A stretch of 64,000 bases of DNA, from the IMG/VR virus record IMGVR_UViG_3300004369_000643, positions 38,595 to 102,594 of that record, one strand, 5' to 3'. Numbering within the stretch: the first letter of the stretch is position 1; every line of letters begins with the position of its first letter. This document shows positions 1 through 64,000 of the stretch, in pieces. The stretch is from a virus. Both the position numbers and the translations under genes were made by a program. The notes beneath the pieces are model-generated. The model saw only the letters and a program-made list of their open reading frames with translations, was not told the DNA's origin and searched no databases.

Positions 1-426
1 CATTACTTGGCTGTATGGATAGCACTAGATGACATCCATGAGGATTCAGGCCCGTTTGAGTTTGTTCGTGGTTCTCATGTTCTTCCTATTATCACACAAG
101 ATCAAACTTTGTCTAGGCTGGAAGTCGCAGAGCGTACCGATCCTATGTGGCCTAAGTACTCTGAAAGATTTTTGACACCCATGTTTGAAGATTTATTGGA
201 TCGTGGTAATATGAGGACAGAAAAGTTTTTGGCTAAAAAGGGTGACGTACTTGTATGGCACGCTCGTTTAATGCACCGAGGTTCTCTTCCTAACAATCCT
301 GATTTGTGGAGAGAGACTGCTATCATACATTATTCAGGCATTAATCATAGGCCCGATATGCCGGTTGCTGAGCAGTTTGAAGACGGTGGCTGGTTTTTCC
401 CGATAAATCAAAACATTCCACTGTAG
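1..426 (+). CDS. Phytanoyl-CoA dioxygenase (PhyH)-family 2OG-Fe(II) oxygenase, probably 5'-truncated by the window edge
   Basis: VWIALDD..EDSGPFEFVRGSH and KGDVLVWHARLMHRGSLPN...RE motifs are typical of the PhyH C-terminal half. The frame is open from base 1. Confidence 0.8.
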   Translation, partial: HYLAVWIALDDIHEDSGPFEFVRGSHVLPIITQDQTLSRLEVAERTDPMWPKYSERFLTPMFEDLLDRGNMRTEKFLAKKGDVLVWHARLMHRGSLPNNPDLWRETAIIHYSGINHRPDMPVAEQFEDGGWFFPINQNIPL

Positions 427-427
427 T

Positions 428-808
428 ATGCCTGCGAAGTATGGGCATCAAGACAAGGCTAAAGCAACTAAGTTACATAGTTTGCTGGTGCGTACTAGAG
501 ATAACTTTACTTGTCGTTGGTGTGGTGCTTCTAAGAAAGACGGTAAGCAGATCCAGTGTGCGCATATTATTTCTCGTGGTGTTTCTGCGACTAGGACTGA
601 TGAGCGCAATGCGGTTGCATTATGTGCGTCATGCCATTGGAAGCAAAGTAAAAATCCTATAATCTGGGCTAGATGGATAGAGTGCGAGTTAGGTACTGAA
701 CATATAGATGATTTGATTGAAAGAGGGGTACCCGGTGTTTTGGTGGATTGGACATCAGAAGTATCCCGCCTACAATCTGCCCTTGACCGTTTAACTGACA
801 TAAGGTAA
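428..808 (+). CDS. NinG/HNH-like zinc-finger endonuclease
   Basis: RTRDNFTCRWCG...QCAHIISRG..ATRTDERNAVALCASCH: two CxxC pairs with an H-N-H core. Confidence 0.8.
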   Translation: MPAKYGHQDKAKATKLHSLLVRTRDNFTCRWCGASKKDGKQIQCAHIISRGVSATRTDERNAVALCASCHWKQSKNPIIWARWIECELGTEHIDDLIERGVPGVLVDWTSEVSRLQSALDRLTDIR

Positions 809-817
809 AATAGAGTA
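783..817 (+). promoter_or_regulatory. sigma70-type promoter, leaderless
   Basis: TTGACC(783)-17 nt-TAAAAT(806)-6 nt-ATG(818). Confidence 0.7.
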
Positions 818-1168
818 ATGACTTATTCTCGTAGCGCACCTATTAGTTCAGTGGAAGTGGAATCTGAGTTAATTCGACTTACGGGTGAAATTGAGTCAGA
901 GACAGAGGCATTTGAAATGCTGGCAAAAGATCATGCCGTTAAGGAAGCAGAATATAAGAAGCAGTGGTTTAAAGAGTATCTTGCCGCTGAAGGCGCTGTG
1001 AAGCAAAAGGAAAGTTGGGCTGGATATAAGACTAGCGAGTTATATTACGACGCTCAAGTTGCGGATGCGTTAGTTAGGGCAAAGCGAGAGAAGTTACATT
1101 CTTTAAGAACTGCCTGTGACGCATTGAGAACAATTGCCGCAAACGTACGATCACAGGTTAAGTTTTAA
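818..1168 (+). CDS. Hypothetical all-helical phage protein (possibly UvsY-like)
   Basis: 116 aa coiled-coil ORF directly behind a promoter; function is a guess. Confidence 0.55.
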   Translation: MTYSRSAPISSVEVESELIRLTGEIESETEAFEMLAKDHAVKEAEYKKQWFKEYLAAEGAVKQKESWAGYKTSELYYDAQVADALVRAKREKLHSLRTACDALRTIAANVRSQVKF

Positions 1169-1177
1169 GGAGAATAT

Positions 1178-1786
1178 ATGGGTAACTATTTAAATGTTGG
1201 GTGCGGTACGCACTACGCTACAGGTTGGGTTAACACCGATGTATGGGAAGACCATGCTACTAAGCCCGATGTGCTGGTTGAGTCAGGAAAGCCATACCCC
1301 TTTGAAGACAATACTTTTGATGCCATTTTCTTAGGCCACGTTTTAGAGCACATGGATTGGAGCGAGGTTGGTGGATTTTTAGAAGACATGAATAGGATTG
1401 CTAAGCCTAATTCACCAATACTTGCTGTGGGGCCTGATGTCTATCGAACAATTAAACGTTGGCATAAAAATCAAGAGCCGTGGAGTATGGTTGAATCTGT
1501 AATGGAGCATCAAGATGTTTACGGCGGGTATACGTCTTTTATTAACTCTGATGCTTATACTGCTACGCCTCCTGACTGGTGGGATGGTGCGGCTCATCAC
1601 TGGAATTGCCACGAAGACCGCATGTTCAGCATTATGTCATCCGTCTTTACGGACTGTTCTGTTTACACTGACAAGATTACGTGCGATGGTACAATGACTA
1701 GTTGGTTAGACAATGAAAATAATATCACTTGGCCTGTTGTAGGCTACTGGCACTGGCAATGCGCCGTACTGGGGTACTCAACATGA
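1178..1786 (+). CDS. Class I SAM-dependent methyltransferase
   Basis: LNVGCG motif I; PFEDNTFDAIFLGHVLEHM; SD AAGGAG upstream. Confidence 0.8.
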   Translation: MGNYLNVGCGTHYATGWVNTDVWEDHATKPDVLVESGKPYPFEDNTFDAIFLGHVLEHMDWSEVGGFLEDMNRIAKPNSPILAVGPDVYRTIKRWHKNQEPWSMVESVMEHQDVYGGYTSFINSDAYTATPPDWWDGAAHHWNCHEDRMFSIMSSVFTDCSVYTDKITCDGTMTSWLDNENNITWPVVGYWHWQCAVLGYST

Positions 1787-2571
1787 TTCATAATATTGCA
1801 GATAATCTTCAAAACCTTGCTGTAGATATTGATCTGTTACGCCCTTTGGAGAATAACGCACGACGAGGTAATGTCGATGCGATTATGGCATCTTACAGTA
1901 AGTTTGGTCAGGTAAAACCTATTGTGGCTATAGCAGATGACGCCGGTGACCTTACAGTTATCGCAGGTAACCACCAGTTAGAAGCGGCTAAAAGGTTAGG
2001 GTGGCAACAGATCGCAGTTTCTGTAGTTGATTTAGACAACGACGATGCACTTGCGTTTGCCTTGGCAGATAATCGTATTTCTGATCTAGGCACAACAGAT
2101 AATGAAATTCTGTATGAGTTGTTAACTGACGTAATTGGCGACGACGAAAACTTTTTTGAAGTTTTAGGCTGGGACGATTTCTCTGTGGCGGCTATAGAAA
2201 ACACTGTGATTACTGCCGAGTTGGCTAATGATAGCAATGCTGGATGGACTGCTCCTGAAATTGTTTTTAACGACGTGGGTGTTGACTCTCCGCCCCCCGC
2301 TGTACCTACTCAGAGTAGCGGCACCAATGAGCAGCCCGCCCGCAATCCACAACCGAATACGTCCACGATTGTAACACAGGGTAGCACAAGCACGGGATCG
2401 TCAGGTACAAGTAATGCATCTATTCAATTTACTCTAGTTTTTGATAGCGCAGAGCAACAATCTAAATGGTATGCTTTTATTAAGTGGCTTAGAGAAAGTC
2501 CTGTCTATGATGGCGATACAACTTCAGAGAGGTTGTTTGACTTTATTGCCCAGCATTCAGAAATGGGCTAA
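1783..2571 (+). CDS. ParB/Srx N-terminal domain protein
   Basis: NARRGN..AIMASYSKFGQVKPIV...VIAGNHQLEAAKRLGW...AFALADNR. The start is placed at the ATGA overlap (1783) rather than the track's 1729. Confidence 0.8.
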   Translation: MIHNIADNLQNLAVDIDLLRPLENNARRGNVDAIMASYSKFGQVKPIVAIADDAGDLTVIAGNHQLEAAKRLGWQQIAVSVVDLDNDDALAFALADNRISDLGTTDNEILYELLTDVIGDDENFFEVLGWDDFSVAAIENTVITAELANDSNAGWTAPEIVFNDVGVDSPPPAVPTQSSGTNEQPARNPQPNTSTIVTQGSTSTGSSGTSNASIQFTLVFDSAEQQSKWYAFIKWLRESPVYDGDTTSERLFDFIAQHSEMG

Positions 2572-2573
2572 CT

Positions 2574-3746
2574 GTGGCTAGGCGTAGAATGTTTTTAGAC
2601 ATGAATTGTGTCGATGCTGCACGTGAGCGTATCCGTCATGTTTATGATACTTTCGATACTGTTTGTGTACAGTTTAGTGGCGGTAAAGACTCAACTGCTT
2701 GCTTGTACTTAGCGAAAGAAATACATGAGGAACGTGGTTTAGGGCCTGTTAAAGTTATTTTCCGTGATGAAGAGATGCTGTCTCCTGCGGTTGCTGATTA
2801 CGTTCAGCGTGTAAGCGAGTATGATTGGGTGGACATGGAGTGGTATTGTCTTCCTATGGGGCAAGAAGTTTGGGTTCTAGGTGCAAGAGAGTATGTTTTG
2901 CTATGGTCTAAGATGCGAGAAAGCGAAGGCCGCTTGTTTAGACCTTTTCCAAAGAACGCTATTAGGGCGGAGCACTTTGGGCTTGATCCGAGTAAGGCGA
3001 TTCCCCGGAAGGTCGATGAATACACTATGCAGGGAAAGAAGGGAAGAACAGCATTTATTACCGGTGTACGTGCAAATGAATCGATGATTCGGTATCGTAC
3101 AGTAACTCAAAAGTTACACGAGAATTATATTAATCGACCATTTAAGTTATCTAAGGCAATACCTCTGCGGTTTGCTAAAGTTATTTATGACTGGACATCT
3201 GATGATGTTTTAAAGTTTATTACTGAAGAGCATGGTGCCGATTATTGTGCATACTATGACTATGCTGCTATGAGTGGAGCAAATCAAAGGGTGGGCATCC
3301 CTCTTCATGCTGTAGCCTCAAGAAGACTTACTGATGTTCTTAGAACTGAGCCAGAGTTCTATGACGATCTTGTTAGATGTTTTCCTCAGATTGAAGCACA
3401 GCGTCAGTTGTGGTCTGAATTCAACATTGAAAGAGTTATTGATATGTACGAGAGCATGGGGTGGAAGGGCGTTAAGTACTGCGTTGAAGATAATATTTTA
3501 ACTCCGGGGCTTCGAAAAGCGGCCATGGTGTACAGTAATGACTTTAAGAAGAAACACGCCAAAGACCCTTATGGGTACCCGTTAGATCACTTGATTCGGA
3601 CATTGTTATTAAATTCATTTGTAGGTTCACCAAGTCCTGTAGGCCCTAAGACCAAAGCACACAACAAGCGCAGATCGCTACTAGAGCAAGATGATCAGAT
3701 TATCATGGATGCCAACAGCCTTGACTTGCACGACGATACACGGTAG
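2574..3746 (+). CDS. PAPS-reductase-family (PP-loop) protein, IbrA/YbdN-like
   Basis: VQFSGGKDS PP-loop; ITGVRANESMIR; IYDWTSDDV; QRVGIP; adjacent to a ParB gene as in ibrAB/ybdNM. Confidence 0.8.
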   Translation: MARRRMFLDMNCVDAARERIRHVYDTFDTVCVQFSGGKDSTACLYLAKEIHEERGLGPVKVIFRDEEMLSPAVADYVQRVSEYDWVDMEWYCLPMGQEVWVLGAREYVLLWSKMRESEGRLFRPFPKNAIRAEHFGLDPSKAIPRKVDEYTMQGKKGRTAFITGVRANESMIRYRTVTQKLHENYINRPFKLSKAIPLRFAKVIYDWTSDDVLKFITEEHGADYCAYYDYAAMSGANQRVGIPLHAVASRRLTDVLRTEPEFYDDLVRCFPQIEAQRQLWSEFNIERVIDMYESMGWKGVKYCVEDNILTPGLRKAAMVYSNDFKKKHAKDPYGYPLDHLIRTLLLNSFVGSPSPVGPKTKAHNKRRSLLEQDDQIIMDANSLDLHDDTR

Positions 3747-3755
3747 TGTAATCAC
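3721..3755 (+). promoter_or_regulatory. sigma70-type promoter, leaderless
   Basis: TTGACT(3721)-17-TAGTGT(3744)-6-ATG(3756). Confidence 0.65.
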
Positions 3756-4277
3756 ATGGATTTAGCAAATATAAAAGATGTGCGTCCCCCTAAATGGACA
3801 TCTTCGTGTTATGTTGTTTCTCCTGACTATAAAAAACTTGAGAAGTCAATTAAGAAGTATGGTATTTTAAGTCCTATAGTAATTCAGCCTGACGGAACTA
3901 TTGTAGATGGTTTTCATCGATGGAAGGCTGCAAATGAATTGGGTTTAAGTAAGGTTCCTGTAGTTGTCGTTCAGGTTGACGACATTGAAGCCATGTTATT
4001 ACACATTGACCTAAATAGGTATCGTGGTATAGTTATAGCCAAGTACCTGTCTAATATGATTAGACGTATCCTTCAGTCTGGTAGATACGATCATGAATCG
4101 TTGCGAAGTAAAATGGGACTTACTTCTGAAGAGTTTGACGTTTTAGCAGAAGGCTCTTTGATTAAGATGCGTAAGATTAAGCAGCACACGTATTCACCTG
4201 CTTGGGTTCCCATTGAGTCAGCGACTGGCGAAGATATAAACGTTGAGCGTGTTACTGGACACGCAGAGCAGGTTTAA
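3756..4277 (+). CDS. ParB-like protein, IbrB/YbdM-like
   Basis: SIKKYGILSPIV...IVDGFHRW...LNRYRG. Confidence 0.8.
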   Translation: MDLANIKDVRPPKWTSSCYVVSPDYKKLEKSIKKYGILSPIVIQPDGTIVDGFHRWKAANELGLSKVPVVVVQVDDIEAMLLHIDLNRYRGIVIAKYLSNMIRRILQSGRYDHESLRSKMGLTSEEFDVLAEGSLIKMRKIKQHTYSPAWVPIESATGEDINVERVTGHAEQV

Positions 4278-4292
4278 GAAAGGAATGTAATC

Positions 4293-4619
4293 ATGAAAAT
4301 TAATGCATATCAAGCCGCCGCAAAGGAAACGGCGGTATTTCCTCCCGACAAAGGTATAGAGTACACGACACTAGGTTTAGTAAGTGAGGCTGGTGAAGTA
4401 GCCGATAAGGTTAAGAAAGTTATTCGTGATAGCGGCGGAGAATTTTCAGAAGAAGCAAAGCAGGCGATCAAAAAGGAACTAGGGGATGTCTTGTGGTACG
4501 TTGCTGGTTTGGCTTGGGAGTTGGGTTTCACTTTAGAAGACGTTGCTGAAACAAATATTTTAAAGTTGTCTAGCCGCTATGACCGTGGTAAGATTGGTGG
4601 ATCTGGAGATGACAGGTAA
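4293..4619 (+). CDS. mazG: MazG-like nucleoside triphosphate pyrophosphohydrolase
   Basis: LGLVSEAGEVADKVKK...KELGDVLWYVA...NILKLSSR. Confidence 0.88.
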   Translation: MKINAYQAAAKETAVFPPDKGIEYTTLGLVSEAGEVADKVKKVIRDSGGEFSEEAKQAIKKELGDVLWYVAGLAWELGFTLEDVAETNILKLSSRYDRGKIGGSGDDR

Positions 4620-5565
4620 CTCTTCGTGGCGTTCTCTGTCCACGCCAATCAATAATCTTTCCCCAGATGAAGCATTAATATTTAGTAAGTCTGATTATTC
4701 CGTTGTACTTAATCCCGTTTACGTTTGGGATACATTTCAGAAGAAGTTTGTAGAAGTTGAAGATCGTTACTGTACTGGTAGGTATGTAACTGACGCATTG
4801 GCTGATAGTGGTATGCGTCAAGAAAACTGGGAAGTTGTTAAAGATCGTTATGTTATCGTTCCAAACTCAGATATTTTAGAGCGAGCAACTACTATTGCAG
4901 ATGCGTTTAATGGCTCGGCTCATTTAGATAGTTGTGGCAGTCTAGATAACGGTAGAAAGTTTTTTGTTGCAATATTTACAGGGACTTTTGAGATTATAGG
5001 CTCTGGGGACAAAGATATGATTGATACTTATGTCATTGCTATGACTTCACATGACGGCTCGGTTCCCGTTTGTTATTACAATTTAGATGTCCGCAGGAGA
5101 AACAATTCTGTTTACAGGTTCTTTGATGAAAGTGCTGATTTTTGTATACGTAAGCGGCACACCCCTAATCATGCAGATCGGGATAGTGAGGTTACTGAAG
5201 TTTTAACCATGCGTCAAATGTGGAGTATGTCGTTTAAATCTACTTTAAATAAATTGCTTTCACCTTTATCAGAGTCGCAGTTTGAAACTGTTTTAAATTC
5301 TCAGTGGAACCCTAATACAGCATCTTCTAAAAGCAAACGTGATCACGCAGAAAATGTTATTGATACAATCAATTCGCTGTATAGGTCTGACTACAATTTC
5401 GGAATGTTTGGTCACAGCAAGTGGGCAGCGTTTAATGCTATTTGTGAATACATCGATTTCCACAGGGATATTCCCGGCTTGGAAGCGGCGCAGCATTCTT
5501 TAGAGATTGATAACTTTAGTCATCGTTTAAAGTTATCTCTGTATAAAGAGTTACGTTCTGTTTAG
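4609..5565 (+). CDS. DUF932-family phage/plasmid protein
   Basis: VVKDRYVIVPN, GSLDNGRKFF, TSHDGS, RHT and KWAAFNAICEYIDF motifs; start uncertain (4579 or 4609). Confidence 0.7.
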   Translation: MTGNSSWRSLSTPINNLSPDEALIFSKSDYSVVLNPVYVWDTFQKKFVEVEDRYCTGRYVTDALADSGMRQENWEVVKDRYVIVPNSDILERATTIADAFNGSAHLDSCGSLDNGRKFFVAIFTGTFEIIGSGDKDMIDTYVIAMTSHDGSVPVCYYNLDVRRRNNSVYRFFDESADFCIRKRHTPNHADRDSEVTEVLTMRQMWSMSFKSTLNKLLSPLSESQFETVLNSQWNPNTASSKSKRDHAENVIDTINSLYRSDYNFGMFGHSKWAAFNAICEYIDFHRDIPGLEAAQHSLEIDNFSHRLKLSLYKELRSV

Positions 5566-5828
5566 TCTAGTTCGATAAAGATGCACTCTCCGGGGCACTC
5601 CTCGGCTGATTCAATTACATCTTCAAGAATATTTTCTGGAACGTCAGCCATTCCTGTAGACATCTGGTAAACAGGCCCGTCTGCCTCACCGTTAGGCCCC
5701 TTTACATTAGGCCATGAGACTTCTTTAACGTATGCCAAGCCATCGTCATGCATTTCAAATACACTGGGGCATATTTCTGCGCACAAGCCATCTCCGGTAC
5801 AGAGGTCTTGATCAATCCAAACTTTCAT
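5562..5828 (-). CDS. Monocluster [3Fe-4S]/[4Fe-4S] ferredoxin
   Basis: MKVWIDQDLCTGDGLCAEICP...EECPGECI (CxxDxxC...CP); SD AGGAG upstream on the minus strand. Confidence 0.9.
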   Translation of the reverse strand: MKVWIDQDLCTGDGLCAEICPSVFEMHDDGLAYVKEVSWPNVKGPNGEADGPVYQMSTGMADVPENILEDVIESAEECPGECIFIELD

Positions 5829-5836
5829 AATTTCTC

Positions 5837-7153
5837 CTAAATGATAATTTCTATTTTACGTCGCAACCCCATTCCCAGCCCTGCACAAATGTTAAAAGCG
5901 TGGGTTGCTGCGTCAACTTGGTCATCGTGTACTCGGGCTTCGGGAAAGGATGATAGTTCGTCAAGGAAGTCTGTGTTCCAGTCAGCCCTAACCATTCTTA
6001 CGTTTCCATTTGCTACTGCCGCCGCAAATGGTTTTGCTCGTGTCACTTTGTCACCTGTGGCTCTCTGACCTTTGAAGTCGTATCCGGGTAAAACGTAACG
6101 AGCATATTGATCGATTAGGTTTTTACCTGCTGATCCCGGCTCCTGCTCCATCTGTATTGGGATTTCAGGGCCATCTTCAATTGCTGTGTTACGAACAAAC
6201 TTTTCTACACGATCACCTTTTGCTCTAACCCTACGAACATCTATAATGTAAAATACACCATTGTCAAAAGCAGCCAAGCACCCTACTGTCCAGTCTGGAT
6301 CAGGGTTGCTGGATGTTGGCTCTGTTCCCGCCAAGTCCCAGAAGCGTACAATCTGAGTGTCTTTACTAAATGATGGAATTTCGGTAAATTCAATTACTTC
6401 CAAGTTGTTTCTATCGAACATTGATCCAAGCGTGGTCGCCCACCAGTCACCAAACTCCAGTCGGTTTCTTTCAATGGGGTCAAGTTCTTGAAGTACTGCA
6501 CGGTATGATTCAGGGTCAATGCCGGGGTTATCAGTAAGCATTGATGGAATGAATATGCGTCCGTTCTTTTCACCCTCCACGAGAAATCGTTGCCGCACCC
6601 AGTTAGGTGCTGGGTTGGTTGCTGCTCTCATTCGTAGCGGTACCTCTGCAAGAGGCCCACTGGCTGGTCGCCTTAAACGTGAGAACATATAGCGATAGTC
6701 AGATTCTCTAATTTCTGTAACCTCATCCATTCCGATGAATTGAAACTCTGAACCTTTGTACCGTAGATAGTCGTTGACGTTATTTAGGTAACCGAATGTT
6801 ATTCTAGCGCCAGATGGGAACGTTGCAGTGTATTGGTTGGCGTTCCAATGAACATCGTCGTATTGCATAATCCAGTCTTTGAAACGATCCATTAGGGCAC
6901 CGGGAAGCGCAAGGTCGGCATATGTACGACGGAAAAGGATGGCACTGTAACCGGGAACATCTATATACTGTAGTGCCGCCATAATTAATGCTGATGATTT
7001 ACCACCGCCTGCAGCACCTCCAAAGAGTACTTCCTGACCCATTGATTTAAGGAATACCTTCTGAGTTATTGATGGCTCTTCAACCCAGTAGTCTGAACGC
7101 TTCGGCTCTAGATACTTCCTAATTTTCTCCCAATCCTGAGTTTGCATCGACAT
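5837..7153 (-). CDS. terL: Terminase large subunit
   Basis: Walker A GGAAGGGKS; Walker B IGMDE; ATNP coupling motif; RNase H-like nuclease WDLA...HDDQVDA. ATG 7153 has SD AGGAG; GTG 7180 is an alternative start. Confidence 0.93.
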   Translation of the reverse strand: MSMQTQDWEKIRKYLEPKRSDYWVEEPSITQKVFLKSMGQEVLFGGAAGGGKSSALIMAALQYIDVPGYSAILFRRTYADLALPGALMDRFKDWIMQYDDVHWNANQYTATFPSGARITFGYLNNVNDYLRYKGSEFQFIGMDEVTEIRESDYRYMFSRLRRPASGPLAEVPLRMRAATNPAPNWVRQRFLVEGEKNGRIFIPSMLTDNPGIDPESYRAVLQELDPIERNRLEFGDWWATTLGSMFDRNNLEVIEFTEIPSFSKDTQIVRFWDLAGTEPTSSNPDPDWTVGCLAAFDNGVFYIIDVRRVRAKGDRVEKFVRNTAIEDGPEIPIQMEQEPGSAGKNLIDQYARYVLPGYDFKGQRATGDKVTRAKPFAAAVANGNVRMVRADWNTDFLDELSSFPEARVHDDQVDAATHAFNICAGLGMGLRRKIEIII

Positions 7154-7159
7154 ATCTGC

Positions 7160-7194
7160 TTGTCTCCTAGACAATTTCACGGTAAAGTATACCT
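7160..7194. promoter_or_regulatory. Overlapping divergent promoters between terL and the portal operon
   Basis: Plus strand: TTGTCT(7160)-17-TAAAGT(7183)-6-ATG(7195). Minus strand: TATACT at 7191-7186, 5 nt before GTG 7180. Confidence 0.55.
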
Positions 7195-7353
7195 ATGAAG
7201 AAATTTCTGTCCCGTTCTTTCGCTGCTCACGCTTGTATGGGCGCAGGCATCGTTTTTATCGGCCTTGGTATTAGTATACTAAGTTTGGGGTGGGGTTTGG
7301 CAAGTGCTGGTCTTGCTTGTGGAATGTACGGGTATTTATTAGGGGCTGAATAA
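7195..7353 (+). CDS. Small membrane protein preceding the portal (52 aa, not in ORF track)
   Basis: MKKFLSRSFAAHACMGAGIVFIGLGISILSLGWGLASAGLACGMYGYLLGAE; TAA overlaps the portal ATG; leaderless promoter. Confidence 0.75.
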   Translation: MKKFLSRSFAAHACMGAGIVFIGLGISILSLGWGLASAGLACGMYGYLLGAE

Positions 7354-8939
7354 TGGCATGGAACTCTAGTTCAAATAAATCACTTCAATCCGGTATTGAA
7401 GAAAAGCGTGCGCAGGTTTCTGTGGGCGCTCCGGTTGCGTATAGCCCAACTATTCAGGGAAACAATCGTGGTTACCATGATGGTTGGGATATTGTTAAGA
7501 CCTATAAAGAGGCCGTTGCTAAGGTAACATGGGTATATCGCTCCATTGATGTTATTGCTTCCAATCAAGCAAGCCTGCCCATGATTCTCCGCAGGGATAA
7601 CAACCCTTTTGGTGAAATTGTAACTGAAAATCCTATTCTAAAAATTTTCAATAACACTGCTAATATTGGTGAGAATGCTTGGGCATTCAGGTATCGGCTT
7701 AGTTCGCAGTTACTGATGAGCACTAGAGGTGTATTTGTTGAGATAGTGCGCTCTAGGGATGGTACACCGATTGCAATGCATTTGTTACCGCCTCAGAATA
7801 CATCACCAATTCCCGATGTTAAAAACTTTGTTAAGGGCTTTGAAGTCCAAATTACGGCCATGGAAAAGCGAGTCATCAAGCCTAGTGATGTAATTTGGGT
7901 GCGCCGCCCGCATCCCCTTGATCCGTACTTATCCATGACCCCTATGGAGGCGGCTGGTATTGCCATTGAGCAAGAGACTTTGGCTAAGTTGTACAATAGA
8001 AACTTTTTGATTAACGACGGTAGGCCGGGGGGACTACTAGTCTTGCGAAGTGAAATTTCTGAAGAAGACAAAGATGAACTGCGATCAAGATTTAGAGGCA
8101 ATATTGGTAGAGCAGGCGCTGTTGGTGTTATTTCATCAGATGATGGTGCTGATTTTGTAGATACTGCTGCTAGCCCTCGTGATGCTTCGTATCAGCAAAT
8201 GAGAACAATTACTAAGGAAGAAATTTTAGCATCGTTCGGTGTCCCAGAGTCTATTATTGGTAACTCAGCCAACAGAACATTCTCTAATGCTATGGAAGAG
8301 GGTAAGGTTTTCTGGATGGAAACTATGACTCCACATTTGAATCTTATTGCCCGTTCATTTGATGCTATTGATGAATCTTACTTTGTTGACTTTGATACGT
8401 CAAACGTTCCTATTTTGATTTTGTCGAAGCAGGAACGTGAGAAGCATTATTTGTCAGAATTCCAGCAAGGTTTGATTAGCACAAATGAGTATAGAGAATC
8501 CTCTGCTCGTAAGAAAGTTGAGTCTGAGTTGGCTGATTCACTCTTGGCAAATCCAAATCTTACACCTTTGGCTAATACTGAAAAGCCTATGCAGCCTGAA
8601 GGCCAAGAGCAAGGTATGGGTGGTGCTCCCGGTATGGGTGGAATGGATGACATGGCCGGTGGTATGGGGGGTATGGACGGCGGCACTCCTCCGGCTCCTC
8701 GTGATGCGGGCTTTGTTGAAAGTGGTGTACCTCTCCAGCAACAAGCCACCTCAGCATTACAGCAACAAGTCACTGAGTTTAGTCCAGAAGAAGGTGCATT
8801 TGTTCCACTTGGCAATGTTCAGGGGACACAGAGAATTGAAGCACCTGCTAGCGCAGTTCCTAGTGAATTAGATGTGGAGGGTGAGAAGAGCCTCCCTTTA
8901 GAACAAAGACTTCTATTATTGGAGAACCTCCTCTCGTAG
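7353..8939 (+). CDS. HK97-family portal protein with P/G/Q/M-rich C-terminal tail
   Basis: WVYRSIDVIA..ASLP; PLDPYLSMTPMEAA; NFLINDGRPGGLL; EILASFGVPES..G...TFSN; GLISTNEYR. Confidence 0.93.
   Translation: MAWNSSSNKSLQSGIEEKRAQVSVGAPVAYSPTIQGNNRGYHDGWDIVKTYKEAVAKVTWVYRSIDVIASNQASLPMILRRDNNPFGEIVTENPILKIFNNTANIGENAWAFRYRLSSQLLMSTRGVFVEIVRSRDGTPIAMHLLPPQNTSPIPDVKNFVKGFEVQITAMEKRVIKPSDVIWVRRPHPLDPYLSMTPMEAAGIAIEQETLAKLYNRNFLINDGRPGGLLVLRSEISEEDKDELRSRFRGNIGRAGAVGVISSDDGADFVDTAASPRDASYQQMRTITKEEILASFGVPESIIGNSANRTFSNAMEEGKVFWMETMTPHLNLIARSFDAIDESYFVDFDTSNVPILILSKQEREKHYLSEFQQGLISTNEYRESSARKKVESELADSLLANPNLTPLANTEKPMQPEGQEQGMGGAPGMGGMDDMAGGMGGMDGGTPPAPRDAGFVESGVPLQQQATSALQQQVTEFSPEEGAFVPLGNVQGTQRIEAPASAVPSELDVEGEKSLPLEQRLLLLENLLS
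8876..8900 (+). other. Candidate programmed -1 frameshift signal (SD-like GGAGG + C CCT TTA)
   Basis: X XXY YYZ heptamer at 8894-8900 in the portal frame; GGAGG at 8876-8880; the -1 frame is open from 8885 to 9715. Confidence 0.7.
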
Positions 8940-9715
8940 ACGAGTCCGAGTGGAGAACTAAAACACTATACACTGTCAATTCTTTAGAAGAACAATTAAA
9001 CACCGCATTAGACAAAGTTTTTGATGAGCAAGAGCGTGTTGTTCTAGAAGAGTTGAATAGTGACGCCGTTAAAGCCGCTATTGCTAGCGGTTCGGTGCCC
9101 TTAATTATGTCCGCAATTCCCACGACTTTGCTGACTCCCACAACTGTTGGATTAGTTGCTGCTATGCTTGCTTCATATAACAAAGCAGTCACAGATAATG
9201 TTGAAGAGGGATATGGTGCTCCTGTTAGTCAGCAGACGGCAGATGCGGCGGCTTCGGAGCATTTAGCATCAGTAAATAATTTTAATTCAACAACCCAGCA
9301 GGAGGTTGCGTCTGCTTTGGTTGCTGCGTCGCAGTTGTCTGATGAAACTGATGGCGATATTGATATCGCTTTAAAAATTGCTTTGGCTTACTCGCTGATT
9401 AAGGCAGTTTTCAATAAACTCAGAACAAAGCGTAGAAAGTTGATTGTAGATGCTGCCGTACTTGGTACGTATAACCAAGGATTGTATGATTCTGCAACTG
9501 CCGAAGAGCAAAGATCAGGTAGAATTGTTCAGAAGCAGTGGATTTCTTTAATGGATGAGAGAGTTAGGTCTACTCATAGACAGTTACATGGGGATAAAGT
9601 TGCTGTCGGTACGCCTTTTATTGTTGATGGCGTGTCCATTAGATTCCCTAAAGACCCTTTGGCTCCTCCCGGTTTGACTATTAACTGCCGTTGCGTTTTA
9701 CGCTTCAGCAGGTAG
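8885..9715 (+). CDS. MuF (SPP1 gp7 / Phage_Mu_F)-like minor head domain, probably expressed as a portal fusion
   Basis: KQWISLMDERVRSTHRQLHG...PFIVDG..RFPKDP.APPGLTINCRC. The frame is open from 8885 with no ATG/GTG/TTG until a weak TTG at 9053. Confidence 0.85.
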   Translation, partial: EEPPFRTKTSIIGEPPLVDESEWRTKTLYTVNSLEEQLNTALDKVFDEQERVVLEELNSDAVKAAIASGSVPLIMSAIPTTLLTPTTVGLVAAMLASYNKAVTDNVEEGYGAPVSQQTADAAASEHLASVNNFNSTTQQEVASALVAASQLSDETDGDIDIALKIALAYSLIKAVFNKLRTKRRKLIVDAAVLGTYNQGLYDSATAEEQRSGRIVQKQWISLMDERVRSTHRQLHGDKVAVGTPFIVDGVSIRFPKDPLAPPGLTINCRCVLRFSR

Positions 9716-9806
9716 TTTATATATAAGTATTTATATAAAGCAGAGACTGGGTACCCAATAGGGTTTGTACAATATGACATAGGAGACTAGTCCTTAGAGG
9801 AGAGTT

Positions 9807-11372
9807 ATGACTGTTGCAGAACTAAATGACACCGAGCAAGATACCAGATTTAAGGCTATTTCAGGTCAGATTGGTATTGACAAGGCTCAGGGGATCGTAG
9901 AAGCGTTTGTTTCTGGTATTGGCAATAAAGATTCTGTCGGAGATATCGTTGTTGCTGGTGCCTTCAATGGTTCGCTCAAGCGTCGCAAACCACGAGTTGT
10001 TTGGGGGCACGACTGGAATCAACCCATTGGTAAAGTTATAGAGATTTATGAAGTCCCAAAGACTGATCCGAGATTGCCTGATAAGATGAAGCAGGCTGGT
10101 GTTGGCGGTTTGTTTGCAAAGGTTCAGTTCAATCTCAATACTGAGCGTGGACGTGAAGCATTTGCTAACGTAGCGTTTTACGGTAATGAGCAAGAGTGGT
10201 CAATCGGTTATAAGACCATTACTGCAGATTTTGATGCAGTTAAGCAGGCTAACGTTCTCAGAGAAGTAGAGTTGTATGAGATTTCTCCTGTCCTGCACGG
10301 AGCAAACCAGTTAACTGCAACTATCTCAGTAAAGGATGATGAAAAGGGCAAGGAGTCCAAAGGTTGGCAATCAGGTGACGACGACAAAGACGGGCCTGCC
10401 AGCAATATGGATGCGATGTCAGAGCGGCTGGGGCGTATGCTATCTCAGGCGCTAGGTAAGCCCGTTCAGATTATTCAAGCAGACGGAAATAATGTTGTAT
10501 TTCAAACAGGCGAAGACATGACATGGAGTGCTACCATTTCAGTAGAAAATGGGCAAGTTCAAGTCGGTCGGCCTACACGTGTAAAGCCCACTACAAGTTA
10601 TACCCCTGTTGGGGAGGAAGCGCCACCTTCAATGATGATTAAAGATACTGATGAAAAAAATGCCGAAGAGCCTGCTGGCGTTAGAAACGCTGACAACGAG
10701 CAAGGCTCGTGGGCAACTCCAGATATTGCTTTGGCTTGGTCAAAGACTCTGGGATGCTCAGGTTATCATTCCCACGGTGGAGGCTTTATGCCTTGTGAAA
10801 CCCACGAAGAATACTTAGAGGCTATTAAGAAGTTTGATGGTAATGCTAACATCAACTCCCACAATAATTACCTTGCTGGTGTTGAGGTTGAAGAAGCGAA
10901 AGACGCTGGATGTGGTTGCAGTACTTCCGAAAAGGGTCATGGCTACATGCGTAATGAAAAGCCTGAATATTTGAAAGATCCAATGGCGCTGCTGCTTATG
11001 GCCTATAACGAGATGCTTAAACTACGGGGTGCGGGCGAGTTGCGTGAGGCAACTCTCTCATTAATTGGTGCGGTTGAGAATTTTTTGACCGAAGCACCTA
11101 TGTCTCTTCCAAGTGAGCAGGGCGAGAAAGTAACCTCAGGTTTTGTTGTTCATGTTAAGTGTTCAGAACGTGAGGCTTTAAGTGTTAGTGGTGCTATGTC
11201 GTCACTTCCAGTATTCTCATTCAAGTCGGAAGATGGTGTTGATGTTCACTTCACTACCGAACTTGCGGAAGAAGAACTAATGGAAAAAGTTGCTATTTCG
11301 CTTGCCGGATTAGACTTTGATCCTGAGGTAACAGTAACCAGACCGATTGACACCGATGAAGGTGTTCAGTAA
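9807..11372 (+). CDS. HK97-type prohead protease (S78) with long C-terminal extension
   Basis: DSVGDIVVAGAF; WGHDW (His); WSIGY (Ser); LYEISPVLHGAN (Glu); SD GAGGAG. Confidence 0.92.
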   Translation: MTVAELNDTEQDTRFKAISGQIGIDKAQGIVEAFVSGIGNKDSVGDIVVAGAFNGSLKRRKPRVVWGHDWNQPIGKVIEIYEVPKTDPRLPDKMKQAGVGGLFAKVQFNLNTERGREAFANVAFYGNEQEWSIGYKTITADFDAVKQANVLREVELYEISPVLHGANQLTATISVKDDEKGKESKGWQSGDDDKDGPASNMDAMSERLGRMLSQALGKPVQIIQADGNNVVFQTGEDMTWSATISVENGQVQVGRPTRVKPTTSYTPVGEEAPPSMMIKDTDEKNAEEPAGVRNADNEQGSWATPDIALAWSKTLGCSGYHSHGGGFMPCETHEEYLEAIKKFDGNANINSHNNYLAGVEVEEAKDAGCGCSTSEKGHGYMRNEKPEYLKDPMALLLMAYNEMLKLRGAGELREATLSLIGAVENFLTEAPMSLPSEQGEKVTSGFVVHVKCSEREALSVSGAMSSLPVFSFKSEDGVDVHFTTELAEEELMEKVAISLAGLDFDPEVTVTRPIDTDEGVQ

Positions 11373-11402
11373 GATATTCTCTATAAGGATACAGGAGTAA
11401 AA

Positions 11403-13205
11403 ATGAGTGATAACCTTAATGAAGACCTTCAGAAGATGGAAGCCCTGAGCGAAGTCATTGATTCTGGGGAAAGCATGTCTGCCGAAGAAAAGGGTATGCA
11501 TGATATGAAGAAGAATGCGCCATCAGTTTTTATGACTGATATTCGTTTCAAGGAGTCCATGGAGGCCGGTGATTTGCTTACCGAAGAAGCCTATATGTCT
11601 TTGGATGCGGATGATCAGAAGGGCTATGAAATGGTTCAAGTAATGGATGAAAAGACCAAAGAGCCTATGGGTTGGGTTTTCCGCTTTAAGTCTGATGAAG
11701 ATGATGGCGAAGAGGCTGTTGAAGAGGCTGTCGAAGAGGCTGTCGAAGAGGCTGTTGAAGAGAAGTCAGAGACTTCAGATATTTCTGAAAAAGCGGCTGC
11801 TCTCATGGCACAAATGCGTTCAACTGATGATGATAAACCATCAATGTTCTTAACTGATGCTCGGTTTAAGGAAATGATGGAAGACGGAGAACTAGTTTCC
11901 TCTGAAGATTATGACGGTCTTGATGAAGACGCTAAGGGTGCTTACGAGGCTGTTGAAGTTTACGAAGAGGGTACCGGCAAGGGTTATGGTATGCGTTACC
12001 GCCGCCGCAGTCCTCTTGAGTTGACTTCAATGCGTAAGGGTCAGCACATGGACGAGAAGGCTGATGACGGTATGGAAGACATGTTTGATTCAGAAGAAGA
12101 AGCACTTGAGCGTGCGGCTACTCTGGGTTGTGAAGGCGTTCATCGTGCCGGTGAGAAGTTTATGCCTTGTGCATCACACGATGATTGGATGAAGTTGAGC
12201 AAGCCTGCAGAAGAAGAAGCACCCGCTCCTGCTGCCCCTGCTGCTCCTTCTGCTCCTGCTGCTCCTGCAGACGCTGGCATGAAGTCAGAAGAAGAGTTCC
12301 TTTGTGGATTCCAGCGTAAGTCAGTTACGCAATCATGTGAATTTTGCTCAGGTGGTTGCGCACCGCAAGACGGTCTACCCGGATTGGCTGATATTGAGAA
12401 TCAAGTTAAGTCAGATTATGAGGGTTCTGAGATCATTAGTTCAGGATACTCTGCAGGTGACGACGTTTTCGTTGTAGACGTTAAGCGTGCTGATGGATCA
12501 TTCATTGAAGTGTTCTTGACCGGTGAAGGTGAAGAACTAGGATGGTTGCGTTTAGATGAGAGTGCAATTGAGGGCAAGTCCGCTGAAGCAATTGAAGTTG
12601 TTTCTAAGTCAGACGCTGAATTGACAGCATCAAAAGCCATTAGCGACATGGGAATTAAGGCTGAAGTCATGAGTGTTACCGTTGACATCTTCGCAGACGA
12701 AGATGTTTATGTTGTGGAACTTGATGCGGAAGAGAAGAGTTACGATGTGTTCATTTCAGCAGACGGCAAGGTTCTAGGCTACGATGAATATGAGTACGAC
12801 ACTCCTGCCTCATATGAACTTTCTGAAGAGGAAGAGATTAAGGCAATTGAAGCCGAACTAGAAATTAAGCGGATGTACTCTCGTGAACAGCGTGAGGCTA
12901 TGGCTGAATCTGGTGAGGCTCTTCCCGACGGATCATTCCCCATTGCGGACGAAGCCGACCTTAGTAATGCTATCCAAGCACTCGGACGTGCGTCTGATCC
13001 AGAAGCGGCTAAGGCACACATTATGAAGCGTGCTACAGAACTTAAGTTAGAGGATATGATCCCTTCAGATTGGAGCGATGGTGATTCACCTGCTCCAGCA
13101 TCTGCACCAAAAGAAACAGACGCAGAAGAGAAGGGTTTGGACGAAGATATCCTTAAAGCAATGGAAGAGTTCAATAGCCTTTTGGAAAGTGACGAACTTT
13201 CTTGA
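11403..13205 (+). CDS. Acidic modular head-associated (scaffold/internal) protein
   Basis: Internal ~58-aa duplication; GCxGxH..MPC motif; PepSY-like repeats; PDGSFPI...NAIQA module; lies between protease and capsid. Confidence 0.65.
   Translation: MSDNLNEDLQKMEALSEVIDSGESMSAEEKGMHDMKKNAPSVFMTDIRFKESMEAGDLLTEEAYMSLDADDQKGYEMVQVMDEKTKEPMGWVFRFKSDEDDGEEAVEEAVEEAVEEAVEEKSETSDISEKAAALMAQMRSTDDDKPSMFLTDARFKEMMEDGELVSSEDYDGLDEDAKGAYEAVEVYEEGTGKGYGMRYRRRSPLELTSMRKGQHMDEKADDGMEDMFDSEEEALERAATLGCEGVHRAGEKFMPCASHDDWMKLSKPAEEEAPAPAAPAAPSAPAAPADAGMKSEEEFLCGFQRKSVTQSCEFCSGGCAPQDGLPGLADIENQVKSDYEGSEIISSGYSAGDDVFVVDVKRADGSFIEVFLTGEGEELGWLRLDESAIEGKSAEAIEVVSKSDAELTASKAISDMGIKAEVMSVTVDIFADEDVYVVELDAEEKSYDVFISADGKVLGYDEYEYDTPASYELSEEEEIKAIEAELEIKRMYSREQREAMAESGEALPDGSFPIADEADLSNAIQALGRASDPEAAKAHIMKRATELKLEDMIPSDWSDGDSPAPASAPKETDAEEKGLDEDILKAMEEFNSLLESDELS
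11709..11762 (+). repeat. 12-bp coding tandem repeat (EEAV x4.5)
   Basis: GAAGAGGCTGTY x4 + GAAGAG. Confidence 0.9.
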
Positions 13206-13223
13206 TACTCTAGGAGGCATAAA

Positions 13224-13403
13224 ATGCAGCCTAGCCAAGTGATACAGAGAATTGCTGCCGCTAACCAAACTTTAGCAGAATTAGGAGCATATGCTGTTCT
13301 TGGTGACCACGTTAGAGATAACGAGGTAGAATATCTGTATAGAGACGGATTAGAGCATGTCTTTAGTCCCTTAGAAACCACTGGGGATTCGGATGACGAT
13401 TGA
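13224..13403 (+). CDS. Small hypothetical protein (59 aa, not in ORF track)
   Basis: SD AGGAGG; MQPSQVIQRIAAANQTLAELGAYAVLGDHVRDNEVEYLYRDGLEHVFSPLETTGDSDDD; fills the gap and overlaps the next start. Confidence 0.75.
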   Translation: MQPSQVIQRIAAANQTLAELGAYAVLGDHVRDNEVEYLYRDGLEHVFSPLETTGDSDDD

Positions 13404-16400
13404 GTTTAAAGCGCCCGAAATAGGTCCAAATGCCGATGCGCTGACCAGCCTTACACGAGGCCGAGGGCCACGTAGAGGCAACTTAGAAGACCTACTGAAG
13501 TATTGGCGTCCTATCATGAAGAAGCCGGGTGGATTCCGTAGGTGTGTTGTCATTTTAATGGATAAGCCCCAGTTTGGTGGAAAGCCTCAGCGCATTTGTG
13601 CTTGGCTTCACCACGAACTTACAGGTAAGTGGCCAAATGAAGGTAAGGGCAAGAAGGGTAGCCGCAGTCGTAAGAAGCGCCGTGGGCGTTCAGTTACTCG
13701 TAGGGTAAGGTCTGCGGGTAAGAAGTCTTTGATGGGTATGTCACCTTTGACTGAGGTTACTTCTTTGCGTATGGCTATTCGTGAGTCTCGTGAGTTTGGC
13801 GGAATTTTGGTTCAACCAATTGCGGGTAGGCAGAATGCTGTAGAAATGAAAGCGGCTATGTTCCTGCGCCACTCAGAATCTTTACCTTTGTTTGCTGGAA
13901 ATGACGTTAAGCGGGTTGGTACTGTTGGTTCTTCTAGTGGTTTGGGGCAGGCCGCTCAGGCTGCGGGTAGTATTATTCTTCCGGGTGATTTGTCTGACAT
14001 TCGTAGTCCTATCCGTTCGCAAATTTATGAAACTTTAACTCCGGGCGGTGGTGGAAGCATTCGCCGTCCTAGTGCTCGTCGCTTATTGAGAGGTACGGGT
14101 CGTGGTGCTCGTAATAAGTTTAGGTGTCCTCCGGGTTTTGAAAAGGGCGGAACTTTTACTAATTCTGAGTTCTCTACTTGTGGTGCGCAGATTTTAGGTA
14201 TTGCTAGTTCAGGCCCCGGTTCGCCCACAGCAGAGGCAAACAATAGGCTTTCACGTTTAGCGAACACTGCTGGCTTGGTTAATGAGATTGGTGATCTCCG
14301 TAAGAATACTAATGCTGTAGATATTATCCGTGCTGCTCAAATTCCTGCTGCCCCCAAGAAGGGTAGCCCAACTCGTGCCCAGACTTCAATTGACTTAGTT
14401 CTTTCTCGTTACACTGAAGAAGATTTCCCAACTAAAGTTGTTAGGCGAGACGGTGTTATTTTGGAGCCTGTTGTTTCGGTTGAAGCGCTTGGACGCTTAA
14501 ATGAGTTTGACGACATGGCAGATGGTAGCCTTATTGAAAAGTATGAAGCAGGTCAGATTGGTGCGGCAACTGTTCCTGCATTTAGTGCTGGATTGCGCAA
14601 TGTGTTTGTTTCCGTTCCAGATGCTGGTGCTGTTAAGATTAGTCGTGTAGGCGGAGAAATTTCAGATCAGGAACGGGCAGGCTTGTTACGTTCGTTTTCT
14701 GCGGGTATATCTAGAAGCGCTGATTTACCTGATCCTTCCGCTGCTGTCCGTTCGTGGGCTGACGGCTCTGACGGTAGATTTACTGTTGAGTTTGGTGCGA
14801 TTACAGATAACGGTTTTAGTGTTCAAGATGATAAGAATGAGTTGATCATGGTATCCACTGCTGGTGGCAAATCTCAAACTGTTCCTCGCTGGGTTTATGA
14901 AACTTTCCTGTCTCGTTCTGCACCTCGCCGTGCAAAGGATGCCCCTATTTTTGAAATTGTTTCTGACGAAAGTCCTCTAGAAAAAAGTGTTTCACCATTT
15001 TATTTCTCGAAAAAGTCAGTAACTCCTACTAGTGATTTAAGTGATGTTTTAGATGCGCAGGATTATTACTTATCAATTAATAGTAAAGTTAAAGCATTTT
15101 CTTATTTGACTGAAGTTGAAGTTAAGGCTCCTAGGCGTGGAGGTTTGGGTCGTCGTCTTGGTCGTGGTGGTCGGGCTGTTGGTGGGCGTAGTCGTGCAGT
15201 ATTCGACGGCGCTTCAGGTAGGTATCGTTGTCCTCCGGGCACCCGTTATGGTGGTCGATTCTCAGATCAGTTTGGACGTAATTGCGGCTACTCACTTCCA
15301 CGAGGTGTAGTTAATAATCTTGTTGATTTCGGTATGCGGGTTGAGGACGCAATGGAACGTCGGCGTACCCGCCGAGGCGTAGACACTACTCCGGGTGACG
15401 GTCGCACAAATCTTAAGCCAGAGACTGTTACGCTTTTTGATGATGCCATTGGTAGAGTAGAAGCCGCTACAGGAGATTTAAGTAGAGTCTTTGAGAAGAC
15501 AGAGGGCGCTCAAGGTGGTACATTAGGCCGCACTATTGGTGAGGCTCGGCGTGATGTTGATTTAACTCCTGAAGAGCGTGAGTTACTTGAAGGTGAGGCA
15601 TTGGCCGATGCGTTAGAGAATCTACGTGATGTTTTAAATAACGAGGATTTAAACAACGCCAATATCGATGAAATCCGTAAGGCGTATAAGGCTGTTGAGA
15701 AGGCTGCTAACATCGAAGCGGGTCGTCTGACTGATAATCCTCCACGCACACCAGATCAACGTACATTGTCTCAAAAGATTTTAGACTTCTTGAAAGAAGT
15801 TCTCTTCCGTCTGTTGGGTATATGGAATGAAGATGATGAGCGTCGGCGCATTGGCGGCGGTGTAGACACTCGTCCCGGTGATGGTGATGCTGATGTGCCG
15901 GGAAGTCGTCCTCGTGTTCCGGGTGGAGGACAGAGCCGTCCTCGTATTCCTGTAGATAATGATCAAGGTCGTCCTCGGATTCCTCTAGATAATGATCAAC
16001 GGCGTCCTCGTATTCCTTTAAGTTTGGATGATGCTGTTCGCAGTGATTCAGATGATCGGGATTCTTTAGAGGCGATTTTGAATGAGTTTCGTGATCGTGC
16101 TGAAGAATACGAGGTTGCTGGCGGTGGAATGACTGCTGATTTTGTTGAGTCATTAGACGACAAAGATTTGGATAGATATACTCAAGCATTTGAAGATGCT
16201 GCAAGACTGTTAGCGGATGATCCAGCATTTGATGATATTAACGACGCTTTAAATCGTCTGCGTGGTGAGCGAGATCGTCGGGACAGGCAACGCAGTCTAG
16301 TTAATGCCGATCTTCGTGAACGCTTTGATTTAGATAGCGAAGATGGTCTTGCTGACGCTATTGAACACTTTGAAGACCTTGCCGATGAGTATGAGGCAGC

Positions 16401-19400
16401 AGATATCATGACTGCTGACTTCTTTGAACGTTTGAACGACGATGAAATTGCGTTCTTCCAAGACGTGTTTGATAGGGCTATAGATAACATTGGGGACAAT
16501 GAAGACGGCGCATTTGATGCGATTGCTCGACGTTTAGAAGATGAACGCTCACGCCGTGATCAATTGAATAGAGAAGATTTCAGTAAGGAAGATTACAATT
16601 TAGTTCTTAAAGAAATGAATGCACATATGAAGCGGTTTGAGGTTGCTGGCGGTGGAATGACCGCTGACTTCTTTGATGCCGTTTCAGATGATGACCTGAT
16701 TAAGTATCGTCGTGCTGTTCGTGATGGTTTAGATGCTGATGCTTTTGATGGTGAAAATCGTGAAGCATTACAGGAACTCTTAGGGCGTATGGACGGAGAG
16801 TTTGATCGTCGCTTTAAAGGCCCCGGCAAGCGTCCTCGTATTGAGTCAGAAGAAAACAAAATTGAAGATAAGTTTACTTTAGATGGTGATGCCGATCTTG
16901 CTGCTGCTATTAAAGAGTGGGAAAGGCGTGCCGCCGACTTTGAAGTTACTGGTGGTGGAATGACTCAAGATTTAGTTGAGTCACTAAGTAATGAAGAACT
17001 TATTTTCTTTGAAGATGCTCACATCCGCTTAAAGGAGCGTATGGGAGAATTTGATTCTTTCGATCCCGCTGATTTAGATGAGATAATTAATCGCCTTCGT
17101 GGTGAGCGTGAGCGTCGTGGATTTAATTCATGGGGGCAAGGATCAGAGCCTGATCAGCGTTCGCTGATAAATGTCAATAACCGCTTCCCACGAAACGGTT
17201 TACCTAATCGTGCTTATTGGCGGGATGACAATTATGACGGTGATGATGCTGCTGAGTTAGATCGACGGTTTGGTCGTTACTATGATGGTAACAATATGCT
17301 GAATGATAGGGGTCGCTCTGTTAATCGCCGTTTGGGTCGTGATAGTGATTCTAATGCACCTGACGTTGCGCCTGATGGCGATAGTCCTGACGATCCAGAT
17401 AATCTTAGCAGGTTCTCTGATGATGAACTTAGAGCATTACTTGCTGATGATAATGCTGAATTACCTTTCAATATCCAACGCATTTCTGATGATGACTTAA
17501 GGCGTATAGAGCAAATTGGTGACGAGTTTGGCTCATCAGAAGAGATTACAGCAACAAACGGAATATTTAGGCGTCCATTAAATAATGTCCGAATTGTTGC
17601 GGAGGAAGTAAATAGGGGGCTGAATGGTGAGCGAGATCCGAACCGTTTAGGTGCAGGTACACCTGATGCGTCTCGGCCTGACATTCCTTCACCGCTTTCC
17701 GATAATAACTTTAATTCTGGCCGTAGGCTACGTCAGCCTATAAGAGCAATTGATGATGCCGATGATAATCAGTTAAATAACTTGCGTGGCGCTATGCAGC
17801 GTGAGTTTGCAAATTCGTATAACGAGTGGGTTGCTGAGTTAGGGATTGCAGGTGTCGCTTCGGAAGATGTATCGTTTACTAGGATTAAAGAATATATTGA
17901 CGGTATTCAAGATGTTGATAGGCGTCGTCTATTAGAGATGAGATTGGCTGACTTACGAGAGTTGAATGAGGGTGTACGTAAGTTAAATCAGGGTGATGAT
18001 ACTCGTGAAGTTCTTAGAGATCATTTAGGCAGGATATCGGTTGTTCGTAGAGCGAGCGTTATGAATTTGATTGACAACGACGATGCTAACGTTCCTAATG
18101 TTCCTGATGAACCATTTGTTGAATCTTTGATTCCTAGTGATAATCCTCTTGAGGGTAGAAGACGGGTACGGGATGCTGGATTAAAGTATGATCAAGAAGG
18201 TAATTCTTTCTTAGCGAACATGGATTTTAATGATCTTGGTCAACTATTTGATGATATAAAAGCGGCAGAGATCGATGGCGAGGTTTTAGCGCCTAGGTTC
18301 CGTGATACTGTTAGAGCGGAATATAACTTTAGGCTGAGAACAAATGACGGGGATTACGATGCTTTAGTTGCCCGTTTGGAAGGAATGTCTGACGAAAGCC
18401 TAGAAGAAATGGCTACTCGTGACATAGACTTTAGAGTTATTAGACTACGTGGGGGTAATGACAATGGTAGTCCTCCGAGCCGTGCAGCCTTGGCTCAAGC
18501 AGATAGATTAATTGAGGCCAAAGAGCGACGTGAGAGAAATCTGCGTGAAAGAATTCCTACAGGCACTATAGATGTTCCTGAAGATGGCAGCATCCGTGAT
18601 CGGGTTGGTGCAGTTTTGGGTGAGGGTGCTGTTGATATGGATGACAGAGCAGCAGAAGCCTTCTTACGCAGCCTGTCTTTTGAAGAATTTACACGTTTGT
18701 TGGAACGTAAAATGAATATGATGCCAGCATTTGATGATATAGACGACGAAGATTATATCGTTCTTTCTCAGATTGGGCAGCGTATAACTCGTGAAAAAGA
18801 TAGGCGAGAGCACGTTCGAAGGTTCCAGTTAGACGTACCAATAAGCCAGCGTTCAAACGAGGCTTTAGATAAGTATGAAACCTATTTTAATGAGTTGCTT
18901 GGTAGGCTTCCTGACGGTAACGCAAATTTTGAGCGGGTGCGAGACGAGATTCGTCGTGAGAAGCGAGCGAGAATTTTTGCACAGTCACCTAGCGTTATTG
19001 ATTTAGAAGATGAGGGTAGTTCATTAGTAGATGCGTTCGTACCTGATGCGCCGGGTTCTGGAGATATCGAAGACCTTGAGAAGTTCTTTGCTAATCGTGC
19101 GCTTCACGACGTTATGTCTACTCGTGATATGTTGAGAGTAAGAGATAGGATTCAGAATAGCCCTAATCTTACTCAAGATGAGTCTACGGCCTTGTTGCGT
19201 ACTTGGGATGATCGTATGCGTAACAGAGGTTTGAATTTTGAAAGAAATCTGCCTATAGATCAGCGGTCGGCTGATGCGCTACAACGGCATATAGACTTTT
19301 TGAATACACGAATGGAAATCCGTGATGCAGATGGTAACAGGGATATTGCGGTGGTGCAGGCATATGAAAATGCTATTTCTCTTTTAAGTAAACAGCGTGA

Positions 19401-21783
19401 TATTCGTATCGCTGCTGATGAGGTAGCGGCTGCTGTCGATGCTAATCCTAGTTTGTCTGATAGGTGGCGTAATGTCGCTAAATGGAATTTCTTGAAGGCT
19501 CGTCGTATGCGTCAGCAGAAACGTGAACAGAAAATTCGTGAGATTGCAGAAAGACGTTATGCTAATCGGCGTTCACCTTGGAATATAGGCGGATTAGATG
19601 GCTTAAGCAACATGTCTGATTCACAGGTTAGGGCACGGATTAGAGATACATATTTGGTTGGAAGTTCGACTGATACTGGTACGGTAACAATTAATGGTGA
19701 AGTTTTTACAAAGCGTATAACTCCAACTAACTCAAGGATCGAAGTTAATCGTTCGGCTAATGGTAGAATTTACAAAATAGATTTCAGCGCACATATGAAG
19801 TTTGAGTTAGTAGATTCTAACGGGAATGTAGTCAAGAGTGAGACTCACCGATCAGCAGAGGGTTGGACTAGAGGTAGAATAGAGAGAAGCATTACTTATG
19901 ATAGTAACGGTGTTGGCACTGTTGAACACAAGTTTTTAGGTCTTGATAGGGTCATGTCTTATAATGGGCAGGACGTTCCGTTTAAAGGCGGGGGATATAC
20001 TGACGAGTTGTTTAATAACAACTTGCTTTTCTACAGAAACATGGGTATAGAAAAGGTTAGCGTTTCTGCTGCTAGCGATGGTAACATTGTTTGGCCTCGT
20101 ATTGGATTTAGAGAATACGACGGGAACAAAATCAAACGACTTAACACTAAAATGCTTGTAGTTTTAGAAGACTATAGGGGTTATAAGAGGGCTAAAGAAA
20201 CAGGAGTTCCGCCAACAGCAGAGCAAATTGCGGCTAAAGCCCTCGTTCAAGATGACGTTAGGATGGCAAGATTAGATGCCATGTTGGAGCCACATAGGCT
20301 CAACCCGCAAGACGTTGATGCTCTGCCGGGGTACCACGATTTCTTATTGGCTCTTGACGGTGAAAATCGTAGAAACTCTGTAGCCTTCCAGTTACTTAGA
20401 GGAAGTAACCGAAATTTGCGCCTTGCTAAAGGCGGAGAAGGGATCTCTGGATTAGATGAGGGTATGCTTGATGAGTTGTTTGCAGATGATCCCGATTTGG
20501 AGAATAGAGAAATTGCTAATCCGTTTGGGGGTATGAACTTTAGTAGTGGTGTTTGGGATATTAGCGATATTTTGGGTGATGCTGGTGGTGATCCTCGTCG
20601 GGTTAACAGTAATTTAATTGATCCATATGATGGCCCTGTTGATTCTGCTGTAAGCGCCCCTCGTCAAACGGTTGGCCCACTTTCACAGAAGATGAATCCA
20701 GAAGTTGGTAGAGACGTTCAACGCCCAGTTAATGGTGTTCCTGTAGGAACAAACAATATTAGCAATTCAAATGATGCTGTAGATTATTTGAATGGTGGTG
20801 GAGATGTTTCTGGGGTTCCTGACGAATTTGTAAATCAGGCGATTATAGGTTTGTCTGATTTACTTTCTGACGCTAATCGTTTAGGCGATATAAGGTTTAG
20901 AAACATTAAACCTAGCGATGCTAACGGCATTAATGACGGTTTAGATTTTAATGGTGCACAAATTTTAGAAGACACAGTAACTGGTCAAGTTTTTGTAATC
21001 AAGTACAATCAGGGTCGGGGTTACGGTCATGATGAGGCTGCAAACGAACTTGTTGGTCGTGCCATCATGATTCGTATGGGCTTCGCTCAAGGCCAAGTCA
21101 GACTTGATGGGCCGGGCGATCCGAATGAAAGCCGACCTGCACGTGGTTTGGTTGGTGAAGCGTTGCATAACTATCTGCCTGAAGGAGTTAACCGTTCAGA
21201 TATAAGTATGGGTAATAGTGGGGCGGACATATATCTTAATGATGCTGCCGAGTTGGACGATATGACACACCTTATGCTGGGAGATGCTTTACTTTTCAAT
21301 ACCGATAGACATTCCAAAAACTGGCTGCAGTACACTGATCCGAATACTGGTAAAATTAGAATTGTACCAATTGACATGGGTCTAGGTTTACGAGGCAGAT
21401 CCGCAAATGGTGATGATTTAAGGGCTGAAGGGCTAGACGCTCCTAACCAAATTGCCAAGTGGGCATTGTCAGGCAAGGGCGGCAGTCATAGTCTTAATGG
21501 TGTTCAGAAAGCACTTAAGATGCTTGCTACAGATGCGGATAAAAGGCGAGAAATTGCAGCATCGTTTGATCGTGCAATAGCAAGAATGCGTGCTGCTCAC
21601 CAGCAAGAAGACATTACTGGTGTATTGGAGACCATTGGGCGTGAACATGGGAATTTGGATAGCGATGGGTGGAAGCGAGCGCAGGCCATGTTTTTAGAAA
21701 GATATGGATGGTTAATGGAATCATCTGTTAATGGGGATCAACTTGTCAGATTGATTATAGACGCAAGGCCACCGAGATCATAA
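13393..21783 (+). CDS. Giant (2796 aa) polyvalent head-associated protein with GNAT-like and C-terminal HipA/PI3-PI4-kinase-like domains
   Basis: Kinase motifs FVIKY..AANELVG, GDALLFNTDRHSKNWL, IVPIDMG; GNAT-like KGGGYTDELF...YRNMGIEKVSVSA..DGNIVWPRIGF; internal repeats. Confidence 0.75.
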   Translation: MTIEFKAPEIGPNADALTSLTRGRGPRRGNLEDLLKYWRPIMKKPGGFRRCVVILMDKPQFGGKPQRICAWLHHELTGKWPNEGKGKKGSRSRKKRRGRSVTRRVRSAGKKSLMGMSPLTEVTSLRMAIRESREFGGILVQPIAGRQNAVEMKAAMFLRHSESLPLFAGNDVKRVGTVGSSSGLGQAAQAAGSIILPGDLSDIRSPIRSQIYETLTPGGGGSIRRPSARRLLRGTGRGARNKFRCPPGFEKGGTFTNSEFSTCGAQILGIASSGPGSPTAEANNRLSRLANTAGLVNEIGDLRKNTNAVDIIRAAQIPAAPKKGSPTRAQTSIDLVLSRYTEEDFPTKVVRRDGVILEPVVSVEALGRLNEFDDMADGSLIEKYEAGQIGAATVPAFSAGLRNVFVSVPDAGAVKISRVGGEISDQERAGLLRSFSAGISRSADLPDPSAAVRSWADGSDGRFTVEFGAITDNGFSVQDDKNELIMVSTAGGKSQTVPRWVYETFLSRSAPRRAKDAPIFEIVSDESPLEKSVSPFYFSKKSVTPTSDLSDVLDAQDYYLSINSKVKAFSYLTEVEVKAPRRGGLGRRLGRGGRAVGGRSRAVFDGASGRYRCPPGTRYGGRFSDQFGRNCGYSLPRGVVNNLVDFGMRVEDAMERRRTRRGVDTTPGDGRTNLKPETVTLFDDAIGRVEAATGDLSRVFEKTEGAQGGTLGRTIGEARRDVDLTPEERELLEGEALADALENLRDVLNNEDLNNANIDEIRKAYKAVEKAANIEAGRLTDNPPRTPDQRTLSQKILDFLKEVLFRLLGIWNEDDERRRIGGGVDTRPGDGDADVPGSRPRVPGGGQSRPRIPVDNDQGRPRIPLDNDQRRPRIPLSLDDAVRSDSDDRDSLEAILNEFRDRAEEYEVAGGGMTADFVESLDDKDLDRYTQAFEDAARLLADDPAFDDINDALNRLRGERDRRDRQRSLVNADLRERFDLDSEDGLADAIEHFEDLADEYEAADIMTADFFERLNDDEIAFFQDVFDRAIDNIGDNEDGAFDAIARRLEDERSRRDQLNREDFSKEDYNLVLKEMNAHMKRFEVAGGGMTADFFDAVSDDDLIKYRRAVRDGLDADAFDGENREALQELLGRMDGEFDRRFKGPGKRPRIESEENKIEDKFTLDGDADLAAAIKEWERRAADFEVTGGGMTQDLVESLSNEELIFFEDAHIRLKERMGEFDSFDPADLDEIINRLRGERERRGFNSWGQGSEPDQRSLINVNNRFPRNGLPNRAYWRDDNYDGDDAAELDRRFGRYYDGNNMLNDRGRSVNRRLGRDSDSNAPDVAPDGDSPDDPDNLSRFSDDELRALLADDNAELPFNIQRISDDDLRRIEQIGDEFGSSEEITATNGIFRRPLNNVRIVAEEVNRGLNGERDPNRLGAGTPDASRPDIPSPLSDNNFNSGRRLRQPIRAIDDADDNQLNNLRGAMQREFANSYNEWVAELGIAGVASEDVSFTRIKEYIDGIQDVDRRRLLEMRLADLRELNEGVRKLNQGDDTREVLRDHLGRISVVRRASVMNLIDNDDANVPNVPDEPFVESLIPSDNPLEGRRRVRDAGLKYDQEGNSFLANMDFNDLGQLFDDIKAAEIDGEVLAPRFRDTVRAEYNFRLRTNDGDYDALVARLEGMSDESLEEMATRDIDFRVIRLRGGNDNGSPPSRAALAQADRLIEAKERRERNLRERIPTGTIDVPEDGSIRDRVGAVLGEGAVDMDDRAAEAFLRSLSFEEFTRLLERKMNMMPAFDDIDDEDYIVLSQIGQRITREKDRREHVRRFQLDVPISQRSNEALDKYETYFNELLGRLPDGNANFERVRDEIRREKRARIFAQSPSVIDLEDEGSSLVDAFVPDAPGSGDIEDLEKFFANRALHDVMSTRDMLRVRDRIQNSPNLTQDESTALLRTWDDRMRNRGLNFERNLPIDQRSADALQRHIDFLNTRMEIRDADGNRDIAVVQAYENAISLLSKQRDIRIAADEVAAAVDANPSLSDRWRNVAKWNFLKARRMRQQKREQKIREIAERRYANRRSPWNIGGLDGLSNMSDSQVRARIRDTYLVGSSTDTGTVTINGEVFTKRITPTNSRIEVNRSANGRIYKIDFSAHMKFELVDSNGNVVKSETHRSAEGWTRGRIERSITYDSNGVGTVEHKFLGLDRVMSYNGQDVPFKGGGYTDELFNNNLLFYRNMGIEKVSVSAASDGNIVWPRIGFREYDGNKIKRLNTKMLVVLEDYRGYKRAKETGVPPTAEQIAAKALVQDDVRMARLDAMLEPHRLNPQDVDALPGYHDFLLALDGENRRNSVAFQLLRGSNRNLRLAKGGEGISGLDEGMLDELFADDPDLENREIANPFGGMNFSSGVWDISDILGDAGGDPRRVNSNLIDPYDGPVDSAVSAPRQTVGPLSQKMNPEVGRDVQRPVNGVPVGTNNISNSNDAVDYLNGGGDVSGVPDEFVNQAIIGLSDLLSDANRLGDIRFRNIKPSDANGINDGLDFNGAQILEDTVTGQVFVIKYNQGRGYGHDEAANELVGRAIMIRMGFAQGQVRLDGPGDPNESRPARGLVGEALHNYLPEGVNRSDISMGNSGADIYLNDAAELDDMTHLMLGDALLFNTDRHSKNWLQYTDPNTGKIRIVPIDMGLGLRGRSANGDDLRAEGLDAPNQIAKWALSGKGGSHSLNGVQKALKMLATDADKRREIAASFDRAIARMRAAHQQEDITGVLETIGREHGNLDSDGWKRAQAMFLERYGWLMESSVNGDQLVRLIIDARPPRS

Positions 21784-21785
21784 TT

Positions 21786-21820
21786 TTGCTATTTTTGTAA
21801 GATTGGGGTAGACTAGGGAC
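21786..21820 (+). promoter_or_regulatory. sigma70-type promoter, leaderless
   Basis: TTGCTA(21786)-17-TAGACT(21809)-6-ATG(21821). Confidence 0.65.
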
Positions 21821-22054
21821 ATGAAAAAATTTGAATTTTATGACATACAGGGAAAACTTGCAGGTATCGTTACTGAAAACGAAGATGGTTTAGTTGCTGA
21901 AAGTGCTGGTGACCCAGAGTTTAAAGAGTTTATTGAAGGGATGGCTGAGTTAGAGGAGGCCAAAACTGTACGTGAAGTAGTTAAGTCAGGTTTTTCGTAC
22001 ATGAGTATTGTGGAAGTACCAGTAACTGATGCGCCCACTGGAGAAGCATTATGA
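21821..22054 (+). CDS. Small acidic hypothetical protein (candidate immunity/antitoxin)
   Basis: 77 aa with its own promoter, immediately after the kinase domain; the role is inference. Confidence 0.6.
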   Translation: MKKFEFYDIQGKLAGIVTENEDGLVAESAGDPEFKEFIEGMAELEEAKTVREVVKSGFSYMSIVEVPVTDAPTGEAL

Positions 22055-22656
22055 AATATTACATTCTGACTAATAATGCTACCATGCTATTGAGGGTTGC
22101 TGCCCCTAACTCTGGAGAGTTCATTGTTAAGCGTGGCTATGAAAAAGATGCAGACGCCGTTAAACTAGAGTTAGATGTTAGGGCTACGAATAATCCTGAT
22201 GTTGATGTGTATGCGCCCACGATGATTAGGAAACGGTTCCCTAACACTATTGAGGTTGATTCAGCAAAGTTTGAAGATGCTATTAAAAAGGTAGAACAGT
22301 TTAATGCCGAGTACGACGATAATGTTGCTGAGTTAGAAGCCATGTCTCTAGAGGATTTAAAAACATATATTTCTACGGCTCCTGCACGAATGCCAAAGTT
22401 AATCAACTACGCTCAAATAAATAAGTTGTGGCAAGTTTTGTATTCGACTAGTGAGTCAGGCTTTATGTCTATTGAAGAGGGCGAACGTAACGATGATGAG
22501 GTTAAGGAAGATATTCATGCTTTGTACACCATTATTAAAGATGCAGAAATTACAAACGATAATACTATGATTAAGAATGTTTTAAAGTTGGGGGAGAATA
22601 TCACCCCGGAGGCTTTAGGTATTAGTTTTGTGGAGGAGCCAACTGATAATGGCTAA
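22051..22656 (+). CDS. Hypothetical protein (candidate immunity/accessory)
   Basis: 201 aa, coupled to the upstream ORF by ATGA overlap. Confidence 0.6.
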   Translation: MKYYILTNNATMLLRVAAPNSGEFIVKRGYEKDADAVKLELDVRATNNPDVDVYAPTMIRKRFPNTIEVDSAKFEDAIKKVEQFNAEYDDNVAELEAMSLEDLKTYISTAPARMPKLINYAQINKLWQVLYSTSESGFMSIEEGERNDDEVKEDIHALYTIIKDAEITNDNTMIKNVLKLGENITPEALGISFVEEPTDNG

Positions 22657-24163
22657 AGATCCACTTGCTGACCAGACTGTACCTACAAGAGAAATGGCTG
22701 AAAACCTTTCTAAAATTTTAGGTTGTTCGGGCGCTCACCGTGTTGGTGATGACGCTTGGGGGCCTTGCGAGTCTGCTGAAGATTTGCAGCAACTGATCAA
22801 GTTGGGTAATCCTGCATTCAGGGAGTGGAAAGAACAGCAAGGTAAGAAAAACGGCAGTAGGGAGATGCTTCGCTTGAAGGCGGCTAAAGGTAAAAGTGTT
22901 TTTTCTTCTAGGTCTGAAGCAGAGATGGCGGCTATCCGTTTAGGTTGTTCTGGCGCTCATCAAACTTCTCAGGGTAAGTGGGCACCTTGTGGTACACCTG
23001 AAGAGCATAATGCTGTTCATGGTAATGGTGCTAATGGTTCGGCTAGGGTTATCCGTGCTCAACGACCTGCCCGTAGAGTAGTGACCAATGAACGTCGATG
23101 GGAAAATCTCCGTGAACGTGGCCCTCGTGGTATTGAGACACTTCCCGGTGGCGGGCTAGTTTCAGGTAAGGCTGGTGTTTCAGATTCGTTCAAGCCCACT
23201 TCCGGTATGATTTCGGAAGCCAAAAAGGGTTTAGAGTGGCGTAAAGAGTTTGGGCGTGGCGGTACGATGGTAGGGGTTGCCCGTGCTAGAGATATCGCTA
23301 ATGGAAAGAATCTGCCTTACAGAACAGTTAAGAGAGTTAAAGCATTTTTTGATAGGCACCAGAGCGATTCTAAGGCTGAAGGCTACCGTCCGGGTGAAAA
23401 AGGTTTCCCTTCTAATGGTCGAATTGCTTGGGCATTGTGGGGCGGAGATGCTGGATACACTTGGGCGAAGTCAATTGTTCGCCGTGTAGAAGGCGGGGAA
23501 AAGGCTAATTTTGACACTATCGAAGAGAAACGTTTCTATACCGATAAACGTCGCCAAGAGTATGCCAAACGAGGTTGGGCATTACCTGACGGCTCTTACC
23601 CAATTAGAGATGTTGGTGATTTGCGGAATGCAATACAAGCCTATGGTTTAGGTAAAAATAGGGAAGCGGCCAAGCGCCATATCATGAAGCGTGCCCGTGC
23701 TCTAGGTAAGACTGATTTGATTCCAGATAACTGGAAGGTGCGTGGAAAGGCTGCTAGACGTTACGGCCCTAATGATCCTAAAACTCCTGCTAAGCCGTCA
23801 GAGCGGATAACCGGTTCAAGTAGAAATAAGCCGGGGTCTGCTTCAAATACTCGTGGTAAGATTGAGTTATCGGTGGCAGTAGAGAAGTCTCTAAAAGAGA
23901 AGGTCAAGGAACACAACGAGAAGATGGAGAAACGTAATAAAGATAGCCGTAAGGTTACTTTAGGTATGCTTAAGTCTGTTTGGCGTAGAGGTGCTGGTGC
24001 ATTCTCCCAGACGCATCGCCCCAAGATGACTAGACAGCAGTGGGCTATGGGTCGTGTCAATGCTTTCCTTAAGTTAACGTCTAGCGGAAAGCCATCAAAT
24101 CCTAAGTACACAACCGATAACGATTTGCTTCCTAAAGGTCATCCACGGTCTACCCGTAAGTAG
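22649..24163 (+). CDS. Basic modular head-associated protein (DUF3721-like x2, DUF6582-like, DUF5824-like modules)
   Basis: LGCSGAH...W.PC x2; GGTMVGVARARDI...IAWALWGG; ALPDGSYPI..NAIQAYG; VWRRGAGAF...QQWAMGRVNAF; SD GGAGGA before ATG 22649. Confidence 0.65.
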   Translation: MAKDPLADQTVPTREMAENLSKILGCSGAHRVGDDAWGPCESAEDLQQLIKLGNPAFREWKEQQGKKNGSREMLRLKAAKGKSVFSSRSEAEMAAIRLGCSGAHQTSQGKWAPCGTPEEHNAVHGNGANGSARVIRAQRPARRVVTNERRWENLRERGPRGIETLPGGGLVSGKAGVSDSFKPTSGMISEAKKGLEWRKEFGRGGTMVGVARARDIANGKNLPYRTVKRVKAFFDRHQSDSKAEGYRPGEKGFPSNGRIAWALWGGDAGYTWAKSIVRRVEGGEKANFDTIEEKRFYTDKRRQEYAKRGWALPDGSYPIRDVGDLRNAIQAYGLGKNREAAKRHIMKRARALGKTDLIPDNWKVRGKAARRYGPNDPKTPAKPSERITGSSRNKPGSASNTRGKIELSVAVEKSLKEKVKEHNEKMEKRNKDSRKVTLGMLKSVWRRGAGAFSQTHRPKMTRQQWAMGRVNAFLKLTSSGKPSNPKYTTDNDLLPKGHPRSTRK

Positions 24164-24351
24164 TATCGCTGGATTTGAGTTTAGGCTATACGCTAGAATA
24201 GTAGTATTGCCTGTTGCAAGAGAATATTGGGAAAGTTCCCGTGAACCCCTTTACGTAGGTGATAGCATAATACTTGACTGGTGTCACCAGATTGTTGGGT
24301 CGCCTGTCATTAAAGTAAACATGTTAAACTCAAACCTTAAGGAGACTAAAC

Positions 24352-25638
24352 ATGAGTTTTGATGAAAGCCGACTCAACGAACTGAAGTCTGCTCTTACCG
24401 CTAAGATGGATGAGCAGAAGCAGATCGCTGATTCGATGCAATTTGAGGGCACAACCCTCATCGCTGATGACGAGAAGAAGTCAGCATTCCAGAATAACAT
24501 GACCCAAATTCGTGAGATTAAGGGTCTTATTGACGACATGAGCACACTTCGTGACGTGGCGGCTTGGTCTTCAGAGGCCGAATACAAGTCAGTTGCTGCC
24601 GAGGTTGCTGCTGGCGTTGAGGCAGAGGTTTCTCGCCACCGTTCAGTCGGTGACGCTTTCCTCGCTTCGGATGAGTTCAAGTCACTTCAGGGCGGCAAGG
24701 CTGGCGTAAACATGCCTTCACCGTTCATGGCGAAGTCACTTCAGCAGAAAGACCTTTACTCAGGTCTTCCTACTGGAACTCCTAGCGCCTTCGGTGCTAT
24801 TGAGCGTGACGGTATTGTTCCGATTGCTCAGCGCCGCAGCCGTGTACGTGACCTTTTCCCGGCACGTACCACTAACTCAGCAGTGGTTGAGTACTTCCGT
24901 CAGACCGGCTTCACAAACAACGCTTCAGTTGTTCCTGAGTACTCCTCAGGCAACTTTGGTGCGAAGCCTCAGTCAACAATGACTTTCGTGGGTGAGCAGG
25001 CTCCTGTTCGCACGATTGCTCACTGGGAAGCCGCTCACCGCAACGTTCTCGCTGACGAGCCGCAATTGCGTTCGATCATCGACAACGAACTGTTGTACGG
25101 TCTTCGTCTGACCGAGGATGCTCAGATTCTTTCAGGTGCTGGCACCGGCGAGGATCTCACTGGTATCCTTAACACTTCAGGCATTCAGACCTACTCATGG
25201 TCAGCAGGCGCAACTACGCCTGTTGCTGACACCAAGGCGGACGCTCTCCGTCGTGCGGCCACGTTGGCATACCTCGCCTACTACGAGCCGACCGGCATCA
25301 TCGTTCACCCTGCAGACTGGGAAGACATCGAACTCACCAAGAACTCACAGGGCACGTATCTTCTTGCCATGTCTGTTGCTGGTGGTGCAGAGTCACGTGT
25401 CTGGCGGATTCCCGTCATTGACACTCCTGCCATCACTGAGGGCGTTGCTCTCGTCGGTGCGTTCGGTACTGGCGCTCAGTTGTATGACCGTGAGGCTGCT
25501 TCAATCCGTATTTCGGAACAGCACTCAGACTTCTTCGTTCGCAACGCCATCGTGGTGCTTGCTGAAGAGCGTCTTGCCCTCGCAGTCAAGCGTCCAGAGG
25601 CGTTCGTGAAGGTCACCTTCGACGCCGCTCCTTCCTGA
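24352..25638 (+). CDS. Major capsid protein, HK97 fold with N-terminal delta domain
   Basis: AKPQSTMTF; TIAHW; LRSIIDNELLYGL; EDAQILSG.G; GILN; NAIVVLAEERLALAVKRPEAF; SD AAGGAG; strongly biased codon usage. Confidence 0.95.
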   Translation: MSFDESRLNELKSALTAKMDEQKQIADSMQFEGTTLIADDEKKSAFQNNMTQIREIKGLIDDMSTLRDVAAWSSEAEYKSVAAEVAAGVEAEVSRHRSVGDAFLASDEFKSLQGGKAGVNMPSPFMAKSLQQKDLYSGLPTGTPSAFGAIERDGIVPIAQRRSRVRDLFPARTTNSAVVEYFRQTGFTNNASVVPEYSSGNFGAKPQSTMTFVGEQAPVRTIAHWEAAHRNVLADEPQLRSIIDNELLYGLRLTEDAQILSGAGTGEDLTGILNTSGIQTYSWSAGATTPVADTKADALRRAATLAYLAYYEPTGIIVHPADWEDIELTKNSQGTYLLAMSVAGGAESRVWRIPVIDTPAITEGVALVGAFGTGAQLYDREAASIRISEQHSDFFVRNAIVVLAEERLALAVKRPEAFVKVTFDAAPS

Positions 25639-25683
25639 TCCTAGCGATTAGATGAGTGGTCGCTGAAATTTAGCGACTAGTTT

Positions 25684-25715
25684 AAAGGCCCCCCGGCTTC
25701 GGCTGGGGGGCTTTT
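25684..25715 (+). terminator. Rho-independent terminator after capsid
   Basis: GCCCCCCGGC-TTCG-GCTGGGGGGC followed by TTTT. Confidence 0.85.
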
Positions 25716-25728
25716 GCTATAATAAGGT

Positions 25729-26466
25729 ATGCCCATATTTGAAGAAGACTCAAATCTGCCGATACCTACATGGACGCTGGATGAAGTAGTCATTCTTGAG
25801 TCGATTGATGATTTTTATTCTGCGGGCATTATCAACATGCTTCAGTTCTTGGTTGCTGAAGAGGGTGCTGTTTTAGATGAAACAATCGACTTGACTTTGG
25901 TTATGCACTCAGTTGTCAATATTCATAATGATAAATATTCTTTTGAGCAGACTGATATTTTGTTAGCGCTGGCTAGCGAGTTTTGTTTAATTGATTCTGT
26001 TTATGATCGTCAAGTTCTAGGTGGTGTTGAGTTGTTAGACAACGCTGTCTTGTATTTGGCTATTCATGGGGAAGCGGACTACGCCTTAGAGGCCGCTGTG
26101 TGCCTTAGTAACAATAGTAAATCAATTATGCAAGTTTCTGCGGTCATGCCGTCTCTTTCTCTTTTTGGGCACTGGGAGGAATTTGCCGCCACTATTATTC
26201 ATTGTATGTTGACACACCACACTACATGTAGTAAAATGTCTATACTGTACTCTGCAATAGAGACTTTAGATGTAGGGGTTGACAGCGAAGTAGACTTTGT
26301 AGATTATATTAGAAAGTTGTGTGCGGTCAATTTGCTCTCTCTGGAAATGCCAAAATCATCTGATGACGAGGCATCAGTCCAATTAAATGTTCAAGCGGCT
26401 GGGTTGTTTCTGCTGTTTTCAAACAGAGTAGAGTTGGCTAAAAACTTAGCCGACCTGACAGTTTGA
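25729..26466 (+). CDS. Hypothetical protein
   Basis: 245 aa ORF behind extended -10 TGcTATAAT(25718), leaderless. Confidence 0.6.
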   Translation: MPIFEEDSNLPIPTWTLDEVVILESIDDFYSAGIINMLQFLVAEEGAVLDETIDLTLVMHSVVNIHNDKYSFEQTDILLALASEFCLIDSVYDRQVLGGVELLDNAVLYLAIHGEADYALEAAVCLSNNSKSIMQVSAVMPSLSLFGHWEEFAATIIHCMLTHHTTCSKMSILYSAIETLDVGVDSEVDFVDYIRKLCAVNLLSLEMPKSSDDEASVQLNVQAAGLFLLFSNRVELAKNLADLTV

Positions 26467-26491
26467 CATTATACCACGTTCGTGGTAGTAT
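26463..26491 (+). promoter_or_regulatory. sigma70-type promoter for RNR
   Basis: TTGACA(26463)-17-TAGTAT(26486). Confidence 0.7.
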
Positions 26492-26610
26492 TGTCCTACA
26501 AGTTTTCTTAACTCTCACAACGACTTGACGATTTGGTGACGTTGCGAGCAGTTAGAATAGTAAAACCATCATTTTTAAAACACACGTTCACAACCATAGG
26601 AGGATATAAA

Positions 26611-28566
26611 GTGAACCCCTTTTTCATTTCAGACGACCACGCCAATAAGTATGTAGACAAAATTCCCCCTTGGGGATTTAATGGCTTGGGTTACGTAACC
26701 TACAAGCGTACTTATGCACGACCCATTTTTCTAGGCGACACCGACGTTATTGAACGCACTGAAGAATGGCATGAGACTATTCAGCGTGTTGTTAACGGCG
26801 CACAGGGTATTGGTGCCCAGTTGACACAAGATGAGGCAGAGCGTCTGTATGATTACTTATTTAATTTGAAGGGGTCTGTCGCTGGCCGTATGCTGTGGCA
26901 GTTAGGAACTCCCAACAATCAGCGTCTAGGTGGAGACTCACTAGTTAACTGCTGGTTTGTTGACGTTCAAAAGCCTACAGACTTTTCGTGGGCAGTTGAA
27001 CGACTCATGCTTGGTGGCGGCGTCGGCTTCTCATGTGATAAGCCTGAGCGTCTAGGTGTCGTCCGTAATGCTTGGGTGTCACATCAGGATGCTAACGATT
27101 CAGATTTTATTGTTCCCGATACCCGTGAAGGGTGGGCTGAACTCATCCGCAAGGTGTTTGAATGCTACTTTGGTGACGACGACAATCCCCATTGGATGAC
27201 ATATGCCACCCACTTGATCCGCCCTGCAGGTGTACCTATTAAGACTTTTGGTGGGACTGCATCAGGCCCTGATATTCTAATCTCAGGTGTAGAGAAGATT
27301 TGCAAAGTCTTGGACGGTGCAGTCGGTCGTACTTTGACTTCAGTTGAAGTTTTAGACTGTATGAACATCATTGGTTCTATCGTGGTGGCTGGAAACGTCC
27401 GCCGTTCGGCAGAGATTGCTGTTGGCCGTCTTGATGATGAAGAATACTTGATGGCTAAGCGTTGGGACTTGGGCGACATTCCTATTGAGCGTGCCATGTC
27501 TAATAATACTGTATTTGTTTCACCCGAAGAAATGCAGAATATGCCTGACTTGATTTGGGAAGGTTACAAGGGTAATGGTGAGCCTTATGGTTTCTTTAAT
27601 CTTGAAGCATCACGCAAGTATGGACGTATGGGAGAAGAGCGCCCTGACCCTTCAATTGTGGGTGTCAATCCTTGTGCTGAGATTCCTTTGGCTAACAGAG
27701 AGTCATGCAACCTCTCAGAGATTTTCTTACCTATGATTGATTCTCCTGAGCAACTTAAAGATGTTGCCAAGTTGTTGTACAAGGTTCAGAAGGCAACAGC
27801 GGCTTTGTCGTATCTTGATCCCACGTCTGATAAGATCACTTCTCAAAATATGCGTTTGGGTCTAGGTATTACCGGTGTGGCTCAGGCTCTTGATAAGATC
27901 GATTGGCTTGATGAAGCGTATGTTGAACTTCGTGAGTTGGATACTGCTTGGTCGGCAGAGCGTGGTTGGCCTGAGTCTGTTCGATTGACAACTATTAAGC
28001 CCTCTGGTACTCTTAGCCTGCTTCCCGGCGTCACCCCCGGCGTTCATCCCGGCTTTAGTCAGTATTTTGTTAAGCGTATGCGTATGGCTTCTACTGATGT
28101 TCTAGTTAACTATTGCAGATCAAAGGGTTTCTATGTGGAGCCTCTTCGTAATTTCGATGGCTCCGAGGATCACCGCACAGTGGTTGTAGAGTTCCCCTGC
28201 GCTTTCCCTGAGGGAACTATTTTGGCGGAGAATATGACTGCTATTGAGCAGATGGACTTGGTTCGTCGTTTGCAGAAGGTTTGGGCAGATAACTCTATCT
28301 CTGTTACTGTCTACTATAAGAGCGATGAGTTGGATGACATTCGTGAATATTTAGCAAAGTATTGGCACGAAATGAAGTCGGTTTCATTCTTGCTTCACAG
28401 CGAGCACGGCTTCGATCAGGCACCTATGGGTGAAATAACTAAGGACGAGTACGAGACTGTTCTACAAACAACTTCACCTCTTGGGGAGAAGTTGTCAGGT
28501 TCGACTATCATGTCTGACGATGAGTTTGATGCTGAGTGCGCTACAGGAGCGTGCCCTATCAGATAG
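26611..28566 (+). CDS. nrdJ: Class II (adenosylcobalamin-dependent) ribonucleotide reductase
   Basis: YKRTYAR; NCW; LMLGGGVGF; VAGNVRRSAEI; GVNPCAEI; TTIKPSGT; C-terminal CATGACPIR; GTG start with SD AGGAGG. Confidence 0.92.
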   Translation: MNPFFISDDHANKYVDKIPPWGFNGLGYVTYKRTYARPIFLGDTDVIERTEEWHETIQRVVNGAQGIGAQLTQDEAERLYDYLFNLKGSVAGRMLWQLGTPNNQRLGGDSLVNCWFVDVQKPTDFSWAVERLMLGGGVGFSCDKPERLGVVRNAWVSHQDANDSDFIVPDTREGWAELIRKVFECYFGDDDNPHWMTYATHLIRPAGVPIKTFGGTASGPDILISGVEKICKVLDGAVGRTLTSVEVLDCMNIIGSIVVAGNVRRSAEIAVGRLDDEEYLMAKRWDLGDIPIERAMSNNTVFVSPEEMQNMPDLIWEGYKGNGEPYGFFNLEASRKYGRMGEERPDPSIVGVNPCAEIPLANRESCNLSEIFLPMIDSPEQLKDVAKLLYKVQKATAALSYLDPTSDKITSQNMRLGLGITGVAQALDKIDWLDEAYVELRELDTAWSAERGWPESVRLTTIKPSGTLSLLPGVTPGVHPGFSQYFVKRMRMASTDVLVNYCRSKGFYVEPLRNFDGSEDHRTVVVEFPCAFPEGTILAENMTAIEQMDLVRRLQKVWADNSISVTVYYKSDELDDIREYLAKYWHEMKSVSFLLHSEHGFDQAPMGEITKDEYETVLQTTSPLGEKLSGSTIMSDDEFDAECATGACPIR

Positions 28567-28567
28567 T

Positions 28568-28602
28568 TTGACTTAAGCCGCAGGGGCGGATATAATATAC
28601 TC
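28568..28602 (+). promoter_or_regulatory. sigma70-type promoter, leaderless
   Basis: TTGACT(28568)-17-TATAAT(28591)-6-ATG(28603). Confidence 0.8.
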
Positions 28603-29115
28603 ATGATTGGAGTAAATGAACAATTTCCCCCCTTCGGCATGGTAGGAGTTACAGCGTCTAATGAATTTACTGATGTAATCTTAGATGACTTTGACGGTCG
28701 CTGGAAAGTATTCTATTTCTACCCCAAGGACTTCACATTTATTTGTCCTACGGAAATTAAAGAGATGGATCGAATTATCGATGAGGACGCTGACGTTGTT
28801 GGCTTTAGTGGTGACAACGAGTTTTGTAAGTTGAACTGGAAGCATTCTAATGATCTTATCAGGGATATTCGCCATACCCTTGCTGCTGATACAGGATTGT
28901 ATCTAGCAGAGCACCTAGGAATCGTTGATCATATAGAGGGCGTCGCCTTACGTGCCACGTTCATTGTTGACCCCACTAATGTTATTAGGTCTATTACTGT
29001 TAATGACTTGGATACAGGACGAAACGTGGATGAGACTATTCGGACTCTTAACGCTTTGCGTGCGGGTGGGTTAACTGGCTGTTCTTGGAATATCGGTGAT
29101 TCTTTTGTTGGGTGA
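28603..29115 (+). CDS. ahpC: Peroxiredoxin (AhpC/TSA)
   Basis: FYFYPKDFTFICPTEI; ALRATFIVDP; GRNVDETIR. Confidence 0.92.
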   Translation: MIGVNEQFPPFGMVGVTASNEFTDVILDDFDGRWKVFYFYPKDFTFICPTEIKEMDRIIDEDADVVGFSGDNEFCKLNWKHSNDLIRDIRHTLAADTGLYLAEHLGIVDHIEGVALRATFIVDPTNVIRSITVNDLDTGRNVDETIRTLNALRAGGLTGCSWNIGDSFVG

Positions 29116-29171
29116 TTGGGTATTATAATAGGCAAACTTGCATTTTTGTGCAACTTGAAGGGGTAGATTAT

Positions 29172-29301
29172 TTCTTGTACCGGCAAGAATGACTAACCCC
29201 AAGGAGGTTGATTGTGGATATCGGTTAACAAGCCGGTAACCGATATGCGATCAAGTATCTGGGCGGGGTTCGGTCATGGTACCGAACCCCGTTCTTTGTT
29301 T
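29172..29301 (+). ncRNA. Candidate structured small RNA
   Basis: Consecutive hairpins ending in a terminator, in an ORF-free intergenic region; no family recognised. Confidence 0.4.
29261..29301 (+). terminator. Rho-independent terminator
   Basis: GGGCGGGGTTCGGT-CATGGT-ACCGAACCCCGTTC followed by TTTGTTT. Confidence 0.8.
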
Positions 29302-29312
29302 ATAATATTAGT

Positions 29313-29678
29313 ATGTCTTCACTTCAAGAGTTTCATGAGCATAAGTTGAATGTTGACTTAATGTACTTGGCTGACTTGGTAGAAGAAGCCGGAATTTCTA
29401 GAACGGTTCCGATTGATGCCGACGGAGCAATTTCTTTGTCCTATGCAATTGCTATGTTGTGTGGAGCCGTTTCATATCCACATGTAGACGACTTTGCCCA
29501 TTTGTTAGACATTATACCTGCGGTTAATCGCCGCAGGTTTATTTATTGTTGGGATGCTTTAGAGTTTGAGTTTGGTAGCGATATTGTGTCTTGGTCGGAA
29601 TATCTTGGTACGGAAGAAACAGTGCGTGGTATTCGGCGTTTAGCGAAGGAAATTCAGCATTTCAAAGTTTCCCCTTGA
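29313..29678 (+). CDS. Hypothetical protein
   Basis: 121 aa; TATAAT(29301)-6-ATG leaderless. Confidence 0.6.
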   Translation: MSSLQEFHEHKLNVDLMYLADLVEEAGISRTVPIDADGAISLSYAIAMLCGAVSYPHVDDFAHLLDIIPAVNRRRFIYCWDALEFEFGSDIVSWSEYLGTEETVRGIRRLAKEIQHFKVSP

Positions 29679-29709
29679 CAGAGTTGGCTGTATTCATTAT
29701 TATATTCCT
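29675..29709 (+). promoter_or_regulatory. sigma70-type promoter, leaderless
   Basis: TTGACA(29675)-17-TATTAT(29698)-6-ATG(29710). Confidence 0.78.
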
Positions 29710-30099
29710 ATGAATCACGATGCTAGATGGCAAAAGTACTATGATGCTCTTCTTCAATATACTGAACGATATGGAGACGCACTAGTTCCAAGTGGGCATG
29801 TTGAGTTTTTAGACTCTGGAGTAGAGTTAAACTTGGGTAACTGGGTAAGTTACATGCGTACACGGTATCGACAAAAGGCTCTACCAGAGCAGCGAATACT
29901 ACTACTGGAATCAATCCCATCATGGCAGTGGGGGCCTGTTAGACCGGGGCCGAAGTCAAGAGATGTTGTAATGGTTAGAAACAATGAAATTCTGTCAAGA
30001 CATATTGCTGGCGGTGTGTCTTTGTCCACTTTAGCCCGAGAGTATGGTTTGTCTCGTCAAAGAATTCATCAAATAATTAAGGAGAATACAAATGCGTAA
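29710..30099 (+). CDS. Helicase-associated (HA) domain + HTH DNA-binding protein
   Basis: WQKYYDAL..Y..RYGDALVP...LGNWVSYMRTRY....LLESI..W.W; C-terminal SLSTLAREYGLSRQRIHQI. Confidence 0.75.
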   Translation: MNHDARWQKYYDALLQYTERYGDALVPSGHVEFLDSGVELNLGNWVSYMRTRYRQKALPEQRILLLESIPSWQWGPVRPGPKSRDVVMVRNNEILSRHIAGGVSLSTLAREYGLSRQRIHQIIKENTNA

Positions 30100-30391
30100 T
30101 TCAGAAGAATGGGAAAAAGTTTTAAATCAGTTGACCGAAAACAATAAACCTAAGTCAAATGTTACAGTTGGTAATATTATTGCCGCTTTAATTTCACTTG
30201 CATCTATTAGTGCGTTTGGAGGCACGGCTATCATGCTACTGAATATGGTAATTAATGAAGCGTGGCCTAACTTAACTTTGTTTCAACCCGGAATTGGTTA
30301 TCGCCATGGTGCAGCAATTTTTGCTTTGTGGTTGGTTTGGTTTGGTTTTAAGAATGTTATTACAAATGCAAGCAACAAAGTAGATGACTGA
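30092..30391 (+). CDS. Membrane protein (2 TM)
   Basis: Two hydrophobic stretches; SD AAGGAG. Confidence 0.65.
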   Translation: MRNSEEWEKVLNQLTENNKPKSNVTVGNIIAALISLASISAFGGTAIMLLNMVINEAWPNLTLFQPGIGYRHGAAIFALWLVWFGFKNVITNASNKVDD

Positions 30392-30895
30392 ATGTCCGCA
30401 GTATCTGAAATAGCAACTTGGGACGCCGCCGCAAAAGAACGTGTTAGGGATGTCTGGGTTTTCCATAATGCCACGGTTCTGCAGGGTGAAGGTTCTTTGG
30501 GGCAAATACAGCAGAACATACGAACACACTTAGACAATTTGATCGATGCTTACTTCGGTAAGAATGGTGCTCCCGAGAAGCACGAATGGGTCGTGATGTG
30601 TAAATACGCAATTTTGGCTGACAACTCCCTTACGGAAGATGAGATGTGGCGGACTCTTTGTGCAAAGCAGAATGATTACGGCCCTAATAATATTGCTAGG
30701 TTTGGTCAGTCTGGCGTTCTTTTACGTATGCACGATAAAGTTGCCCGCATGGAGAATTTAATTAGCAACGGAAGGACGGCTGAAAACGAATCGTTGCACG
30801 ATACATATTTAGATATTGTTGGATATTCGATTATCGGGATGATGCTTGATGACAGTAGTTTCTTTTTACCTATGGGAGACGACTGGCGGAAGTAA
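30392..30895 (+). CDS. DUF1599 / nucleotide-modification-associated domain 1 protein
   Basis: KQNDYG....FG..GVLLRMHDKVARMENL...ESLHDTYLDIVGYSIIG. Confidence 0.75.
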   Translation: MSAVSEIATWDAAAKERVRDVWVFHNATVLQGEGSLGQIQQNIRTHLDNLIDAYFGKNGAPEKHEWVVMCKYAILADNSLTEDEMWRTLCAKQNDYGPNNIARFGQSGVLLRMHDKVARMENLISNGRTAENESLHDTYLDIVGYSIIGMMLDDSSFFLPMGDDWRK

Positions 30896-30960
30896 TACTC
30901 GTATACCTCTTAGTTACGGTATTATAGTAATAATGTAAGTTTCGATTAAGGAGATGGGGT

Positions 30961-31077
30961 ATGCCCGAACCAACTGCTGTGCCAGATACTGAGAGGTCAA
31001 GACCTAGAGGTCTGATTGAAAGAGTGCGAGAGGCTATTGGCGACGCCCGCAATCGGGGCGCTTTACGTAATCGTTAA
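30961..31077 (+). CDS. Small Arg-rich peptide (38 aa, not in ORF track)
   Basis: SD AAGGAG; MPEPTAVPDTERSRPRGLIERVREAIGDARNRGALRNR. Confidence 0.6.
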   Translation: MPEPTAVPDTERSRPRGLIERVREAIGDARNRGALRNR

Positions 31078-31113
31078 TGAGTTATTTAATTTAGTATTTT
31101 TGGCAGGTCCCTG

Positions 31114-31755
31114 ATGGCACTTATTACCGTTTCTGACATTACAACATATATGGATATCACGCTTAGTAACGTGCAAGAAGATGCTGCCGGAATTGTCATT
31201 GAAGGGCTACAGGCAGAGTTAGAAGCATATCTGCGGCGACCCATTGAGCAACAGTCGTTCACTGAAACGTATCGTATACCTGATGTTGGTCGTGGCGTAG
31301 TTAATCAACAGTACTACTATAATTACACTACTGATCCTTCCACGACTTTAACTTCTCCGGGCATTATCTATACACCGATGTACACTTTATATTTAGACAA
31401 TAGTCCTGTTGTTTCTGTTTCTTCCGTTTCTATTACTCCTGCTTCAGCATCGGCCACTTCGACTGATCAGGTTGCGGAGAGAGATTATATTACCCGTGAT
31501 TACGGAATCGATCTGTTCAATGCTTTCGCCAATGATCGTGTTACTGTAACTTACACTGCTGGCTTGGATGGTCAAAATATTAAAGTTTTCAAGTTACTAC
31601 TGCTTAGAGCGGCGACCCGAGAAATGCAGAATATGCATGATGACGTTGTGGGATTGAAAGATTTAACTACTAGAAACGTTGCCCCCTTGGAGACAGGTTT
31701 TTCTGAACGTGAACTTCTTAGTATTAAGAAGTACCGCAGAGTTAGGGTGGCCTAA
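31114..31755 (+). CDS. Head-to-tail adaptor protein
   Basis: MALITVSDITTYM...LEAYLRR...SPVVSVSSV...VTVTYTAG...KKYRRVRV; position in the morphogenesis module. Confidence 0.75.
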   Translation: MALITVSDITTYMDITLSNVQEDAAGIVIEGLQAELEAYLRRPIEQQSFTETYRIPDVGRGVVNQQYYYNYTTDPSTTLTSPGIIYTPMYTLYLDNSPVVSVSSVSITPASASATSTDQVAERDYITRDYGIDLFNAFANDRVTVTYTAGLDGQNIKVFKLLLLRAATREMQNMHDDVVGLKDLTTRNVAPLETGFSERELLSIKKYRRVRVA

Positions 31756-31756
31756 C

Positions 31757-32266
31757 ATGGCGGCTAAGGTACGTATCAAAAAAGTTAAAACAGGCCCTCT
31801 GAAAAGAAGATTCGCCACTATGGTGCGCAGGTCTAATAACTTTAAACCTGTTTTTCGTTGGGCGATGCGAGAACTCGCTAATTCTCACGAGCAGTTGTTT
31901 GCTAGTGAAGGTGTTCCGGCGGGTGGACGTTGGGAACGTCTTAACGAGGAGTATGCTTCTTGGAAGTTAGAGAACTATGGTGCTAACGGTATTTTAGTTG
32001 CTGATGGTTCTTTACGTAAGTCTTTGACTGCTATTAACTCAGGACGTGGGGTTGTGCGTGACATCGGTGCCACAAAAGCACAGTTTGGTACATCGCTTCC
32101 TTATGCCGACTATCATTTTACAGGAACCCGCAATATGCCTGAACGTAAACCTATTTTTGTACCTAGAACATTTTCCGACAGAACAGCGTTTGTTGTGGGG
32201 CGATATATTATGGACGGGCAAAAAGGTATTGATGCTGCAGCAGCGGCAGCGAAGGTGACGATCTAA
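31757..32266 (+). CDS. Virion morphogenesis / tail completion protein (Mu gpG / P2 gpS-like)
   Basis: FASEG...WERL..EYA..K....IL...GSLRKSL...GTSLPYADYHFTGTRNMPERK. Confidence 0.8.
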   Translation: MAAKVRIKKVKTGPLKRRFATMVRRSNNFKPVFRWAMRELANSHEQLFASEGVPAGGRWERLNEEYASWKLENYGANGILVADGSLRKSLTAINSGRGVVRDIGATKAQFGTSLPYADYHFTGTRNMPERKPIFVPRTFSDRTAFVVGRYIMDGQKGIDAAAAAAKVTI

Positions 32267-32267
32267 A

Positions 32268-33140
32268 ATGATGTCAGGGCCTAGACTAGCAAAATCATAT
32301 GTCTCTAATTACCTTGTTAACGATATTCCGGGCAGACTGCTGACCTATAAAAATCATTGGGGTCTGAGTTCTTCTCAGTTACCTGAGCCACGTAAGTATT
32401 TATCGTATGAGCCGTTTGCTTTAGACGCTTGGCCAACTTTGATTACGTTGGCTATAAGTACAGGTAATATTGAGCGCACAGACTATGCTGTGGATGCTGA
32501 TCCTATTTTCCGGGTTACATATCAGATGCGTACATATATTTGGGTACGTGATTCTGGTGGTCAGATTGTTACGGATCAGCGAGATAATCTTGTAGCAGTT
32601 GTGCGTGAGGCTCTAATGGACAGCCCTTCATTATCCGCCTATGATTCGTCTGTTCCGTGTTACCCCAAGATTGATGAGTCTTCAATTCGGGAAGAGTTTT
32701 CCGATTTAACTTTGATTAAAGGTGAGCGCTTGCTGGCTGGTGCTTTTGTTGGGTATGATCTGTCTTTGGAAGAGCGTGTTGACCACGAGCCACTCGGAGT
32801 GTTGCAGTCTAAGGAAGCAATTGTAAGTAAAATCGCTCTTACCGCCAATGCCCCTACGAATGTTATCGCTATAACAGGGGATACAGAGGTAACTTTATCG
32901 TGGACTGATTCTACTTGGAATGGCGGAGTCTACGATATTACCGGCTACAATATTCAGCAGTCCTCTGACTCTGGTGCTACGTGGACAACTGTTGTGAGCG
33001 ACACCGGCTCATTAGATAGAGTTTATACTGTAAGCGGTTTGACTAATGGTCTAAAGTATCAGTTTAGAGTTGCTTCTGTAAATCAGGCTGGAGTAGGAGC
33101 ATATTCGGCTAGTAGCCTTGCTAAAACACCTACTGCATGA
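32268..33140 (+). CDS. Probable tail terminator/neck protein with C-terminal fibronectin type III domain
   Basis: Position; APTNVIA..GDTEVTLSW...ITGYNIQ...VSGLTNGLKYQFRVASVNQAGVG. Confidence 0.7.
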   Translation: MMSGPRLAKSYVSNYLVNDIPGRLLTYKNHWGLSSSQLPEPRKYLSYEPFALDAWPTLITLAISTGNIERTDYAVDADPIFRVTYQMRTYIWVRDSGGQIVTDQRDNLVAVVREALMDSPSLSAYDSSVPCYPKIDESSIREEFSDLTLIKGERLLAGAFVGYDLSLEERVDHEPLGVLQSKEAIVSKIALTANAPTNVIAITGDTEVTLSWTDSTWNGGVYDITGYNIQQSSDSGATWTTVVSDTGSLDRVYTVSGLTNGLKYQFRVASVNQAGVGAYSASSLAKTPTA

Positions 33141-33152
33141 TAGGATAGTATT

Positions 33153-36100
33153 ATGGCTATTGGTAGTGGTAGATGGGGTGGTTTGCGTCAAGAGCCGTAC
33201 AATCCTGACCCTAAAGATGCTGACAACGACGGCATCGTTCAGGAAGGCACACCTTTTGAGCGACCTATTGGTACTCGGTATCTGACTGCTGCTGGTGAAG
33301 AAATATCGAGCCTGTTAGATGGTTCTAACGTTTCCCAGTTGGATGGTTTACGGCTTGTTGATGCTAACGGTAATGATGTTTCATATAATCAGTCGTGGCG
33401 TAGTGAAAGTTTGTCTCTGGGTGAACGTCAGCAGTCTATTGGCGAGTCGTTGGGTACTGTTGGACAGTCTTTAGGAACTATTGATAAGGTTCCGGCTACT
33501 GGTGATTATCGTATGGAGCATCGTCCACCCGGACTTGGTGAAGGCGGGCCTTTACATGCTATGGATCAAATTTATCCTGCTGACGTGTATTCTTCTGACG
33601 CTATGAGATTGTATGGTTCTGGTTTGCGGGAAGATGCTGCTAAAGACCGTGAAATGTTTGAGATTATGCGTCGTGTTCGTGGTAATCCTAATGCTGAAGT
33701 TATCATGTATCGTGCCGTTCCGGTAGAGGGAGTAGATACGATTAATCCGGGGGATTGGGTTACTCCTTCTCGGCTGTATGCTGTTGAGCATGGTGAAGGC
33801 CCTATGCGTGGTCAGTATAGGATACTTGAGATGCGTGTGCGTGCAGGTGATTTGCATACAGATGGTAACTATATTTACGAGTTTGGTTATGATCCTATGC
33901 CGGTGGAGAAGCCTGTTGATAATAGGCGTTTGAGTCCTGCCGCTAAAGAGTTGCATGAAGATGTGATTCCTTCGTGGAGTTCGGGGGATGAGGCTTGGGC
34001 GGATTTCCCCGATTTAGAGGAGCGTGGATCACAGGTATGGGAAGCGTATTCAAACGGAGAGATTGACGGTATTGAATATGAAGAAATTTATTTCGAGGTA
34101 GTTAATGAGGGTTTACAGCGCCGATTGAGTGAGATTAGTCGTGTGTATGGGGATGAAACTGGTGATATTTTAGATGCTTGGGTTCGTGGTGACATTGGTG
34201 TTACTGAAGGAGTGCGTAATGATATTTCTAATGGGAGATATCAGGGTTTAATTGAGTTAATTCAGGATTCGCCCCCTAAAGAAACTTTGTGGCGTGGCAT
34301 GATGATCGACCCAGAAACTCAGCAACGTATGGAAGCGGCGGGTGTTATTAATATGCCGGTTGGGGCAACTTCAACTAATGAAAGAGCCGCAGGAGAATAT
34401 GCTGGCCTTTCTGGTGGAATGGGCGGGCCGTCATCTATTATGATTAAAGTTGAGGGGGCAAATGCGTTTCCTGCTAGAACTGTGTCACCTGTAGATTCTG
34501 ATGATGAGTGGCTAGTCACTGGAGATTTTGATATTGTTTCTGTTGATGAGTATGTTGGGTCGGGTCGGTTGCCGGGTGGTACACGTGCAAAGCAATGGAC
34601 TGTTCGTCCACGTACATCACCAGATTCAGATGCTGATGCTCCTGCTATTCGTGATGGTTCTGATGTTATTCAGCAAAGAAATATAGAGGTAGTAAACGGT
34701 ATTAAGGAAGCGGGTGGTTTGTTTAGACGTGGTGATATGACTCCTGATGAGCGTGCAGCGTTTATTGCCGGTGAGCCGACAGGAACTAGTCAGTATAGAT
34801 ATTCTACTGATACCCCCGCAGAACAGTTAGATGCTTTGATTGATCGCAGGTTGTCTACTGAGTTTGATGACAAACCAGCGGGAGTTTATAACCCTAGTTT
34901 ACAACGCCAGATAGAAAAGATAGAACAAGATAGGATTGAGTTTATCGAGCGTTTTGGTGACAGCGATCCTAATAATCGTTCCACTATTGATCAGTATGAT
35001 AAGAATATAGAGCGTTTAAGAGCACATCAGGATTATTTATCGAATACGCCTAGAGAGCAAATTAGGGAAGACATTTTAACGTTTCTAAGAACTGCGGTGG
35101 AAGACGAGGATACTCGTGTTGCGGTTACCGTACCAACAGGTAGATTAGATCAGATTATTTCTGGGGGCGGTAGGTATAAGACAACTCACGAGGTAGTTAG
35201 TAATCATTCTGGGTCAGAAGCACGACGACAGTATGAGGCGGCACTAGGCTTACCTATGTCTACCCCTGATGAATTACGTCCTGCGTCTGGGTATGTGTTG
35301 TATGGGGATCGAATGCGTAAATTGAATGAGGCTGCTGCTAAACGTGCCGAAGAACTTGGTGCAGATATGGATTTGTTTGATCCTTTGGCTTCTATACCCC
35401 GCTTAGAAGATTCAATAGGTGGAACACGGGTGTATGGTGATATTCAGTTCATTTTACGCCCCGAAGTTAAGGATCGCACTAAGTTTGGTATTGGCGATAG
35501 TTACAATAATACGATAGATGGTGCTCCGATGGTTGGTGCTACTGATGACGAGTTACTTGGTCAAGCATTTCAAAACATGGGTGGAAAGGGGGCACAAACG
35601 AACAAGAATAATAAAACACTTGCACATATTTTAGATCACATGTTGACTGGACGGGGAGATATGATGGGCGCTGGCCCAGAGGGAGATAAACTTTTACCGC
35701 AGCACGCATATGGTAAAGGTATAACAACAGATTACCACGAAGCGTTAATTATGGGGTCTTTTGATCTTTCTGAGGTTGAAAGAATCGTCATGCCGGTTGC
35801 TTCCCCAGAGGGGGTTTCTATTTCAGATGTTGAAACCATTAAATCAGAACCTACATTTATGAAAAATGTCTCCCCTGAAGACCTTGCTTTTTTTGAACGT
35901 TATTTCAGCGAAGGAAGTTCTAGGGCACAAGACGAAGTACGGTCTTTAATGCTGTCAACTGAGTTAACGGCTACATTGTCTCGCACCAAAGCAGATAAGA
36001 AGAGAGAAGAGTTTGCCGAAAAGATTCGTTCGCTCGCTCCAAATATACAAATTTCGTGGGTTAATACGTATGGTGTAGATTTTGATAAGGAACTTCAATC

Positions 36101-36248
36101 TATAGCGGATGCTGATGGGGTTGCGGTTGAAGACCTGTTGTCTACTAATTTCAGTAAGCGGTGGCCAAATTTTATTGCGGAGTTAAGGGCTGCTGAAATT
36201 CCTCTGGATTATGCATATGATTTTTCGACAACTGGCTCTGTAGTGTAA
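33153..36248 (+). CDS. Multidomain protein with three ADP-ribosyltransferase-fold domains
   Basis: YRAVP..INPGDWVT.S..YA..HG (polyvalent-protein ART-like); LWRG...ATSTN...DDEWLV (R-S-E ART); YKTTHEV...RPASGY...YGDIQFILR...RTKFGIGDS...YHEALIMG (DUF3626-like). Confidence 0.7.
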   Translation: MAIGSGRWGGLRQEPYNPDPKDADNDGIVQEGTPFERPIGTRYLTAAGEEISSLLDGSNVSQLDGLRLVDANGNDVSYNQSWRSESLSLGERQQSIGESLGTVGQSLGTIDKVPATGDYRMEHRPPGLGEGGPLHAMDQIYPADVYSSDAMRLYGSGLREDAAKDREMFEIMRRVRGNPNAEVIMYRAVPVEGVDTINPGDWVTPSRLYAVEHGEGPMRGQYRILEMRVRAGDLHTDGNYIYEFGYDPMPVEKPVDNRRLSPAAKELHEDVIPSWSSGDEAWADFPDLEERGSQVWEAYSNGEIDGIEYEEIYFEVVNEGLQRRLSEISRVYGDETGDILDAWVRGDIGVTEGVRNDISNGRYQGLIELIQDSPPKETLWRGMMIDPETQQRMEAAGVINMPVGATSTNERAAGEYAGLSGGMGGPSSIMIKVEGANAFPARTVSPVDSDDEWLVTGDFDIVSVDEYVGSGRLPGGTRAKQWTVRPRTSPDSDADAPAIRDGSDVIQQRNIEVVNGIKEAGGLFRRGDMTPDERAAFIAGEPTGTSQYRYSTDTPAEQLDALIDRRLSTEFDDKPAGVYNPSLQRQIEKIEQDRIEFIERFGDSDPNNRSTIDQYDKNIERLRAHQDYLSNTPREQIREDILTFLRTAVEDEDTRVAVTVPTGRLDQIISGGGRYKTTHEVVSNHSGSEARRQYEAALGLPMSTPDELRPASGYVLYGDRMRKLNEAAAKRAEELGADMDLFDPLASIPRLEDSIGGTRVYGDIQFILRPEVKDRTKFGIGDSYNNTIDGAPMVGATDDELLGQAFQNMGGKGAQTNKNNKTLAHILDHMLTGRGDMMGAGPEGDKLLPQHAYGKGITTDYHEALIMGSFDLSEVERIVMPVASPEGVSISDVETIKSEPTFMKNVSPEDLAFFERYFSEGSSRAQDEVRSLMLSTELTATLSRTKADKKREEFAEKIRSLAPNIQISWVNTYGVDFDKELQSIADADGVAVEDLLSTNFSKRWPNFIAELRAAEIPLDYAYDFSTTGSVV

Positions 36249-36257
36249 AGGAAAAAT

Positions 36258-36617
36258 ATGAAAAATAAAGTTAAGTACTACCCCATAGGTGTATCTTCAG
36301 ATTTTGTTTTATTTTACAATTCTGAGTATTCACTTAATGGTGAAGAATTAAACGGATATGTTGTAACGAGGAACACTGCTGATCCTGTCGATTTAATGGC
36401 TTTCTTACTTCGATCTAATGACATTAGAAAAGTTCCATCTGGGCTAGCAGACTATGTTTTCACTATGAGAGAAAGTTTTGCTATAGAAAATAAGCCTGCC
36501 CCTGATAATCTTATACCTAAAACGGTAAAGCCTATCCCATTGTTTGACTCTAGCGAGTTTATGGAAGAAACTTTAACGAAGTTAAACATTCCGTTTGCTT
36601 CATTATCACCACAGTAG
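36258..36617 (+). CDS. Hypothetical protein (candidate immunity)
   Basis: 119 aa, directly downstream of the ART-domain gene; AT-rich. Confidence 0.55.
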   Translation: MKNKVKYYPIGVSSDFVLFYNSEYSLNGEELNGYVVTRNTADPVDLMAFLLRSNDIRKVPSGLADYVFTMRESFAIENKPAPDNLIPKTVKPIPLFDSSEFMEETLTKLNIPFASLSPQ

Positions 36618-36733
36618 TTACGTTGGCAGGCAGGTGCTGGGTGGTAATATAATACTTGACAGAGCAGACGCTACGTCTAGCCCTCAGGGCAAGTCAATAC
36701 GGTATTGAACGACAAAGAAATTGGAGGCTAAAA

Positions 36734-38242
36734 ATGCCGGGAGTTAATGTCACCACTGCAGTGCGCACTGGTCCTGTGGGTACTACAGATGTCGTGGCAG
36801 GTCAAGTTTTTATGGTTGGTGAGGCTGAGCGGGGGCCTACAGACGTACCCACGCTTCTTCGGTCTTTCAACGACTACACGACCTACTACGGAAACTACGA
36901 ATCAGGATCACTTTACAGCCATGTGAAAACTTTCTTCGATGAGGGCGGTTCACGTTGTTATGTTCAGCGTGTTGTGGCCAGCGATGCTGCTGCCGCTACT
37001 CTCACTTTGAACGACGCTTCTGGCTCAGCCACAATGGTGGCAACTGCAAAGAACGTTGGCGATTGGGCTGATAATCTTGATATTGAGATTGCTGCTGCTG
37101 ACGTTTCTGGCTTCAAGGTTAAGGTTTATCTGGATGACGCTTTGCTGCTTTCGACTCGTGACCTCACATCTGTTTCGGATGCGATTAACGTGGTGAACAG
37201 TTCAGCGGTTTCACATTTAATTGCATTGTCTGATGATGTAACTGCAGGTACCAACCCTGCTACTACAGCGGCTACTGCTTTGAGTGGTGGTACTGACAGT
37301 GCAGGCGCTACCCCTGTTGATGCGGACGATATTGTTGCCGCTCTTGCTGCAGCAACTACCAATCTTACACCTAATCTGGGTACAGGCGCTGTTTGCGCTC
37401 CGGGGTGGTCAACCACTGGTGTTTGGGAAGCACTTCGTGACCATGCAAAAGAGTACAACCGTATTGCGATTCTGTCGTTTGCTTCTGGCACTTCAGCATC
37501 GTCGGCTCGCTCTTCAGCAGCAGGCTACTATGCCGATGCGAAGGCAAGTTACATGGGCTTCTACTGGCCGCACATCAAGGTTCCTGCACCGAATGCTGCA
37601 GAGTTGGCAACAAATCAGGCATCAGTTGCTGGTTCAACGGTAACCATTTCGCCTGAGTCGTTTGTTGCTGGTGCTCGTGCTAGAGCCATTCAGCAGAGTG
37701 GAGGCCCTTGGCGTGCAGGTGCTGGACAGATTTCTCAGGCTAAGACTGTTTCCGCTTTGGCGCAGGATGTTACTGCTGCTACCGGTGAGACAATGGACGC
37801 TGCCCGAGTGAACGTGCTCCGTAAGATTGGTAACGGAATCCGTGTTTACGGTGCCCGCTCAGTATCGAACGATGAGGCTAACTGGCGCTATATCACAATG
37901 CGTGACACGATGAACTACATTGTGGCTGGCGTTGAGGCCCGCATGGAAGAGTACGTGTTTGAGACGGTTGACGCACGAGGAAACTTGTTCGGACGAATCC
38001 GTGGCTCAATTAAGGCTTTCTTGGAGCCTATTCGTGCCGCTGGCGGTCTCTACGAAGCGTTTGATGACGATGGTGTCATGATTGATCCCGGCTTCAATGT
38101 CGTGGTTGATAGCACTATCAATCCAGCGACGCAACTCGCCAACGGTCTGGTTAAGGCTCAAGTTGGTGTCCGGGTCTCCGGGGTTGCGGATTTAATTGAT
38201 ATAGTAATCACTAAGAGCAATCTTTCGGCTCCCGTAATCTAA
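36734..38242 (+). CDS. Contractile tail sheath protein
   Basis: MPGVNV; GEAERGP; YWPHIKV; GPWRAGAG; RVYGARS; WRYI; YVFE; SD GGAGG. Confidence 0.93.
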   Translation: MPGVNVTTAVRTGPVGTTDVVAGQVFMVGEAERGPTDVPTLLRSFNDYTTYYGNYESGSLYSHVKTFFDEGGSRCYVQRVVASDAAAATLTLNDASGSATMVATAKNVGDWADNLDIEIAAADVSGFKVKVYLDDALLLSTRDLTSVSDAINVVNSSAVSHLIALSDDVTAGTNPATTAATALSGGTDSAGATPVDADDIVAALAAATTNLTPNLGTGAVCAPGWSTTGVWEALRDHAKEYNRIAILSFASGTSASSARSSAAGYYADAKASYMGFYWPHIKVPAPNAAELATNQASVAGSTVTISPESFVAGARARAIQQSGGPWRAGAGQISQAKTVSALAQDVTAATGETMDAARVNVLRKIGNGIRVYGARSVSNDEANWRYITMRDTMNYIVAGVEARMEEYVFETVDARGNLFGRIRGSIKAFLEPIRAAGGLYEAFDDDGVMIDPGFNVVVDSTINPATQLANGLVKAQVGVRVSGVADLIDIVITKSNLSAPVI

Positions 38243-38252
38243 GGAGATATAA

Positions 38253-38702
38253 ATGGCTAAGGCAACCCAGAGGCAAATTGTTGCAGAGATTTCAGCGGTT
38301 AGAGATGTTCCCGGCCATATTCCGGGGCCTTCTTTCTCCACGTACTTTGCTACGGTTAGCGGCGGCGAAATCAGTGCCGCAGTAGAAAAGGTGTATGATG
38401 GCGGGGCTTCGTTCCCTGAGGTTCTTTGTGCTCCTTCAGAAATTGGTGACATCACGCTGAGCAGGTTCTATGATCCTGATGACGATGCTACTAGATTGAA
38501 TAACCTTCGTCAGTTGGTTGGTTCAACGTACTACGATGTCAAGATTTACACTCTTAACTGCGATCTTGCTGAGCCGGGTTCTGAGCGAATTTACCCAAGA
38601 TGCTTACTTGTAGGGCTTACAGAGCCTGATGGTGATGCTTCTTCAGGTGCTCCGGCTTCGTTCTCGCTCACTTTCTCAGTGAGCCGAGTCAGCGCTATCT
38701 GA
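38253..38702 (+). CDS. Tail tube protein
   Basis: Follows sheath; FATVSGG...DITLSR...DGDASSG. Confidence 0.82.
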   Translation: MAKATQRQIVAEISAVRDVPGHIPGPSFSTYFATVSGGEISAAVEKVYDGGASFPEVLCAPSEIGDITLSRFYDPDDDATRLNNLRQLVGSTYYDVKIYTLNCDLAEPGSERIYPRCLLVGLTEPDGDASSGAPASFSLTFSVSRVSAI

Positions 38703-38734
38703 TCCTCACACTTTTAAAAATTTAATAAAGATTT

Positions 38735-38764
38735 GGCGCTGCTTCGGTAGCGCCTTTTCTTTTT
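38735..38764 (+). terminator. Rho-independent terminator after tube
   Basis: GGCGCTGC-TTCG-GTAGCGCC followed by TTTTCTTTTT. Confidence 0.88.
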
Positions 38765-38771
38765 ACACTAG

Positions 38772-38806
38772 TTGACATGTGCATATGAAAAGAATAGTAT
38801 ATAAAC
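38772..38806 (+). promoter_or_regulatory. sigma70-type promoter, leaderless
   Basis: TTGACA(38772)-17-TAGTAT(38795)-6-ATG(38807). Confidence 0.78.
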
Positions 38807-39322
38807 ATGAGTACAGAAGAAAATGACATCATTGAGGTTGCAGGTTCCGCACCTGCCGCCGCACAAAAGAAGGCTAGTAAGGTTACCCTGCTGGATCAGT
38901 TGAAGTCGGAAATTTCTAAGGAAGTTACACGTCCTGAAATTGAGATTCCTATTCCTGAGCGTAGGGGCGTTACTGTTCGTTACTCCCCTAACATTACTAA
39001 TGAGCAGTTGAAGGCTTGGCGGCGCAACTCTACCAACAGAAAGACTGAGGAACTTGATTCTATTAAGTTCTCTTGTTATGTTGTCGGTCAGACGGTGACT
39101 GGTATTTACTTTAACGGCGAGTTGGTTTTGGATGACGATGGTAATGCAATTACTTTCGCATCTGGCGTTGTTATGGAGATGACTGAAACTGATCGTCCTT
39201 TGCCTGACGCCATTCGGGCGTTCTTCGCTGTTGACCCTCACCTTGAGAGCACCGCTCTTAAGATTCTTGACCATGCTGGTTATGGTGATGAAGTTGACAT
39301 GGAGGACCCTACGAAGGGCTAG
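38807..39322 (+). CDS. Tail assembly chaperone (gpG-like)
   Basis: Between tube and tape measure; ends ...EDPTKG. Confidence 0.75.
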   Translation: MSTEENDIIEVAGSAPAAAQKKASKVTLLDQLKSEISKEVTRPEIEIPIPERRGVTVRYSPNITNEQLKAWRRNSTNRKTEELDSIKFSCYVVGQTVTGIYFNGELVLDDDGNAITFASGVVMEMTETDRPLPDAIRAFFAVDPHLESTALKILDHAGYGDEVDMEDPTKG

Positions 39323-39513
39323 TTGATAGTCTTTCGGAAGATGTCCGAATTAAATCAGCAGCCCGTCTAGGAGAGACGTTTCACGTTGATCCGATTCAGT
39401 TATTGGACTCTACGAACGATGAGTGGTTGATTCGTATGGCGTGTGCCCAAGCGTTGGCTAGGGATCATGCGGAACGAGAAAGACAAAGAAAAGCAGCGCA
39501 GGGTGGCTACTGA
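39307..39513 (+). CDS. Tail assembly chaperone frameshift extension (gpT-like; not in ORF track)
   Basis: -1 frame open 39298-39513 without an early start codon: PYEGLVDSLSEDVRIKSAARLGETFHVDPIQLL...QGGY. Confidence 0.7.
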   Translation, partial: PYEGLVDSLSEDVRIKSAARLGETFHVDPIQLLDSTNDEWLIRMACAQALARDHAERERQRKAAQGGY

Positions 39514-39573
39514 GTGCCGGGGATTTCTATAGAATATCTATAGGAATTCCCGGTTCTCTATTTGGGGGCAGTT

Positions 39574-42500
39574 ATGGCTGAGGCAAGAGAAAAAGTTGTA
39601 ATTGAGGTTGAGATCGATGCTGATATCAGTAACGATCTTGCTGGTATTGAGCGTAGACTGAAAGCGTTGGAGGATCGTCAGAGGGCGTTGAATCGTGCGA
39701 CTCGTGGTGCTTCTGATGCTAATCGTGATTTTGATGCCAGTGGCCGAAGTTTAAGAAAAACTGTTGATTCCAAGACTCAAAGGTTTCAACGTTTTGAAAG
39801 TGTATTAAAGCGTTTTGGTCGTGGACTTCAGAAGGTTACAGGCTTTTTACAAAAGTTTTTGATGACTTTTTCAAAGTTGTCGTTTATTGCTATTGCTGCT
39901 GAAGTTGCTTTGTTTACTGCAGGCTTGCTGGCTGTTAAAGCGTTGCTTGTAACGGGTAGGGTTGCAGTAAAGGGTTATAATTTAGCGCTTAAAGGTTTGT
40001 CTGTTACTGCTACGGCTGTTGCTACAGGTTTGGCTGTTGCTGCTGCGGCTATTAGAGAATTTCAGGAAGTTCAACTTTCTCCGTTCTTTGGTGGAGGTCG
40101 TCAGGGTGCTCGTGGTGCCCGCCAGTTGAATCGTAGTATTACTTCACAGACTCGTTCTTTGTTGGGTGAGTCAACTGGTGCTATTGCTGGGTCTTTAGGT
40201 CAGGCCGGTGTTGCACGTGGTAATGCACTAGCAACGCAGTTGTTTAATCTTACTGGTGGCGACGCTAAGGCGGCACAGTCGTTGGCTGCTGCGTTTGCTT
40301 CTGCTAAAAAGTCAGGTAATACTGCTGGTCTTGTCACTTCGTTGCAGGGTGCTCAGGGATTCCGTAAAGATTCTATTTCCAGTGGGGCGACGCTTTCTAG
40401 CATTATTGGTACTGTTTCATCCGGCGGTGCTACTGCTGACGCATTTCAGGGTGTGGCGCAAGATATGGCGGCAACGTTTATTGGTACGTTGAAGTCTGAG
40501 GCGGAGTCTTTTAAAACTATTTTTGCTACTATTGGTGAGCCGTTGCTTGCACCTTTCCGTGATTCGTTTGTACAGATTAGCCGTATCATTAAGAATGATG
40601 TGTTGGGCATTGCTCAGATTATGCGTGATTTTGGCCCTGATTCTATGGCTCCGGCGTTGGTTGGTTTTGTTGATGCTATCGGTGAGTTTGTGCGTTCTAA
40701 TATCGTTAATAATGTCAGTGATATTGCTGGGGCTGCTGATAAGTTTATTGATTTCTTTAGGTCTGTCGGTAATTTCTTCACTGGTTTTGGTGATTGGTTG
40801 CGTAGTTATGAGGGTGCCGCTAATGTAGTTATTGACATGTTGAAGGCCATGTTTGGTAGGTCGGCTGGTGGGCTGTTTCGTGATTTTGCTAATTTGATTG
40901 AAGATAATAGAGAAACTTTTGTTGGTTTTGGTGATGCTATTGGTAACGTGCTTAATGCTATTAAGAATGGCTTTCTTTCGGGGCAGCGTGGATTTTTTGC
41001 TTCGCTTCCTAGGTTGACGAATACCCTTAATGTGGTTGCCACTAGTGTGTTACCTAATCTATTCGAGGTGTTTGGTGCTATTGCTCCGCTGTTTGAGAGT
41101 TTCCCTGAATTAATTCGTAATGTTTCTGAAAAGTTAGGGCCTATGCTTGTCCGTATCTTTGAGGCGATGAAACCTATTTTTGATAAGTTACCTGAAGCGT
41201 TTAGCGGCTTGATGAAGGTTTTATCTGCTCTTGAGCCTGTCATCATGTTGTTGATTAAAGCAGTTGATCTGCTTATGTCTGCTTTAGGTTCAATTCCGCT
41301 TATCGGAAATATGCTGATGGGTGGCGGTATGGTTTATATGCTTGGCGGTAAAACGGGTGGAGCCTTTTTAAACAAGTTTGGTGGCCGTACTGGTAGGGCT
41401 GTTGCTTCTACTAGTCGTAATATTCGTTCCTCTGCAGAGGCTGGTGCCGGTAGATTAGCAGCCAGTGGCCGTATGGGTAGAGCGGGCGCAGCCGCAGATG
41501 ACATTATTTTGCGTATGGCTGAATCACGTAATCCTGCTATTCGTGGTATGGGTAATACACTCTTAAACAACTTCAGAACCACTGCTTCGGGTTCGGGTTT
41601 AACCGGCGCACTTCAAAAATATTTGACTACTGGTGAAGCAGGATCAGTTTCGCTTCGTGGTTTCTTATCTGGTCAATCAGATAAGATTTTTAAAACAAAC
41701 GGGTTTAGCAGATTGCAACAATTTGGTTTTAATGCTCGTTTAACCAATGGTAGAGCATTTATGCCACTGTCATTTCGTGGTAATCCTTTAACCTACCCGA
41801 TTACAGGTAATCAAGTACATGCATTTAGGATTCCTCAAATGACTATGCCGGGTCAAAGAATGAACCAAACCATGTTAAGCGGAATTCAAAAATATAATGC
41901 TGCTAAGGGCAGGTTCCCACGTGTATCCGCAGGTAACGTTGCTAGTAAGGCTTTTGGTGGAATTGCTGCCTATCAGACTATTGGCGATTTGATGGACGGC
42001 CAATTATATAATAAGGCTGCTGAGAATCCGTTGGGTGCTGCACTTCAATATGGTGGTGCTGCGTCTTTAGTTGGTGGCGGAGCGTTAGTTGGTGGTGCTA
42101 CGGCAGCAGTTGGTTCTGTTGCTAACATTAATAGATATGGTGCTAGTATTGGTAATGTTGGTACCGGTTTGTTAGGTGCCGCCGTTGCTGGTGGCTCGCT
42201 GTTAGGCCCTGCTGGAGCGATTGGTGCAGTTCTTGTTACTGGTATAAGCATGGCGATTTCTAGTTATGCTAGGGGTAAAAGGATTAGGAAAAATGCGGAA
42301 GAAATGGGTGATTCACTTTTGTCCGGCATTGCTGATGCATTTAAAGGCGGTGAAATTAAAAATGGTCTTACGGATGTTCAACGAAACACTTTTTCTAGCC
42401 TATTTGAAGCGGGTATGGCTGCTCAGCAGGCCGGTACAAATGATAAATTAGAAATGACTGAGGGCGACACTCGGGCTATGCGTGAGTTTATTTTAGAGGC

Positions 42501-43647
42501 GCAGGCGTCAGGGTTGCTGGCAGGTACAGAGTTTGAGAACATGGCTCTCTCAGAATTTCATTTGGATGATTTCTTTACTAAAGTATTTCCAAAAATAATG
42601 CAAGACCTTGAGAATCGCTTAGATTCTGATATGCGTCGGCGTCAGCGTGAAGAAGAGTTACGTATACAACGAATTGACAGTGCTGTAGGTAAGTTGGCTA
42701 GTACTTTAGAGGTTTCTCGTAAAGAAATTGAAAGGTTTGTGGCTGACTTCGGTATTGCTTTAGATACAGCGAACTTGGCTGGCGTTGAGGCTCTTTTCGG
42801 ACTGTACAACTCGCCTATCATTGATTTGGCTCAAGGCTTTCTGCCAGATTTATCTCAAACTACTGCTGCTGGGCTTGAGGCTAAAGCGGGCGTTAATGCT
42901 GCGTTAAATGTTTTGGCGGATGCCGATAAAACAGGTCAATATAACACTGCTGATCTTTCTTCTTTTATAGAGAATTATACTGCCGCTGAAGTGTCGATGG
43001 GTGGTAACGCTGCTGTTTCTGGCCTTTCAGCCATTATGGAGTTGCAACGTCAGGTGTCTACTGGTGCATTAAGCGGTAATTTTGCTACAATGTTTAACCT
43101 TGATCAGTTGCTAGGAAGCACTGCTCAGGAAATGGCTACATCATTTGGTGTTCCAGTTGAAGCAATTATGGCTGCAATTGGTACTGGTGATGTGGATAAT
43201 GTTACAGCGTATCTTGAAGACGTTGGTGCTTCAAGAGAAATTGCTCGGGCAGGTGTGTTCGGTACAGGTACCGCTGAACAGCGCACAGCATATCTAAATC
43301 AGAACGCTGCTTCTTTAGTTGAGGATGATGCTTTCAAGGCTATTCTTAGAGATACAATTGGTCTTGATCTGGCAACAGAGGGCGCAAGTGTTCGTGGCTC
43401 TATGGATTATGAGGCAATTCTGCGTAATCAAGCAGAGCAAGGCAATCTACCTGAAATTATGCAACGTTACCTGACAGAAGTGGGCGATGGCAATGATAAG
43501 AGTTACGCTGCGTTGTTGGACATTAAGACTGCTATTGATGGTGTTTCACCAATGGTTTCTATCGAAGGTAAACCGGGAACACGTGCAGGACAGGACGGCG
43601 CAACATTTGATTACACTGTAACAGTTACAGCGGCACCGACATCGTGA
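39574..43647 (+). CDS. Tape measure protein
   Basis: About 1357 aa, Ala/Gly-rich amphipathic helical repeats with TM-like segments; follows the chaperones. Confidence 0.88.
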   Translation: MAEAREKVVIEVEIDADISNDLAGIERRLKALEDRQRALNRATRGASDANRDFDASGRSLRKTVDSKTQRFQRFESVLKRFGRGLQKVTGFLQKFLMTFSKLSFIAIAAEVALFTAGLLAVKALLVTGRVAVKGYNLALKGLSVTATAVATGLAVAAAAIREFQEVQLSPFFGGGRQGARGARQLNRSITSQTRSLLGESTGAIAGSLGQAGVARGNALATQLFNLTGGDAKAAQSLAAAFASAKKSGNTAGLVTSLQGAQGFRKDSISSGATLSSIIGTVSSGGATADAFQGVAQDMAATFIGTLKSEAESFKTIFATIGEPLLAPFRDSFVQISRIIKNDVLGIAQIMRDFGPDSMAPALVGFVDAIGEFVRSNIVNNVSDIAGAADKFIDFFRSVGNFFTGFGDWLRSYEGAANVVIDMLKAMFGRSAGGLFRDFANLIEDNRETFVGFGDAIGNVLNAIKNGFLSGQRGFFASLPRLTNTLNVVATSVLPNLFEVFGAIAPLFESFPELIRNVSEKLGPMLVRIFEAMKPIFDKLPEAFSGLMKVLSALEPVIMLLIKAVDLLMSALGSIPLIGNMLMGGGMVYMLGGKTGGAFLNKFGGRTGRAVASTSRNIRSSAEAGAGRLAASGRMGRAGAAADDIILRMAESRNPAIRGMGNTLLNNFRTTASGSGLTGALQKYLTTGEAGSVSLRGFLSGQSDKIFKTNGFSRLQQFGFNARLTNGRAFMPLSFRGNPLTYPITGNQVHAFRIPQMTMPGQRMNQTMLSGIQKYNAAKGRFPRVSAGNVASKAFGGIAAYQTIGDLMDGQLYNKAAENPLGAALQYGGAASLVGGGALVGGATAAVGSVANINRYGASIGNVGTGLLGAAVAGGSLLGPAGAIGAVLVTGISMAISSYARGKRIRKNAEEMGDSLLSGIADAFKGGEIKNGLTDVQRNTFSSLFEAGMAAQQAGTNDKLEMTEGDTRAMREFILEAQASGLLAGTEFENMALSEFHLDDFFTKVFPKIMQDLENRLDSDMRRRQREEELRIQRIDSAVGKLASTLEVSRKEIERFVADFGIALDTANLAGVEALFGLYNSPIIDLAQGFLPDLSQTTAAGLEAKAGVNAALNVLADADKTGQYNTADLSSFIENYTAAEVSMGGNAAVSGLSAIMELQRQVSTGALSGNFATMFNLDQLLGSTAQEMATSFGVPVEAIMAAIGTGDVDNVTAYLEDVGASREIARAGVFGTGTAEQRTAYLNQNAASLVEDDAFKAILRDTIGLDLATEGASVRGSMDYEAILRNQAEQGNLPEIMQRYLTEVGDGNDKSYAALLDIKTAIDGVSPMVSIEGKPGTRAGQDGATFDYTVTVTAAPTS

Positions 43648-43664
43648 GCAAAGGTTAAAAATTT

Positions 43665-44417
43665 ATGGCACAGTTACGACAAGCAATCACAACAATAGCA
43701 GGTAACCAGATCAGATACCCTGACTGGACATCTGTCGATATTAAACGAGCAGTGCTGCGTGCAACCGGCCCTAACCCTGACAGTAGCGCAAAAACCCCTT
43801 TAGTTGACTACGAGATAGAGTTCCCATTTGGGCCTAAAGATTTGAGTCATCAAAACTATGGTGGAACATACCAACAGATTCAAAGACCGTATTTGAAGCC
43901 ACTAAATGTCTTCTCTGCTCCACGCTTACGCACCGTAACGTTTGAGGCTATCATTGTTCATCGTCCAAGCGGCGGCATGGAAGTTGGCCCTATGAATGAG
44001 AATGGGGAGTCTGTTCAAGATGTGTTAGATAATTTGGAGTTGATTTCTGCTACTGGTGCTGTGTGTGAGTTTTCGTATGGGACTCAGGTGCTTCCTTTTA
44101 CGTCTTACTTGACTCAGTTTTCGTATACTGTAAAATATAGAAATAAAGATGGTGAACCTTTGCGTGCTCAGGCAAGCATACAGTTAACAGAAAAATCAGT
44201 TTATGATCCGTTCTTGACTTTACTTCCCATGATTGAAAGACCTCCGAAAGAGATTGAAATTTCAACTAGAGACGATGACAAAGATGAAATTGATCCTGCT
44301 TTAGCGGCTCAGTTTGGTCAGAGTGCGGCAGAGGCAAAGGCTAGTGTGCTTGAACTTCAACAAACGTACGGTATAGATCAAGCGACTGCATATCAGATAC
44401 AATTCCCCTTATACTAA
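43665..44417 (+). CDS. Tail tube initiator / baseplate protein
   Basis: Position after TMP; FPFGP......YQQIQRP..KP......LRTVTF...GEPLRAQASIQLTE. Confidence 0.65.
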   Translation: MAQLRQAITTIAGNQIRYPDWTSVDIKRAVLRATGPNPDSSAKTPLVDYEIEFPFGPKDLSHQNYGGTYQQIQRPYLKPLNVFSAPRLRTVTFEAIIVHRPSGGMEVGPMNENGESVQDVLDNLELISATGAVCEFSYGTQVLPFTSYLTQFSYTVKYRNKDGEPLRAQASIQLTEKSVYDPFLTLLPMIERPPKEIEISTRDDDKDEIDPALAAQFGQSAAEAKASVLELQQTYGIDQATAYQIQFPLY

Positions 44418-44426
44418 GGATGATAT

Positions 44427-45698
44427 ATGTTACCTTTAGACAGTTTAATAATTGGGGAAATAGAAGACAGTGAACTTATCGAAATCAAAGAAAGTATAAC
44501 TACTCTTTCTATTGATTTGACTAGTAATATGGTTAGTGAATTAAAGTTCACGGTGTATGACGACAACTTCAACATGTTCACCAACAACTATTTCGTTATT
44601 GGTCGTAGAGTTTCATATTTGTTTGAAGAGTATGAAATCGCTGAAGCATCAGCAAACTTTAGCGCACAAAGCAGACAGATTACGATACGTGCAAGATCAC
44701 GTGCAACTGAGCGTATGCGAAAAGACAAAGGTGCAAAGTCTTTTGGAAACATTTCTCCTTCTGTTTTCGCAGCAAACATGGCATCTAAATTTGGCTTACG
44801 TATATTTGCGGAAGACAGTGCTGCTACAGCAATAAAGCGTGAAAGTTCCGAAAATAAAGACGAGTCAACGTGGGACGTTCTAGTAAGACTTGCTAAAGAT
44901 TTAGAGTTTATGTGCTTTGAGGCACGAGGAACACTATTTTATGCGTCTCAAGATTTCATAGCCGACAATGCACCAACTATAGACATTTATAGTCCACCAT
45001 TTGAACTTAACGAGTTTGGTGAAATTAATTATGCAAGGGTTCCTGCAGATAATGCTTTTGAGGCAACTTCGATTGATTTTAAAACTTCTCAAGATGAGAA
45101 GAAGCCGTATACCGCTTCGTTGTCGTTGTTGAATAATGCTAGTAGTATGACAATTTATCCGGGTGTGATTGTTAAGTTACCAAACTTATCTTTCCGTTAC
45201 GGTTCTCCACGTATGATGGTTGAACGTGTTGGTGTTGAAGCGGGTGCAGAAAAACTTGTTCGGGTGACCTGTTCATCTATTGATACTTTAGAGGAACTAC
45301 AATGCACTTTACAAACATATGCGAATGGTTCTTCTGGTGATTGTGTTAAACGGATTCAGCGTGTGGTTAAAACAAAAGTTGATGGTAAGTTTGGCCCTGT
45401 TACTGAATCCGCAGTTAAACGTTTCCAATCCTACGTTGGTTTACCGCAAACAGGTGTGGTTGACTCTGCAACGTGGGCTAAGATTGAGAACACAACTGTT
45501 GATTTCGCACTTATGAATACTAGTAACATTACTGGTAGCGCTCCTGATCCTAATGCAATTAAAGAAGCACAAGAAAAAGCATACTATCAGTCTATTGCTG
45601 AATTTACAGAAATATTGGCTGCGCATTATGCAGCGTATGGTGGCGTTGCTATATCGCCGCCTGCAGAGATAACGCCGTGGCCAGCGGAGGTTTTGTGA
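44427..45698 (+). CDS. Baseplate hub (gp27/gpD-like) with peptidoglycan-binding domain
   Basis: ESTWDVLVRLAKDLEFMCFE..GTLFY; GSSGDCVKRIQ....VDGKFGPVTESAVKRFQ...GLPQTGVVDSATW. Confidence 0.75.
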   Translation: MLPLDSLIIGEIEDSELIEIKESITTLSIDLTSNMVSELKFTVYDDNFNMFTNNYFVIGRRVSYLFEEYEIAEASANFSAQSRQITIRARSRATERMRKDKGAKSFGNISPSVFAANMASKFGLRIFAEDSAATAIKRESSENKDESTWDVLVRLAKDLEFMCFEARGTLFYASQDFIADNAPTIDIYSPPFELNEFGEINYARVPADNAFEATSIDFKTSQDEKKPYTASLSLLNNASSMTIYPGVIVKLPNLSFRYGSPRMMVERVGVEAGAEKLVRVTCSSIDTLEELQCTLQTYANGSSGDCVKRIQRVVKTKVDGKFGPVTESAVKRFQSYVGLPQTGVVDSATWAKIENTTVDFALMNTSNITGSAPDPNAIKEAQEKAYYQSIAEFTEILAAHYAAYGGVAISPPAEITPWPAEVL

Positions 45699-45699
45699 T

Positions 45700-48411
45700 A
45701 TGGTTTCTAAAGCGGTAAACACGGCTTATTCTACGGGTGGCGGCGCTAATGGTATTTGGCGTGCTATTGTACAGGAAGTTAATGGCTCTCTCCTAAATGT
45801 GACTATTCCACGTTTGGGTCAAAATAATTTGTATGAGAACGTTCCTTTTATTGGTTTCACTCCTGAGGTGGGTGACCGTATTTGGGTTGGATTTATTGAG
45901 GGTCGGTCGTTTGAGCCTGTAGCGTTTGTTGGTGCTAGCGATACGTCTACAGATATTACCGAGATTGTTGCCGGAACCAATTTGAATGGTGGTGGTACGG
46001 GTGGGTCTATCACAGTTAATCTTGATGATGATATTACTTTGTCTACTGTAACTGCAGATTTTTATGGTAATTTGCACGGCGCTCTTCATTTAAGGGTAAA
46101 GAATGTTGATAGCGTTGCTTTATCGCAGGGTGATCCCGTGTATGCTACTGGCGCTGTTGGGGCTTCTGGGGCTGTTGAGGTTGAGGGGTCGTTCGCCAAG
46201 TTTGCTGGCACTATGCCTGCTATGGGCTTGTTGGATCAGGATTTGGCTGTTAATGGTGAGGGTCATGTTGTTGTTTCTGGTGTTTTCAAGAACTTTGATA
46301 CAGATACTCCGGGATATAGCGTTGGGGACGAGTTGTACGTTGCTCCGTCTGGGGGTTTGACTACGACCCGTCCTACTGACCCGACCCATTTGGTTCAGAA
46401 GATTGCTAAGGTTATTCGTGTTCAGCAGACCACTGGTGAACTTTTGATTCAGGGTGCTGGTCGTACTAATGATATTCCCAACTCGTTTAGTACTAGTGGT
46501 GATGTCACTGTTGGTGGTGATTTTTCAGTTACAGGTAATTCGACATTTACAGGCAACTTGACTGTTAATGGTACTACGACTACTTTAAATACTCAGACTT
46601 TAACTGTTGAAGATAACATTATTATGCTTAATTCTAATGTTACTGGTGCTCCGTCGTTGAATGCGGGTATTGAGGTTGAGCGTGGTACGTCTTCTAATAG
46701 AAGTTTTTTGTGGGATGAGAGTATTGATGCGTGGACGATTGATACCGCTGTTGACGGTAATCTGTTAAGGCTTACTGGGGCGAATGATAGTTTAAATATT
46801 TCTGTAAGTGGTGGTGACTTCAGCATTCTAAATAGCCAGCAGTCAAACGGCATTGTTATTTATGACGACACTGGCGGTGTTGAGATTTGGTATAACGGTG
46901 CATCTGTTTTTGAGGCTGATAGCGGCGGAGTTAAAGTAGGCGGATCACGGATTCTTACTGTTGCGGATGAAGGTACAAACAATGGTCTTGATGCTGACAC
47001 TGTAGATGGAATTCAAGCATCTTCTTTCTTGCGGTCAGATGCTGCGGATACTGCAACTGGACAGATTACTTTTACCGGAAATGTAGTAATTGATAATAGT
47101 ACAGTCAATACTATTACTTTGTACACTGAAGCGCCGGGAGCAAAAATTGCGGATACCTTCACTGACAACACTACGTACAAGTCGTACATTAGGTTTAGTG
47201 CTGGTTCAAACTCTAACGACCCCGGATATATCATGCATGAAACGTCGGACTTGACTTCGCCTAATGAAACAAATGAGGGCGTTCTACATCTAGTCCCCTC
47301 AGATGATAACTTATACGGCGACTACGTTTCTATCCACGGAGCAAATAATCCAGACTCTGTAAAGATTCACACAGACGGATCATTTGAGGGTGTTGCATCT
47401 ATTAACGGGCTAGGTATTCACAGCGGGCGTAACAACGAAGCCAACAAAATTGTTCGGACTGATGGTACTGGCTACATCCAAGCAGGCTGGATTAACACCA
47501 CCAGTGGCAGTCATTCAGGTACGGTTAATCGTATTTATGCTTCCGACGACGATTATATCCGTTACATGACGCCCGTAAACTTCAGGGCGTCTGTTACAGA
47601 CGGTGTGTATGCTACTTCTGTGCACGTGCACCCTTATTTATCTACTTCTGGCGGCACTATTAATGGTGATTTAACTGTTACTGGTGCTATTTATGGTGCC
47701 TCAGGTAATGGTGACTACGTGCTAAAAGTGGGAGACGACGCTTGGATTGGTGACACTGACGCATTAAACACTATAGCATTTTTTGGTAACTCCAACGATG
47801 ACAGATGCACCTTACAGTTTGGCCGTCTTGGCGGTGCGTCTATTGATGGCAATGCAAACGACATTAATTTTAATGGACGTATGTATGGTAAACAAGTTTT
47901 GGTGGCGAGCGGTGGATTTACTCTCAGAATTGACGGCAACAGTAAAGAGTTTATTTACAGCACTTCAACGGTTAAAGTAAAAAAAGATATCATCAAAACG
48001 GAAGACTTGCTAGGCTATCTGAATGAAAGATCACCAATTTACTACTTGGACCCAATTTTGTATCATCTCAAGGAATTAACGGATTCTAAGGGTGAGACAT
48101 ATAAAGGTGATCACGACGAGTATATCCATGGGTTTATAGCGGAAGATGTAGCGGATGTTATTCCAGAGGCTGCGCTGTTAGATGCAGATGGAGAAATCGC
48201 AATGTACCAAGAAACACCAATTCTGGCGTTGCTGGTTGCGGAGGTTAAGCGACTTGGTGCTATGGTTGAAGAAATGTATGCTAAGCATAATCCTTCTTGG
48301 GTAGCGCCTGTAGATCGATCAGAGTCTAGCAAAGAGAAAGAGCATGAAATCTTGACTCAATGGTCTGAAGCCATTAAAATTCAGAATGGGCTTACCATCG
48401 AAGAGCAATAA
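45700..48411 (+). CDS. Baseplate spike OB-fold fused to tail fibre with C-terminal S74-like intramolecular chaperone
   Basis: GIWRAIV...VTIPRL...PEVGDRIWVGFIEG...PV; fibre motifs GLDADTVDG..ASSFLRSD; HGFIAEDVADVIPE. Confidence 0.72.
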   Translation: MVSKAVNTAYSTGGGANGIWRAIVQEVNGSLLNVTIPRLGQNNLYENVPFIGFTPEVGDRIWVGFIEGRSFEPVAFVGASDTSTDITEIVAGTNLNGGGTGGSITVNLDDDITLSTVTADFYGNLHGALHLRVKNVDSVALSQGDPVYATGAVGASGAVEVEGSFAKFAGTMPAMGLLDQDLAVNGEGHVVVSGVFKNFDTDTPGYSVGDELYVAPSGGLTTTRPTDPTHLVQKIAKVIRVQQTTGELLIQGAGRTNDIPNSFSTSGDVTVGGDFSVTGNSTFTGNLTVNGTTTTLNTQTLTVEDNIIMLNSNVTGAPSLNAGIEVERGTSSNRSFLWDESIDAWTIDTAVDGNLLRLTGANDSLNISVSGGDFSILNSQQSNGIVIYDDTGGVEIWYNGASVFEADSGGVKVGGSRILTVADEGTNNGLDADTVDGIQASSFLRSDAADTATGQITFTGNVVIDNSTVNTITLYTEAPGAKIADTFTDNTTYKSYIRFSAGSNSNDPGYIMHETSDLTSPNETNEGVLHLVPSDDNLYGDYVSIHGANNPDSVKIHTDGSFEGVASINGLGIHSGRNNEANKIVRTDGTGYIQAGWINTTSGSHSGTVNRIYASDDDYIRYMTPVNFRASVTDGVYATSVHVHPYLSTSGGTINGDLTVTGAIYGASGNGDYVLKVGDDAWIGDTDALNTIAFFGNSNDDRCTLQFGRLGGASIDGNANDINFNGRMYGKQVLVASGGFTLRIDGNSKEFIYSTSTVKVKKDIIKTEDLLGYLNERSPIYYLDPILYHLKELTDSKGETYKGDHDEYIHGFIAEDVADVIPEAALLDADGEIAMYQETPILALLVAEVKRLGAMVEEMYAKHNPSWVAPVDRSESSKEKEHEILTQWSEAIKIQNGLTIEEQ

Positions 48412-48441
48412 AAGTTTAGTTAAACTTTATATAATGCGGGG

Positions 48442-48469
48442 TTGACATTTACTCCCATTCTGGTAGAAT
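48442..48469 (+). promoter_or_regulatory. sigma70-type promoter
   Basis: TTGACA(48442)-16-TAGAAT(48464) with TG extension. Confidence 0.65.
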
Positions 48470-48505
48470 AGTAAGACATGTTTATAACTGATGAAGGAGG
48501 TAGAC

Positions 48506-49105
48506 ATGTCAAACAAAAATCCACTGGGGTTATTCGCTATTTTTACAACTCTTCTAGTTTGCTCGTCATTTGTGGCTGAAGCACTAGAAGCACCTAAGAT
48601 GGATAGTTCTGTAGAAAACTATTCTGCCTACAGTCATCTTGTCGATGTAAAATTTACTGAAGCAGCAGTATTAGAAACAGATACACCCCCTACAACTAGT
48701 GTTGTCGAAATTACTGGCACTACTACCACAAGCACAGTCGTTGCTACCCCCTATGAAGGGGAAGGCGGTGCTGAACCTCAACTACCCACGGGTAAATGCG
48801 ACGAATGGTACATTACAGCGCTAGATGCAGGATGGGAAATGGGGCAACTCACAAAATTAGGGCAAATAATGTGGGCAGAAAGTCGCTGTCTCCACGATGT
48901 ATCTAATTGTTGTTCCTATGGTTTAGCACAAATGGAATGGAGTGCCCATAAACACTGGCTTAAATCAGACTTTGGTATTACAGACAAATACGAATTGTAT
49001 GATCCACTGCTTAACCTCCAGACCGCAAAATGGCTGTTTGACTATGCTGAAGAGCACTACGGCTGTGGTTGGCAACCTTGGTATATGAGTGGTGACTGGT
49101 GTTAA
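48506..49105 (+). CDS. Secreted/membrane-anchored lytic transglycosylase (SLT-like)
   Basis: N-terminal signal/TM; Thr-rich linker; IMWAESRC...SYGLAQM...LYDPLLNL..A......WQPW; SD AAGGAGG. Confidence 0.72.
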   Translation: MSNKNPLGLFAIFTTLLVCSSFVAEALEAPKMDSSVENYSAYSHLVDVKFTEAAVLETDTPPTTSVVEITGTTTTSTVVATPYEGEGGAEPQLPTGKCDEWYITALDAGWEMGQLTKLGQIMWAESRCLHDVSNCCSYGLAQMEWSAHKHWLKSDFGITDKYELYDPLLNLQTAKWLFDYAEEHYGCGWQPWYMSGDWC

Positions 49106-49158
49106 TCATAGATGTGTTATAATATTATTGTAACATCCAGTTTGAAAGGAATCATATA

Positions 49159-50130
49159 ATGGCAAAACGCCCTTACACCGGTTATGATAGTACTGCATCA
49201 GGAAAGCGTGCAGGGTTTGAGACCCTCATTGATTTACTGGAAGCACATTTCGGCTTGTGGAATAATGGTACTTACGGAGTACGTCCAAAGCGTGGAAAGT
49301 CTTCGATGTCTGTCCACGCAACTGGTAGGGCAGGGGACCTGAGTTGGCGTGGTGCCCCTTATCGTGGTACTGGCAACTATGATGATGCTGTCAAAATGAT
49401 GGACTGGTTAACTGAGCACGCTGACGCTTTAGAAATTGAGGCAATTTTTGACTACTATCCAGCGCCGTGGGGGCGTGGATACAAATGTGACAGAGATGCT
49501 TGGAATGTTTATGATAAGAAAGCGTTTTCTGGTGCTCCGGGCGGGGACTGGGTCCACATTGAAGTGTCTAACCGGTATGCCGATGATCCTCAGTTCTACA
49601 TTGACTATTTCAAAGAGCATCTAGGTGACGCCGATGTTAAGCCCGCTCCCGCAAAGAAAACTCCTTCCAAGCCTGCTGGCAAAGACCCGTGGCTTCAGGT
49701 CGGCTCAAAGGGCGCTAAGGTCAAGGAAGTTCAGGGTATTGTTGGTGCGACTCAGGATGGTGATTTTGGCTCTAAGACGGAGGCGGCTGTAAAGAAATGG
49801 CAGGCAGAACACGATCAGCATGTCGATGGTATTTGGGGGCCGGGTTCGCAGAAGCATTACGAGTCCTGCGATCACAATAAGGATGAATCACCCGCTCCCG
49901 CTCCAGCGTCTGAAAAAGCAGACGATGATTCACCGAAGTATCCGGGTACCCCTTTGAAGAACGGTTCACGGAATGATTCAGTTGGTTACGTTCAGGCTAA
50001 GGTGGGCGCAACAGTGGACTGTTGGTATGGTCGTAAAACAACTCAGGCTGTGCGAAAGTATCAGGTGCGTAACAAACTGTATAACGATGGCATTGTCGGC
50101 TCTAAGACATGGAAGCACATGTTTGGCTGA
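49159..50130 (+). CDS. Endolysin: Zn peptidase (M15-like) + two PG-binding domains
   Basis: SVHATGRAGD...DWVHIE; DGDFGSKTEAAVKKWQ...DGIWGP; DGIVGSKTW. Confidence 0.82.
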   Translation: MAKRPYTGYDSTASGKRAGFETLIDLLEAHFGLWNNGTYGVRPKRGKSSMSVHATGRAGDLSWRGAPYRGTGNYDDAVKMMDWLTEHADALEIEAIFDYYPAPWGRGYKCDRDAWNVYDKKAFSGAPGGDWVHIEVSNRYADDPQFYIDYFKEHLGDADVKPAPAKKTPSKPAGKDPWLQVGSKGAKVKEVQGIVGATQDGDFGSKTEAAVKKWQAEHDQHVDGIWGPGSQKHYESCDHNKDESPAPAPASEKADDDSPKYPGTPLKNGSRNDSVGYVQAKVGATVDCWYGRKTTQAVRKYQVRNKLYNDGIVGSKTWKHMFG

Positions 50131-50345
50131 TGAAAGAGAAAATTATGTACGTTCTGGCTGTAGGTGTGATGTGTTGCATCATGCTGGCCATTGTCGGTGA
50201 CTATGTGGTCGCTTCGTTTGAGACATTTGAGACGGGCGAGCCTGTCGATGTTTCCTCGGACGTTATGACACTTGTTCAGACTGCTCTTGGTGGGGTTATT
50301 GGTATTATTGGCGGCTATTTTGGGGCTAAGGGTTCAAAGGATTGA
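50130..50345 (+). CDS. Putative holin (2 TM)
   Basis: Small 2-TM protein coupled to the endolysin stop; ends IIGGYFGAK. Confidence 0.6.
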   Translation: MKEKIMYVLAVGVMCCIMLAIVGDYVVASFETFETGEPVDVSSDVMTLVQTALGGVIGIIGGYFGAKGSKD

Positions 50346-50704
50346 TGCGGTTTTTCTATCAAGCCAAAGTAGATCGTGTTGTTGACGGTGATACAGTTGA
50401 CTTGGTTATTGACTTAGGTTTTGACGTGCTTCACAAAGTGCGTGTTCGTCTTCACGGGGTAAACACACCAGAATCACGAACACGTGATCTAGAAGAGAAA
50501 GCGCTAGGACTGGCCGCTAAAGACTATGTTTCAAACTGGCTGGCAGAATCAGATGCTGTGTATGTTAAAACTCTTAAAGACGGCACCGGAAAGTTCGGTC
50601 GCATTTTGGGTTACATATACGGCGATGAACACATGAGTAAATGCTTAAACGATGACATCATTGATTCAGGTCACGGTGTGCCCTATTATGGAGGAAAGCG
50701 TTAG
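50345..50704 (+). CDS. Thermonuclease (SNase) family protein
   Basis: RVVDGDTVD...RVRLHGVNTPE...GKFGRILG. Confidence 0.88.
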   Translation: MRFFYQAKVDRVVDGDTVDLVIDLGFDVLHKVRVRLHGVNTPESRTRDLEEKALGLAAKDYVSNWLAESDAVYVKTLKDGTGKFGRILGYIYGDEHMSKCLNDDIIDSGHGVPYYGGKR

Positions 50705-50706
50705 GC

Positions 50707-50741
50707 TTGACATACTAACCCGCTTTGGGTAAACTACACCT
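50707..50741 (+). promoter_or_regulatory. sigma70-type promoter, leaderless
   Basis: TTGACA(50707)-17-TAAACT(50730)-6-ATG(50742). Confidence 0.78.
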
Positions 50742-51257
50742 ATGGATAAAAAGATTGTCAGAGAAGCGGTATCTCCTGTACCTATTCCTTCGCTATCAGA
50801 AAAAACCCACCGTGCTGTTGAACTGTTGATTGCTAAAGAAGGTGTTTTTAGGACTAACGAGTCGTGGGTGCACACCGCTTTACAACCATTAATCAAAAGT
50901 GGTCACGTTAATGTAGACGGTAACATTATTTCAATTGGTAAGAACTTTGAGTTTTTCCTTTTGGATATGTCCAACACTTCTGCAAGTTATAACAGTACTT
51001 TAAAGAAATATAGAGAATTGGTTGCGTCCAATGTCGAAAAGTATGATGTAACTAATTTTGACGTTATGGACAAAGTTGCTTCTATAAAGAGCACTGACGA
51101 GAAGATTGTGTACTTAACCAGCGTGTTGGCTGATACGTTCGGTAAACTTGAAGAGGCTTTAAATAGAACTTCACATTTAGAAAACCTTTGTAGAGAGATG
51201 GATATCTCATTATCTGTCATGGAGTCTATAACATTTGATGAGAGTTCTGACAGTTAA
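50742..51257 (+). CDS. Hypothetical protein
   Basis: 171 aa ORF behind a promoter. Confidence 0.6.
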   Translation: MDKKIVREAVSPVPIPSLSEKTHRAVELLIAKEGVFRTNESWVHTALQPLIKSGHVNVDGNIISIGKNFEFFLLDMSNTSASYNSTLKKYRELVASNVEKYDVTNFDVMDKVASIKSTDEKIVYLTSVLADTFGKLEEALNRTSHLENLCREMDISLSVMESITFDESSDS

Positions 51258-51498
51258 TGCACGAGTTTTGCTCGCCGTGCTAGAAAACCCCGATATGACT
51301 CAGAAGCAAATCGCTGACGAGTTAGGTATGCGTTATCAGCACGTGTGGCGAGCATTAGACCGACTAGTTAAGGAAGGAATACTACGTAAGGAACGTCAAA
51401 ACAGACGAACCTACTTTTTTGCAGATAAAGGTTTTTATAACCTAGATGACATTCGCCGCTTACAGGCTTGCATGTCTCTGCAAGATATGGTAAACTGA
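51235..51498 (+). CDS. Winged-helix (MarR-like) DNA-binding protein
   Basis: NPDMTQKQIADELGM....VWRALDRLVKEGIL; start uncertain. Confidence 0.75.
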   Translation: MMRVLTVNARVLLAVLENPDMTQKQIADELGMRYQHVWRALDRLVKEGILRKERQNRRTYFFADKGFYNLDDIRRLQACMSLQDMVN

Positions 51499-51504
51499 TA
51501 TATT

Positions 51505-52263
51505 ATGGCAAAGATACTATACTACGACATTGAAACAGCACCCAACATGAGTTATGTTTGGGGTCAGTACGAGCAGAACGTAATTGAGCATGAACGAGAA
51601 TGGTACATGCTCTGCGTATCTTATAGGTGGGAAGGAGAAAAGTCCACTAAGGTCACATCTCTAGTTGACTTCCCCGCTGAGTACAAGAAAGACCCCGAGA
51701 ATGACTACCACGTCGTAAAGAAGTTGTGGGAGTTGTTAGATGAGGCTGACATTGTTGTAGCACACAACGGTGACAGGTTTGATATGCGCAAGGCTAATGC
51801 CCGCTTCGTGGCACATGGCCTAGGCCCTATTTCTCCTGTAAAGCAGATTGACACTTTAAAGGTTGCCAAGCGTTACTTCATGTTTAACAGCAACAAACTT
51901 GACCACCTAGGTCAACATTTAGGCTTAGGCCGAAAGGTTGCTACTGGCGGCTTTGAGACGTGGGCTGGATGTATGCGTGGCGACATGAAGTTTTGGAAGT
52001 TGATGGTAAAGTACGCTAAGCAAGATGTGGACTTGTTACGTAATGTTTATATGAAGTTGCGGCCTTGGATGACTAATCACCCCAATCTAAATGTTTACGA
52101 TGGTGGCAGTAATTGTCCCACCTGTGGTTCTTCTAACTTGCAGAGGCGTGGTCAGCGGTACACGCAAGTAGCGACGTACCAGCAGTGGTATTGTAATGAT
52201 TGCAGTGCTTGGTCACGTACTCGTGTGGCTGAGAAGTCTCAGCGCCCCGTCGTTACACCTTGA
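51505..52263 (+). CDS. RNase H-like / DEDD 3'-5' exonuclease with C-terminal Zn ribbon
   Basis: YDIET; VAHNGDRFD; YAKQDV; CPTCGS...CNDC. Confidence 0.85.
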   Translation: MAKILYYDIETAPNMSYVWGQYEQNVIEHEREWYMLCVSYRWEGEKSTKVTSLVDFPAEYKKDPENDYHVVKKLWELLDEADIVVAHNGDRFDMRKANARFVAHGLGPISPVKQIDTLKVAKRYFMFNSNKLDHLGQHLGLGRKVATGGFETWAGCMRGDMKFWKLMVKYAKQDVDLLRNVYMKLRPWMTNHPNLNVYDGGSNCPTCGSSNLQRRGQRYTQVATYQQWYCNDCSAWSRTRVAEKSQRPVVTP

Positions 52264-52267
52264 TTAA

Positions 52268-52513
52268 ATGAACACTGAAATAGCAAAAACTTTATACGCT
52301 AGGGTTCCTGACAGGCTGTACTGGCACAGCAATAGAGAAGCGTGGTATGCTTGCTACGACTCAGAGTTGTGCATTTTGACTAATGCTTCTAGTAAATTGG
52401 AAGCATACTGTTATACGACTAAGCCTGAATATCGTGATGCCCGAAGCAAAATTGTAGACGAATACAATTTGAGAAAAGGAAAGGTACATTCTTTCAATGA
52501 TGAGAATCGCTGA
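52268..52513 (+). CDS. Hypothetical protein
   Basis: 81 aa ORF within the operon. Confidence 0.5.
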   Translation: MNTEIAKTLYARVPDRLYWHSNREAWYACYDSELCILTNASSKLEAYCYTTKPEYRDARSKIVDEYNLRKGKVHSFNDENR

Positions 52514-53501
52514 TTCCAACGGGTTATCATTTGACGACGTTTTAATTAAACCCACGTATTCGGAAGTTCGTAGCAGGTCTAATGTAGATTTAAGTACGTC
52601 TGTAGGTAGCCTAAATCTTAAACTTCCTTTTATTGCAGCAAACATGGCAACCGTGTGTGAGTACACTATGGCAAGTGCGATGGATAGGCTTGGCGGTTTG
52701 GGTGTTGTTCATAGAAACGTTCCTTTGCTTGAACGATTTAGTAGTGTTGCTGGTCGCACAACAAATGCCGCTGTTGCTTTCGGTGTAAACGAAGACTTGG
52801 GTGCAGTTATAGATTTTGCTAACAGGTTTCGCACTCCCATGCTTGTCCTAGACATTGCACATGGACATAGTAAACATGCTTTAGACGCTTTAACTAAGGT
52901 TAAGGGCGGTTTAACTTATCCTGCTAATATGGTTGGTGGGAATATTGCGACATCCGAAGGCGTTAAAGCCTTTGTGGATGCGGGTGCAGACGCAGTGAAA
53001 GTTGGCATCGGCCCTGGTAGTGTTTGTTCAACACGAGTTGTAACCGGAGTTGGTGTACCCCAGTTGAGCGCTATTTCAGAGTGTGTTGATGCTGCAGATG
53101 TGCTAGGTGTTCAGGTTATTGCTGATGGCGGAATTAAGAGTGCCGGTGATGCCGCTAAAGCACTAGCGGTTGGCGCTGACGCTGTAATGTTAGGCAACAT
53201 GCTTGCTGGTACTAAAGAAGCCCCCGGTGATATGGTTGAGCATGACGGTAAGATGTATAAGGCTCATTATGGTATGGCTTCCGAGCAGGCTGGCTCAGCG
53301 TACGCTGAAGGCGTTTCGGGTTTCGTTCCTTATCGTGGATCTGTAGAAAACATTATAAATGCACTAGTTAAGGGTGTGTCTTCGACATGTAGTTACGTAA
53401 ATGCGCACACCCTTGCCGAATTGCACAGAAACACAGAGTTTATTCAGATAACTTCTGCGGGTTTGCAGGAGTCGGTACCTCATGATATAATGGAGATATG
53501 A
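52497..53501 (+). CDS. IMPDH/GMP reductase family enzyme without CBS domains
   Basis: LSFDDVLI; AANM; DIAHGHS; [22 protein letters not shown]; IADGGI; YGMAS; EGVSG. Confidence 0.9.
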
Positions 53502-55432
53502 TTAGCGAAGATTCAATTACACTGTTTGACGACTGGCTTCACAAGACTGAGCACGGAGACAATACTCTAGGTGAGGTTGTTCTTGTTCGTTCAGATGACG
53601 ACTTCAGAGATTTCAGCGAGTGGTTATTTGAACGCAAGCGTCCTCTAGCGTACGACATTGAGGCCAGTGGTCTAGATACATATTCTCCCGAGTGGGTAAT
53701 TAAAAGTATTCAGTGGGGCGATCAAGAAAAAGCGTTTGTGTTTATCTGGCAAGAGCCTTGGTTTCAGAAGTCTATTGACATCGTTATGAATGAAACCGAT
53801 TATAGGTTACTGGCTCATAACGCTGCATTCGATGCCATAGGACTAGATCGACATAACCACGTGGACGCTCTAGAGTTATTAGCAAGAACATATGATACGA
53901 AGATTTTGGCGCATTTGGCTGATCCTCGTAGCCGTCAAGAAGGTGGTGTAGGGCATGGTTTGAAGAACTTGTCGGCGCATCATGTTGATAAGTCTGCGCC
54001 TGACTCGGATTCAGCGCTTAAAGACGTTTTTAAGCAGAATAAATGGTCTATTCAAGAGGGATGGAAAAACATTCCCGCCACACACCCTACGTTAGTACAG
54101 TACGCCGGTATAGATGTAATTTTAACTGCTAGACTTTTCCCTAAGTTGCGGCAAGAAATAAAACGTCAAACAATGGATCATTTAGTCAAGTATGAACATC
54201 AAATTTTAATTCTGGTTGCAGATATGGAGCGACGTGGTATGCGTATTGACGTTGAGTACGCAAAACGTCTAGTTGACGAGATGACAAACGAAGAGCAACG
54301 CAATATTGATATTGTTAAGAGTTTCGGTGTCGCAAACCACAACGCTACTAAAGATGTTGCTGCAGGTCTTCAGGCTTTAGGGGTTAAGTTGTTAGAGACT
54401 ACTGCTTCCGGGGCGTTAAAGGTAGATAAAACTATTTTAAATGCTATTTGCGATGATGAGGAGGCTGGTAATGCTAGAGTGCTTGCTCAGGCAGTTATGG
54501 GCGCTAAAAACAACGCAAAATGGCGAGATTCGTATGTTACTGCTTCTTTAGCCACAATGGACGCTAACGGTAGGGTTCATCCTAAGATTAATAGTTTACA
54601 GGCTAGGACTGGTCGTATGTCTATTAATAACCCTCCTCTCCAACAGTTACCCTCTGGTGGAGATGCTATACGTCGAATGTTCTTAGCGGAAGAGGGGTGC
54701 CAGATGGCATCTATCGACTTTTCTGGAGTTGAGTTGCGGGTATTAGCCGCTTTGTCACAAGACCCTGTTATGTTGAAAGTTTTTAAGGATGGTGATGATC
54801 TGCATCAAACTACTGCCGATAATACTGGGGTCACTCGCAAGGTTGCTAAGACTGTAAACTTTGGTAAAGTGTATGGTGCAGGCCCTAAGACTTTGGCTCG
54901 CCAGTCAGGATTGACAGTTGAAGAAGCCCAAAAAGTGTGCGATCTATTCGACAGCACCTATCAAGGTGTAACAAAGTTTTCGCATCAATTAGCGTTCCCT
55001 ATCAAAAAGGGTCAGCGTAGTTATGTGGTTACACATACTGGACGCAAACTTCCTGTAGATGAGGAGCGCCCCTATGCGGCCTTAAACTATTGTATTCAGT
55101 CCACGGCTAGAGATGTTTTAGGAAGAGCCATGATAAAGGTGCATGATGCTGGCTTATGGGAGTATGCTATGCTTCCCATTCACGATGAAATCTTATTTAG
55201 TTTCCCTAAGGATAATGCCGAAGAACTGTGTCGTGAAGCAGGCGTAGTTATGGAGATGATTCTTAAAGACGTGCATATTTCAACAGAGCCTGATTTGGGT
55301 GGCGACTCTTGGGGCACGCTATATACAGAAGGTGAACATGCTGTTGTTGAGTTGAATGATGATGACCGAAGAAAGTACGGTGACGAACATCTTATAAAGC
55401 ACTTGTTTGAGGCTAAGACGTTTGAGTTTTAG
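53498..55432 (+). CDS. polA: Family A DNA polymerase (3'-5' exo + polymerase)
   Basis: DIEASG; HNAAFD; ARTGRMS; DFSGVELR; RKVAKTVNFGKVYG; IHDE. Confidence 0.93.
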   Translation: MISEDSITLFDDWLHKTEHGDNTLGEVVLVRSDDDFRDFSEWLFERKRPLAYDIEASGLDTYSPEWVIKSIQWGDQEKAFVFIWQEPWFQKSIDIVMNETDYRLLAHNAAFDAIGLDRHNHVDALELLARTYDTKILAHLADPRSRQEGGVGHGLKNLSAHHVDKSAPDSDSALKDVFKQNKWSIQEGWKNIPATHPTLVQYAGIDVILTARLFPKLRQEIKRQTMDHLVKYEHQILILVADMERRGMRIDVEYAKRLVDEMTNEEQRNIDIVKSFGVANHNATKDVAAGLQALGVKLLETTASGALKVDKTILNAICDDEEAGNARVLAQAVMGAKNNAKWRDSYVTASLATMDANGRVHPKINSLQARTGRMSINNPPLQQLPSGGDAIRRMFLAEEGCQMASIDFSGVELRVLAALSQDPVMLKVFKDGDDLHQTTADNTGVTRKVAKTVNFGKVYGAGPKTLARQSGLTVEEAQKVCDLFDSTYQGVTKFSHQLAFPIKKGQRSYVVTHTGRKLPVDEERPYAALNYCIQSTARDVLGRAMIKVHDAGLWEYAMLPIHDEILFSFPKDNAEELCREAGVVMEMILKDVHISTEPDLGGDSWGTLYTEGEHAVVELNDDDRRKYGDEHLIKHLFEAKTFEF

Positions 55433-55505
55433 GCCAAAATTAGAAGCAAAACTGTGAGATTACTGACAAAGTTTCATTTTTACTCGCAAAAGTTTGCGGT
55501 CAGAC

Positions 55506-55534
55506 TTGATTTAAACGCCGCTATGGTGTATAAT
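55506..55534 (+). promoter_or_regulatory. sigma70-type promoter for the sigma gene
   Basis: TTGATT(55506)-17-TATAAT(55529). Confidence 0.65.
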
Positions 55535-55619
55535 TGGGTTCTAATAGACATGGGATACACACAAACACACCTTATCCCTATATATACGGCCATTTCGGCC
55601 AAAGAAAGGAGTACGACAT

Positions 55620-56543
55620 ATGTCAGGATATAAGAGAAGTTCTAGGCACAAGATTCTCACCCGAGAGGAAGAAGTTATCTTGGGGCGTGCTGTTGTTGAA
55701 GGACAGCAGGCCGCTAAGGAGTTAAACGACGCCCACATTGAAGGTACTACGTTAGATTTTGCTGAACGCCGCAAACTTAATGCTGCTGTTCGTGAAGGTA
55801 AGCGTGCAAAAGACACATTTGTGGAGCATAACCTTCGACTCGCTATGGACACCGCTTCCAAGTATGCTAGGTCTCAAACCCGTATGGAATACGAAGACCT
55901 GATTCAAGAAGCAACTATCGGGCTTATGCGTGCTGTAGACAAGTTTGATCCCGAGCGTGGATTCAAGTTCTCCACGTATGCCACGTGGTGGTGCCGTCAG
56001 GCATGTCAGCGAGCAATTGCTAATTACGGTCGTGCTATACGCTTACCTATGCACGTTGAAGCAGATGTACGTAAGTTGGTGGCTGTTATTGACGAGTTCT
56101 CCACACATCAGGACGATATATCTAGAGAACAGGTTGCAGACTTTTTAGATTGGGACTTTGACTACTTAGAAGAAATTTGGCAACATATGGAAACTTCTAG
56201 GCTAGAATCTTTAGATAATCCTTTATCTGAAGATAGTGGTGTTACTTACGCTGACACTCTTGTTGATGGTAATCAAACACCTGTCGATGAAGTTGGAACA
56301 GAATCTTCATTTGCTAGCGATATCCTTAAGGCGTTGTCGATTTTACCCGAGCGAGAATACAACGTACTAGTAATGCACCACGGTCTTGCAGGTTTACAGG
56401 AGCCTATGACACTTCAGGATATTGGCAATCAGATGGGTTTGACTCGTGAACGTGTTAGGCAATTAGAGGCTAAGGCTATTGCCAGACTTAGGCACCCTTC
56501 GTCTGGCGTTGCGTGGGCGTTTACACAAGACGACGAAAACTAA
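55620..56543 (+). CDS. RNA polymerase sigma70-family factor (RpoD/RpoS-like, no region 1.1)
   Basis: LTREEE; NLRL; DLIQE..IGLMRAVDKFDPERGFKFSTYATWW; IRLPMH; TLQDIG..MGLTRERVRQLE. Confidence 0.93.
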   Translation: MSGYKRSSRHKILTREEEVILGRAVVEGQQAAKELNDAHIEGTTLDFAERRKLNAAVREGKRAKDTFVEHNLRLAMDTASKYARSQTRMEYEDLIQEATIGLMRAVDKFDPERGFKFSTYATWWCRQACQRAIANYGRAIRLPMHVEADVRKLVAVIDEFSTHQDDISREQVADFLDWDFDYLEEIWQHMETSRLESLDNPLSEDSGVTYADTLVDGNQTPVDEVGTESSFASDILKALSILPEREYNVLVMHHGLAGLQEPMTLQDIGNQMGLTRERVRQLEAKAIARLRHPSSGVAWAFTQDDEN

Positions 56544-56585
56544 TATTTGCGTTACTGTTCAAATAGTGCTATACTTGTAGCCCTA

Positions 56586-56669
56586 GCCCCCGTGGCGGAA
56601 TAGGCATACGCAGGAGACTTAAAATCTCTGGCCCGTAAGGGCTTGTGGGTTCAAATCCCACCGGGGGTA
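56586..56669 (+). tRNA. trnL: tRNA-Leu, anticodon TAA (no encoded CCA)
   Basis: Acceptor GCCCCCG/CGGGGGT; anticodon arm GGAGA-CTTAAAA-TCTCT; long variable arm GCCC-GTAA-GGGC; T arm GTGGG-TTCAAAT-CCCAC; promoter TTGCGT-17-TATACT upstream. Confidence 0.95.
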
Positions 56670-56689
56670 CTGTTACTGAAAGGAGTATT

Positions 56690-57232
56690 ATGAACATATT
56701 TGTAGTAGATCAAGACCCTGTTACAGCGGCTAATTCGTTGTGTGATAAGCACGTACCTAAGATGATCGTAGAAACAACCCAAATGCTTGTTTCCGCTTTG
56801 CGTCGCCACGGTGCATCAGATGACGATGTTCCTTTAACTAAGTCAGGTACCCCTCACAAGGGCGGTTATCCTAATCATCCTGCTACCCGCTGGGTTGGCG
56901 ATTCTCGTACCAACGCCGAATGGCTAGTGGAGCATGGGTTTGGATTGTGTTCCCAGTTTGAAATGCGTTTCAATAAAGAACATGCCTGCTTTTCACAATT
57001 GCTAAAAATTGTAGACAACCTAGATTTCATTCCCGACTATGGCCTAACTGATGTTGCGCTGTGTGTTGGTGAAGAACTTCAGAATGGTCGTACACATGCG
57101 CCTATTTCTGATGCTGTACAGGTCTATAGAAATTTCTATAGAATAGACAAGGCTGAGTTTGCCAAGTGGGACAAGGGTGTTAGCGCTCCTGTCTGGTGGC
57201 AAACTAGCGAATTAGTTGACACACGAATTTAA
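56690..57232 (+). CDS. Pyrimidine-dimer DNA glycosylase (DenV-like)
   Basis: MNIFVVD.DP...A..LCDKHVPKMIVE..QML...NHPATRW...YRNFY...K; SD AAGGAG. Confidence 0.78.
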   Translation: MNIFVVDQDPVTAANSLCDKHVPKMIVETTQMLVSALRRHGASDDDVPLTKSGTPHKGGYPNHPATRWVGDSRTNAEWLVEHGFGLCSQFEMRFNKEHACFSQLLKIVDNLDFIPDYGLTDVALCVGEELQNGRTHAPISDAVQVYRNFYRIDKAEFAKWDKGVSAPVWWQTSELVDTRI

Positions 57233-57250
57233 GAAAGGTATTATATATCC

Positions 57251-57421
57251 ATGAATGAAATTAACATTGACCCTAATTTAGTAATTGCCGACTTACTTGA
57301 GCAGATTAAGAAGTTGTCAGGAGACAACGCTGTTTTGCGTGTCGCCATGAATCAACTTCAGAGTCAAAATCAAGTTAGTGAGTTACCTGATACTGTTGTC
57401 TCAAATCCCACCGAAGACTGA
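57251..57421 (+). CDS. Small coiled-coil protein (56 aa, not in ORF track)
   Basis: TTGACA(57216)-17-TATTAT-6-ATG; MNEINIDPNLVIADLLEQIKKLSGDNAVLRVAMNQLQ... Confidence 0.68.
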   Translation: MNEINIDPNLVIADLLEQIKKLSGDNAVLRVAMNQLQSQNQVSELPDTVVSNPTED

Positions 57422-57458
57422 TAATTTCTTCAGTATAATATAACTGAGGAGGTTTGTT

Positions 57459-57803
57459 ATGTCTGCTGGTTCTTATAATATTACGTGTGAGCAAGGTGCT
57501 ACGTTTAGTAGAACTTTGACTATTAAAGACAGTAATGGTGATGCACGTGATCTAAGTGATTATACTGCTCGGATGCAGGTACGTAGGCGTGTATCTGATA
57601 CAGCAACTCTAATTGAGTTGACTACTGAGAATAGCCGAATTACACTCAACGAAAATGGGCAGATTGCCTTAAATCTAAGCGCCACTGTAACATCTGGCAT
57701 AACTGATGATGGCGTATACGATTTAGAAATCATTGCATCTGACGGCACCGTAGAAAGAGTAGTTGAAGGATCTTTCGTACTTTCTAGGGAAGTGACAAGA
57801 TAA
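57459..57803 (+). CDS. Beta-sandwich virion protein (BppU/LtfC-like)
   Basis: YNITCEQGATF...DLSDYTARMQVR...GVYDLEI...VERVVEGSF.LSREVTR; SD GGAGG. Confidence 0.72.
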   Translation: MSAGSYNITCEQGATFSRTLTIKDSNGDARDLSDYTARMQVRRRVSDTATLIELTTENSRITLNENGQIALNLSATVTSGITDDGVYDLEIIASDGTVERVVEGSFVLSREVTR

Positions 57804-58024
57804 TGTTTTCGTATAATCACGATATTCTTGCAGACGTTGTTTGGAGTGAGTATATTGCTGTCAAAAAAGAAAACTTTGATCTACTGTGTCAGTTAGAAAC
57901 CGCCAAACAGACTGTTGAATTTCTACGTGGAGAAATCCGTGGGCTGTCGGAGACTATTAAAGATTTGCAGTCTGATGCTGATGGAAGTGTAGGCGGGCAT
58001 GAAGAACCTGAACTGGAACGTTGA
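57803..58024 (+). CDS. Hypothetical coiled-coil protein
   Basis: Translationally coupled 73-aa ORF. Confidence 0.5.
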   Translation: MFSYNHDILADVVWSEYIAVKKENFDLLCQLETAKQTVEFLRGEIRGLSETIKDLQSDADGSVGGHEEPELER

Positions 58025-58331
58025 CGGGCATAGAGTTGTTTTAAACATAACTAAAAGCACTGTTGACATTGCCCCCGGAATCTGCCCCAATGGCGCAGTA
58101 GAGGGGGCTTCTTGTTATCATGCCGGTGTCGGTGGTTGCTTAGTTAACTACTTTATTAATGTTTTTGGCTTAGAGACAAACACCGGTACTGTGCCTGCTT
58201 CCCCCTATATTGAAGTTGCGTGGTGCTCTGAGGGTAGCGAGTGGGATATTGATCTAGTTGAATTTATTATGATACCGGTGGACGATCCTTATTTTAAAGA
58301 TTGGCTAGATTCTCAACAAAGTAGTGCTTGA
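57999..58331 (+). CDS. Hypothetical protein
   Basis: 110 aa ORF with Cys/His cluster. Confidence 0.55.
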   Translation: MKNLNWNVDGHRVVLNITKSTVDIAPGICPNGAVEGASCYHAGVGGCLVNYFINVFGLETNTGTVPASPYIEVAWCSEGSEWDIDLVEFIMIPVDDPYFKDWLDSQQSSA

Positions 58332-58386
58332 GAAGACCCATTATTTTTCGGTAGAATGATAGTAGAAGTTTTATTGGAGGAGTACC

Positions 58387-58692
58387 ATGTCACATGTAGG
58401 GCTGTCATACCCGTTTAGAGTCGATCACGCCAACAGGCGATTTGGTACTGTGTCAAGCACTACCGATACATATAAGGCTGAACAAATTCAGGCTTTTATT
58501 CGGACACATAAAAACGAAAGACTAATGTTTCCATCATTCGGTATTGTTGACCCCACGTTTGACAGGTTTGATGTTAGTAGGTTCTCTGAAGGCTTCAACA
58601 ATTTCTATAAGAGTAGCGATATTAAAATTACGAGAATCAGTACATCTTCCTTTCAGGGTGCTGTCACTGACGTGTTAATTGATTTCGAGTGA
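58387..58692 (+). CDS. Baseplate wedge / sheath initiator (gp25/gpW-like)
   Basis: GLSYPFR...IRTHKNERLMFPSFG..DP.F; precedes gpJ. Confidence 0.8.
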   Translation: MSHVGLSYPFRVDHANRRFGTVSSTTDTYKAEQIQAFIRTHKNERLMFPSFGIVDPTFDRFDVSRFSEGFNNFYKSSDIKITRISTSSFQGAVTDVLIDFE

Positions 58693-58699
58693 GGGTATA

Positions 58700-60325
58700 A
58701 TGGCTGATTCACCTGACGTTAAAAAGTATGTAGACTTAACAGTTTTTGATGAGAACCCTACTACAATCCTAAACGATATTCTTACTACTGGTCGTGGACT
58801 CATGCCCGAGTGGCAACCTCAGGTCGGCCAGATTGAGTTAGTTCTAGCGGAAGCGTTTGCTGTGCGTTCAGCAGAGGTTGCTAATGCTATCAACCGTGTG
58901 CCCGCTGCTACGACTGAAGTTCTGTTACAGTTGTTTGGTCTTACTCGTTCTGACGGTGTTAAGGCTTCGGCTACTCTTAGCCTTACTTTTACTGAGACTG
59001 CAACTTTGCCTGCTGGGACTGAATTTTTGTATGTTAATGCCGTGACTGGTGTTTCTTATATTTTCACACTAGACGAGGATGCTACACTGACTTTGGTTTC
59101 TCCTGCAGAGACTGTAACTGGCACTTTTGCTGTGACCGCCCAAACGGTTGGAACTGCTTACAACTTTTCTGCCGATGATGCATCAGTTGTACTTCTGGCA
59201 CGGACAGCATCTTTCTTAGAGTCAGCGTCTTTTGCTACAAGTCCTTCAGGTGGTACTGACGCAGAGTCTGACACCGCTTATTTCAGTCGTGGCGTTAACC
59301 TTCTAGCAAGTTACACTTCCGCCACTACTACCGCTAGCCAAGTTAAATACTATGTTTCTGCAAACAAAACTTACGCTAATCGTGTTGGCGTGTTCAACCG
59401 TCGCCGTTACCGTGACCGTGATACGACTGCCACGGCATACGGCTTTCATGACGGTGCCGTTCTGGTAGCGGTTGGTCAAACTGTTTCCAATGCTGCTTCT
59501 GCTTCGCAGGAACTTTCCGTGTCTGCAAGCAATTTAAATGATTTATACAACTCTTTAGATGAGCGCACTCCGTCGGGCTTGACGATTGACGTGATGTCGG
59601 CTGAGTTGGCTGAGGTTGATGTTACTGCCACTGTTCAGAAAAAGACTGGGTATACGGGAAGTACGGTTCAAACTGCTATAACTAACGCATTAAAATCCTA
59701 TCTTGATCCCAACTTGTGGGATTTTGATCACCTCACGGTTCGGCGTAATGAAATTATCTCTTTGATTGACAGCGTTGAGGGTGTAGATTACGTATCGTCC
59801 CTAACGATGAACGGTAAAACTTTATCTGGTTCCGATAATGTGGGGTATTTCACAGACAGTGGTGGCTCTAAGGCTTCCTTTACCATTGATGTTGCGAGCG
59901 CAGCCGCAACGACTACCTACGTTGAGGGTGCGGCATCTATTTTTTATGTTGATTCTTCTGGCCCGACAGTTACTCCAGTTATCTATTTGTTTTCGAATGC
60001 AGAGTTTACTACAGACGGCTCTGGTGCCGCAACAGGCGTGACATACACTGCTGTGGCTAATGGTCTTAATTATAACGATCAAACTCGTGGAGGCGCTATT
60101 GTAGACGGAACCACATCGTTTACGGCTGTTACAGGAGACTGGTCTGGTTCTACTCATTCTAGCATTACATTCAGTAATACTTCTACTATCAGCGGAGGTA
60201 GTGCAGACATATCAACTTTCACTCCGTTAAATTCAGACTCAGATTCAGCAGTGTCTACGGATATTGCTTTAAGAAATCTGGGCACACTGGTAGTATACGG
60301 TGAACTTTCTATAACAGTGGTGTAA
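58700..60325 (+). CDS. Baseplate J-like wedge protein
   Basis: PEW.P..GQIE..LAEA; LLQLFGLTR; TLPAGT; GGTDAESD..Y. Confidence 0.85.
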   Translation: MADSPDVKKYVDLTVFDENPTTILNDILTTGRGLMPEWQPQVGQIELVLAEAFAVRSAEVANAINRVPAATTEVLLQLFGLTRSDGVKASATLSLTFTETATLPAGTEFLYVNAVTGVSYIFTLDEDATLTLVSPAETVTGTFAVTAQTVGTAYNFSADDASVVLLARTASFLESASFATSPSGGTDAESDTAYFSRGVNLLASYTSATTTASQVKYYVSANKTYANRVGVFNRRRYRDRDTTATAYGFHDGAVLVAVGQTVSNAASASQELSVSASNLNDLYNSLDERTPSGLTIDVMSAELAEVDVTATVQKKTGYTGSTVQTAITNALKSYLDPNLWDFDHLTVRRNEIISLIDSVEGVDYVSSLTMNGKTLSGSDNVGYFTDSGGSKASFTIDVASAAATTTYVEGAASIFYVDSSGPTVTPVIYLFSNAEFTTDGSGAATGVTYTAVANGLNYNDQTRGGAIVDGTTSFTAVTGDWSGSTHSSITFSNTSTISGGSADISTFTPLNSDSDSAVSTDIALRNLGTLVVYGELSITVV

Positions 60326-60334
60326 GGCGGAACT

Positions 60335-63300
60335 ATGTCCCATAGAATTATAAACGCCTTTTCCAGAAAAAACCGTAACTTTGATGATAACAATAATTTT
60401 GTTTCAACTTATGCTTCTTTCAAGGTTGACGTAGACACTGATCTGACATCCGAGACAACTTTTGCTGCCGGTGATGCTAGCATTTCATTTACGGACTCTG
60501 GCACCGGTGTTGTTTACTATTACGATAACGCTGAGTTCACTACTGACTCTTCTGGTGATGCAACTGGTGTGATGTACACTGCTACTGTTGCCGGTGCAAC
60601 CGAGAATGACACCAACTATGGTGGTTATGTCACAGCGGGCACGACCAACTGGGACAGAGTTTCAGGTGACTGGTCGGGTGTATCTACTACCACGTTCTCT
60701 AATACTTCTGCTATTTCGGGCGGTGCTATTGGAAACGGTGAATGGAAGATGCTTGGCGGCAATCGTGGTAATTCTATTAAAGTTGTTGATTTGCCTCTGT
60801 ATCCAACGTACATTCCTACTAATGCTGCACCATACACGTTGAACACTTTTCTGGTGGGTGCCTACGATGCATCACCTTCTAATGATATTGTTATAGTTTC
60901 TCCCTTTGTTGCTGTTGAGGATGGGAAAGATTTTTATGCGGGAATTGCGACAGTTGCAGTTAACGCCGATTTTGACTTTACTGTAGATGTTGAGTTTTCG
61001 GCTAATACCTCAGGCTCAGTAGAAGAAGTTTTAACACATACAACTACTCCAGCGGCTTCTAGAGTTGTAGAGGGAAAAGCCGTTCCACTTTATCGCTATT
61101 TTAAATCACCGATTGGCACCCAGTTTGCTCGCTTAAAAGTTACTATTAGTGGTGCTTCTTCTTTGTCTTCAGGCGATCTGTGCGGCTTGTTTGATCCCTT
61201 TATTACTTCGATTGGTGCTGGCGAGATGGGCGACTTTTCGTATAGTTTTTATAATTCTTTACCGTCGTTCATGCTACTTGATGATTTAAACATTAACGAT
61301 ATTTTGTCGTCTTCGGCAGGAAATTCAGTACAGGGTCATCAACCTTTACGTAGATTTGTTGAGACACTATCAACAACAGTGGAAGAAATAAATGAAGAAG
61401 TAAAAGAATTCAGGTATGATCGTGCTGTCGATGGAGTTGTACACAAGTCTAAACTAACTAACCCAGATACTGCTAAAGCGGCATATTTGTTTTGGCTTTC
61501 TCAGGTTACCGGTTCTTCACTGTTGATTAACTCTAGCGGTTTTTCACCTTGGGCGGCTCTTGAGGAATACGAGGGTGCCCCCGTTTCTGGTGATCCCGGT
61601 GAATGGGAAGATTTAGAAACTTTAGACGACTGGTTGACCTTACAAGATGTTGACCCTGACTTTTTTGACACTACTCAAAGTTTTAGAAACCAACTTCGCA
61701 CAGGTTTCAGTGGATTAAATGGTGGTCGCCCTGACACTATTGAAGCGTTTGTTCGCACAATGCTTCAGTCCGAAACTTCAGCAACCGATGTGGTTGTTGT
61801 CAGAAACGAAGATATGGATAACCCGTTTAGAGTTGAAGTGTTGGTTAATCCAGACTCTGACCCTGATCCAACTGGCACACTAGTAGCAGACGCTGTTAAT
61901 AACGGACTATCTGCAGGAACTTATGGAACTACAACTGGTGAAGTTATGCAGTCAGGGCGGGGTACCTACAACTTCTCTGAAGTTGTGTACCCAAATACAG
62001 AGTCTGATGAGAATGCTGCTGGCTCTGTTATATATGGTCAGCCCCTTATTTCCGATTATGACAACCACGCCAGACACATAAAGTTAAATACTACTTCAGC
62101 GTCAGCAACTATACCTGATCTTGGTGGTGGTGTCGCTGACAGTCACTTTAGCAATAATTCTGCATATTTTTATGGTGATGTAAGTTCTTCAACTCCGGGT
62201 TCTGTAACTACAGCGTCAAGCAGCCTTGCAGATTTGGGTGCCGCTACGTCTTACGATGTGATTGCTATTCTTAGTGACGTTACTCCACCAACAGCAGGGG
62301 TTTATACCGCCGACACGGTTGGAGCACTAAACGCTCCTGAGCCTTTCTTTTTTAGAGAAAAGCGATTAATAGTTTCAGGTACAGATTCTTCTGGCTCAGA
62401 TAATGACTGGGCATTATATATGGTTTCCGGTAGAACCGCTTCATCAGATAATTCTGCACGACTGCTGTTTGTTGACGGATTTAATGATGAAATCTTAACC
62501 AACCTTGCTTATTCTGATCCCATTGACGGAACAATATTTACACAGCATAAAGATATTTGTATTAGGTTCACAAAAGACTCTTCCGACAACTACACTTTCG
62601 CTATTCAAAATTCCCTACACGATGATTGGTCCGACAATACCATTGGTACCGGTTCTTTTATTCCCAGTTCATCTGCGGGTGCATCCGATTCAGGGGTTCA
62701 AGTTCTAGGTGAACTAGATAACAGTTTGTGGTCTGACGCTACCCCGTTATCATGTTCAGTAAAAAGAGTTATGATTTTTAACTCAGAAATAGTGTTCCCC
62801 GGAGAAAGTGACACCTCGTCGGCTGACCACGCTGTTGTAAACGGTGATGCTGTAGATGACTACGGGTTGTTTAAGTATACACCAACTATAGATATTGATT
62901 TTAGGTCTGTATCAAAGTATGCTTCATCGTTTAATGCAACCACATACGATTCAGGCAATACTTCAAGTTTGACTACGACTGTTAATTCTGCCACGTCTAA
63001 CGATATTGATGTATTAGCAATGCGTAGACACCAAACATATGGGTCGCTGTGGCATTTTGGTAACACATATGGTACCGGAAACGGTGACGAGTTAGTTGTT
63101 TCAGGGTTGACTTCCGGCACATATGACTGGACGGTTTTCAAGATTACTCCAAGCACCGGCGCTATCGACAGTACTAGTACAGGCACTACTGGTGCAGGAG
63201 TGACTTCGATAACGTTTAGCGCCGATGACTATAGTGGCGACACTATTTTGTCTATTGAAGTTGTTGCAACTGGCGACTCATTCGGTACCGGCGTGTCTGC

Positions 63301-63964
63301 AGGCTCTAACCCTGTAGCATTTTTCCAGTATAACACTATTGATACTATTGACAGCGATACAGAATCTAGCGGTACGGACGATCATGGTGGAACTTGGGCT
63401 TTAACACGTGGGTGGCCTACAGGCGGCACGTATTCCCCAAGTCAGCCTATCGATAAGGATATGATTCATATGTACGAATCGTCTCCTGAAATTGCCAACT
63501 CCCCCAAGTTGGAGCATTGGTCTCCGTTTTCAGTAGCAATGCAAATTAGGAGATTCTGGACAGGTACTGAAGGTGTAGACACTTTTGATATCTTAAAAAT
63601 TCAGAACGAGGATGGGCATGGTTTGCACGTATACTACGATGGCGCTAAACTAAAAGCGGACTACACTGATGGGACTCAAACTGAATCTGTGGAGTGGACT
63701 GAATCAACGCCTGACTATGGGGCGTGGCATAGGGTTGTTGTTCGTAGAAATGGTTCTCATTTAAGTTTGGTGATTGATGGAACTAGTGCGGATACTGCAG
63801 ATATTGCTCTAAGTTCTCCTTTTTCAACAGAGACTAGTTTAGCATCTTTAAATGAGGGGGCGCTAAATTCATGGGTACCACGGTTTGGTTTAGCCCATTT
63901 TGGTTTCTTCTCTAGGTACCTTGAAGATAATGAAATAACGCTTCTTGAGAGCGAAATTTCGTAG
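60335..63964 (+). CDS. Baseplate gpI-like / receptor-binding protein with beta-sandwich and C-terminal LamG-like domains
   Basis: YNSLPSFM..DD; LTNPDTAKAAYLFWLSQVTG; WHRVVVRRNG..LSLVIDG...FSRYLEDNEI. Confidence 0.7.
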   Translation: MSHRIINAFSRKNRNFDDNNNFVSTYASFKVDVDTDLTSETTFAAGDASISFTDSGTGVVYYYDNAEFTTDSSGDATGVMYTATVAGATENDTNYGGYVTAGTTNWDRVSGDWSGVSTTTFSNTSAISGGAIGNGEWKMLGGNRGNSIKVVDLPLYPTYIPTNAAPYTLNTFLVGAYDASPSNDIVIVSPFVAVEDGKDFYAGIATVAVNADFDFTVDVEFSANTSGSVEEVLTHTTTPAASRVVEGKAVPLYRYFKSPIGTQFARLKVTISGASSLSSGDLCGLFDPFITSIGAGEMGDFSYSFYNSLPSFMLLDDLNINDILSSSAGNSVQGHQPLRRFVETLSTTVEEINEEVKEFRYDRAVDGVVHKSKLTNPDTAKAAYLFWLSQVTGSSLLINSSGFSPWAALEEYEGAPVSGDPGEWEDLETLDDWLTLQDVDPDFFDTTQSFRNQLRTGFSGLNGGRPDTIEAFVRTMLQSETSATDVVVVRNEDMDNPFRVEVLVNPDSDPDPTGTLVADAVNNGLSAGTYGTTTGEVMQSGRGTYNFSEVVYPNTESDENAAGSVIYGQPLISDYDNHARHIKLNTTSASATIPDLGGGVADSHFSNNSAYFYGDVSSSTPGSVTTASSSLADLGAATSYDVIAILSDVTPPTAGVYTADTVGALNAPEPFFFREKRLIVSGTDSSGSDNDWALYMVSGRTASSDNSARLLFVDGFNDEILTNLAYSDPIDGTIFTQHKDICIRFTKDSSDNYTFAIQNSLHDDWSDNTIGTGSFIPSSSAGASDSGVQVLGELDNSLWSDATPLSCSVKRVMIFNSEIVFPGESDTSSADHAVVNGDAVDDYGLFKYTPTIDIDFRSVSKYASSFNATTYDSGNTSSLTTTVNSATSNDIDVLAMRRHQTYGSLWHFGNTYGTGNGDELVVSGLTSGTYDWTVFKITPSTGAIDSTSTGTTGAGVTSITFSADDYSGDTILSIEVVATGDSFGTGVSAGSNPVAFFQYNTIDTIDSDTESSGTDDHGGTWALTRGWPTGGTYSPSQPIDKDMIHMYESSPEIANSPKLEHWSPFSVAMQIRRFWTGTEGVDTFDILKIQNEDGHGLHVYYDGAKLKADYTDGTQTESVEWTESTPDYGAWHRVVVRRNGSHLSLVIDGTSADTADIALSSPFSTETSLASLNEGALNSWVPRFGLAHFGFFSRYLEDNEITLLESEIS

Positions 63965-64000
63965 TAGAATATTTGTAGGAAAGGACTACTCTCATGGCTG

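Follow-up and report, generated by a model that had tools for sequence, protein, structure and literature searches.

Conserved lysines in the head proteins of an uncultured HK97-like myovirus as candidate sites of a probable multi-substrate prohead protease

The DNA considered here, referred to as the window, is a stretch of 64,000 nucleotides that forms part of a 102.6-kb contig from an uncultured myovirus. Its head genes are arranged in the order portal, MuF, S78 protease, an acidic 600-aa protein, a giant protein of 2796 aa, a 511-aa protein, and the HK97-type capsid protein (Table 1). The portal, the MuF protein, the S78 protease, and the HK97-like capsid protein were all identified through Pfam, PHROG, and HK97 gp5 chain matches, and they mark the locus as the head-morphogenesis operon of uncultured HK97-like myoviruses that form a large family. 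A previous sequence-only reading had proposed a head module of the HK97 type, and this is what the genes describe: an S78 protease together with a capsid protein whose N-terminus forms a scaffold domain, and about 13 kb of extra genes inserted between the two. The same reading had reported a lysine motif, E-x-K-[ASGRD], at module boundaries across the head proteins, which it took for sites cut after the Lys.

Table 1. Features of the head operon in the window, with candidate sites given as Lys/following residue.
Feature	Position	Strand	Basis
Portal protein, 528 aa	7353..8939	+	Pfam Phage_portal E=1e-48
Portal candidate trimming site K9/S-L	codon 7377-7379	+	K in 49/49 relatives having the N-terminus
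Portal candidate trimming site K512/S-L-P	codon 8886-8888	+	K in 40/46 relatives
MuF-like minor head protein, 220 aa, TTG start	9053..9715	+	Pfam Phage_Mu_F E=7.5e-11
S78 prohead protease, 521 aa	9807..11372	+	Pfam Peptidase_S78 E=1.1e-12
Protease candidate self-cut sites K176/D, K185/G, K279/D, K365/D, K376/G			
Acidic 600-aa head-module protein, string of small domains	11403..13205	+	
Acidic 59-aa ORF, overlaps giant gene start	13224..13403	+	homologues in 42 related loci
Giant, conserved N-terminal module, aa 1-531	13393..14985	+	alignment of relatives
Giant K531/S, end of N-module	codon 14983-14985	+	invariant Lys
Giant variable linker, aa 532-578, ends K578/A (codon 15124-15126)	14986..15126	+	
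Giant variable payload, 2218 aa	15127..21783	+	
Two small head-operon ORFs, 77 aa and 201 aa	21821..22656	+	ORF calls
Basic 511-aa protein, real start probably M8	22628..24163	+	Pfam and PHROG matches
HK97-type major capsid protein, 428 aa, N-terminal scaffold (delta) domain	24352..25638	+	Phage_capsid E=5.8e-47
Capsid candidate maturation site K110/S-L	24679-24681	+	Lys conserved 0.97 (59 sequences)
Capsid candidate maturation site K128/S-L	24733-24735	+	Lys conserved 0.86 (59 sequences)
Capsid candidate maturation site K133/D	24748-24750	+	Lys conserved 1.0 (59 sequences)

At the two candidate sites of the portal, the residue following the Lys (P1') is Ser in 47 of 49 relatives for K9 and in 41 of 46 for K512, and the tail beyond K512 is weakly conserved and frequently missing in relatives. 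The MuF-like protein, which also matches PHROG head morphogenesis/portal families, holds no motif site. The protease consists of a catalytic domain (aa 14-176), whose GHD (H68) and SIGY (S132) motifs are near-invariant in 51 sequences, and of a 345-aa C-terminal extension containing one DUF3721 module (aa 311-343, Pfam E=1.7e-6). The conserved domain ends at K176, and K185 is a conserved Lys (0.92) inside the variable linker 177-200.

The acidic 600-aa protein contains two repeats of about 60 aa (aa 40-98 and 146-205), a DUF3721 module (228-267), a tandem PepSY-like pair (320-390 and 397-465), followed by a long helix, the LPDGSFPI...HIMKRA module (506-557), and a last, C-terminal helix. Its AlphaFold model has a mean pLDDT of 70, and the PepSY-like assignment comes from structure matches to 4exr (Z 10.7, rmsd 1.4 Å over 62 residues) and YpmB (Z 8.8). 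Linkers with pLDDT<50 occur at 22-31, 100-127, 137-143, 217-222, 269-317, 390-398, 468-472, and 560-578, and a Lys followed by S, A, or G is associated with each of these low-confidence linkers except 468-472. These lysines (K30, K130, K212/K219, K306, K392, and K577) have conservation values of 0.5 to 1.0, and the linkers hold six of the seven sites of this protein.

The giant protein begins with a Cys/His motif domain (aa 30-85, phrog_6439) and a basic stretch, then carries an RCPPG...CG motif (244-264) and a confidently modeled alpha/beta domain (300-525); a PDB fold search with the N-module gave no match. Three lysines, K6, K153, and K531, are invariant among N-module homologues, some of which stand alone as proteins of 545-568 aa that stop 10-25 aa past K531, i.e., a gene fission at this point. 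Segments with pLDDT<50 (1-29, 526-555, and 566-599) include K6, K531, and K578, the latter lying in a hydrophobic-x-hydrophobic-K island with a conservation of 0.55-0.61 vs 0.13 for its flanks. The payload has a second RCPPG motif (aa 612-632) and four acidic repeats of about 95 aa (aa ~900-1250), and its C-terminus gave kinase-like Pfam matches that do not pass the cut-off (PI3_PI4_kinase, E=0.03; HipA_C, E=0.14). The payload is swapped among relatives, with 44% BLAST identity where the capsid protein is 96% identical, and in other relatives only about the first 800 residues align.

Downstream of the giant, the 77-aa and 201-aa ORFs have no motif site, and Pfam and PHROG searches with the 201-aa ORF gave no match. 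The 511-aa protein is again modular, with two DUF3721 modules (aa 23-60 and 98-132), phrog_2859 (190-292), LPDGSYPI...HIMKRA (319-369), and DUF5824 (438-499); the DUF3721 and DUF5824 pairing is viral in Atlas clusters. Its module borders were defined by tblastn (179-311, 303-433, and 385-511), and the border lysines K84, K89, K181, K292, K301, and K374 have conservation values of 0.83-1.0. The capsid protein matches HK97 gp5 chains with E about 1e-54, and the mature HK97 N-terminus maps to about its residue 135; the exact maturation cut is ambiguous among K110, K128, and K133. A further, internal site E-I-K57/(G or S)-L has its Lys conserved at 0.98 in 59 sequences.

All 26 pentapeptides listed in the sequence-only reading are present in the proteins named there, and 14 of them fit E-x-K-[ASGRD]. 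The head ORFs of the window contain 21 such sites vs 9.5-9.6 expected (p about 0.002 or less) and the non-head ORFs 13 vs 13.0, hence the enrichment claimed for the head proteins is real, even though its size is moderate. Most of the excess is contributed by the 600-aa protein and by the scaffold domain of the capsid protein. The HK97-like pattern K-[SAG]-[LIVMA] behaves similarly, with 37 occurrences in head ORFs, where 20.8 are expected, and 37 in the other ORFs, where 44.9 are expected, and in relatives the observed/expected ratios are 1.8, 2.3, and 1.43 for head-side ORFs vs 1.4, 1.0, and 0.95 downstream.

In relatives, the motif lysines are conserved above their flanks (median 0.31 vs 0.09 for other Lys, p=2e-4), an effect not found when R, D, S, T, A, or G is placed in the same motif frame. 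Many of the listed sites are among the conserved ones, but five or six are not (protease K180, K121 and K294 of the 600-aa protein, and capsid K12 and K79, with K219 of the 600-aa protein borderline), and about a quarter of the listed lysines are chance matches. The reported placement of the sites at module boundaries largely holds: most fall in pLDDT<50 linkers in the 600-aa and giant proteins, and the 511-aa protein has all four of its sites at borders defined by homology. The presence of conserved Lys islands in linkers or at protein ends is supported, and matches what is expected of protease sites.

These findings can be assembled into a scheme, to which we assign an even chance, where multi-substrate, Lys-directed processing by the head protease is a variant of a known theme. 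The S78 prohead protease would cut after a restricted group of conserved lysines, placed either in flexible linkers or in terminal tails; the next residue is usually Ser, Ala, or Gly, often then an aliphatic one, and P2 or P3 is acidic. The protease would remove the capsid scaffold domain by a cut after K110, K128, or K133, trim the first 9 and the last 16 residues of the portal, release its own C-terminal extension, cut the 600-aa protein within the inter-domain linkers, and separate the N-module of the giant (up to K531 or K578) from an intact variable payload of about 2200 aa. We infer that these proteins would be loaded into the prohead.

A simpler reading, clearly less probable but still to be taken seriously, is that processing, as in HK97, is confined to the scaffold domain of the capsid protein and possibly to the protease itself, and that the accessory proteins stay intact, with the other conserved lysines having structural or binding roles, such as forming salt bridges with the many acidic residues or contacting DNA or the shell. 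It agrees with the tests on single proteins, where significant enrichment in the strict motif is confined to the capsid protein (5 vs 0.5 expected) and the 600-aa protein (7 vs 2.4) and does not extend to the protease, giant, portal, or 511-aa protein. The consensus is also loose: conservation centers on the Lys, and neither the P3 Glu nor the P1' residue exceeds the flanks. In low-pLDDT linkers, Lys conservation (0.51 vs 0.41 for other residues, p=0.1) is not significantly higher, nor is it significantly above that of Arg or Gly, and K445 of the 600-aa protein, a strong site, is buried in a confident beta-strand. This reading, however, does not account for motif lysines forming conserved islands in variable, low-confidence linkers of several proteins, for a gene fission exactly after K531, for K-S-L at both extreme termini of the portal, or for an excess seen only where a small residue follows Lys.

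It is unlikely that the motif has no function and is only an effect of composition and of selection by eye, with acidic, small-residue-rich linkers giving E-x-K-small whenever they contain a Lys. The motif was defined after inspection of the head proteins, and an unbiased survey covering about 1500 residue pairs gives E.K and EK only p about 0.01-0.015, which would fail correction over that many tests; the motif is therefore post hoc. The listed sites that depart from the motif or are not conserved point the same way. On the other side, the 21-site excess is kept under whole-protein, 50-aa, and 25-aa block shuffles, the last of which preserve local composition, and the controls E-x-R-[ASGRD], K-x-E-[ASGRD], and E-x-K with hydrophobic or other residues at P1' are flat. 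Moreover, the listed lysines were picked without sight of the relatives and yet are conserved above their flanks in them (p=1.4e-4), and the excess is kept in relatives with <72% capsid identity (166 vs 115.8).

The full model of the sequence-only reading, in which prohead-loaded precursors are cut at E-x-K sites into numerous modules and selection keeps the payloads low in Lys so that they survive, is very improbable. The payload of the window does have few Lys and much Arg and Asp (K 2.6%, R 11.6%, K/(K+R) 0.18, the lowest among the large ORFs of the window) and the Lys-poor bias is common to three related lineages. Against the model, four relatives that share the architecture, and whose protease is 74-75% identical, have payload K/(K+R) of 0.53-0.61 (K 6.2-7.8%, R 5.1%), a 2281-aa giant of more distant relatives contains 6.4% K and 6.0% R, many invariant Lys persist in the mature portions of the capsid and portal proteins, and in phage SPN3US 42 head proteins evade the protease merely by absence of the motif (PMC10052503). 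The Lys-poor, Arg/Asp-rich composition is a property of the payload's lineage and not a defence against the protease. Nor is a reading of the giant as a polyprotein supported, since its payload holds no motif site; this absence is no significant depletion (0 vs 1.8 expected, p=0.16), and the counts in the payloads of relatives are at chance. Processing of the giant would go no further than the release of its N-terminal module. The Arg-over-Lys bias noted for a 1031-aa protein is also present (K/(K+R) 0.28, against a family background with median 0.44 and 5th percentile 0.22), while its ART label finds no Pfam support at E<0.01; the 59-aa ORF does lack Lys, which is not significant at such length.

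Among known systems, the closest is HK97, where the gp4 S78 protease cuts gp5 at K103/S104 in an unstructured stretch (PMC10275583), with phage D3 as a close analogue of its capsid maturation. The window shares the protease family and the capsid homologue with its N-terminal scaffold, and has conserved Lys-Ser-Leu sites at the scaffold/N-arm junction, a stretch unstructured in HK97 (PMC10275583, PMC12749128). It differs in the inserted genes, in the protease extension, in putative sites that reach the portal and accessory proteins, and in having His and Gln at the positions of the HK97 cross-link Asn and Glu. In phages T4, phiKZ, and SPN3US several substrates are cut by a single head protease that recognizes a short motif, as predicted here; the SPN3US enzyme removes N-terminal propeptides and carries a C-terminal propeptide itself, and in systems of this type the removed propeptides can serve as targeting signals, with most cargo escaping for want of a motif (PMC10052503). 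However, these proteases are of the T4 gp21 type and cut after Glu, whereas the candidate P1 residue of the S78 protease is Lys.

Phage P1, a myovirus, likewise combines a head protease with a giant protein thought to be head-loaded and injected: the 250-kDa DarB is packaged through an N-terminal capsid-targeting signal, and its loading needs this signal along with helper head proteins (PMC9024508). No sequence similarity to the P1 Dar system was found; moreover, cleavage of the P1 capsid protein follows a Glu (E120/S121) rather than a candidate Lys, and the P1 targeting signal has about 30 residues vs about 530 for the conserved N-module. Finally, for the polyvalent proteins (Iyer et al. 2017, PMC5512222) processing was proposed mainly by their own internal peptidase domains, whereas in the window the prohead protease is the candidate and would act at the N-module/payload joint alone, and the effector domains in the payload are not securely identified. 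Like the giant, polyvalent proteins are large, fast-evolving, and modular, and lie among head-packaging genes beside MuF; the payload swapping fits this comparison, and the giant of one relative carries an HExxH peptidase-like motif.

The head genes form a tight same-strand operon, with the terminase just upstream on the opposite strand, and their coordinates are collected in the table below. They lie in a 102.6-kb IMG/VR virus record with an estimated completeness of 69%, and the presence of a tail sheath gene identifies the phage as a myovirus. Related loci are abundant in IMG/VR, with at least 294 recognized by the capsid protein and at least 117 by the protease. No close cultured relative is in the phage collection: its best match to the capsid protein is 47–48% identical (Gordonia and Brevibacterium phages), and nothing there matches the N-module (residues 1–531) of the 2796-aa protein, hereafter the giant; no cultured relatives with virion proteomics were found. 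As for gene boundaries, codon 8 (Met), where the protein atlas sequence begins, is the probable start of the 511-aa ORF, and its overlap with the gene before it would then largely disappear.

Features of the head operon and of its proteins
Feature	Position in the window	Remark
Portal	7353-8939	
MuF-like protein	9053-9715	
S78 prohead protease, 521 aa	9807-11372	catalytic part and 345-aa extension
DUF3721, protease extension	10737-10835	
Acidic 600-aa protein	11403-13205	
DUF3721, 600-aa protein	12099-12203	
PepSY-like pair, 600-aa protein	12360-12797	aa 320-465
~50-aa module, 600-aa protein	12918-13073	
59-aa ORF		between 600-aa protein and giant
Giant, 2796 aa	13393-21783	between protease and capsid genes
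RCPPG motif of giant, first	14122-14184	aa 244-264
RCPPG motif of giant, second	15226-15288	aa 612-632
Acidic helical repeats of giant	16090-17140	aa ~900-1250
D-R-H-x-x-N pattern of giant	21250-21450	aa ~2620-2680
ORFs of 77 and 201 aa		between giant and 511-aa protein
Basic 511-aa protein	22628-24163	
Start of 511-aa ORF to Met8	22628-22651	
DUF3721 (two), N-terminus of 511-aa protein	22694-22807, 22919-23023	
~50-aa module, 511-aa protein	23582-23734	
51-aa ORF		between 511-aa protein and capsid gene
Major capsid protein	24352-25638	
Lipoyl-hairpin-like stretch of capsid	24643-24738	aa 98-129
Capsid K205	24964-24966	
Capsid H319	25306-25308	
Capsid Q333	25348-25350	
245-aa gene	25729-26466	directly downstream of capsid gene

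The sequence-only reading had listed 26 pentapeptides in these proteins as sites cut after Lys (P1) by the head protease, with the consensus E-x-K-[ASGRD]. All 26 were located as described, whereas the consensus fits only 14 of them. Head proteins show a moderate excess over non-head proteins: for a motif defined post hoc, after these same head proteins had been viewed, head ORFs contain 21 occurrences vs 9.5–9.7 expected (5992 residues), and non-head ORFs contain 13 vs 13.0 expected (14464 residues). Expectations came from shuffles of whole proteins, of 50-residue blocks, and of 25-residue blocks, and local composition is discarded as the source of the enrichment because both block shuffles leave the expectation the same. 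The control patterns E-x-R-[ASGRD], K-x-E-[ASGRD], and E-x-K followed by a hydrophobic or other residue all occur at expectation, and the excess of D-x-K-[ASGRD] is not significant (11 vs 7.4, p = 0.12). Moreover, head ORFs contain 37 copies of the HK97-like K-[SAG]-[LIVMA] vs 20.8 expected (elsewhere 37 vs 44.9), and 6 copies of K-S-L, the HK97 site itself, vs 1.5 (elsewhere 0 vs 3.4). In an unbiased scan of ~1500 residue pairs, E.K and EK reach only p ~0.01–0.015. As a motif in its own right F-K was rejected, FK alone being unenriched (11 vs 9.4); FK[ASE] occurs 8 times vs 2.4, and the R-F-K motifs of the 600-aa protein sit within confident repeat domains.

Conservation offers an independent test, as the relatives were not in view when the sites were listed. 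Alignments comprised 30–59 non-identical homologues each for the portal, protease, 600-aa, 511-aa, and capsid proteins, along with 22 homologues for the N-terminal region of the giant. The Lys of the strict motif exceed their flanks (±12 residues) in conservation by a median of 0.31 vs 0.09 for 176 other Lys (p = 2e-4), the 26 listed sites give the same figures (p = 1.4e-4), and the effect is present in every stratum of flank conservation. The same motif frame around R, D, S, T, A, or G shows no such effect. The conserved position is the Lys (0.79 vs 0.56 for the flank), while neither the Glu at P3 nor the P1′ residue is conserved above the flank, so that the consensus is looser than first written. 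Some of the listed sites fell away in the process: protease K180, K121 and K294 of the 600-aa protein, and capsid K12 and K79 are clearly unconserved, and K219 of the 600-aa protein is borderline. Across relatives in three identity bands, head-side ORFs retain the excess, with observed/expected ratios of 1.8, 2.3, and 1.43 vs 1.4, 1.0, and 0.95 for downstream ORFs, these counts being partly non-independent because of homology.

The placement of the sites at module boundaries largely holds. In its AlphaFold model (mean pLDDT 70), the 600-aa protein is a string of small confident domains with linkers of pLDDT<50 between them, in which six of the seven sites listed for this protein lie. With the exception of the short one at 468–472, every such linker has a Lys with S, A, or G directly after it (K30, K130, K212/K219, K306, K392, and K577), and the conservation of these Lys goes from ~0.5 (K30, K219) to 1.0 (K212, K306). 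The four sites of the 511-aa protein fall at module borders set independently by PHROG and tblastn matches. In the protease, the invariant K176 ends the catalytic domain and a conserved K185 stands in the variable linker after it; in the portal, K9-S-L and K512-S-L-P are conserved, one close to each terminus. Among linker residues as a whole, Lys did not stand out significantly as the best-conserved class.

In the giant, segments of pLDDT<50 beside confident domains contain K6, K531, and K578, and K6, K153, and K531 do not vary in an alignment whose identity averages 50%. The strongest single observation on module boundaries is that the first ~540 residues are, in several relatives, a separate gene of 545–568 aa, which ends 10–25 residues past the invariant E-x-K531|S. 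K578, at the end of the linker (residues 532–578) that follows the N-module, is a conserved Lys within an otherwise unalignable stretch. The invariant K6|A-P, within a pLDDT<50 N-terminus, is no more than suggestive of a T4-type N-terminal targeting peptide that the protease would remove. Foldseek gave no PDB fold match for the N-module, and its Atlas matches were below a useful score (0.77). The motif [FY]-R-C-P-P-G...G-G-x-F...C-G occurs twice in the giant, each time after a conserved hydrophobic-K site and an Arg/Gly-rich stretch, and is invariant across relatives.

The 2218-aa payload after K578 is indeed Arg-over-Lys (K 2.6%, R 11.6%, K/(K+R) 0.18), as are those of three related lineages. 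Lys avoidance as a payload's protection against the protease is, however, contradicted by relatives with Lys-rich payloads: in four of them, with a protease 74–75% identical and the same N-module, K is 6.2–7.8% and R 5.1% (K/(K+R) 0.53–0.61), and a more distant giant of 2281 aa has K 6.4% and R 6.0%. Many invariant Lys also persist in the mature parts of the capsid and portal proteins, and in phage SPN3US the mere absence of the protease motif is enough for 42 head proteins to go uncut (PMC10052503). Nor is the payload a polyprotein punctuated by the motif, with 0 sites vs 1.8 expected and the payloads of relatives at chance. The bias proposed for a 1031-aa protein is weak (K/(K+R) 0.28, where the family's 5th and 25th percentiles are 0.22 and 0.37), and no ART domain passed Pfam in this protein, which had been named after one; the 59-aa ORF is Lys-free as noted, an absence that is not significant. 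Amino acid bias in the cargo cannot serve as a signature of protease avoidance. Searches of the giant for effector or enzyme domains returned only sub-threshold PI3_PI4_kinase (E = 0.03), HipA_C (E = 0.14), and DUF5643 (E = 4.6e-4) matches; the first two come from a D-R-H-x-x-N...I-D-M-G pattern, so that a kinase-like domain may close the payload. Four tandem ~95-aa acidic helical repeats with the core G-G-G-M-T-x-D-[FL] are discernible by eye, although self-BLAST of the giant reported no repeats.

The capsid protein belongs to the HK97 family (Pfam Phage_capsid, E = 5.8e-47) and is closely homologous to HK97 gp5 (E ~1e-54), its residues 150–425 matching gp5 chains with E of ~5e-54 to 7e-54, and its ~135 additional N-terminal residues occupy the place of the HK97 scaffold domain. 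The capsid fold begins near residue 135–150, and residues 1–134, conserved in 59 relatives, can be aligned to the scaffold portions of the full-length chains 9osb and 9lbm; a delta domain in the range of ~100–135 residues precedes the fold, apparently with no separate scaffold gene. The protease scores 48.8 bits against Peptidase_S78 (cut-off 21), and its GHD (H68) and SIGY (S132) motifs are near-invariant in 51 sequences; H68 and S132 are assigned as the putative catalytic pair. Sequence searches found no solved structural relatives of the protease, and a literature search on T5 for S78 specificity found nothing.

Three conserved candidates for the cut between scaffold and N-arm, K110|S, K128|S, and K133|D, each place the putative cut after a Lys, and the choice among them is ambiguous. 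K133|D is invariant and adjoins residue ~135, where the mature N-terminus of HK97 maps by position; E-F-K110|S-L is conserved at 0.97 and resembles the HK97 site in sequence; and comparison with phage D3 (PMC12749128) gives a hint, among the three, of approximately K128|S129-L. HK97 itself is cut at K103/S104, inside an unstructured stretch (PMC10275583). Locating the cut by aligning the scaffold to solved structures was abandoned, as it gave only the weak D3 alignment and a chance match to a lipoyl domain. The latter concerns a stretch centered on G-G-K-A-G-V-N-M-P-S-P-F, which weakly resembles the lipoyl-lysine hairpin of E2 acetyltransferase (E = 0.011), probably by chance.

The Lys-Asn isopeptide triad of HK97 (K169, N356, E363) is incomplete in the window capsid. 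K205, the counterpart of K169, is invariant; H319 replaces N356, in a column that is H in 42 of 59 sequences and N in the other 17; and Q333 replaces the catalytic E363, in a column of Gln or Asn. The triad belongs to HK97 itself and not to the wider family, and this capsid, as far as its residues indicate, probably forms no HK97-type chainmail. The 245-aa gene that follows could encode a decoration protein.

The most likely reading of these results, whose chances we regard as evenly balanced, is an S78 protease that cuts multiple head substrates in the prohead at a limited set of exposed Lys-small sites. The protease would be co-assembled in the prohead and would then cut after exposed Lys followed by a small residue, removing the capsid scaffold domain, trimming both ends of the portal, parting itself from its own 345-aa extension, opening the linkers of the 600-aa protein, and detaching the conserved N-module of the giant, which may be a long propeptide or carrier comparable to the N-terminal propeptides of T4-like and phiKZ-like heads (PMC10052503), from an intact and swappable payload of ~2200 aa. 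Per-protein significance of the motif is limited to the capsid protein (5 vs 0.5), with all five sites inside the scaffold domain, and to the 600-aa protein (7 vs 2.4); cleavage confined to the capsid protein and perhaps the protease, with the other Lys kept for structural reasons, is less probable, though it retains real weight. A pure artefact of motif picking is quite improbable in view of the matched controls and the conservation test.

Much of this has precedent, as it is already established that one head protease can have many head or ejection substrates and that giant modular proteins are loaded into heads, examples being T4, phiKZ/SPN3US, P1 Dar, and the polyvalent proteins of Iyer et al. 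(PMC5512222). With the last of these (Iyer et al. 2017, PMC5512222) the operon shares a giant encoded among head-packaging genes. The N-terminal signal of P1 DarB (PMC9024508) would parallel the N-module as a carrier, if the latter is detached. The window protease is not of the T4 gp21 type but a Peptidase_S78, with Lys rather than Glu as its candidate P1. New, if true, would be an HK97/S78-type protease with Lys at P1 acting on accessory proteins, and a conserved Lys as the junction between a fixed carrier module and a variable payload. Such a protease would do what mass spectrometry documents mainly for those of T4 and phiKZ type, maturing several head proteins and releasing a giant injected protein from its carrier module; moreover, its rule of a flexible-linker Lys with a small residue after it could serve to predict mature virion proteins in numerous uncultured phages of the kind, and the cuts would reveal the attachment point for swappable cargo.

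Small modules recur in these proteins. DUF3721, a Cys/His module of ~33 aa with the pattern LGC-x-G-x-H...PC, is present in four copies in three head proteins, and might possibly be a prohead-targeting or metal-binding tag. The giants of two distant relatives (L076:2818-9663, 2281 aa; L067:1062-9353, 2763 aa, examined at its N-terminus only) each open with two such modules; the L076 giant, which is not poor in Lys, also includes H-E-M-G-H, a motif resembling that of zinc peptidases. A further module of ~50 aa, LPDGS[FY]PI...NAIQA...HIMKRA...IP..W, is common to the 600-aa and 511-aa proteins, and by tblastn its LPDGS...HIMKRA stretch is also found in proteins annotated as capsid maturation protease in Microbacterium phages of ~190 kb. 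In addition, the 600-aa protein contains a tandem PepSY-like pair, each a helix on a four-stranded sheet, which matches 4exr (Z 10.7, rmsd 1.4 Å over 62 residues), YpmB (Z 8.8), and YpeB, UipA, and the M36 propeptide (Z ~7); the fold is small and common, and Pfam PepSY has no match in this protein at E<0.01. PepSY domains are peptidase-inhibitory propeptide domains, so that a role in regulating the neighboring head protease is conceivable.

A broader and rather improbable reading would make the operon a modular cargo loader on an HK97-type head, in which these elements act jointly. DUF3721 would be the prohead-targeting tag, with LPDGS[FY]PI...HIMKRA as a possible second one; S78 cuts at conserved linker Lys would free an intact, swappable effector of ~2200 aa; and the PepSY-like pair would restrain the protease until assembly.

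A similar layout is seen in Actinomycetia phage DSL-LC01 (OQ999401.1), a 129-kb lake metagenome-assembled phage, where a 3289-aa ORF (15640-25509) separates the portal gene from two genes that carry a capsid maturation protease annotation.

Follow-up and report, generated by a model that had tools for sequence, protein, structure and literature searches.

Among the structural genes of tailed phages, conserved recoding is textbook knowledge for the tail chaperone pair, and a few examples are also known among capsid and tail proteins. The gp7 protein of phage SPP1 binds the portal and is present in only a few copies per head. In most long-tailed phages, lambda included, a -1 frameshift joins the tail chaperone genes G and GT (Xu, Hendrix and Duda 2004, cited in PMC7302621 and PMC7911831), and in-frame fusions of portal and MuF have been described in Microbacterium phage clusters EA3, EA5, EA8 and EB (PMC7302621). 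Stimulators of -1 shifting that resemble a Shine-Dalgarno (SD) sequence have been searched for and shown at spacings of 6–17 nt; in E. coli, heptamers of the form C_CC.U_UU.Y are among the most efficient, and unstimulated shifting exceeds 0.1% on C_CC.U_UU.A (PMC4066793). Full-text literature searches returned no report of a frameshift in a portal gene, and the word 'portal' is absent from the available part of the text of a 2016 recoding review.

We studied the junction between a portal gene and a MuF-like frame in the window, by which we mean the whole 64,000-nt stretch of viral DNA that was analysed (Table 1). In profile searches the portal open reading frame (ORF) matched PF04860, the HK97-type portal family (166.6 bits versus a curated cut-off of 39.1), and also phrog_2662 (positions 36–470); its C-terminal third consists of a low-complexity Gly/Met/Pro-rich linker and a variable tail that ends at the stop codon at 8937–8939. 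The MuF frame is -1 relative to the portal and is open from 8885, directly 3' of the TGA at 8882–8884, to 9715 (stop codon at 9713–9715), and no single open frame runs across the portal and MuF domains. The opening at 8885, the 17-codon overlap with the portal and the first possible start, a TTG at 9053, were all reported in the preliminary description, and each of these sequence facts holds. Within the open -1 frame, PF04233 (Phage_Mu_F) covers residues 180–272 (42.4 bits, cut-off 29.6), phrog_2468 aligns from residue 31 (E 4.7e-25) and phrog_2662 from residue 36. The predicted transframe product would comprise 516 + 271 = 787 aa, with the junction ...EGEKSLPL/RTKTS... (the slash marks the change of frame). 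The region gave no blastn match to cultured phages, and no prophage copies of the portal were found in a search of genome contigs. RNA contigs from a salt-marsh metatranscriptome cover 8385–8535 and 8630–8780 only and do not span the junction.

Table 1 Features of the portal-MuF junction, in window coordinates
Feature	Position	Strand	Remarks
Portal gene	7353-8939	+	Zero frame, 528 aa
SD-like GGAGGG, proposed upstream stimulator	8876-8881	+	12-13 nt 5' of the heptamer
Recoding block GAGGGT-RR-GAAGAG-YNN-CCCTTT, 23 nt	8877-8899	+	Invariant or nearly so in 42 distinct junctions
-1-frame stop TGA	8882-8884	+	Four codons 5' of the shifted P-site CCC; closes the MuF frame upstream
Candidate slippery heptamer C CCU UUA	8894-8900	+	P-site CCU -> CCC, A-site UUA -> UUU
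-1 part of the predicted transframe product	8900-9715	+	271 aa: linker, then MuF/gp7-like head morphogenesis protein
Zero-frame portal tail 3' of the putative shift site	8901-8939	+	EQRLLLLENLLS, then stop
TTG, first ATG/GTG/TTG of the MuF frame	9053-9055	+	Codon 57 of the open frame; rejected as start
Prohead protease (S78) fusion gene, next head-module gene	9807-11372	+	PF04586, phrog_80

Relatives of the locus were found through protein patterns in IMG/VR, which gave 80 related loci at 66–87% portal identity. Among these, 37 distinct junctions of the -1 type were defined by tblastn frames only, without consulting the motif; they are 66–87% identical to the window in the portal and 35–78% in MuF. 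All 37 junctions with MuF in the -1 frame carry the pattern GAGG[GA]T-RR-N9-CCCTTT. The preliminary description had asked whether homologous loci conserve the heptamer and the -1 overlap or replace them by in-frame fusions: both are conserved in 37/37 junctions, and in-frame fusions are found in more distant relatives. Beyond the heptamer, the portal frame continues for only 3–15 codons of variable sequence from the CCT codon to its stop in these relatives, and no stop interrupts the -1 frame for at least 133 codons. An indel introduced by assembly or sequencing, or a pseudogene in a metagenomic contig, might be suspected, given that the window comes from an uncultured virus contig, but the same frame relation recurs in 37 distinct junctions from many metagenomes and the MuF frame is intact everywhere. 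The earlier call for read support was addressed with Logan contigs from one study, assembled from two runs at depths of 29 and 21 that are possibly the source samples; they are identical to the window over 8300–9500 and gapless, so that the junction recurs in two independent assemblies and shows no indel. An artefact or pseudogene is therefore effectively refuted, and the observation itself is confirmed.

The question of where MuF translation begins bears directly on how the two frames are connected. Homology to MuF profiles and to in-frame fusions begins 20–35 codons ahead of the TTG, which bears out the earlier view that the 56 codons before it are real protein. In the in-frame fusion P0003, the C-terminal half is 36% identical to the -1 ORF from residue 22 of the latter, and conceptual translations across the frame change line up with in-frame fusions from the putative shift site onward. 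The TTG at 9053 encodes the last Leu of a conserved block, F-D-E-Q-E-R-V-V-L-E-E-L, which aligns with FERQQRVVLE of the in-frame fusions. This TTG was rejected as the MuF start, being inside the conserved block, not preceded by a spaced SD and not conserved in position; the first ATG/GTG/TTG in relatives can lie at any point between codons +17 and +77. We also rejected an internal start at a conserved Met some 90 codons into the -1 frame, a position occupied by L, M, V or I in the in-frame fusions and not preceded by an SD. We considered whether portal and MuF are simply two separate overlapping genes, with MuF translated from TTG 9053, ATG 9107 or ATG 9164 and an incidental heptamer. The MuF frame does contain the TTG and several ATGs, all these candidate starts lie 5' of the Pfam MuF domain, and some relatives (L040-42, L046-48) have a separate, ATG-led MuF. 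We regard this arrangement as unlikely for the window, since no start is conserved in position, the -1 frame shows protein-level conservation, with synonymous changes, well 5' of all candidate starts, and a 23-nt block frozen at synonymous sites would be left unexplained. The preliminary description had set homologues that lack the heptamer and have a conserved MuF start with an SD against a frameshift; we found instead that 37/37 junctions of the -1 type keep the heptamer and that the position of the start is not conserved.

Evidence for a signal in the RNA comes from codon use across 42 distinct junctions. The block from -17 to +5 (numbered from the heptamer) is invariant or nearly so, with less than 1 bit in the flanks, and GAAGAG at -9 to -4 is invariant although it lies outside the selection pattern for the 42 junctions. 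Among the 218 portal columns with an invariant residue in the 42 distinct genes, the codon as well is fixed in only two, E509 (GAG) and P515 (CCT), and both fall within the 23-nt block; in the remaining columns the commonest codon holds 43–67%. As invariant codons are confined to the block, selection acts on the RNA. The conserved E-G-x-K-S residues could in addition serve a role at the protein level, for example as a protease site, which would account for part of the conservation and not for its synonymous part. It is very unlikely that the block is mainly a protein motif, E-G-x-K-S-x-P-F/L (such as a prohead-protease site), with MuF expressed otherwise or decaying. The residues are indeed conserved and a protease gene lies downstream, but GAG, GGT, AAG and CCT never vary where other invariant residues are encoded by several codons, an intact MuF under purifying selection is present in 42/42 junctions, and a cleavage site and a frameshift signal can coexist.

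Within the block, CCT and TTA of C CCT TTA are portal-frame codons inside the two-frame overlap, so that the position and frame given to the heptamer in the preliminary description are correct. The chance of any X XXY YYZ pattern in a 17-codon overlap is about 6%, and the long ORFs of the window contain 80 in-frame heptamers; the heptamer alone is unremarkable and gains its significance because it is conserved in relatives. Its first six bases, CCCTTT, are invariant in the 42 distinct junctions, of which 32 have T, 9 have A and 1 has C as the seventh base; in the relative with the shortest overlap (L032, 19 nt) it is the sole slippery pattern. The UUA variant of the window belongs to the class that shifts less efficiently in E. 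coli. RNA polymerase slippage on the T run, adding or dropping a base so that the fusion would arise from edited mRNA, was also weighed: the run is four T's long in the majority sequence CCCTTTT and five long in a few relatives. Known transcriptional realignment sites, however, are longer A or T homopolymers (reviewed in PMC5009743), the window and eight other junctions have TTT only, and polymerase slippage gives no role to the invariant CCC and the SD-like element, which makes this explanation highly improbable.

The second element of the putative signal is the GGAGG at 8876–8880, 13 nt ahead of the heptamer. GAGG is invariant in the 42 distinct junctions, with GAGG(G) at -17 to -13, and the 12–13 nt spacing of the window lies inside the 6–17 nt range cited above (PMC4066793). 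These comparative data support the earlier proposal that the SD-like element is probably part of the signal. Between the two elements, relatives close the -1 frame with TAG or TAA, and position -12 is always T while -11/-10 are GA, AG or AA and never GG. The small downstream hairpins suggested earlier as further stimulators are present as sequence and did not survive closer analysis, being at chance level in folding and not conserved: the 60 nt 3' of the heptamer in the window fold no better than shuffles (z -0.27), and 70-nt downstream segments of the 42 junctions have a mean z of -0.35 and no shared fold. A GGAGG...CCTCC pairing across the block, possible in the window, was likewise rejected, as relatives have GCGCCCC or GTGCCCC there. 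A hairpin or pseudoknot 5–9 nt downstream of the heptamer is not obligatory for this class of -1 frameshift, and lambda G/GT lacks one. As no conserved downstream RNA structure was found, frameshift efficiency may be low.

Taken together, the comparative evidence supports the earlier proposal of a -1 shift at C CCU UUA that would fuse portal to MuF, and we consider it very probable that, through a programmed -1 ribosomal frameshift near the end of the portal gene, some portal subunits are extended by MuF. Most ribosomes would stay in the zero frame through C CCU UUA and stop 13 codons on, yielding the 528-aa portal. A fraction would slip back by one base, the tRNAs re-pairing from CCU UUA to CCC UUU, and would then read the -1 frame to 9715 to give the 787-aa portal-MuF fusion. 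The slippage, which presumably occurs at the heptamer with some efficiency, would be aided by the GGAGGG 12–13 nt upstream, which would pair with the 3' end of 16S rRNA (the strength of the anti-SD interaction is assumed here). Without a start of its own, MuF would reach the procapsid only as an extension at the C terminus of portal subunits, some of the twelve carrying it, and this extension would face the head interior. It is reasonable to infer that only a minority of the product is the fusion and that the MuF copy number is set by it. A more tentative and rather doubtful extension is that shift efficiency sets the number of MuF-bearing portals among the twelve, that the prohead protease cuts E-G-x-K/S just before the shift site and frees MuF in the head, that this Gag-Pol-like cargo loading has arisen more than once, and that tRNA-Leu(UAA) could modulate the ratio in UUA-type phages.

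The preliminary description had suggested that the UUA codon and a tRNA-Leu(UAA), encoded in the window at 56586–56670, tune the ratio of the two products. This does not apply in general, as the A-site codon is UUU in 32/42 junctions, UUC in 1/42 and UUA in 9/42. TTA makes up 27% of Leu codons in the long ORFs of the window and is a major Leu codon in the phage, and further tRNAs that read codons ending in A are present in related contigs; general codon supply thus explains the tRNA-Leu(UAA). It is present in three UUA-type contigs of at least 90 kb, counting the record of the window itself, one of which has tRNAs for Lys, Ser, Arg and Thr as well; a UUA-type contig of 41 kb has tRNA-Arg(UCU) only, and the single large UUU-type contig has tRNA-Glu(CUC). 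A link between tRNA-Leu(UAA) and the UUA heptamer was not adopted, given a small sample confounded by relatedness and the commonness of TTA.

Other arrangements of the same genes occur among more distant relatives. Hard portal-MuF fusions, whose existence had been noted before, are confirmed in metagenomic proteins of 726–768 aa (P0003-P0016; portal identity to the window up to 67%) and in the nearest cultured phages, Brevibacterium phage Cantare (793 aa) and Gordonia phage DalanDe (923 aa). The nearest cultured portals are from actinobacteriophages at about 40% identity. Relatives without the cassette fall into one group with an ATG-led MuF in the +1 frame and a second with no MuF, in which the portal stops just before the place of the cassette and the protease gene follows directly; in four of these MuF-less relatives no MuF was found elsewhere in the contigs, which are 33–45% complete. 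In one relative, L057, represented by a single contig of 5.2 kb, the heptamer is retained although MuF lies in the zero frame, so either the layout can flip or the contig contains an error.

If the fusion is real, it explains how a start-less MuF is expressed in a whole clade of aquatic phages, and provides a simple route by which a sub-stoichiometric protein of the head interior could be loaded through the portal vertex. One family would then contain an evolutionary series from in-frame fusion, through frameshift-linked genes, to a separate gene or loss. There is also a consequence for annotation: gene callers pick an arbitrary internal start and so truncate MuF, and the protein collection lacks the -1 ORF as read from its opening.

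Among known systems, E. coli dnaX (tau/gamma) and IS3/IS911-type elements share with this locus tandem slippage on an X XXY YYZ heptamer, conservation at synonymous sites and an SD-like stimulator about 10–14 nt upstream. In dnaX, the heptamer is A AAA AAG, a strong downstream stem-loop is present and the shifted product is shorter, whereas this locus has C CCU UUN, yielded no conserved downstream structure and has a predicted shifted product that is longer by a whole protein. The lambda-type G/GT frameshift is likewise a conserved -1 shift in a structural module, often without strong RNA structure, that produces a minor, C-terminally extended form of an abundant protein, with a fixed ratio of two products set by the end of one gene. 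It involves another gene pair and the tail rather than the head stage, and the extension here is an independent, widespread head family (PF04233), which most phages encode as a separate gene. The in-frame fusions of actinophages (Cantare gp7, DalanDe gp18) have the same order of domains, PF04860 then PF04233, and a similar length (~730–920 aa versus a predicted 787), but place MuF on every portal subunit; here, portal and MuF lie in different frames, so only shifted ribosomes would make the fusion. The minor head proteins SPP1 gp7 and Mu gpF belong to the same family by profile, and are encoded by separate genes with their own starts, whereas here the MuF-family protein would be tethered by translation. 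Retroviral and Ty Gag-Pol similarly load a sub-stoichiometric cargo by occasional fusion to a structural protein; as the proteins and host translation systems are unrelated, the likeness is in design only.

The 102.6-kb uncultured virus record that includes the window carries a portal gene overlapped at its 3' end by a MuF open frame lying -1 relative to it, and the frame overlap contains a slippery heptamer preceded by a Shine-Dalgarno (SD)-like element (see table). By conceptual translation, the predicted -1 slip product is 787 aa long, with the junction ...EGEKSLPL followed by RTKTS.... On recheck, the coordinates, frames, heptamer and GGAGG of the preliminary description were all correct. 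The chance of finding some X XXY YYZ in the 17-codon overlap is ~6%, and CCCTTTA accounts for two of the 80 heptamers that occur in frame in the window's long ORFs. The heptamer in one genome alone is no more than chance, and the case for a frameshift rests on relatives.

Features of the portal-MuF junction in window coordinates
Feature	Position	Strand	Details
Portal gene	7353-8939	+	528 aa; PF04860, 166.6 bits
SD-like GGAGG	8876-8880	+	13 nt 5' of heptamer
MuF open frame	8885-9715	+	-1 relative to portal; opens directly 3' of TGA 8882-8884
Slippery heptamer C CCT TTA	8894-8900	+	C plus portal-frame codons CCT TTA, within the 55-nt frame overlap
TTG, first ATG/GTG/TTG of MuF frame	9053	+	56 codons into the open frame
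MuF/SPP1 gp7-like domain	residues 180-272 of the -1 open frame	+	C-terminal part; PF04233, 42.4 bits

We retained 80 IMG/VR loci with portals 66-87% identical to that of the window, and a scan for the conserved DNA pattern yielded 50 contigs. By defining -1 junctions solely from the tblastn match frames to portal and MuF, we obtained a set of distinct junctions in which GAGG[GA]T-RR-N9-CCCTTT was present in 37 of 37, even though these junctions share only 35-78% MuF identity with the window. The heptamer and the -1 overlap are thus kept in homologous portal loci with MuF in the -1 frame, as is the upstream SD-like element that the preliminary description had counted as part of the signal (GAGG(G), 12-13 nt 5' of the heptamer). 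Alignment on the heptamer shows little or no variation from -17 to +5, whereas both flanks fall below 1 bit; GAAGAG at -9 to -4 is invariant although it lies outside the selection pattern. The portal frame stops 3-15 codons past the heptamer, with lengths and sequences that differ between relatives, and the -1 frame continues for 133 codons or more in each of the 42 distinct 600-nt junction windows. All related junctions also have a -1-frame stop (TGA, TAG or TAA) four codons 5' of the shifted P-site CCC (8882-8884 in the window), where the overlying portal codon is GAG, AGG or AAG and never GGG. A sequencing error at the junction is excluded by the 37 distinct junctions of the same frame layout and by two further assemblies that cover it gapless at 21-29x; these assemblies are contigs rather than raw reads and may be from the source samples.

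To compare codon use, we took 42 distinct portal genes of the type bearing the conserved 23-nt block (8877-8899 in the window) and their 218 invariant-residue columns encodable by more than one codon. The commonest codon averages only 43-67% in these columns, and synonymous sites are therefore well mixed. Only two of the 218 are fixed at the codon level too, E509 (GAG) and P515 (CCT), both within the block, where retained Gly and Lys residues are likewise always encoded by GGT and AAG. This codon pattern indicates that selection at the block targets RNA, not protein alone. The encoded E-G-x-K-S may have a protein-level role, for example as a protease site, alongside the frameshift signal, but such a role would leave the frozen codons unexplained.

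The 56 codons before the TTG, which had been noted to look like real protein, are just that by profile and fusion alignments. MuF-family profiles align from open-frame residues 31 (phrog_2468) and 36 (phrog_2662), and the latter, a 717-position 'portal' profile, models fused proteins, since the window portal matches its positions 36-470 and the -1 ORF its positions 490-707. A search for longer proteins related to the -1 ORF identified 14 clusters (726-768 aa) in which portal and MuF are fused in frame. One of them, P0003, matches the window portal at 67% identity over 420 residues and the -1 ORF, from its residue 22 to its C-terminus, at 36%. From the shift site onward, conceptual transframe products can be aligned with these in-frame fusions. 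TTG 9053 was rejected as the MuF start: it encodes the last Leu of F-D-E-Q-E-R-V-V-L-E-E-L, aligned with the invariant FERQQRVVLE of the fusions, and so cannot be the natural N-terminus. Independent initiation of MuF is contradicted more generally, as no start codon is conserved (the first ATG/GTG/TTG in the -1 frame is scattered from codon +17 to +77 across the 42 distinct junctions) and coding constraint is already present 5' of all candidate starts. Between the portal core and the C-terminal tail lies a low-complexity linker rich in Gly/Met/Pro/Ala (GMGGAPGMGGMDDMAGGMGGMDGG; window 8590-8700, portal residues about 415-450), and in-frame fusion relatives have a Pro/Gly/Ala-rich linker in the equivalent place.

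Hard portal-MuF fusions, mentioned in the preliminary description for some actinophages, do occur there: Brevibacterium phage Cantare gp7 (793 aa) and Gordonia phage DalanDe gp18 (923 aa) are in-frame fusions with PF04860 and PF04233 and ~40% portal identity to the window, and those of Microbacterium phages have been described (PMC7302621). No DNA-level match to the window was found among cultured phages. Since the nearest cultured portals are those of actinobacterial phages (Brevibacterium, Gordonia), an aquatic or salt-marsh actinobacterium is a possible host; the DUF3721 domains at window 9807-13205, however, are usual in marine cyanobacteria and their phages. Salt-marsh metatranscriptome contigs match the portal gene (window 8385-8535 and 8630-8780) at ≥99%, which hints that a near-identical phage was active, or its DNA present, in a second habitat and study.

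Across relatives, the block is found exactly where MuF needs it and is absent if MuF is self-starting or missing. Six loci (L040-42, L046-48) have a +1-frame MuF whose ATG overlaps the portal stop, and carry neither the heptamer nor the GGAGGG block. About fifteen loci lack MuF (L052, L058-L069, L074, L075); their portals end in ...VPSESAL, just 5' of where the block would begin, and a protease gene follows. Four of these contigs, which are incomplete, gave no PF04233 match at any other position. A single 5.2-kb contig, L057, keeps GGAGGGTAAG...C CCT TTA (4800-4900) with MuF in the zero frame and a -1 frame that closes six codons on; a slip there would yield a short portal rather than a fusion, and this layout could be a real reversal or a homopolymer error. 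On a midpoint-rooted FastTree portal-domain tree, which is indicative only, in-frame fusions fall outside the clade of all block-bearing sequences, with the ATG-led, MuF-less and L057 forms branching inside that clade. The simplest history suggested by these sequences would run from in-frame fusion through a single origin of the frameshift-linked layout to later losses.

The A-site codon is UUU in 32, UUA in 9 and UUC in 1 of the 42 distinct junctions, so that the proposed tuning of the ratio by UUA and tRNA-Leu(UAA) cannot be general. tRNA-Leu(UAA) occurs in three UUA-type large records (the window's own, G001 and G007), and one UUU-type large record carries tRNA-Glu(CUC) instead. Since G007 additionally has Lys(UUU), Ser(UGA), Arg(UCU) and Thr(UGU) tRNAs, all for A-ending codons, and 27% of the window's Leu codons are TTA, the tRNA is more simply explained by the codon supply of a phage with 44% GC. 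The tRNAs of this phage group (window 56586-56670; related loci L138, L139 and L140-L144), Leu(UAA) included, are for A-ending codons, apart from the Glu(CUC) of one large relative; the window tRNA-Leu is 85 nt and that of G001 75 nt, with only the 3' 27 nt in common (96% identity). Transcriptional slippage does not match a T run of TTT or TTTT and would leave the invariant CCC and SD-like element unexplained.

A likely tail assembly chaperone pair (ORF 38807-39322 with a -1 extension to about 39530) lies directly 5' of a 1357-aa putative tape measure gene at 39574. Its 25-nt overlap (39298-39322; GGAGGA CCC TAC GAA GGG C TAG) has no X XXY YYZ heptamer, so that only the tetramer C_CCU is available; like the portal site, it adjoins an SD-like element (GGAGGA).

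The H_HH.U_UU.Y class, including C_CC.U_UU.U and C_CC.U_UU.C, is listed with the most efficient -1 heptamers of E. coli, and C_CC.U_UU.A, which E. coli genes avoid, reaches >0.1% shifting with no stimulator; SD-like stimulators have been demonstrated and searched at 6-17 nt (PMC4066793). The spacing of GAGG(G) here is within that range, as in dnaX. Ribosomes would most likely slip -1 at C CCU UUN, stimulated by the SD-like element, to make a portal-MuF fusion. The downstream hairpins of the preliminary description are at chance level and not conserved, and no conserved structure was found 3' of the heptamer in the window or related junctions; we therefore expect a modest shift efficiency, as for the lambda G/GT site. 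In SPP1 and HK97-type portals the C-termini face the capsid interior, and in SPP1 only a few copies of gp7-type protein bind the portal, so occasional C-terminal extension by MuF would position a few MuF copies inside the head, at the portal vertex. No publication describing a portal-gene frameshift was found. The mechanism is canonical; what is new is the gene pair and the use made of it.

What the first reader, a model, noticed from the sequence alone, without database searches (positions are those of the whole stretch)
13393..21783. 2796-aa polyvalent protein between protease and capsid with GNAT-like and HipA/PI3K-like kinase effectors
Seen: an N-terminal Cys/His module (FRRCV...ICAWLHHELTGKWP), two RCPPG modules, a long Arg/Asp repeat region, a GNAT-like segment (~19790-20115; KGGGY...YRNMGIEKVSVSA..DGNIVWPRIGF) and a C-terminal kinase (~20950-21720; VIKY, NE, NTDRHSKN, PIDMG). 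Known: phage polyvalent proteins and MuF toxins carry enzymatic domains and are thought to be injected with the DNA; HipA/CtkA-like kinases are toxins; some phage kinases and acetyltransferases disable host defence. Inference: this is an ejected host-takeover or anti-defence protein combining two protein-modifying activities.
Basis: partly seen in the sequence, partly recalled or inferred. Interest (0 to 1): 0.76.

Follow-up and report, generated by a model that had tools for sequence, protein, structure and literature searches.

The report
Giant phage head protein carrying a kinase
A 2,796-residue gene in the head-assembly operon of an uncultured aquatic phage joins conserved front modules, elsewhere found on head-maturation proteins, to an intact atypical kinase, so it is probably loaded into the capsid and delivered to the host with the DNA, but no experiment has tested this.

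Summary

**C-terminus (aa ~2434-2796).** It folds confidently as an atypical protein-kinase-like domain. Its nearest structures are CotH, PI4K type II, CtkA and HipA, and all its catalytic residues are invariant across relatives.

**Front 810 aa.** It is shared at 45-80% identity by hundreds of giant proteins in IMG/VR, always in the slot protease - acidic scaffold-like protein - GIANT - small ORF - p201 - p511 - capsid. Rear domains differ between clades: GNAT-like+kinase, NUDIX, sigma-r4/HTH/polyA-polymerase-like, pentapeptide+Fic.

**Fusion origin.** The giant is a fusion. In a sister lineage the same parts are separate neighbouring genes:
- Module A (Cys/His) sits on the prohead protease.
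- Each protein between scaffold and capsid carries one RCPxG...C motif.

**Best reading (about 0.5).** A capsid-loaded polyprotein, possibly protease-trimmed, whose kinase enters the host with the DNA. Loading, trimming, ejection and substrate are all inferred.

**Novelty.** It is a new variant of the polyvalent-protein / MuF-toxin / ejection-protein theme. This scan found the same family before on other DNA (e1-5922860).

The parts
13393..21783 (+). Whole 2796-aa ORF (giant head-module protein)
   Evidence: 61 full-length relatives; 450 IMG/VR stretches encode a relative of the front part
13414..13692 (+). Module A (aa 8-100): small helical Cys/His module (C51, C69, H73, H74) followed by a Lys/Arg-rich tail
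   Evidence: Invariant residues in 34 relatives. 45-79% identical to a segment downstream of the S78 domain in many HK97-type prohead proteases. Also found after the MuF domain of the Streptomyces phage Abt2graduatex2 MuF/protease fusion. phrog_6439 at E 7.8e-6. AF2 gives three helices at pLDDT 72-80.
13900..14982 (+). Module B (aa ~170-530): alpha/beta core that begins with RCPPG motif 1 (nt 14122-14184)
   Evidence: pLDDT 80-94 for aa 245-525. Stand-alone 500-840-aa homologues exist, some with DUF5872. No solved fold was found, but the search was dominated by the helical part. BFVD gives an uncharacterised phage protein at E 1e-17 and a protein named 'prohead protease' at E 2e-4.
14983..15225 (+). 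Disordered linker (aa ~531-611) with conserved Lys sites K531|S and K578|A; candidate processing region and fusion joint
   Evidence: pLDDT <50. K531 is invariant and K578 is at least 90% conserved inside otherwise variable sequence. The linker coincides with a gene boundary in the sister lineage.
15226..15288 (+). RCPPG motif 2 (aa 612-632)
   Evidence: Invariant C613, P614, P615, G616, G621, C631, G632. The same motif lies near the N-terminus of about 30 of 71 kinase-bearing homologues and in each separate cargo gene of the sister lineage.
15301..15852 (+). Helical bundle (aa 637-820); end of the conserved front part
16033..17178 (+). Four tandem acidic 80-105-aa repeats (EVAGGGMTADF ... NRLRGER)
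17140..17382 (+). Conserved ~70-80-aa module (aa 1250-1330) that recurs in other cargo proteins
   Evidence: 46-69% identical copies (39% over one longer match) in loci L085-L103 and in L063/L064/L067
17383..19446 (+). Arg/Asp-rich, Lys-poor linker region (secondary structure not predicted here)
   Evidence: Composition by 100-aa windows. 44-47% identity to the closest relatives, against 82-96% for the flanking genes.
19447..20382 (+). GNAT-like domain region (aa ~2019-2330); core motif at nt 19984-20109
20680..21780 (+). Atypical kinase domain (aa ~2430-2796): K2537, E2552, D2638-R-H-x-x-N2643, D2661
21821..22054 (+). 77-aa acidic ORF directly after the giant; candidate partner (immunity, chaperone or inhibitor)
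   Evidence: Every complete locus has an ORF starting within 62 nt of the giant's stop, and its sequence family follows the cargo class. The independent-pairs test has no power: 4 pairs, p 0.5.
9807..11372 (+). S78 prohead protease (context); lacks module A in this lineage
24352..25638 (+). HK97-type major capsid protein (context); the delta domain is rich in E-x-K-[ASGT]

Best explanation
The gene encodes a capsid-internal cargo polyprotein of an aquatic myovirus, probably an actinophage.

**Proposed mechanism**
- The front 810 aa serve to load the protein into the procapsid. They comprise module A (which other phages carry on their prohead protease), module B, and two RCPxG...C motifs.
- The disordered linkers with conserved Lys sites are probably trimmed by the S78 prohead protease.
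- The long Arg/Asp-rich spacer carries the enzymatic rear: a GNAT-like domain and a catalytically intact kinase of the PI3/4K-CotH-CtkA-HipA group.
- This rear part is expelled with the DNA and acts in the newly infected cell, before any phage gene is expressed.

**What is shown**
- The ORF and its motifs.
- The kinase fold and its intact active site.
- The modular family.
- The strict head-module synteny.
- The fusion origin.

**What is inferred**
- Encapsidation.
- Proteolytic processing.
- Ejection.
- The substrate.
For: **1. Position**
- The order TerL(-)-portal-MuF-protease-p600-GIANT-small ORF-p201-p511-MCP holds in all 80 related loci as far as each locus reaches.

**2. Modules shared with head-maturation proteins**
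- Module A is 45-79% identical to a segment that follows the S78 domain in dozens of prohead proteases.
- It also follows the MuF domain in a Streptomyces phage MuF/protease fusion.
- One such protease also carries pentapeptide-repeat cargo (P0245).

**3. Rosetta stone**
- The sister lineage (MCP 61-66% identical) has, in the same slot, separate genes: protease+A, scaffold-like protein, RCPxG-kinase plus a small ORF, B protein with RCPxG, a second RCPxG-kinase, and another RCPxG protein.
- The giant's low-confidence linkers (aa 85-126 and 525-600) fall where these gene boundaries lie.

**4. Variable rear**
- At least 8 rear-domain classes exist, including NUDIX, sigma-r4/HTH/PolyA_pol, and pentapeptide+Fic.
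- These are typical early-takeover or conflict domains.
- The rear part is 44-50% identical to the closest relative, while flanking genes are 82-96% identical.

**5. Kinase**
- pLDDT 86.7.
- Foldseek E 4e-4, probability 1.0.
- K, E, DRHxxN and D are invariant or nearly so.

**6. Conserved Lys sites**
- K153|A, K531|S and K578|A are conserved inside variable linkers.
- E-x-K-[ASGT] is enriched in the capsid delta domain (5 observed against 0.29 expected), in p600 (6 against 1.78) and in giant aa 1-600 (4 against 0.62).
- HK97 itself cleaves its capsid protein after a Lys (own knowledge).

**7. Precedents**
- T4 Alt, N4 virion RNA polymerase, MuF toxins and polyvalent proteins (PMC5512222, PMC5576092).
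- The bolus of ejection proteins in the SPN3US head (PMC7411985, PMC5694885).
Against: - No virion proteome, structure or isolate exists for this lineage: no GenBank phage matches the protein.
- Nothing shows that modules A, B or RCPxG bind capsid parts. Their folds found no informative solved match.
- A 310-kDa protein must unfold to pass a myovirus tail.
- The cleavage motif was defined after looking at these same sequences, so its p-values are not independent. Its absence from aa 601-2796 is not significant (0 observed, 1.08 expected).
- Cargo classes are mostly clade-specific on the front-module tree (8 changes). Swapping is therefore rare, and the arms-race picture is weaker than for classical polymorphic toxins.
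- The GNAT assignment is weak.
Confidence: 0.5

Rival explanations
1. It is a phage polymorphic toxin with a cognate immunity gene. The kinase (with the GNAT-like domain) is a growth-arresting toxin delivered to the infected or competing cell. The 77-aa ORF that follows neutralises it in the producing cell, as proposed for MuF toxins.
For: - Every complete locus has an ORF starting within 62 nt of the giant's stop. In 33 of 42 it is 53-246 aa.
- The small-ORF families follow the rear-domain classes, and a p77 relative accompanies the kinase in the distant locus L046.
- The next gene, p201, is syntenic in all classes, so the variable unit is rear domain plus small ORF.
- MuF toxin genes are followed by a small ORF in 89% of cases (PMC5576092).
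- HipA and CtkA are among the structural neighbours.
Against: - Co-variation cannot be separated from shared descent: 4 independent pairs, p 0.5.
- Kinase loci L019, L024 and L073 have unrelated small ORFs.
- There is no HipB-like partner.
- The kinase is near-universal in this slot and probably ancestral. That fits a core infection function better than a diversifying toxin.
- The phage's life style is unknown, whereas MuF toxins are reported from temperate phages only.
Confidence: 0.2
2. The enzymes work in the producing cell or inside the assembling head, for example by phosphorylating or acylating scaffold, capsid or host factors late in infection. The protein is not delivered to the next host.
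For: - It is co-transcribed with late head genes.
- Module A is shared with the protease, which acts inside the prohead.
- There is no direct evidence of ejection.
Against: - Rear domains in relatives (sigma region 4, HTH, polyA-polymerase-like, NUDIX, Fic, pentapeptide repeats) have no obvious role in head assembly. They fit action on host nucleic-acid and protein machinery.
- Phage proteins packaged in the head that have been studied are ejected (PMC5512222, PMC7411985).
Confidence: 0.15
3. It is mainly structural: an internal core, inner body or DNA-organising protein, or a scaffold. The enzyme-like domains are vestigial.
For: - Very large size.
- Long repetitive charged region.
- Basic tail after module A.
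- Position next to the acidic scaffold-like p600.
Against: - The kinase catalytic residues are invariant across distant relatives.
- The rear part is exchangeable and differs in length from about 500 to 3000 aa. That is hard to reconcile with a dimension-setting structural role.
Confidence: 0.1
4. It is an external capsid decoration or fibre.
For: The head-module position alone.
Against: - No Ig-like, collagen or other decoration domain was found.
- Enzymatic rear domains.
- Modules shared with the internal protease.
Confidence: 0.03

Closest known systems
Polyvalent proteins of phages and conjugative elements (Iyer, Burroughs, Anand, de Souza, Aravind 2017; PMC5512222)
   Same: - Very long phage protein with several conflict-type domains in one chain.
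- Encoded among virion genes.
- Kinase and GNAT domains are among the listed classes.
- Predicted to be packaged and injected.
   Different: - Their kinases form a distinct Ser/Thr/Tyr-kinase clade that has lost the C-lobe. Here the kinase is a complete PI3/4K-CotH-CtkA-like domain.
- None of their hallmark modules (MuF, DdrB-ParB, ART, methylase, helicase) is in this chain.
- No Pfam model or named PHROG in the copies used here covers the front modules A, B and RCPxG, and the library search found no phage paper with RCPPG.
MuF polymorphic toxins of temperate phages (Jamet et al. 2017; PMC5576092)
   Same: - Conserved head-associated front, variable enzymatic rear, small ORF directly downstream.
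- Module A follows a MuF domain in a Streptomyces phage protein.
   Different: - MuF is a separate 220-aa gene here (9053-9715).
- The front part is unrelated to MuF.
- No kinase is mentioned in that paper's text.
Head-packaged ejection proteins: T4 Alt and internal proteins, N4 virion RNA polymerase, SPN3US ejection proteins (PMC7411985, PMC5694885)
   Same: - Enzymes or giant proteins stored inside the head, some trimmed by the prohead protease.
- Released into the cell with the DNA to take over the host.
   Different: - No sequence or fold relation.
- The targeting signal and enzymes are different.
- Encapsidation is not demonstrated here.
Atypical kinases CotH (5jda), PI4K type II alpha (4pla, 4hnd), CtkA (3akj), HipA (5k98)
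   Same: - A Lys/Glu pair, a DxHxxN catalytic loop and a metal-binding Asp.
   Different: - 9-13% sequence identity.
- Below the Pfam thresholds.
- A family-specific N-terminal helical extension (GG.L..VPD.FL) and a C-terminal helical bundle.
- Substrate class unknown.

Membership tests
Protein-kinase-like superfamily, PI3/PI4-kinase-like branch (PF00454 and relatives) | Bilobal kinase fold | tested here: met
   [not shown]
Protein-kinase-like superfamily, PI3/PI4-kinase-like branch (PF00454 and relatives) | ATP-binding Lys (strand 3) and helix-C Glu | tested here: met
   K2537 (VIKY) and E2552 (NE) are at least 90% conserved in 21 and in 46 relatives.
Protein-kinase-like superfamily, PI3/PI4-kinase-like branch (PF00454 and relatives) | Catalytic loop DRHxxN and metal-binding Asp (DFG equivalent) | tested here: met
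   D2638, R2639, H2640, N2643, P2659 and D2661 are invariant in alignment A1.
Protein-kinase-like superfamily, PI3/PI4-kinase-like branch (PF00454 and relatives) | Reaches the Pfam gathering score for PF00454 | tested here: not met
   14.7 bits against a cut-off of 27.1 (E 0.03). 18 of 21 relatives touch the model, best E 4.8e-8. It is a remote relative, not a curated member.
HipA toxin family | HipA_C or HipA_2 profile match, and a HipB-type antitoxin neighbour | tested here: not met
   [not shown]
GNAT acetyltransferases | GNAT fold with the acetyl-CoA-binding beta4-alpha3-beta5-alpha4 core | tested here: inconclusive
   [not shown]
GNAT acetyltransferases | Motif A: Q/R-x-x-G-x-G/A | tested here: inconclusive
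   Here the motif reads K-G-G-G-Y-T, so the last Gly/Ala is replaced. Relatives P0133 (Q-G-T-G-Y-G) and P0130 (K-G-S-G-V-G) are canonical.
GNAT acetyltransferases | Profile match to Pfam GNAT models or to solved GNATs | tested here: not met
   This protein has none. 2 of 15 relatives match weakly (best E 8.5e-4, below the cut-off). The family profile against PDB sequences gives no GNAT.
Polyvalent proteins (PMC5512222) | Two or more conflict-type domains in one chain of a phage or conjugative element, in a virion-gene context | tested here: met
   A kinase plus a GNAT-like domain in the head module of a myovirus.
MuF polymorphic toxins (PMC5576092) | N-terminal MuF domain (PF04233) | tested here: not met
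   The giant has no MuF match. MuF is the separate gene at 9053-9715.
MuF polymorphic toxins (PMC5576092) | Variable C-terminal domain followed by a small ORF | tested here: met
Capsid-targeted, protease-processed internal proteins (T4 Alt/IP type) | Presence in the virion, with the N-terminal targeting part removed by the prohead protease | not testable with these tools
   Only indirect evidence: modules shared with the protease, and conserved Lys sites in the linkers.

The most novel reading that the evidence does not exclude
The giant is a 'Rosetta stone' that reveals an undescribed capsid-loading and delivery system of aquatic actinophage-like myoviruses.
- A ~20-residue RCPxG...C motif marks each protein encoded between the scaffold-like gene and the capsid gene in the sister-lineage loci read here; the giant itself carries two copies.
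- A protease-associated Cys/His module accompanies the motif.
- The prohead protease trims these proteins at conserved x-K|small sites.
- The near-universal cargo is a PI4K/CotH-like kinase injected with the DNA.
- Because actinobacteria are among the few bacteria with phosphatidylinositol lipids (own knowledge), that kinase might even act on host lipids rather than on proteins.
Probability: 0.25. Interest if true: 0.8.

Novelty: new variant of a known kind. Interest (0 to 1): 0.6.

Why it matters
- Which proteins phages carry in their heads and fire into cells is known for only a handful of model phages.
- This family is abundant: 450 IMG/VR stretches, from marine and freshwater samples. Pfam and PHROGs leave it unannotated.
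- The fusion and split forms supply a ready-made parts list: a candidate loading signal, candidate cleavage sites and the cargo.
- If the RCPxG motif and module A are loading signals, head cargo could be predicted from sequence alone in uncultured phages.
- An injected atypical kinase would add a new enzyme class to early host takeover.

Tried and rejected
**Searches that gave nothing or little**
- Pfam and PHROGs on the whole protein: nothing above threshold.
- tblastn against 50,697 GenBank phages: no match for the giant. Only a 40-residue motif match for the front part.
- phmmer of the two rear segments against PDB sequences: nothing.
- Profile of the GNAT-like region against PDB sequences: no GNAT.
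- Front-part model against PDB by Foldseek and by VIA-wide: only generic helical-bundle matches. The aa 245-525 core was effectively untested because one domain filled the list.
- ESM Atlas for that core: no usable hit.
- Short-motif search for RCPPG region homologues below 1537 aa: only 4 hits.
- Genome-contig scan for a prophage or host: only metagenome bins of mixed phyla, so uninformative.
- Literature search for RCPPG: no phage paper.

**Tests without power or without result**
- Co-evolution of the small ORF with the kinase: only 4 independent pairs, p 0.5.
- Promoter and terminator scan: fewer sites than in shuffled sequence, so nothing to build on.

**Readings rejected**
- Rapidly swapped toxin tip: cargo classes are mostly clade-specific.
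- Lys depletion as a family-wide rule: the NUDIX class is Lys-rich.


Full report
**Observation**

The window is part of a 102.6-kb IMG/VR virus contig, estimated 69% complete. A single frame is open from 13393 to 21783 (+) and encodes 2796 aa.

The surrounding genes are these:
- large terminase, 5837-7180 (-)
- portal, 7353-8939
- MuF, 9053-9715
- S78 prohead protease, 9807-11372
- an acidic 600-aa protein, 11403-13205
- the giant
- a 77-aa ORF, 21821-22054
- a 201-aa ORF, 22051-22656
- a basic 511-aa protein, 22628-24163
- an HK97-type capsid protein, 24352-25638

Tail sheath and tube genes follow at 36656 and 38253, so the phage is a myovirus.

The protein is Arg- and Asp-rich and Lys-poor: R 11.1%, D 10.3%, K 3.3%, against R 5.2% and K 4.4% in the other window proteins. 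It contains four tandem 80-105-aa acidic repeats at aa 881-1262.

**The rear: a kinase, and perhaps a GNAT**

HMMER of aa 2001-2796 against 1.84 billion representative proteins gave 81 hits. Most cover only aa ~2445-2790.

In an alignment of 21 of them, D-R-H-x-x-N, P-I-D, the VIK Lys and the NE Glu are invariant or nearly so. The profile of this alignment hits CtkA at E 1e-5 among all PDB sequences. 18 of the 21 members touch PF00454 (PI3/PI4 kinase), with best E 4.8e-8, but this protein stays below the Pfam cut-off.

An AlphaFold2 model of aa 2081-2796 has mean pLDDT 86.7. Structural comparison gave:
- Foldseek: PI4K type II alpha and CtkA at E ~4e-4, probability 1.0.

The kinase reading is therefore well supported and the active site looks intact. 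The neighbours include protein, lipid and sugar kinases, so the substrate class is open.

The GNAT reading is weaker:
- The model began at aa 2081, although homology begins near aa 2019.
- The segment 'F-K-G-G-G-Y ... Y-R-x-x-G ... V-S-V-S-A ... D-G-x-x-V-W-P-R-I-G-F' looks like GNAT motif A through strand 6.
- Two distant relatives show a canonical (Q/K)-x-x-G-x-G. One of them hits Acetyltransf_10 at E 8.5e-4.
- A family profile finds no solved GNAT. Only 2 of 15 relatives touch a GNAT model. The ESM Atlas gives only a lead.

The GNAT-like domain and the kinase travel together as a pair in many relatives, at ~28% identity over aa 2020-2780.

**The front: modules of head-maturation proteins**

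61 proteins of 1.5-4.8 kaa share aa 1-810 at 39-81% identity (most 45-62%), while the rest differs. In 34 aligned relatives more than 100 columns are invariant, including the Cys/His residues and both RCPPG motifs.

IMG/VR holds 450 stretches that encode a relative. In the 80 loci fetched, the gene order from terminase to capsid is the same as here.

The front part splits into pieces.

*Module A (aa 8-100)*
- It recurs at 45-79% identity downstream of the S78 domain in dozens of prohead proteases of other phages.
- It also occurs after the MuF domain of a 1250-aa 'capsid maturation protease and MuF-like fusion protein' of Streptomyces phage Abt2graduatex2.
- The window's own protease lacks it.

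*Module B (aa ~170-530)*
- It occurs as a stand-alone 500-840-aa protein, sometimes with DUF5872.
- Its AF2 core (aa 245-525) is confident, but no solved fold was identified.
- BFVD gives an uncharacterised phage protein at E 1e-17 and a protein named 'prohead protease' at E 2e-4.

*The RCPxG...C motif*
- It also lies near the N-terminus of about 30 of the 71 kinase-bearing homologues that lack modules A and B.

**A fusion of neighbouring genes**

A sister lineage has a capsid protein 61-66% identical to the window's. In locus L101 it keeps the parts as separate genes in the same slot:
- protease+A, 677 aa
- a scaffold-like protein
- an RCPxG-kinase of 489 aa, followed by a 126-aa ORF
- a B protein with RCPxG, 735 aa
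- a second RCPxG-kinase, 984 aa
- a further RCPxG protein, 872 aa
- a p511-like protein
- the capsid protein

In the three sister-lineage loci read in full (L101, L099, L093), each large protein between the scaffold-like gene and the p511-like gene carries exactly one RCPxG motif. The giant's two low-confidence stretches (aa 85-126 and 525-600) fall where these gene boundaries lie.

Other forms also exist. In one clade the giant stops at ~1610 aa and the kinase sits on the next ORF.

**Cargo diversity**

Among 41 complete related giants, plus the window's own, the rear 350 aa fall into at least 8 classes. Pfam recognises NUDIX, sigma-70 region 4 / ECF / HTH / PolyA_pol, pentapeptide repeats plus Fic, and PI3/PI4 kinase. 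Several classes are unrecognised.

On a tree of the front module the classes are mostly clade-specific: 8 changes, where 7 is the minimum. The kinase sits on deep branches of both main clades. A kinase is found in the head slot of 28 of the 41 related loci. The kinase is thus the commonest and probably the ancestral cargo, and replacement is an occasional event.

Against the closest relative (L003), flanking genes are 82-96% identical and the front module 82%. The rear 2000 aa are only 44-50% identical.

E-x-K-[ASGT] counts against shuffled sequence:

| Segment | Observed | Expected |
|---|---|---|
| Capsid protein aa 1-115 | 5 | 0.29 |
| p600 | 6 | 1.78 |
| Giant aa 1-600 | 4 | 0.62 |
| Giant aa 601-2796 | 0 | 1.08 |

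The motif was chosen after looking at these sequences, so this is only a lead.

Independently of that, three Lys sites are conserved inside otherwise variable, disordered linkers: (E/D)-x-K153|A, K531|S and phi-K578|A. Cleavage at K578 would release a 2218-aa fragment that starts 33 residues before RCPPG motif 2. This resembles the stand-alone RCPxG proteins.

**The small downstream ORF**

Every complete locus has an ORF starting within 62 nt of the giant's stop. In 33 of 42 it is 53-246 aa. Its sequence families follow the rear-domain classes. The next gene, p201, is syntenic across classes.

This layout resembles toxin-immunity cassettes (PMC5576092). However, the independent-pairs test has only 4 pairs (p 0.5), and three kinase loci carry unrelated small ORFs.

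**Host**

The contig encodes a WhiB-family protein above the Pfam cut-off. The nearest isolates by capsid protein, and among the nearest by terminase, are Gordonia and Brevibacterium phages at 40-48% identity; two methanogen phages score slightly higher on terminase identity. Module A occurs in Streptomyces phages. An actinobacterial host is likely. Related sequences come from marine and lake metagenomes.

**Interpretation**

The most economical reading is a head-internal cargo polyprotein. The front modules load it into the procapsid, the protease may trim it, and the enzymatic rear leaves with the DNA. The precedents are T4 Alt, N4 virion RNA polymerase, MuF toxins, polyvalent proteins and the SPN3US ejection proteins (PMC5512222, PMC5576092, PMC7411985, PMC5694885).

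Encapsidation, cleavage, ejection and substrate are inferences. The main rival is a toxin-immunity reading, which is a special case of delivery. The other rivals are a role confined to the producing cell, and a mainly structural role.

**Novelty**

No Pfam model, named PHROG or GenBank phage in the copies used here covers the front modules, and the library search found no phage paper with RCPPG. The concept itself is established. I class it as a new variant of a known kind.

The same family was already examined by this scan on another genome (e1-5922860), with the same general conclusion. New here are:
- the decomposition into gene-sized modules
- the link of module A to prohead proteases
- the RCPxG motif as a common mark of head-slot proteins
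- the finding that the kinase is the prevailing cargo

Noticed in passing
window 33153-36248 (+): A 1031-aa Arg-rich, Lys-poor protein with a ParB C-terminal domain (phrog_2579, E 7.6e-37) lies directly before the tail sheath gene and is followed by a 119-aa ORF. ParB-type domains are a hallmark of polyvalent proteins, so this may be a second virion-carried effector.
   Followed up: partly
window 10740-10805, 12084-12179, 22901-22993 and nearby: The DUF3721 Cys/His micro-domain (LGC.G.H...C) occurs in the protease C-terminal part, in the acidic 600-aa protein, and twice in the basic 511-aa protein (Pfam).
   Followed up: partly
window ~12870-13010 and ~23600-23740: The acidic p600 and the basic p511 share a second module, 'ALPDGS(F/Y)PI ... 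L.NAIQA.G ... AAK.HI.KRA' (read).
   Followed up: no
G000:C1:33566-33742 (upstream of the window): A WhiB-family gene (PF02467, E 1.8e-14, above the cut-off). It points to an actinobacterial host.
   Followed up: partly
L029-L037 and L043, about 14755-17400: In one clade the giant ends at ~1610 aa, and an 857-1010-aa ORF starting within 5 nt carries the kinase. This is a natural split form.
   Followed up: partly
L039 and L052: The front module and a 3532-aa ORF lie in different frames. This could be a split gene, a frameshift or a sequencing error.
   Followed up: no
L084 (Gordonia phage ScarletRaider, record 13093-21626): Between portal and protease this cultured actinophage encodes an RNA ligase, a VIP2-like ADP-ribosyltransferase toxin and two ~950-980-aa hypothetical proteins (a third protein of ~950 aa next to them is annotated as a minor tail protein). 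This is an analogous but unrelated 'effector zone' in a head module.
   Followed up: no
window 26533-28566 (+): A class II (B12-dependent) ribonucleotide reductase gene sits inside the structural region, right after the capsid genes. It is syntenic in relatives.
   Followed up: no
window 56586-56670 (+): tRNA-Leu (anticodon TAA).
   Followed up: no
window 17140-17382 (aa 1250-1330 of the giant): A ~70-80-aa module (NRFPRNGLPNRAYWRDDNYDG...) is 46-69% identical (39% over one longer match) to copies in cargo proteins of distant loci, often two per locus. Its function is unknown.
   Followed up: partly
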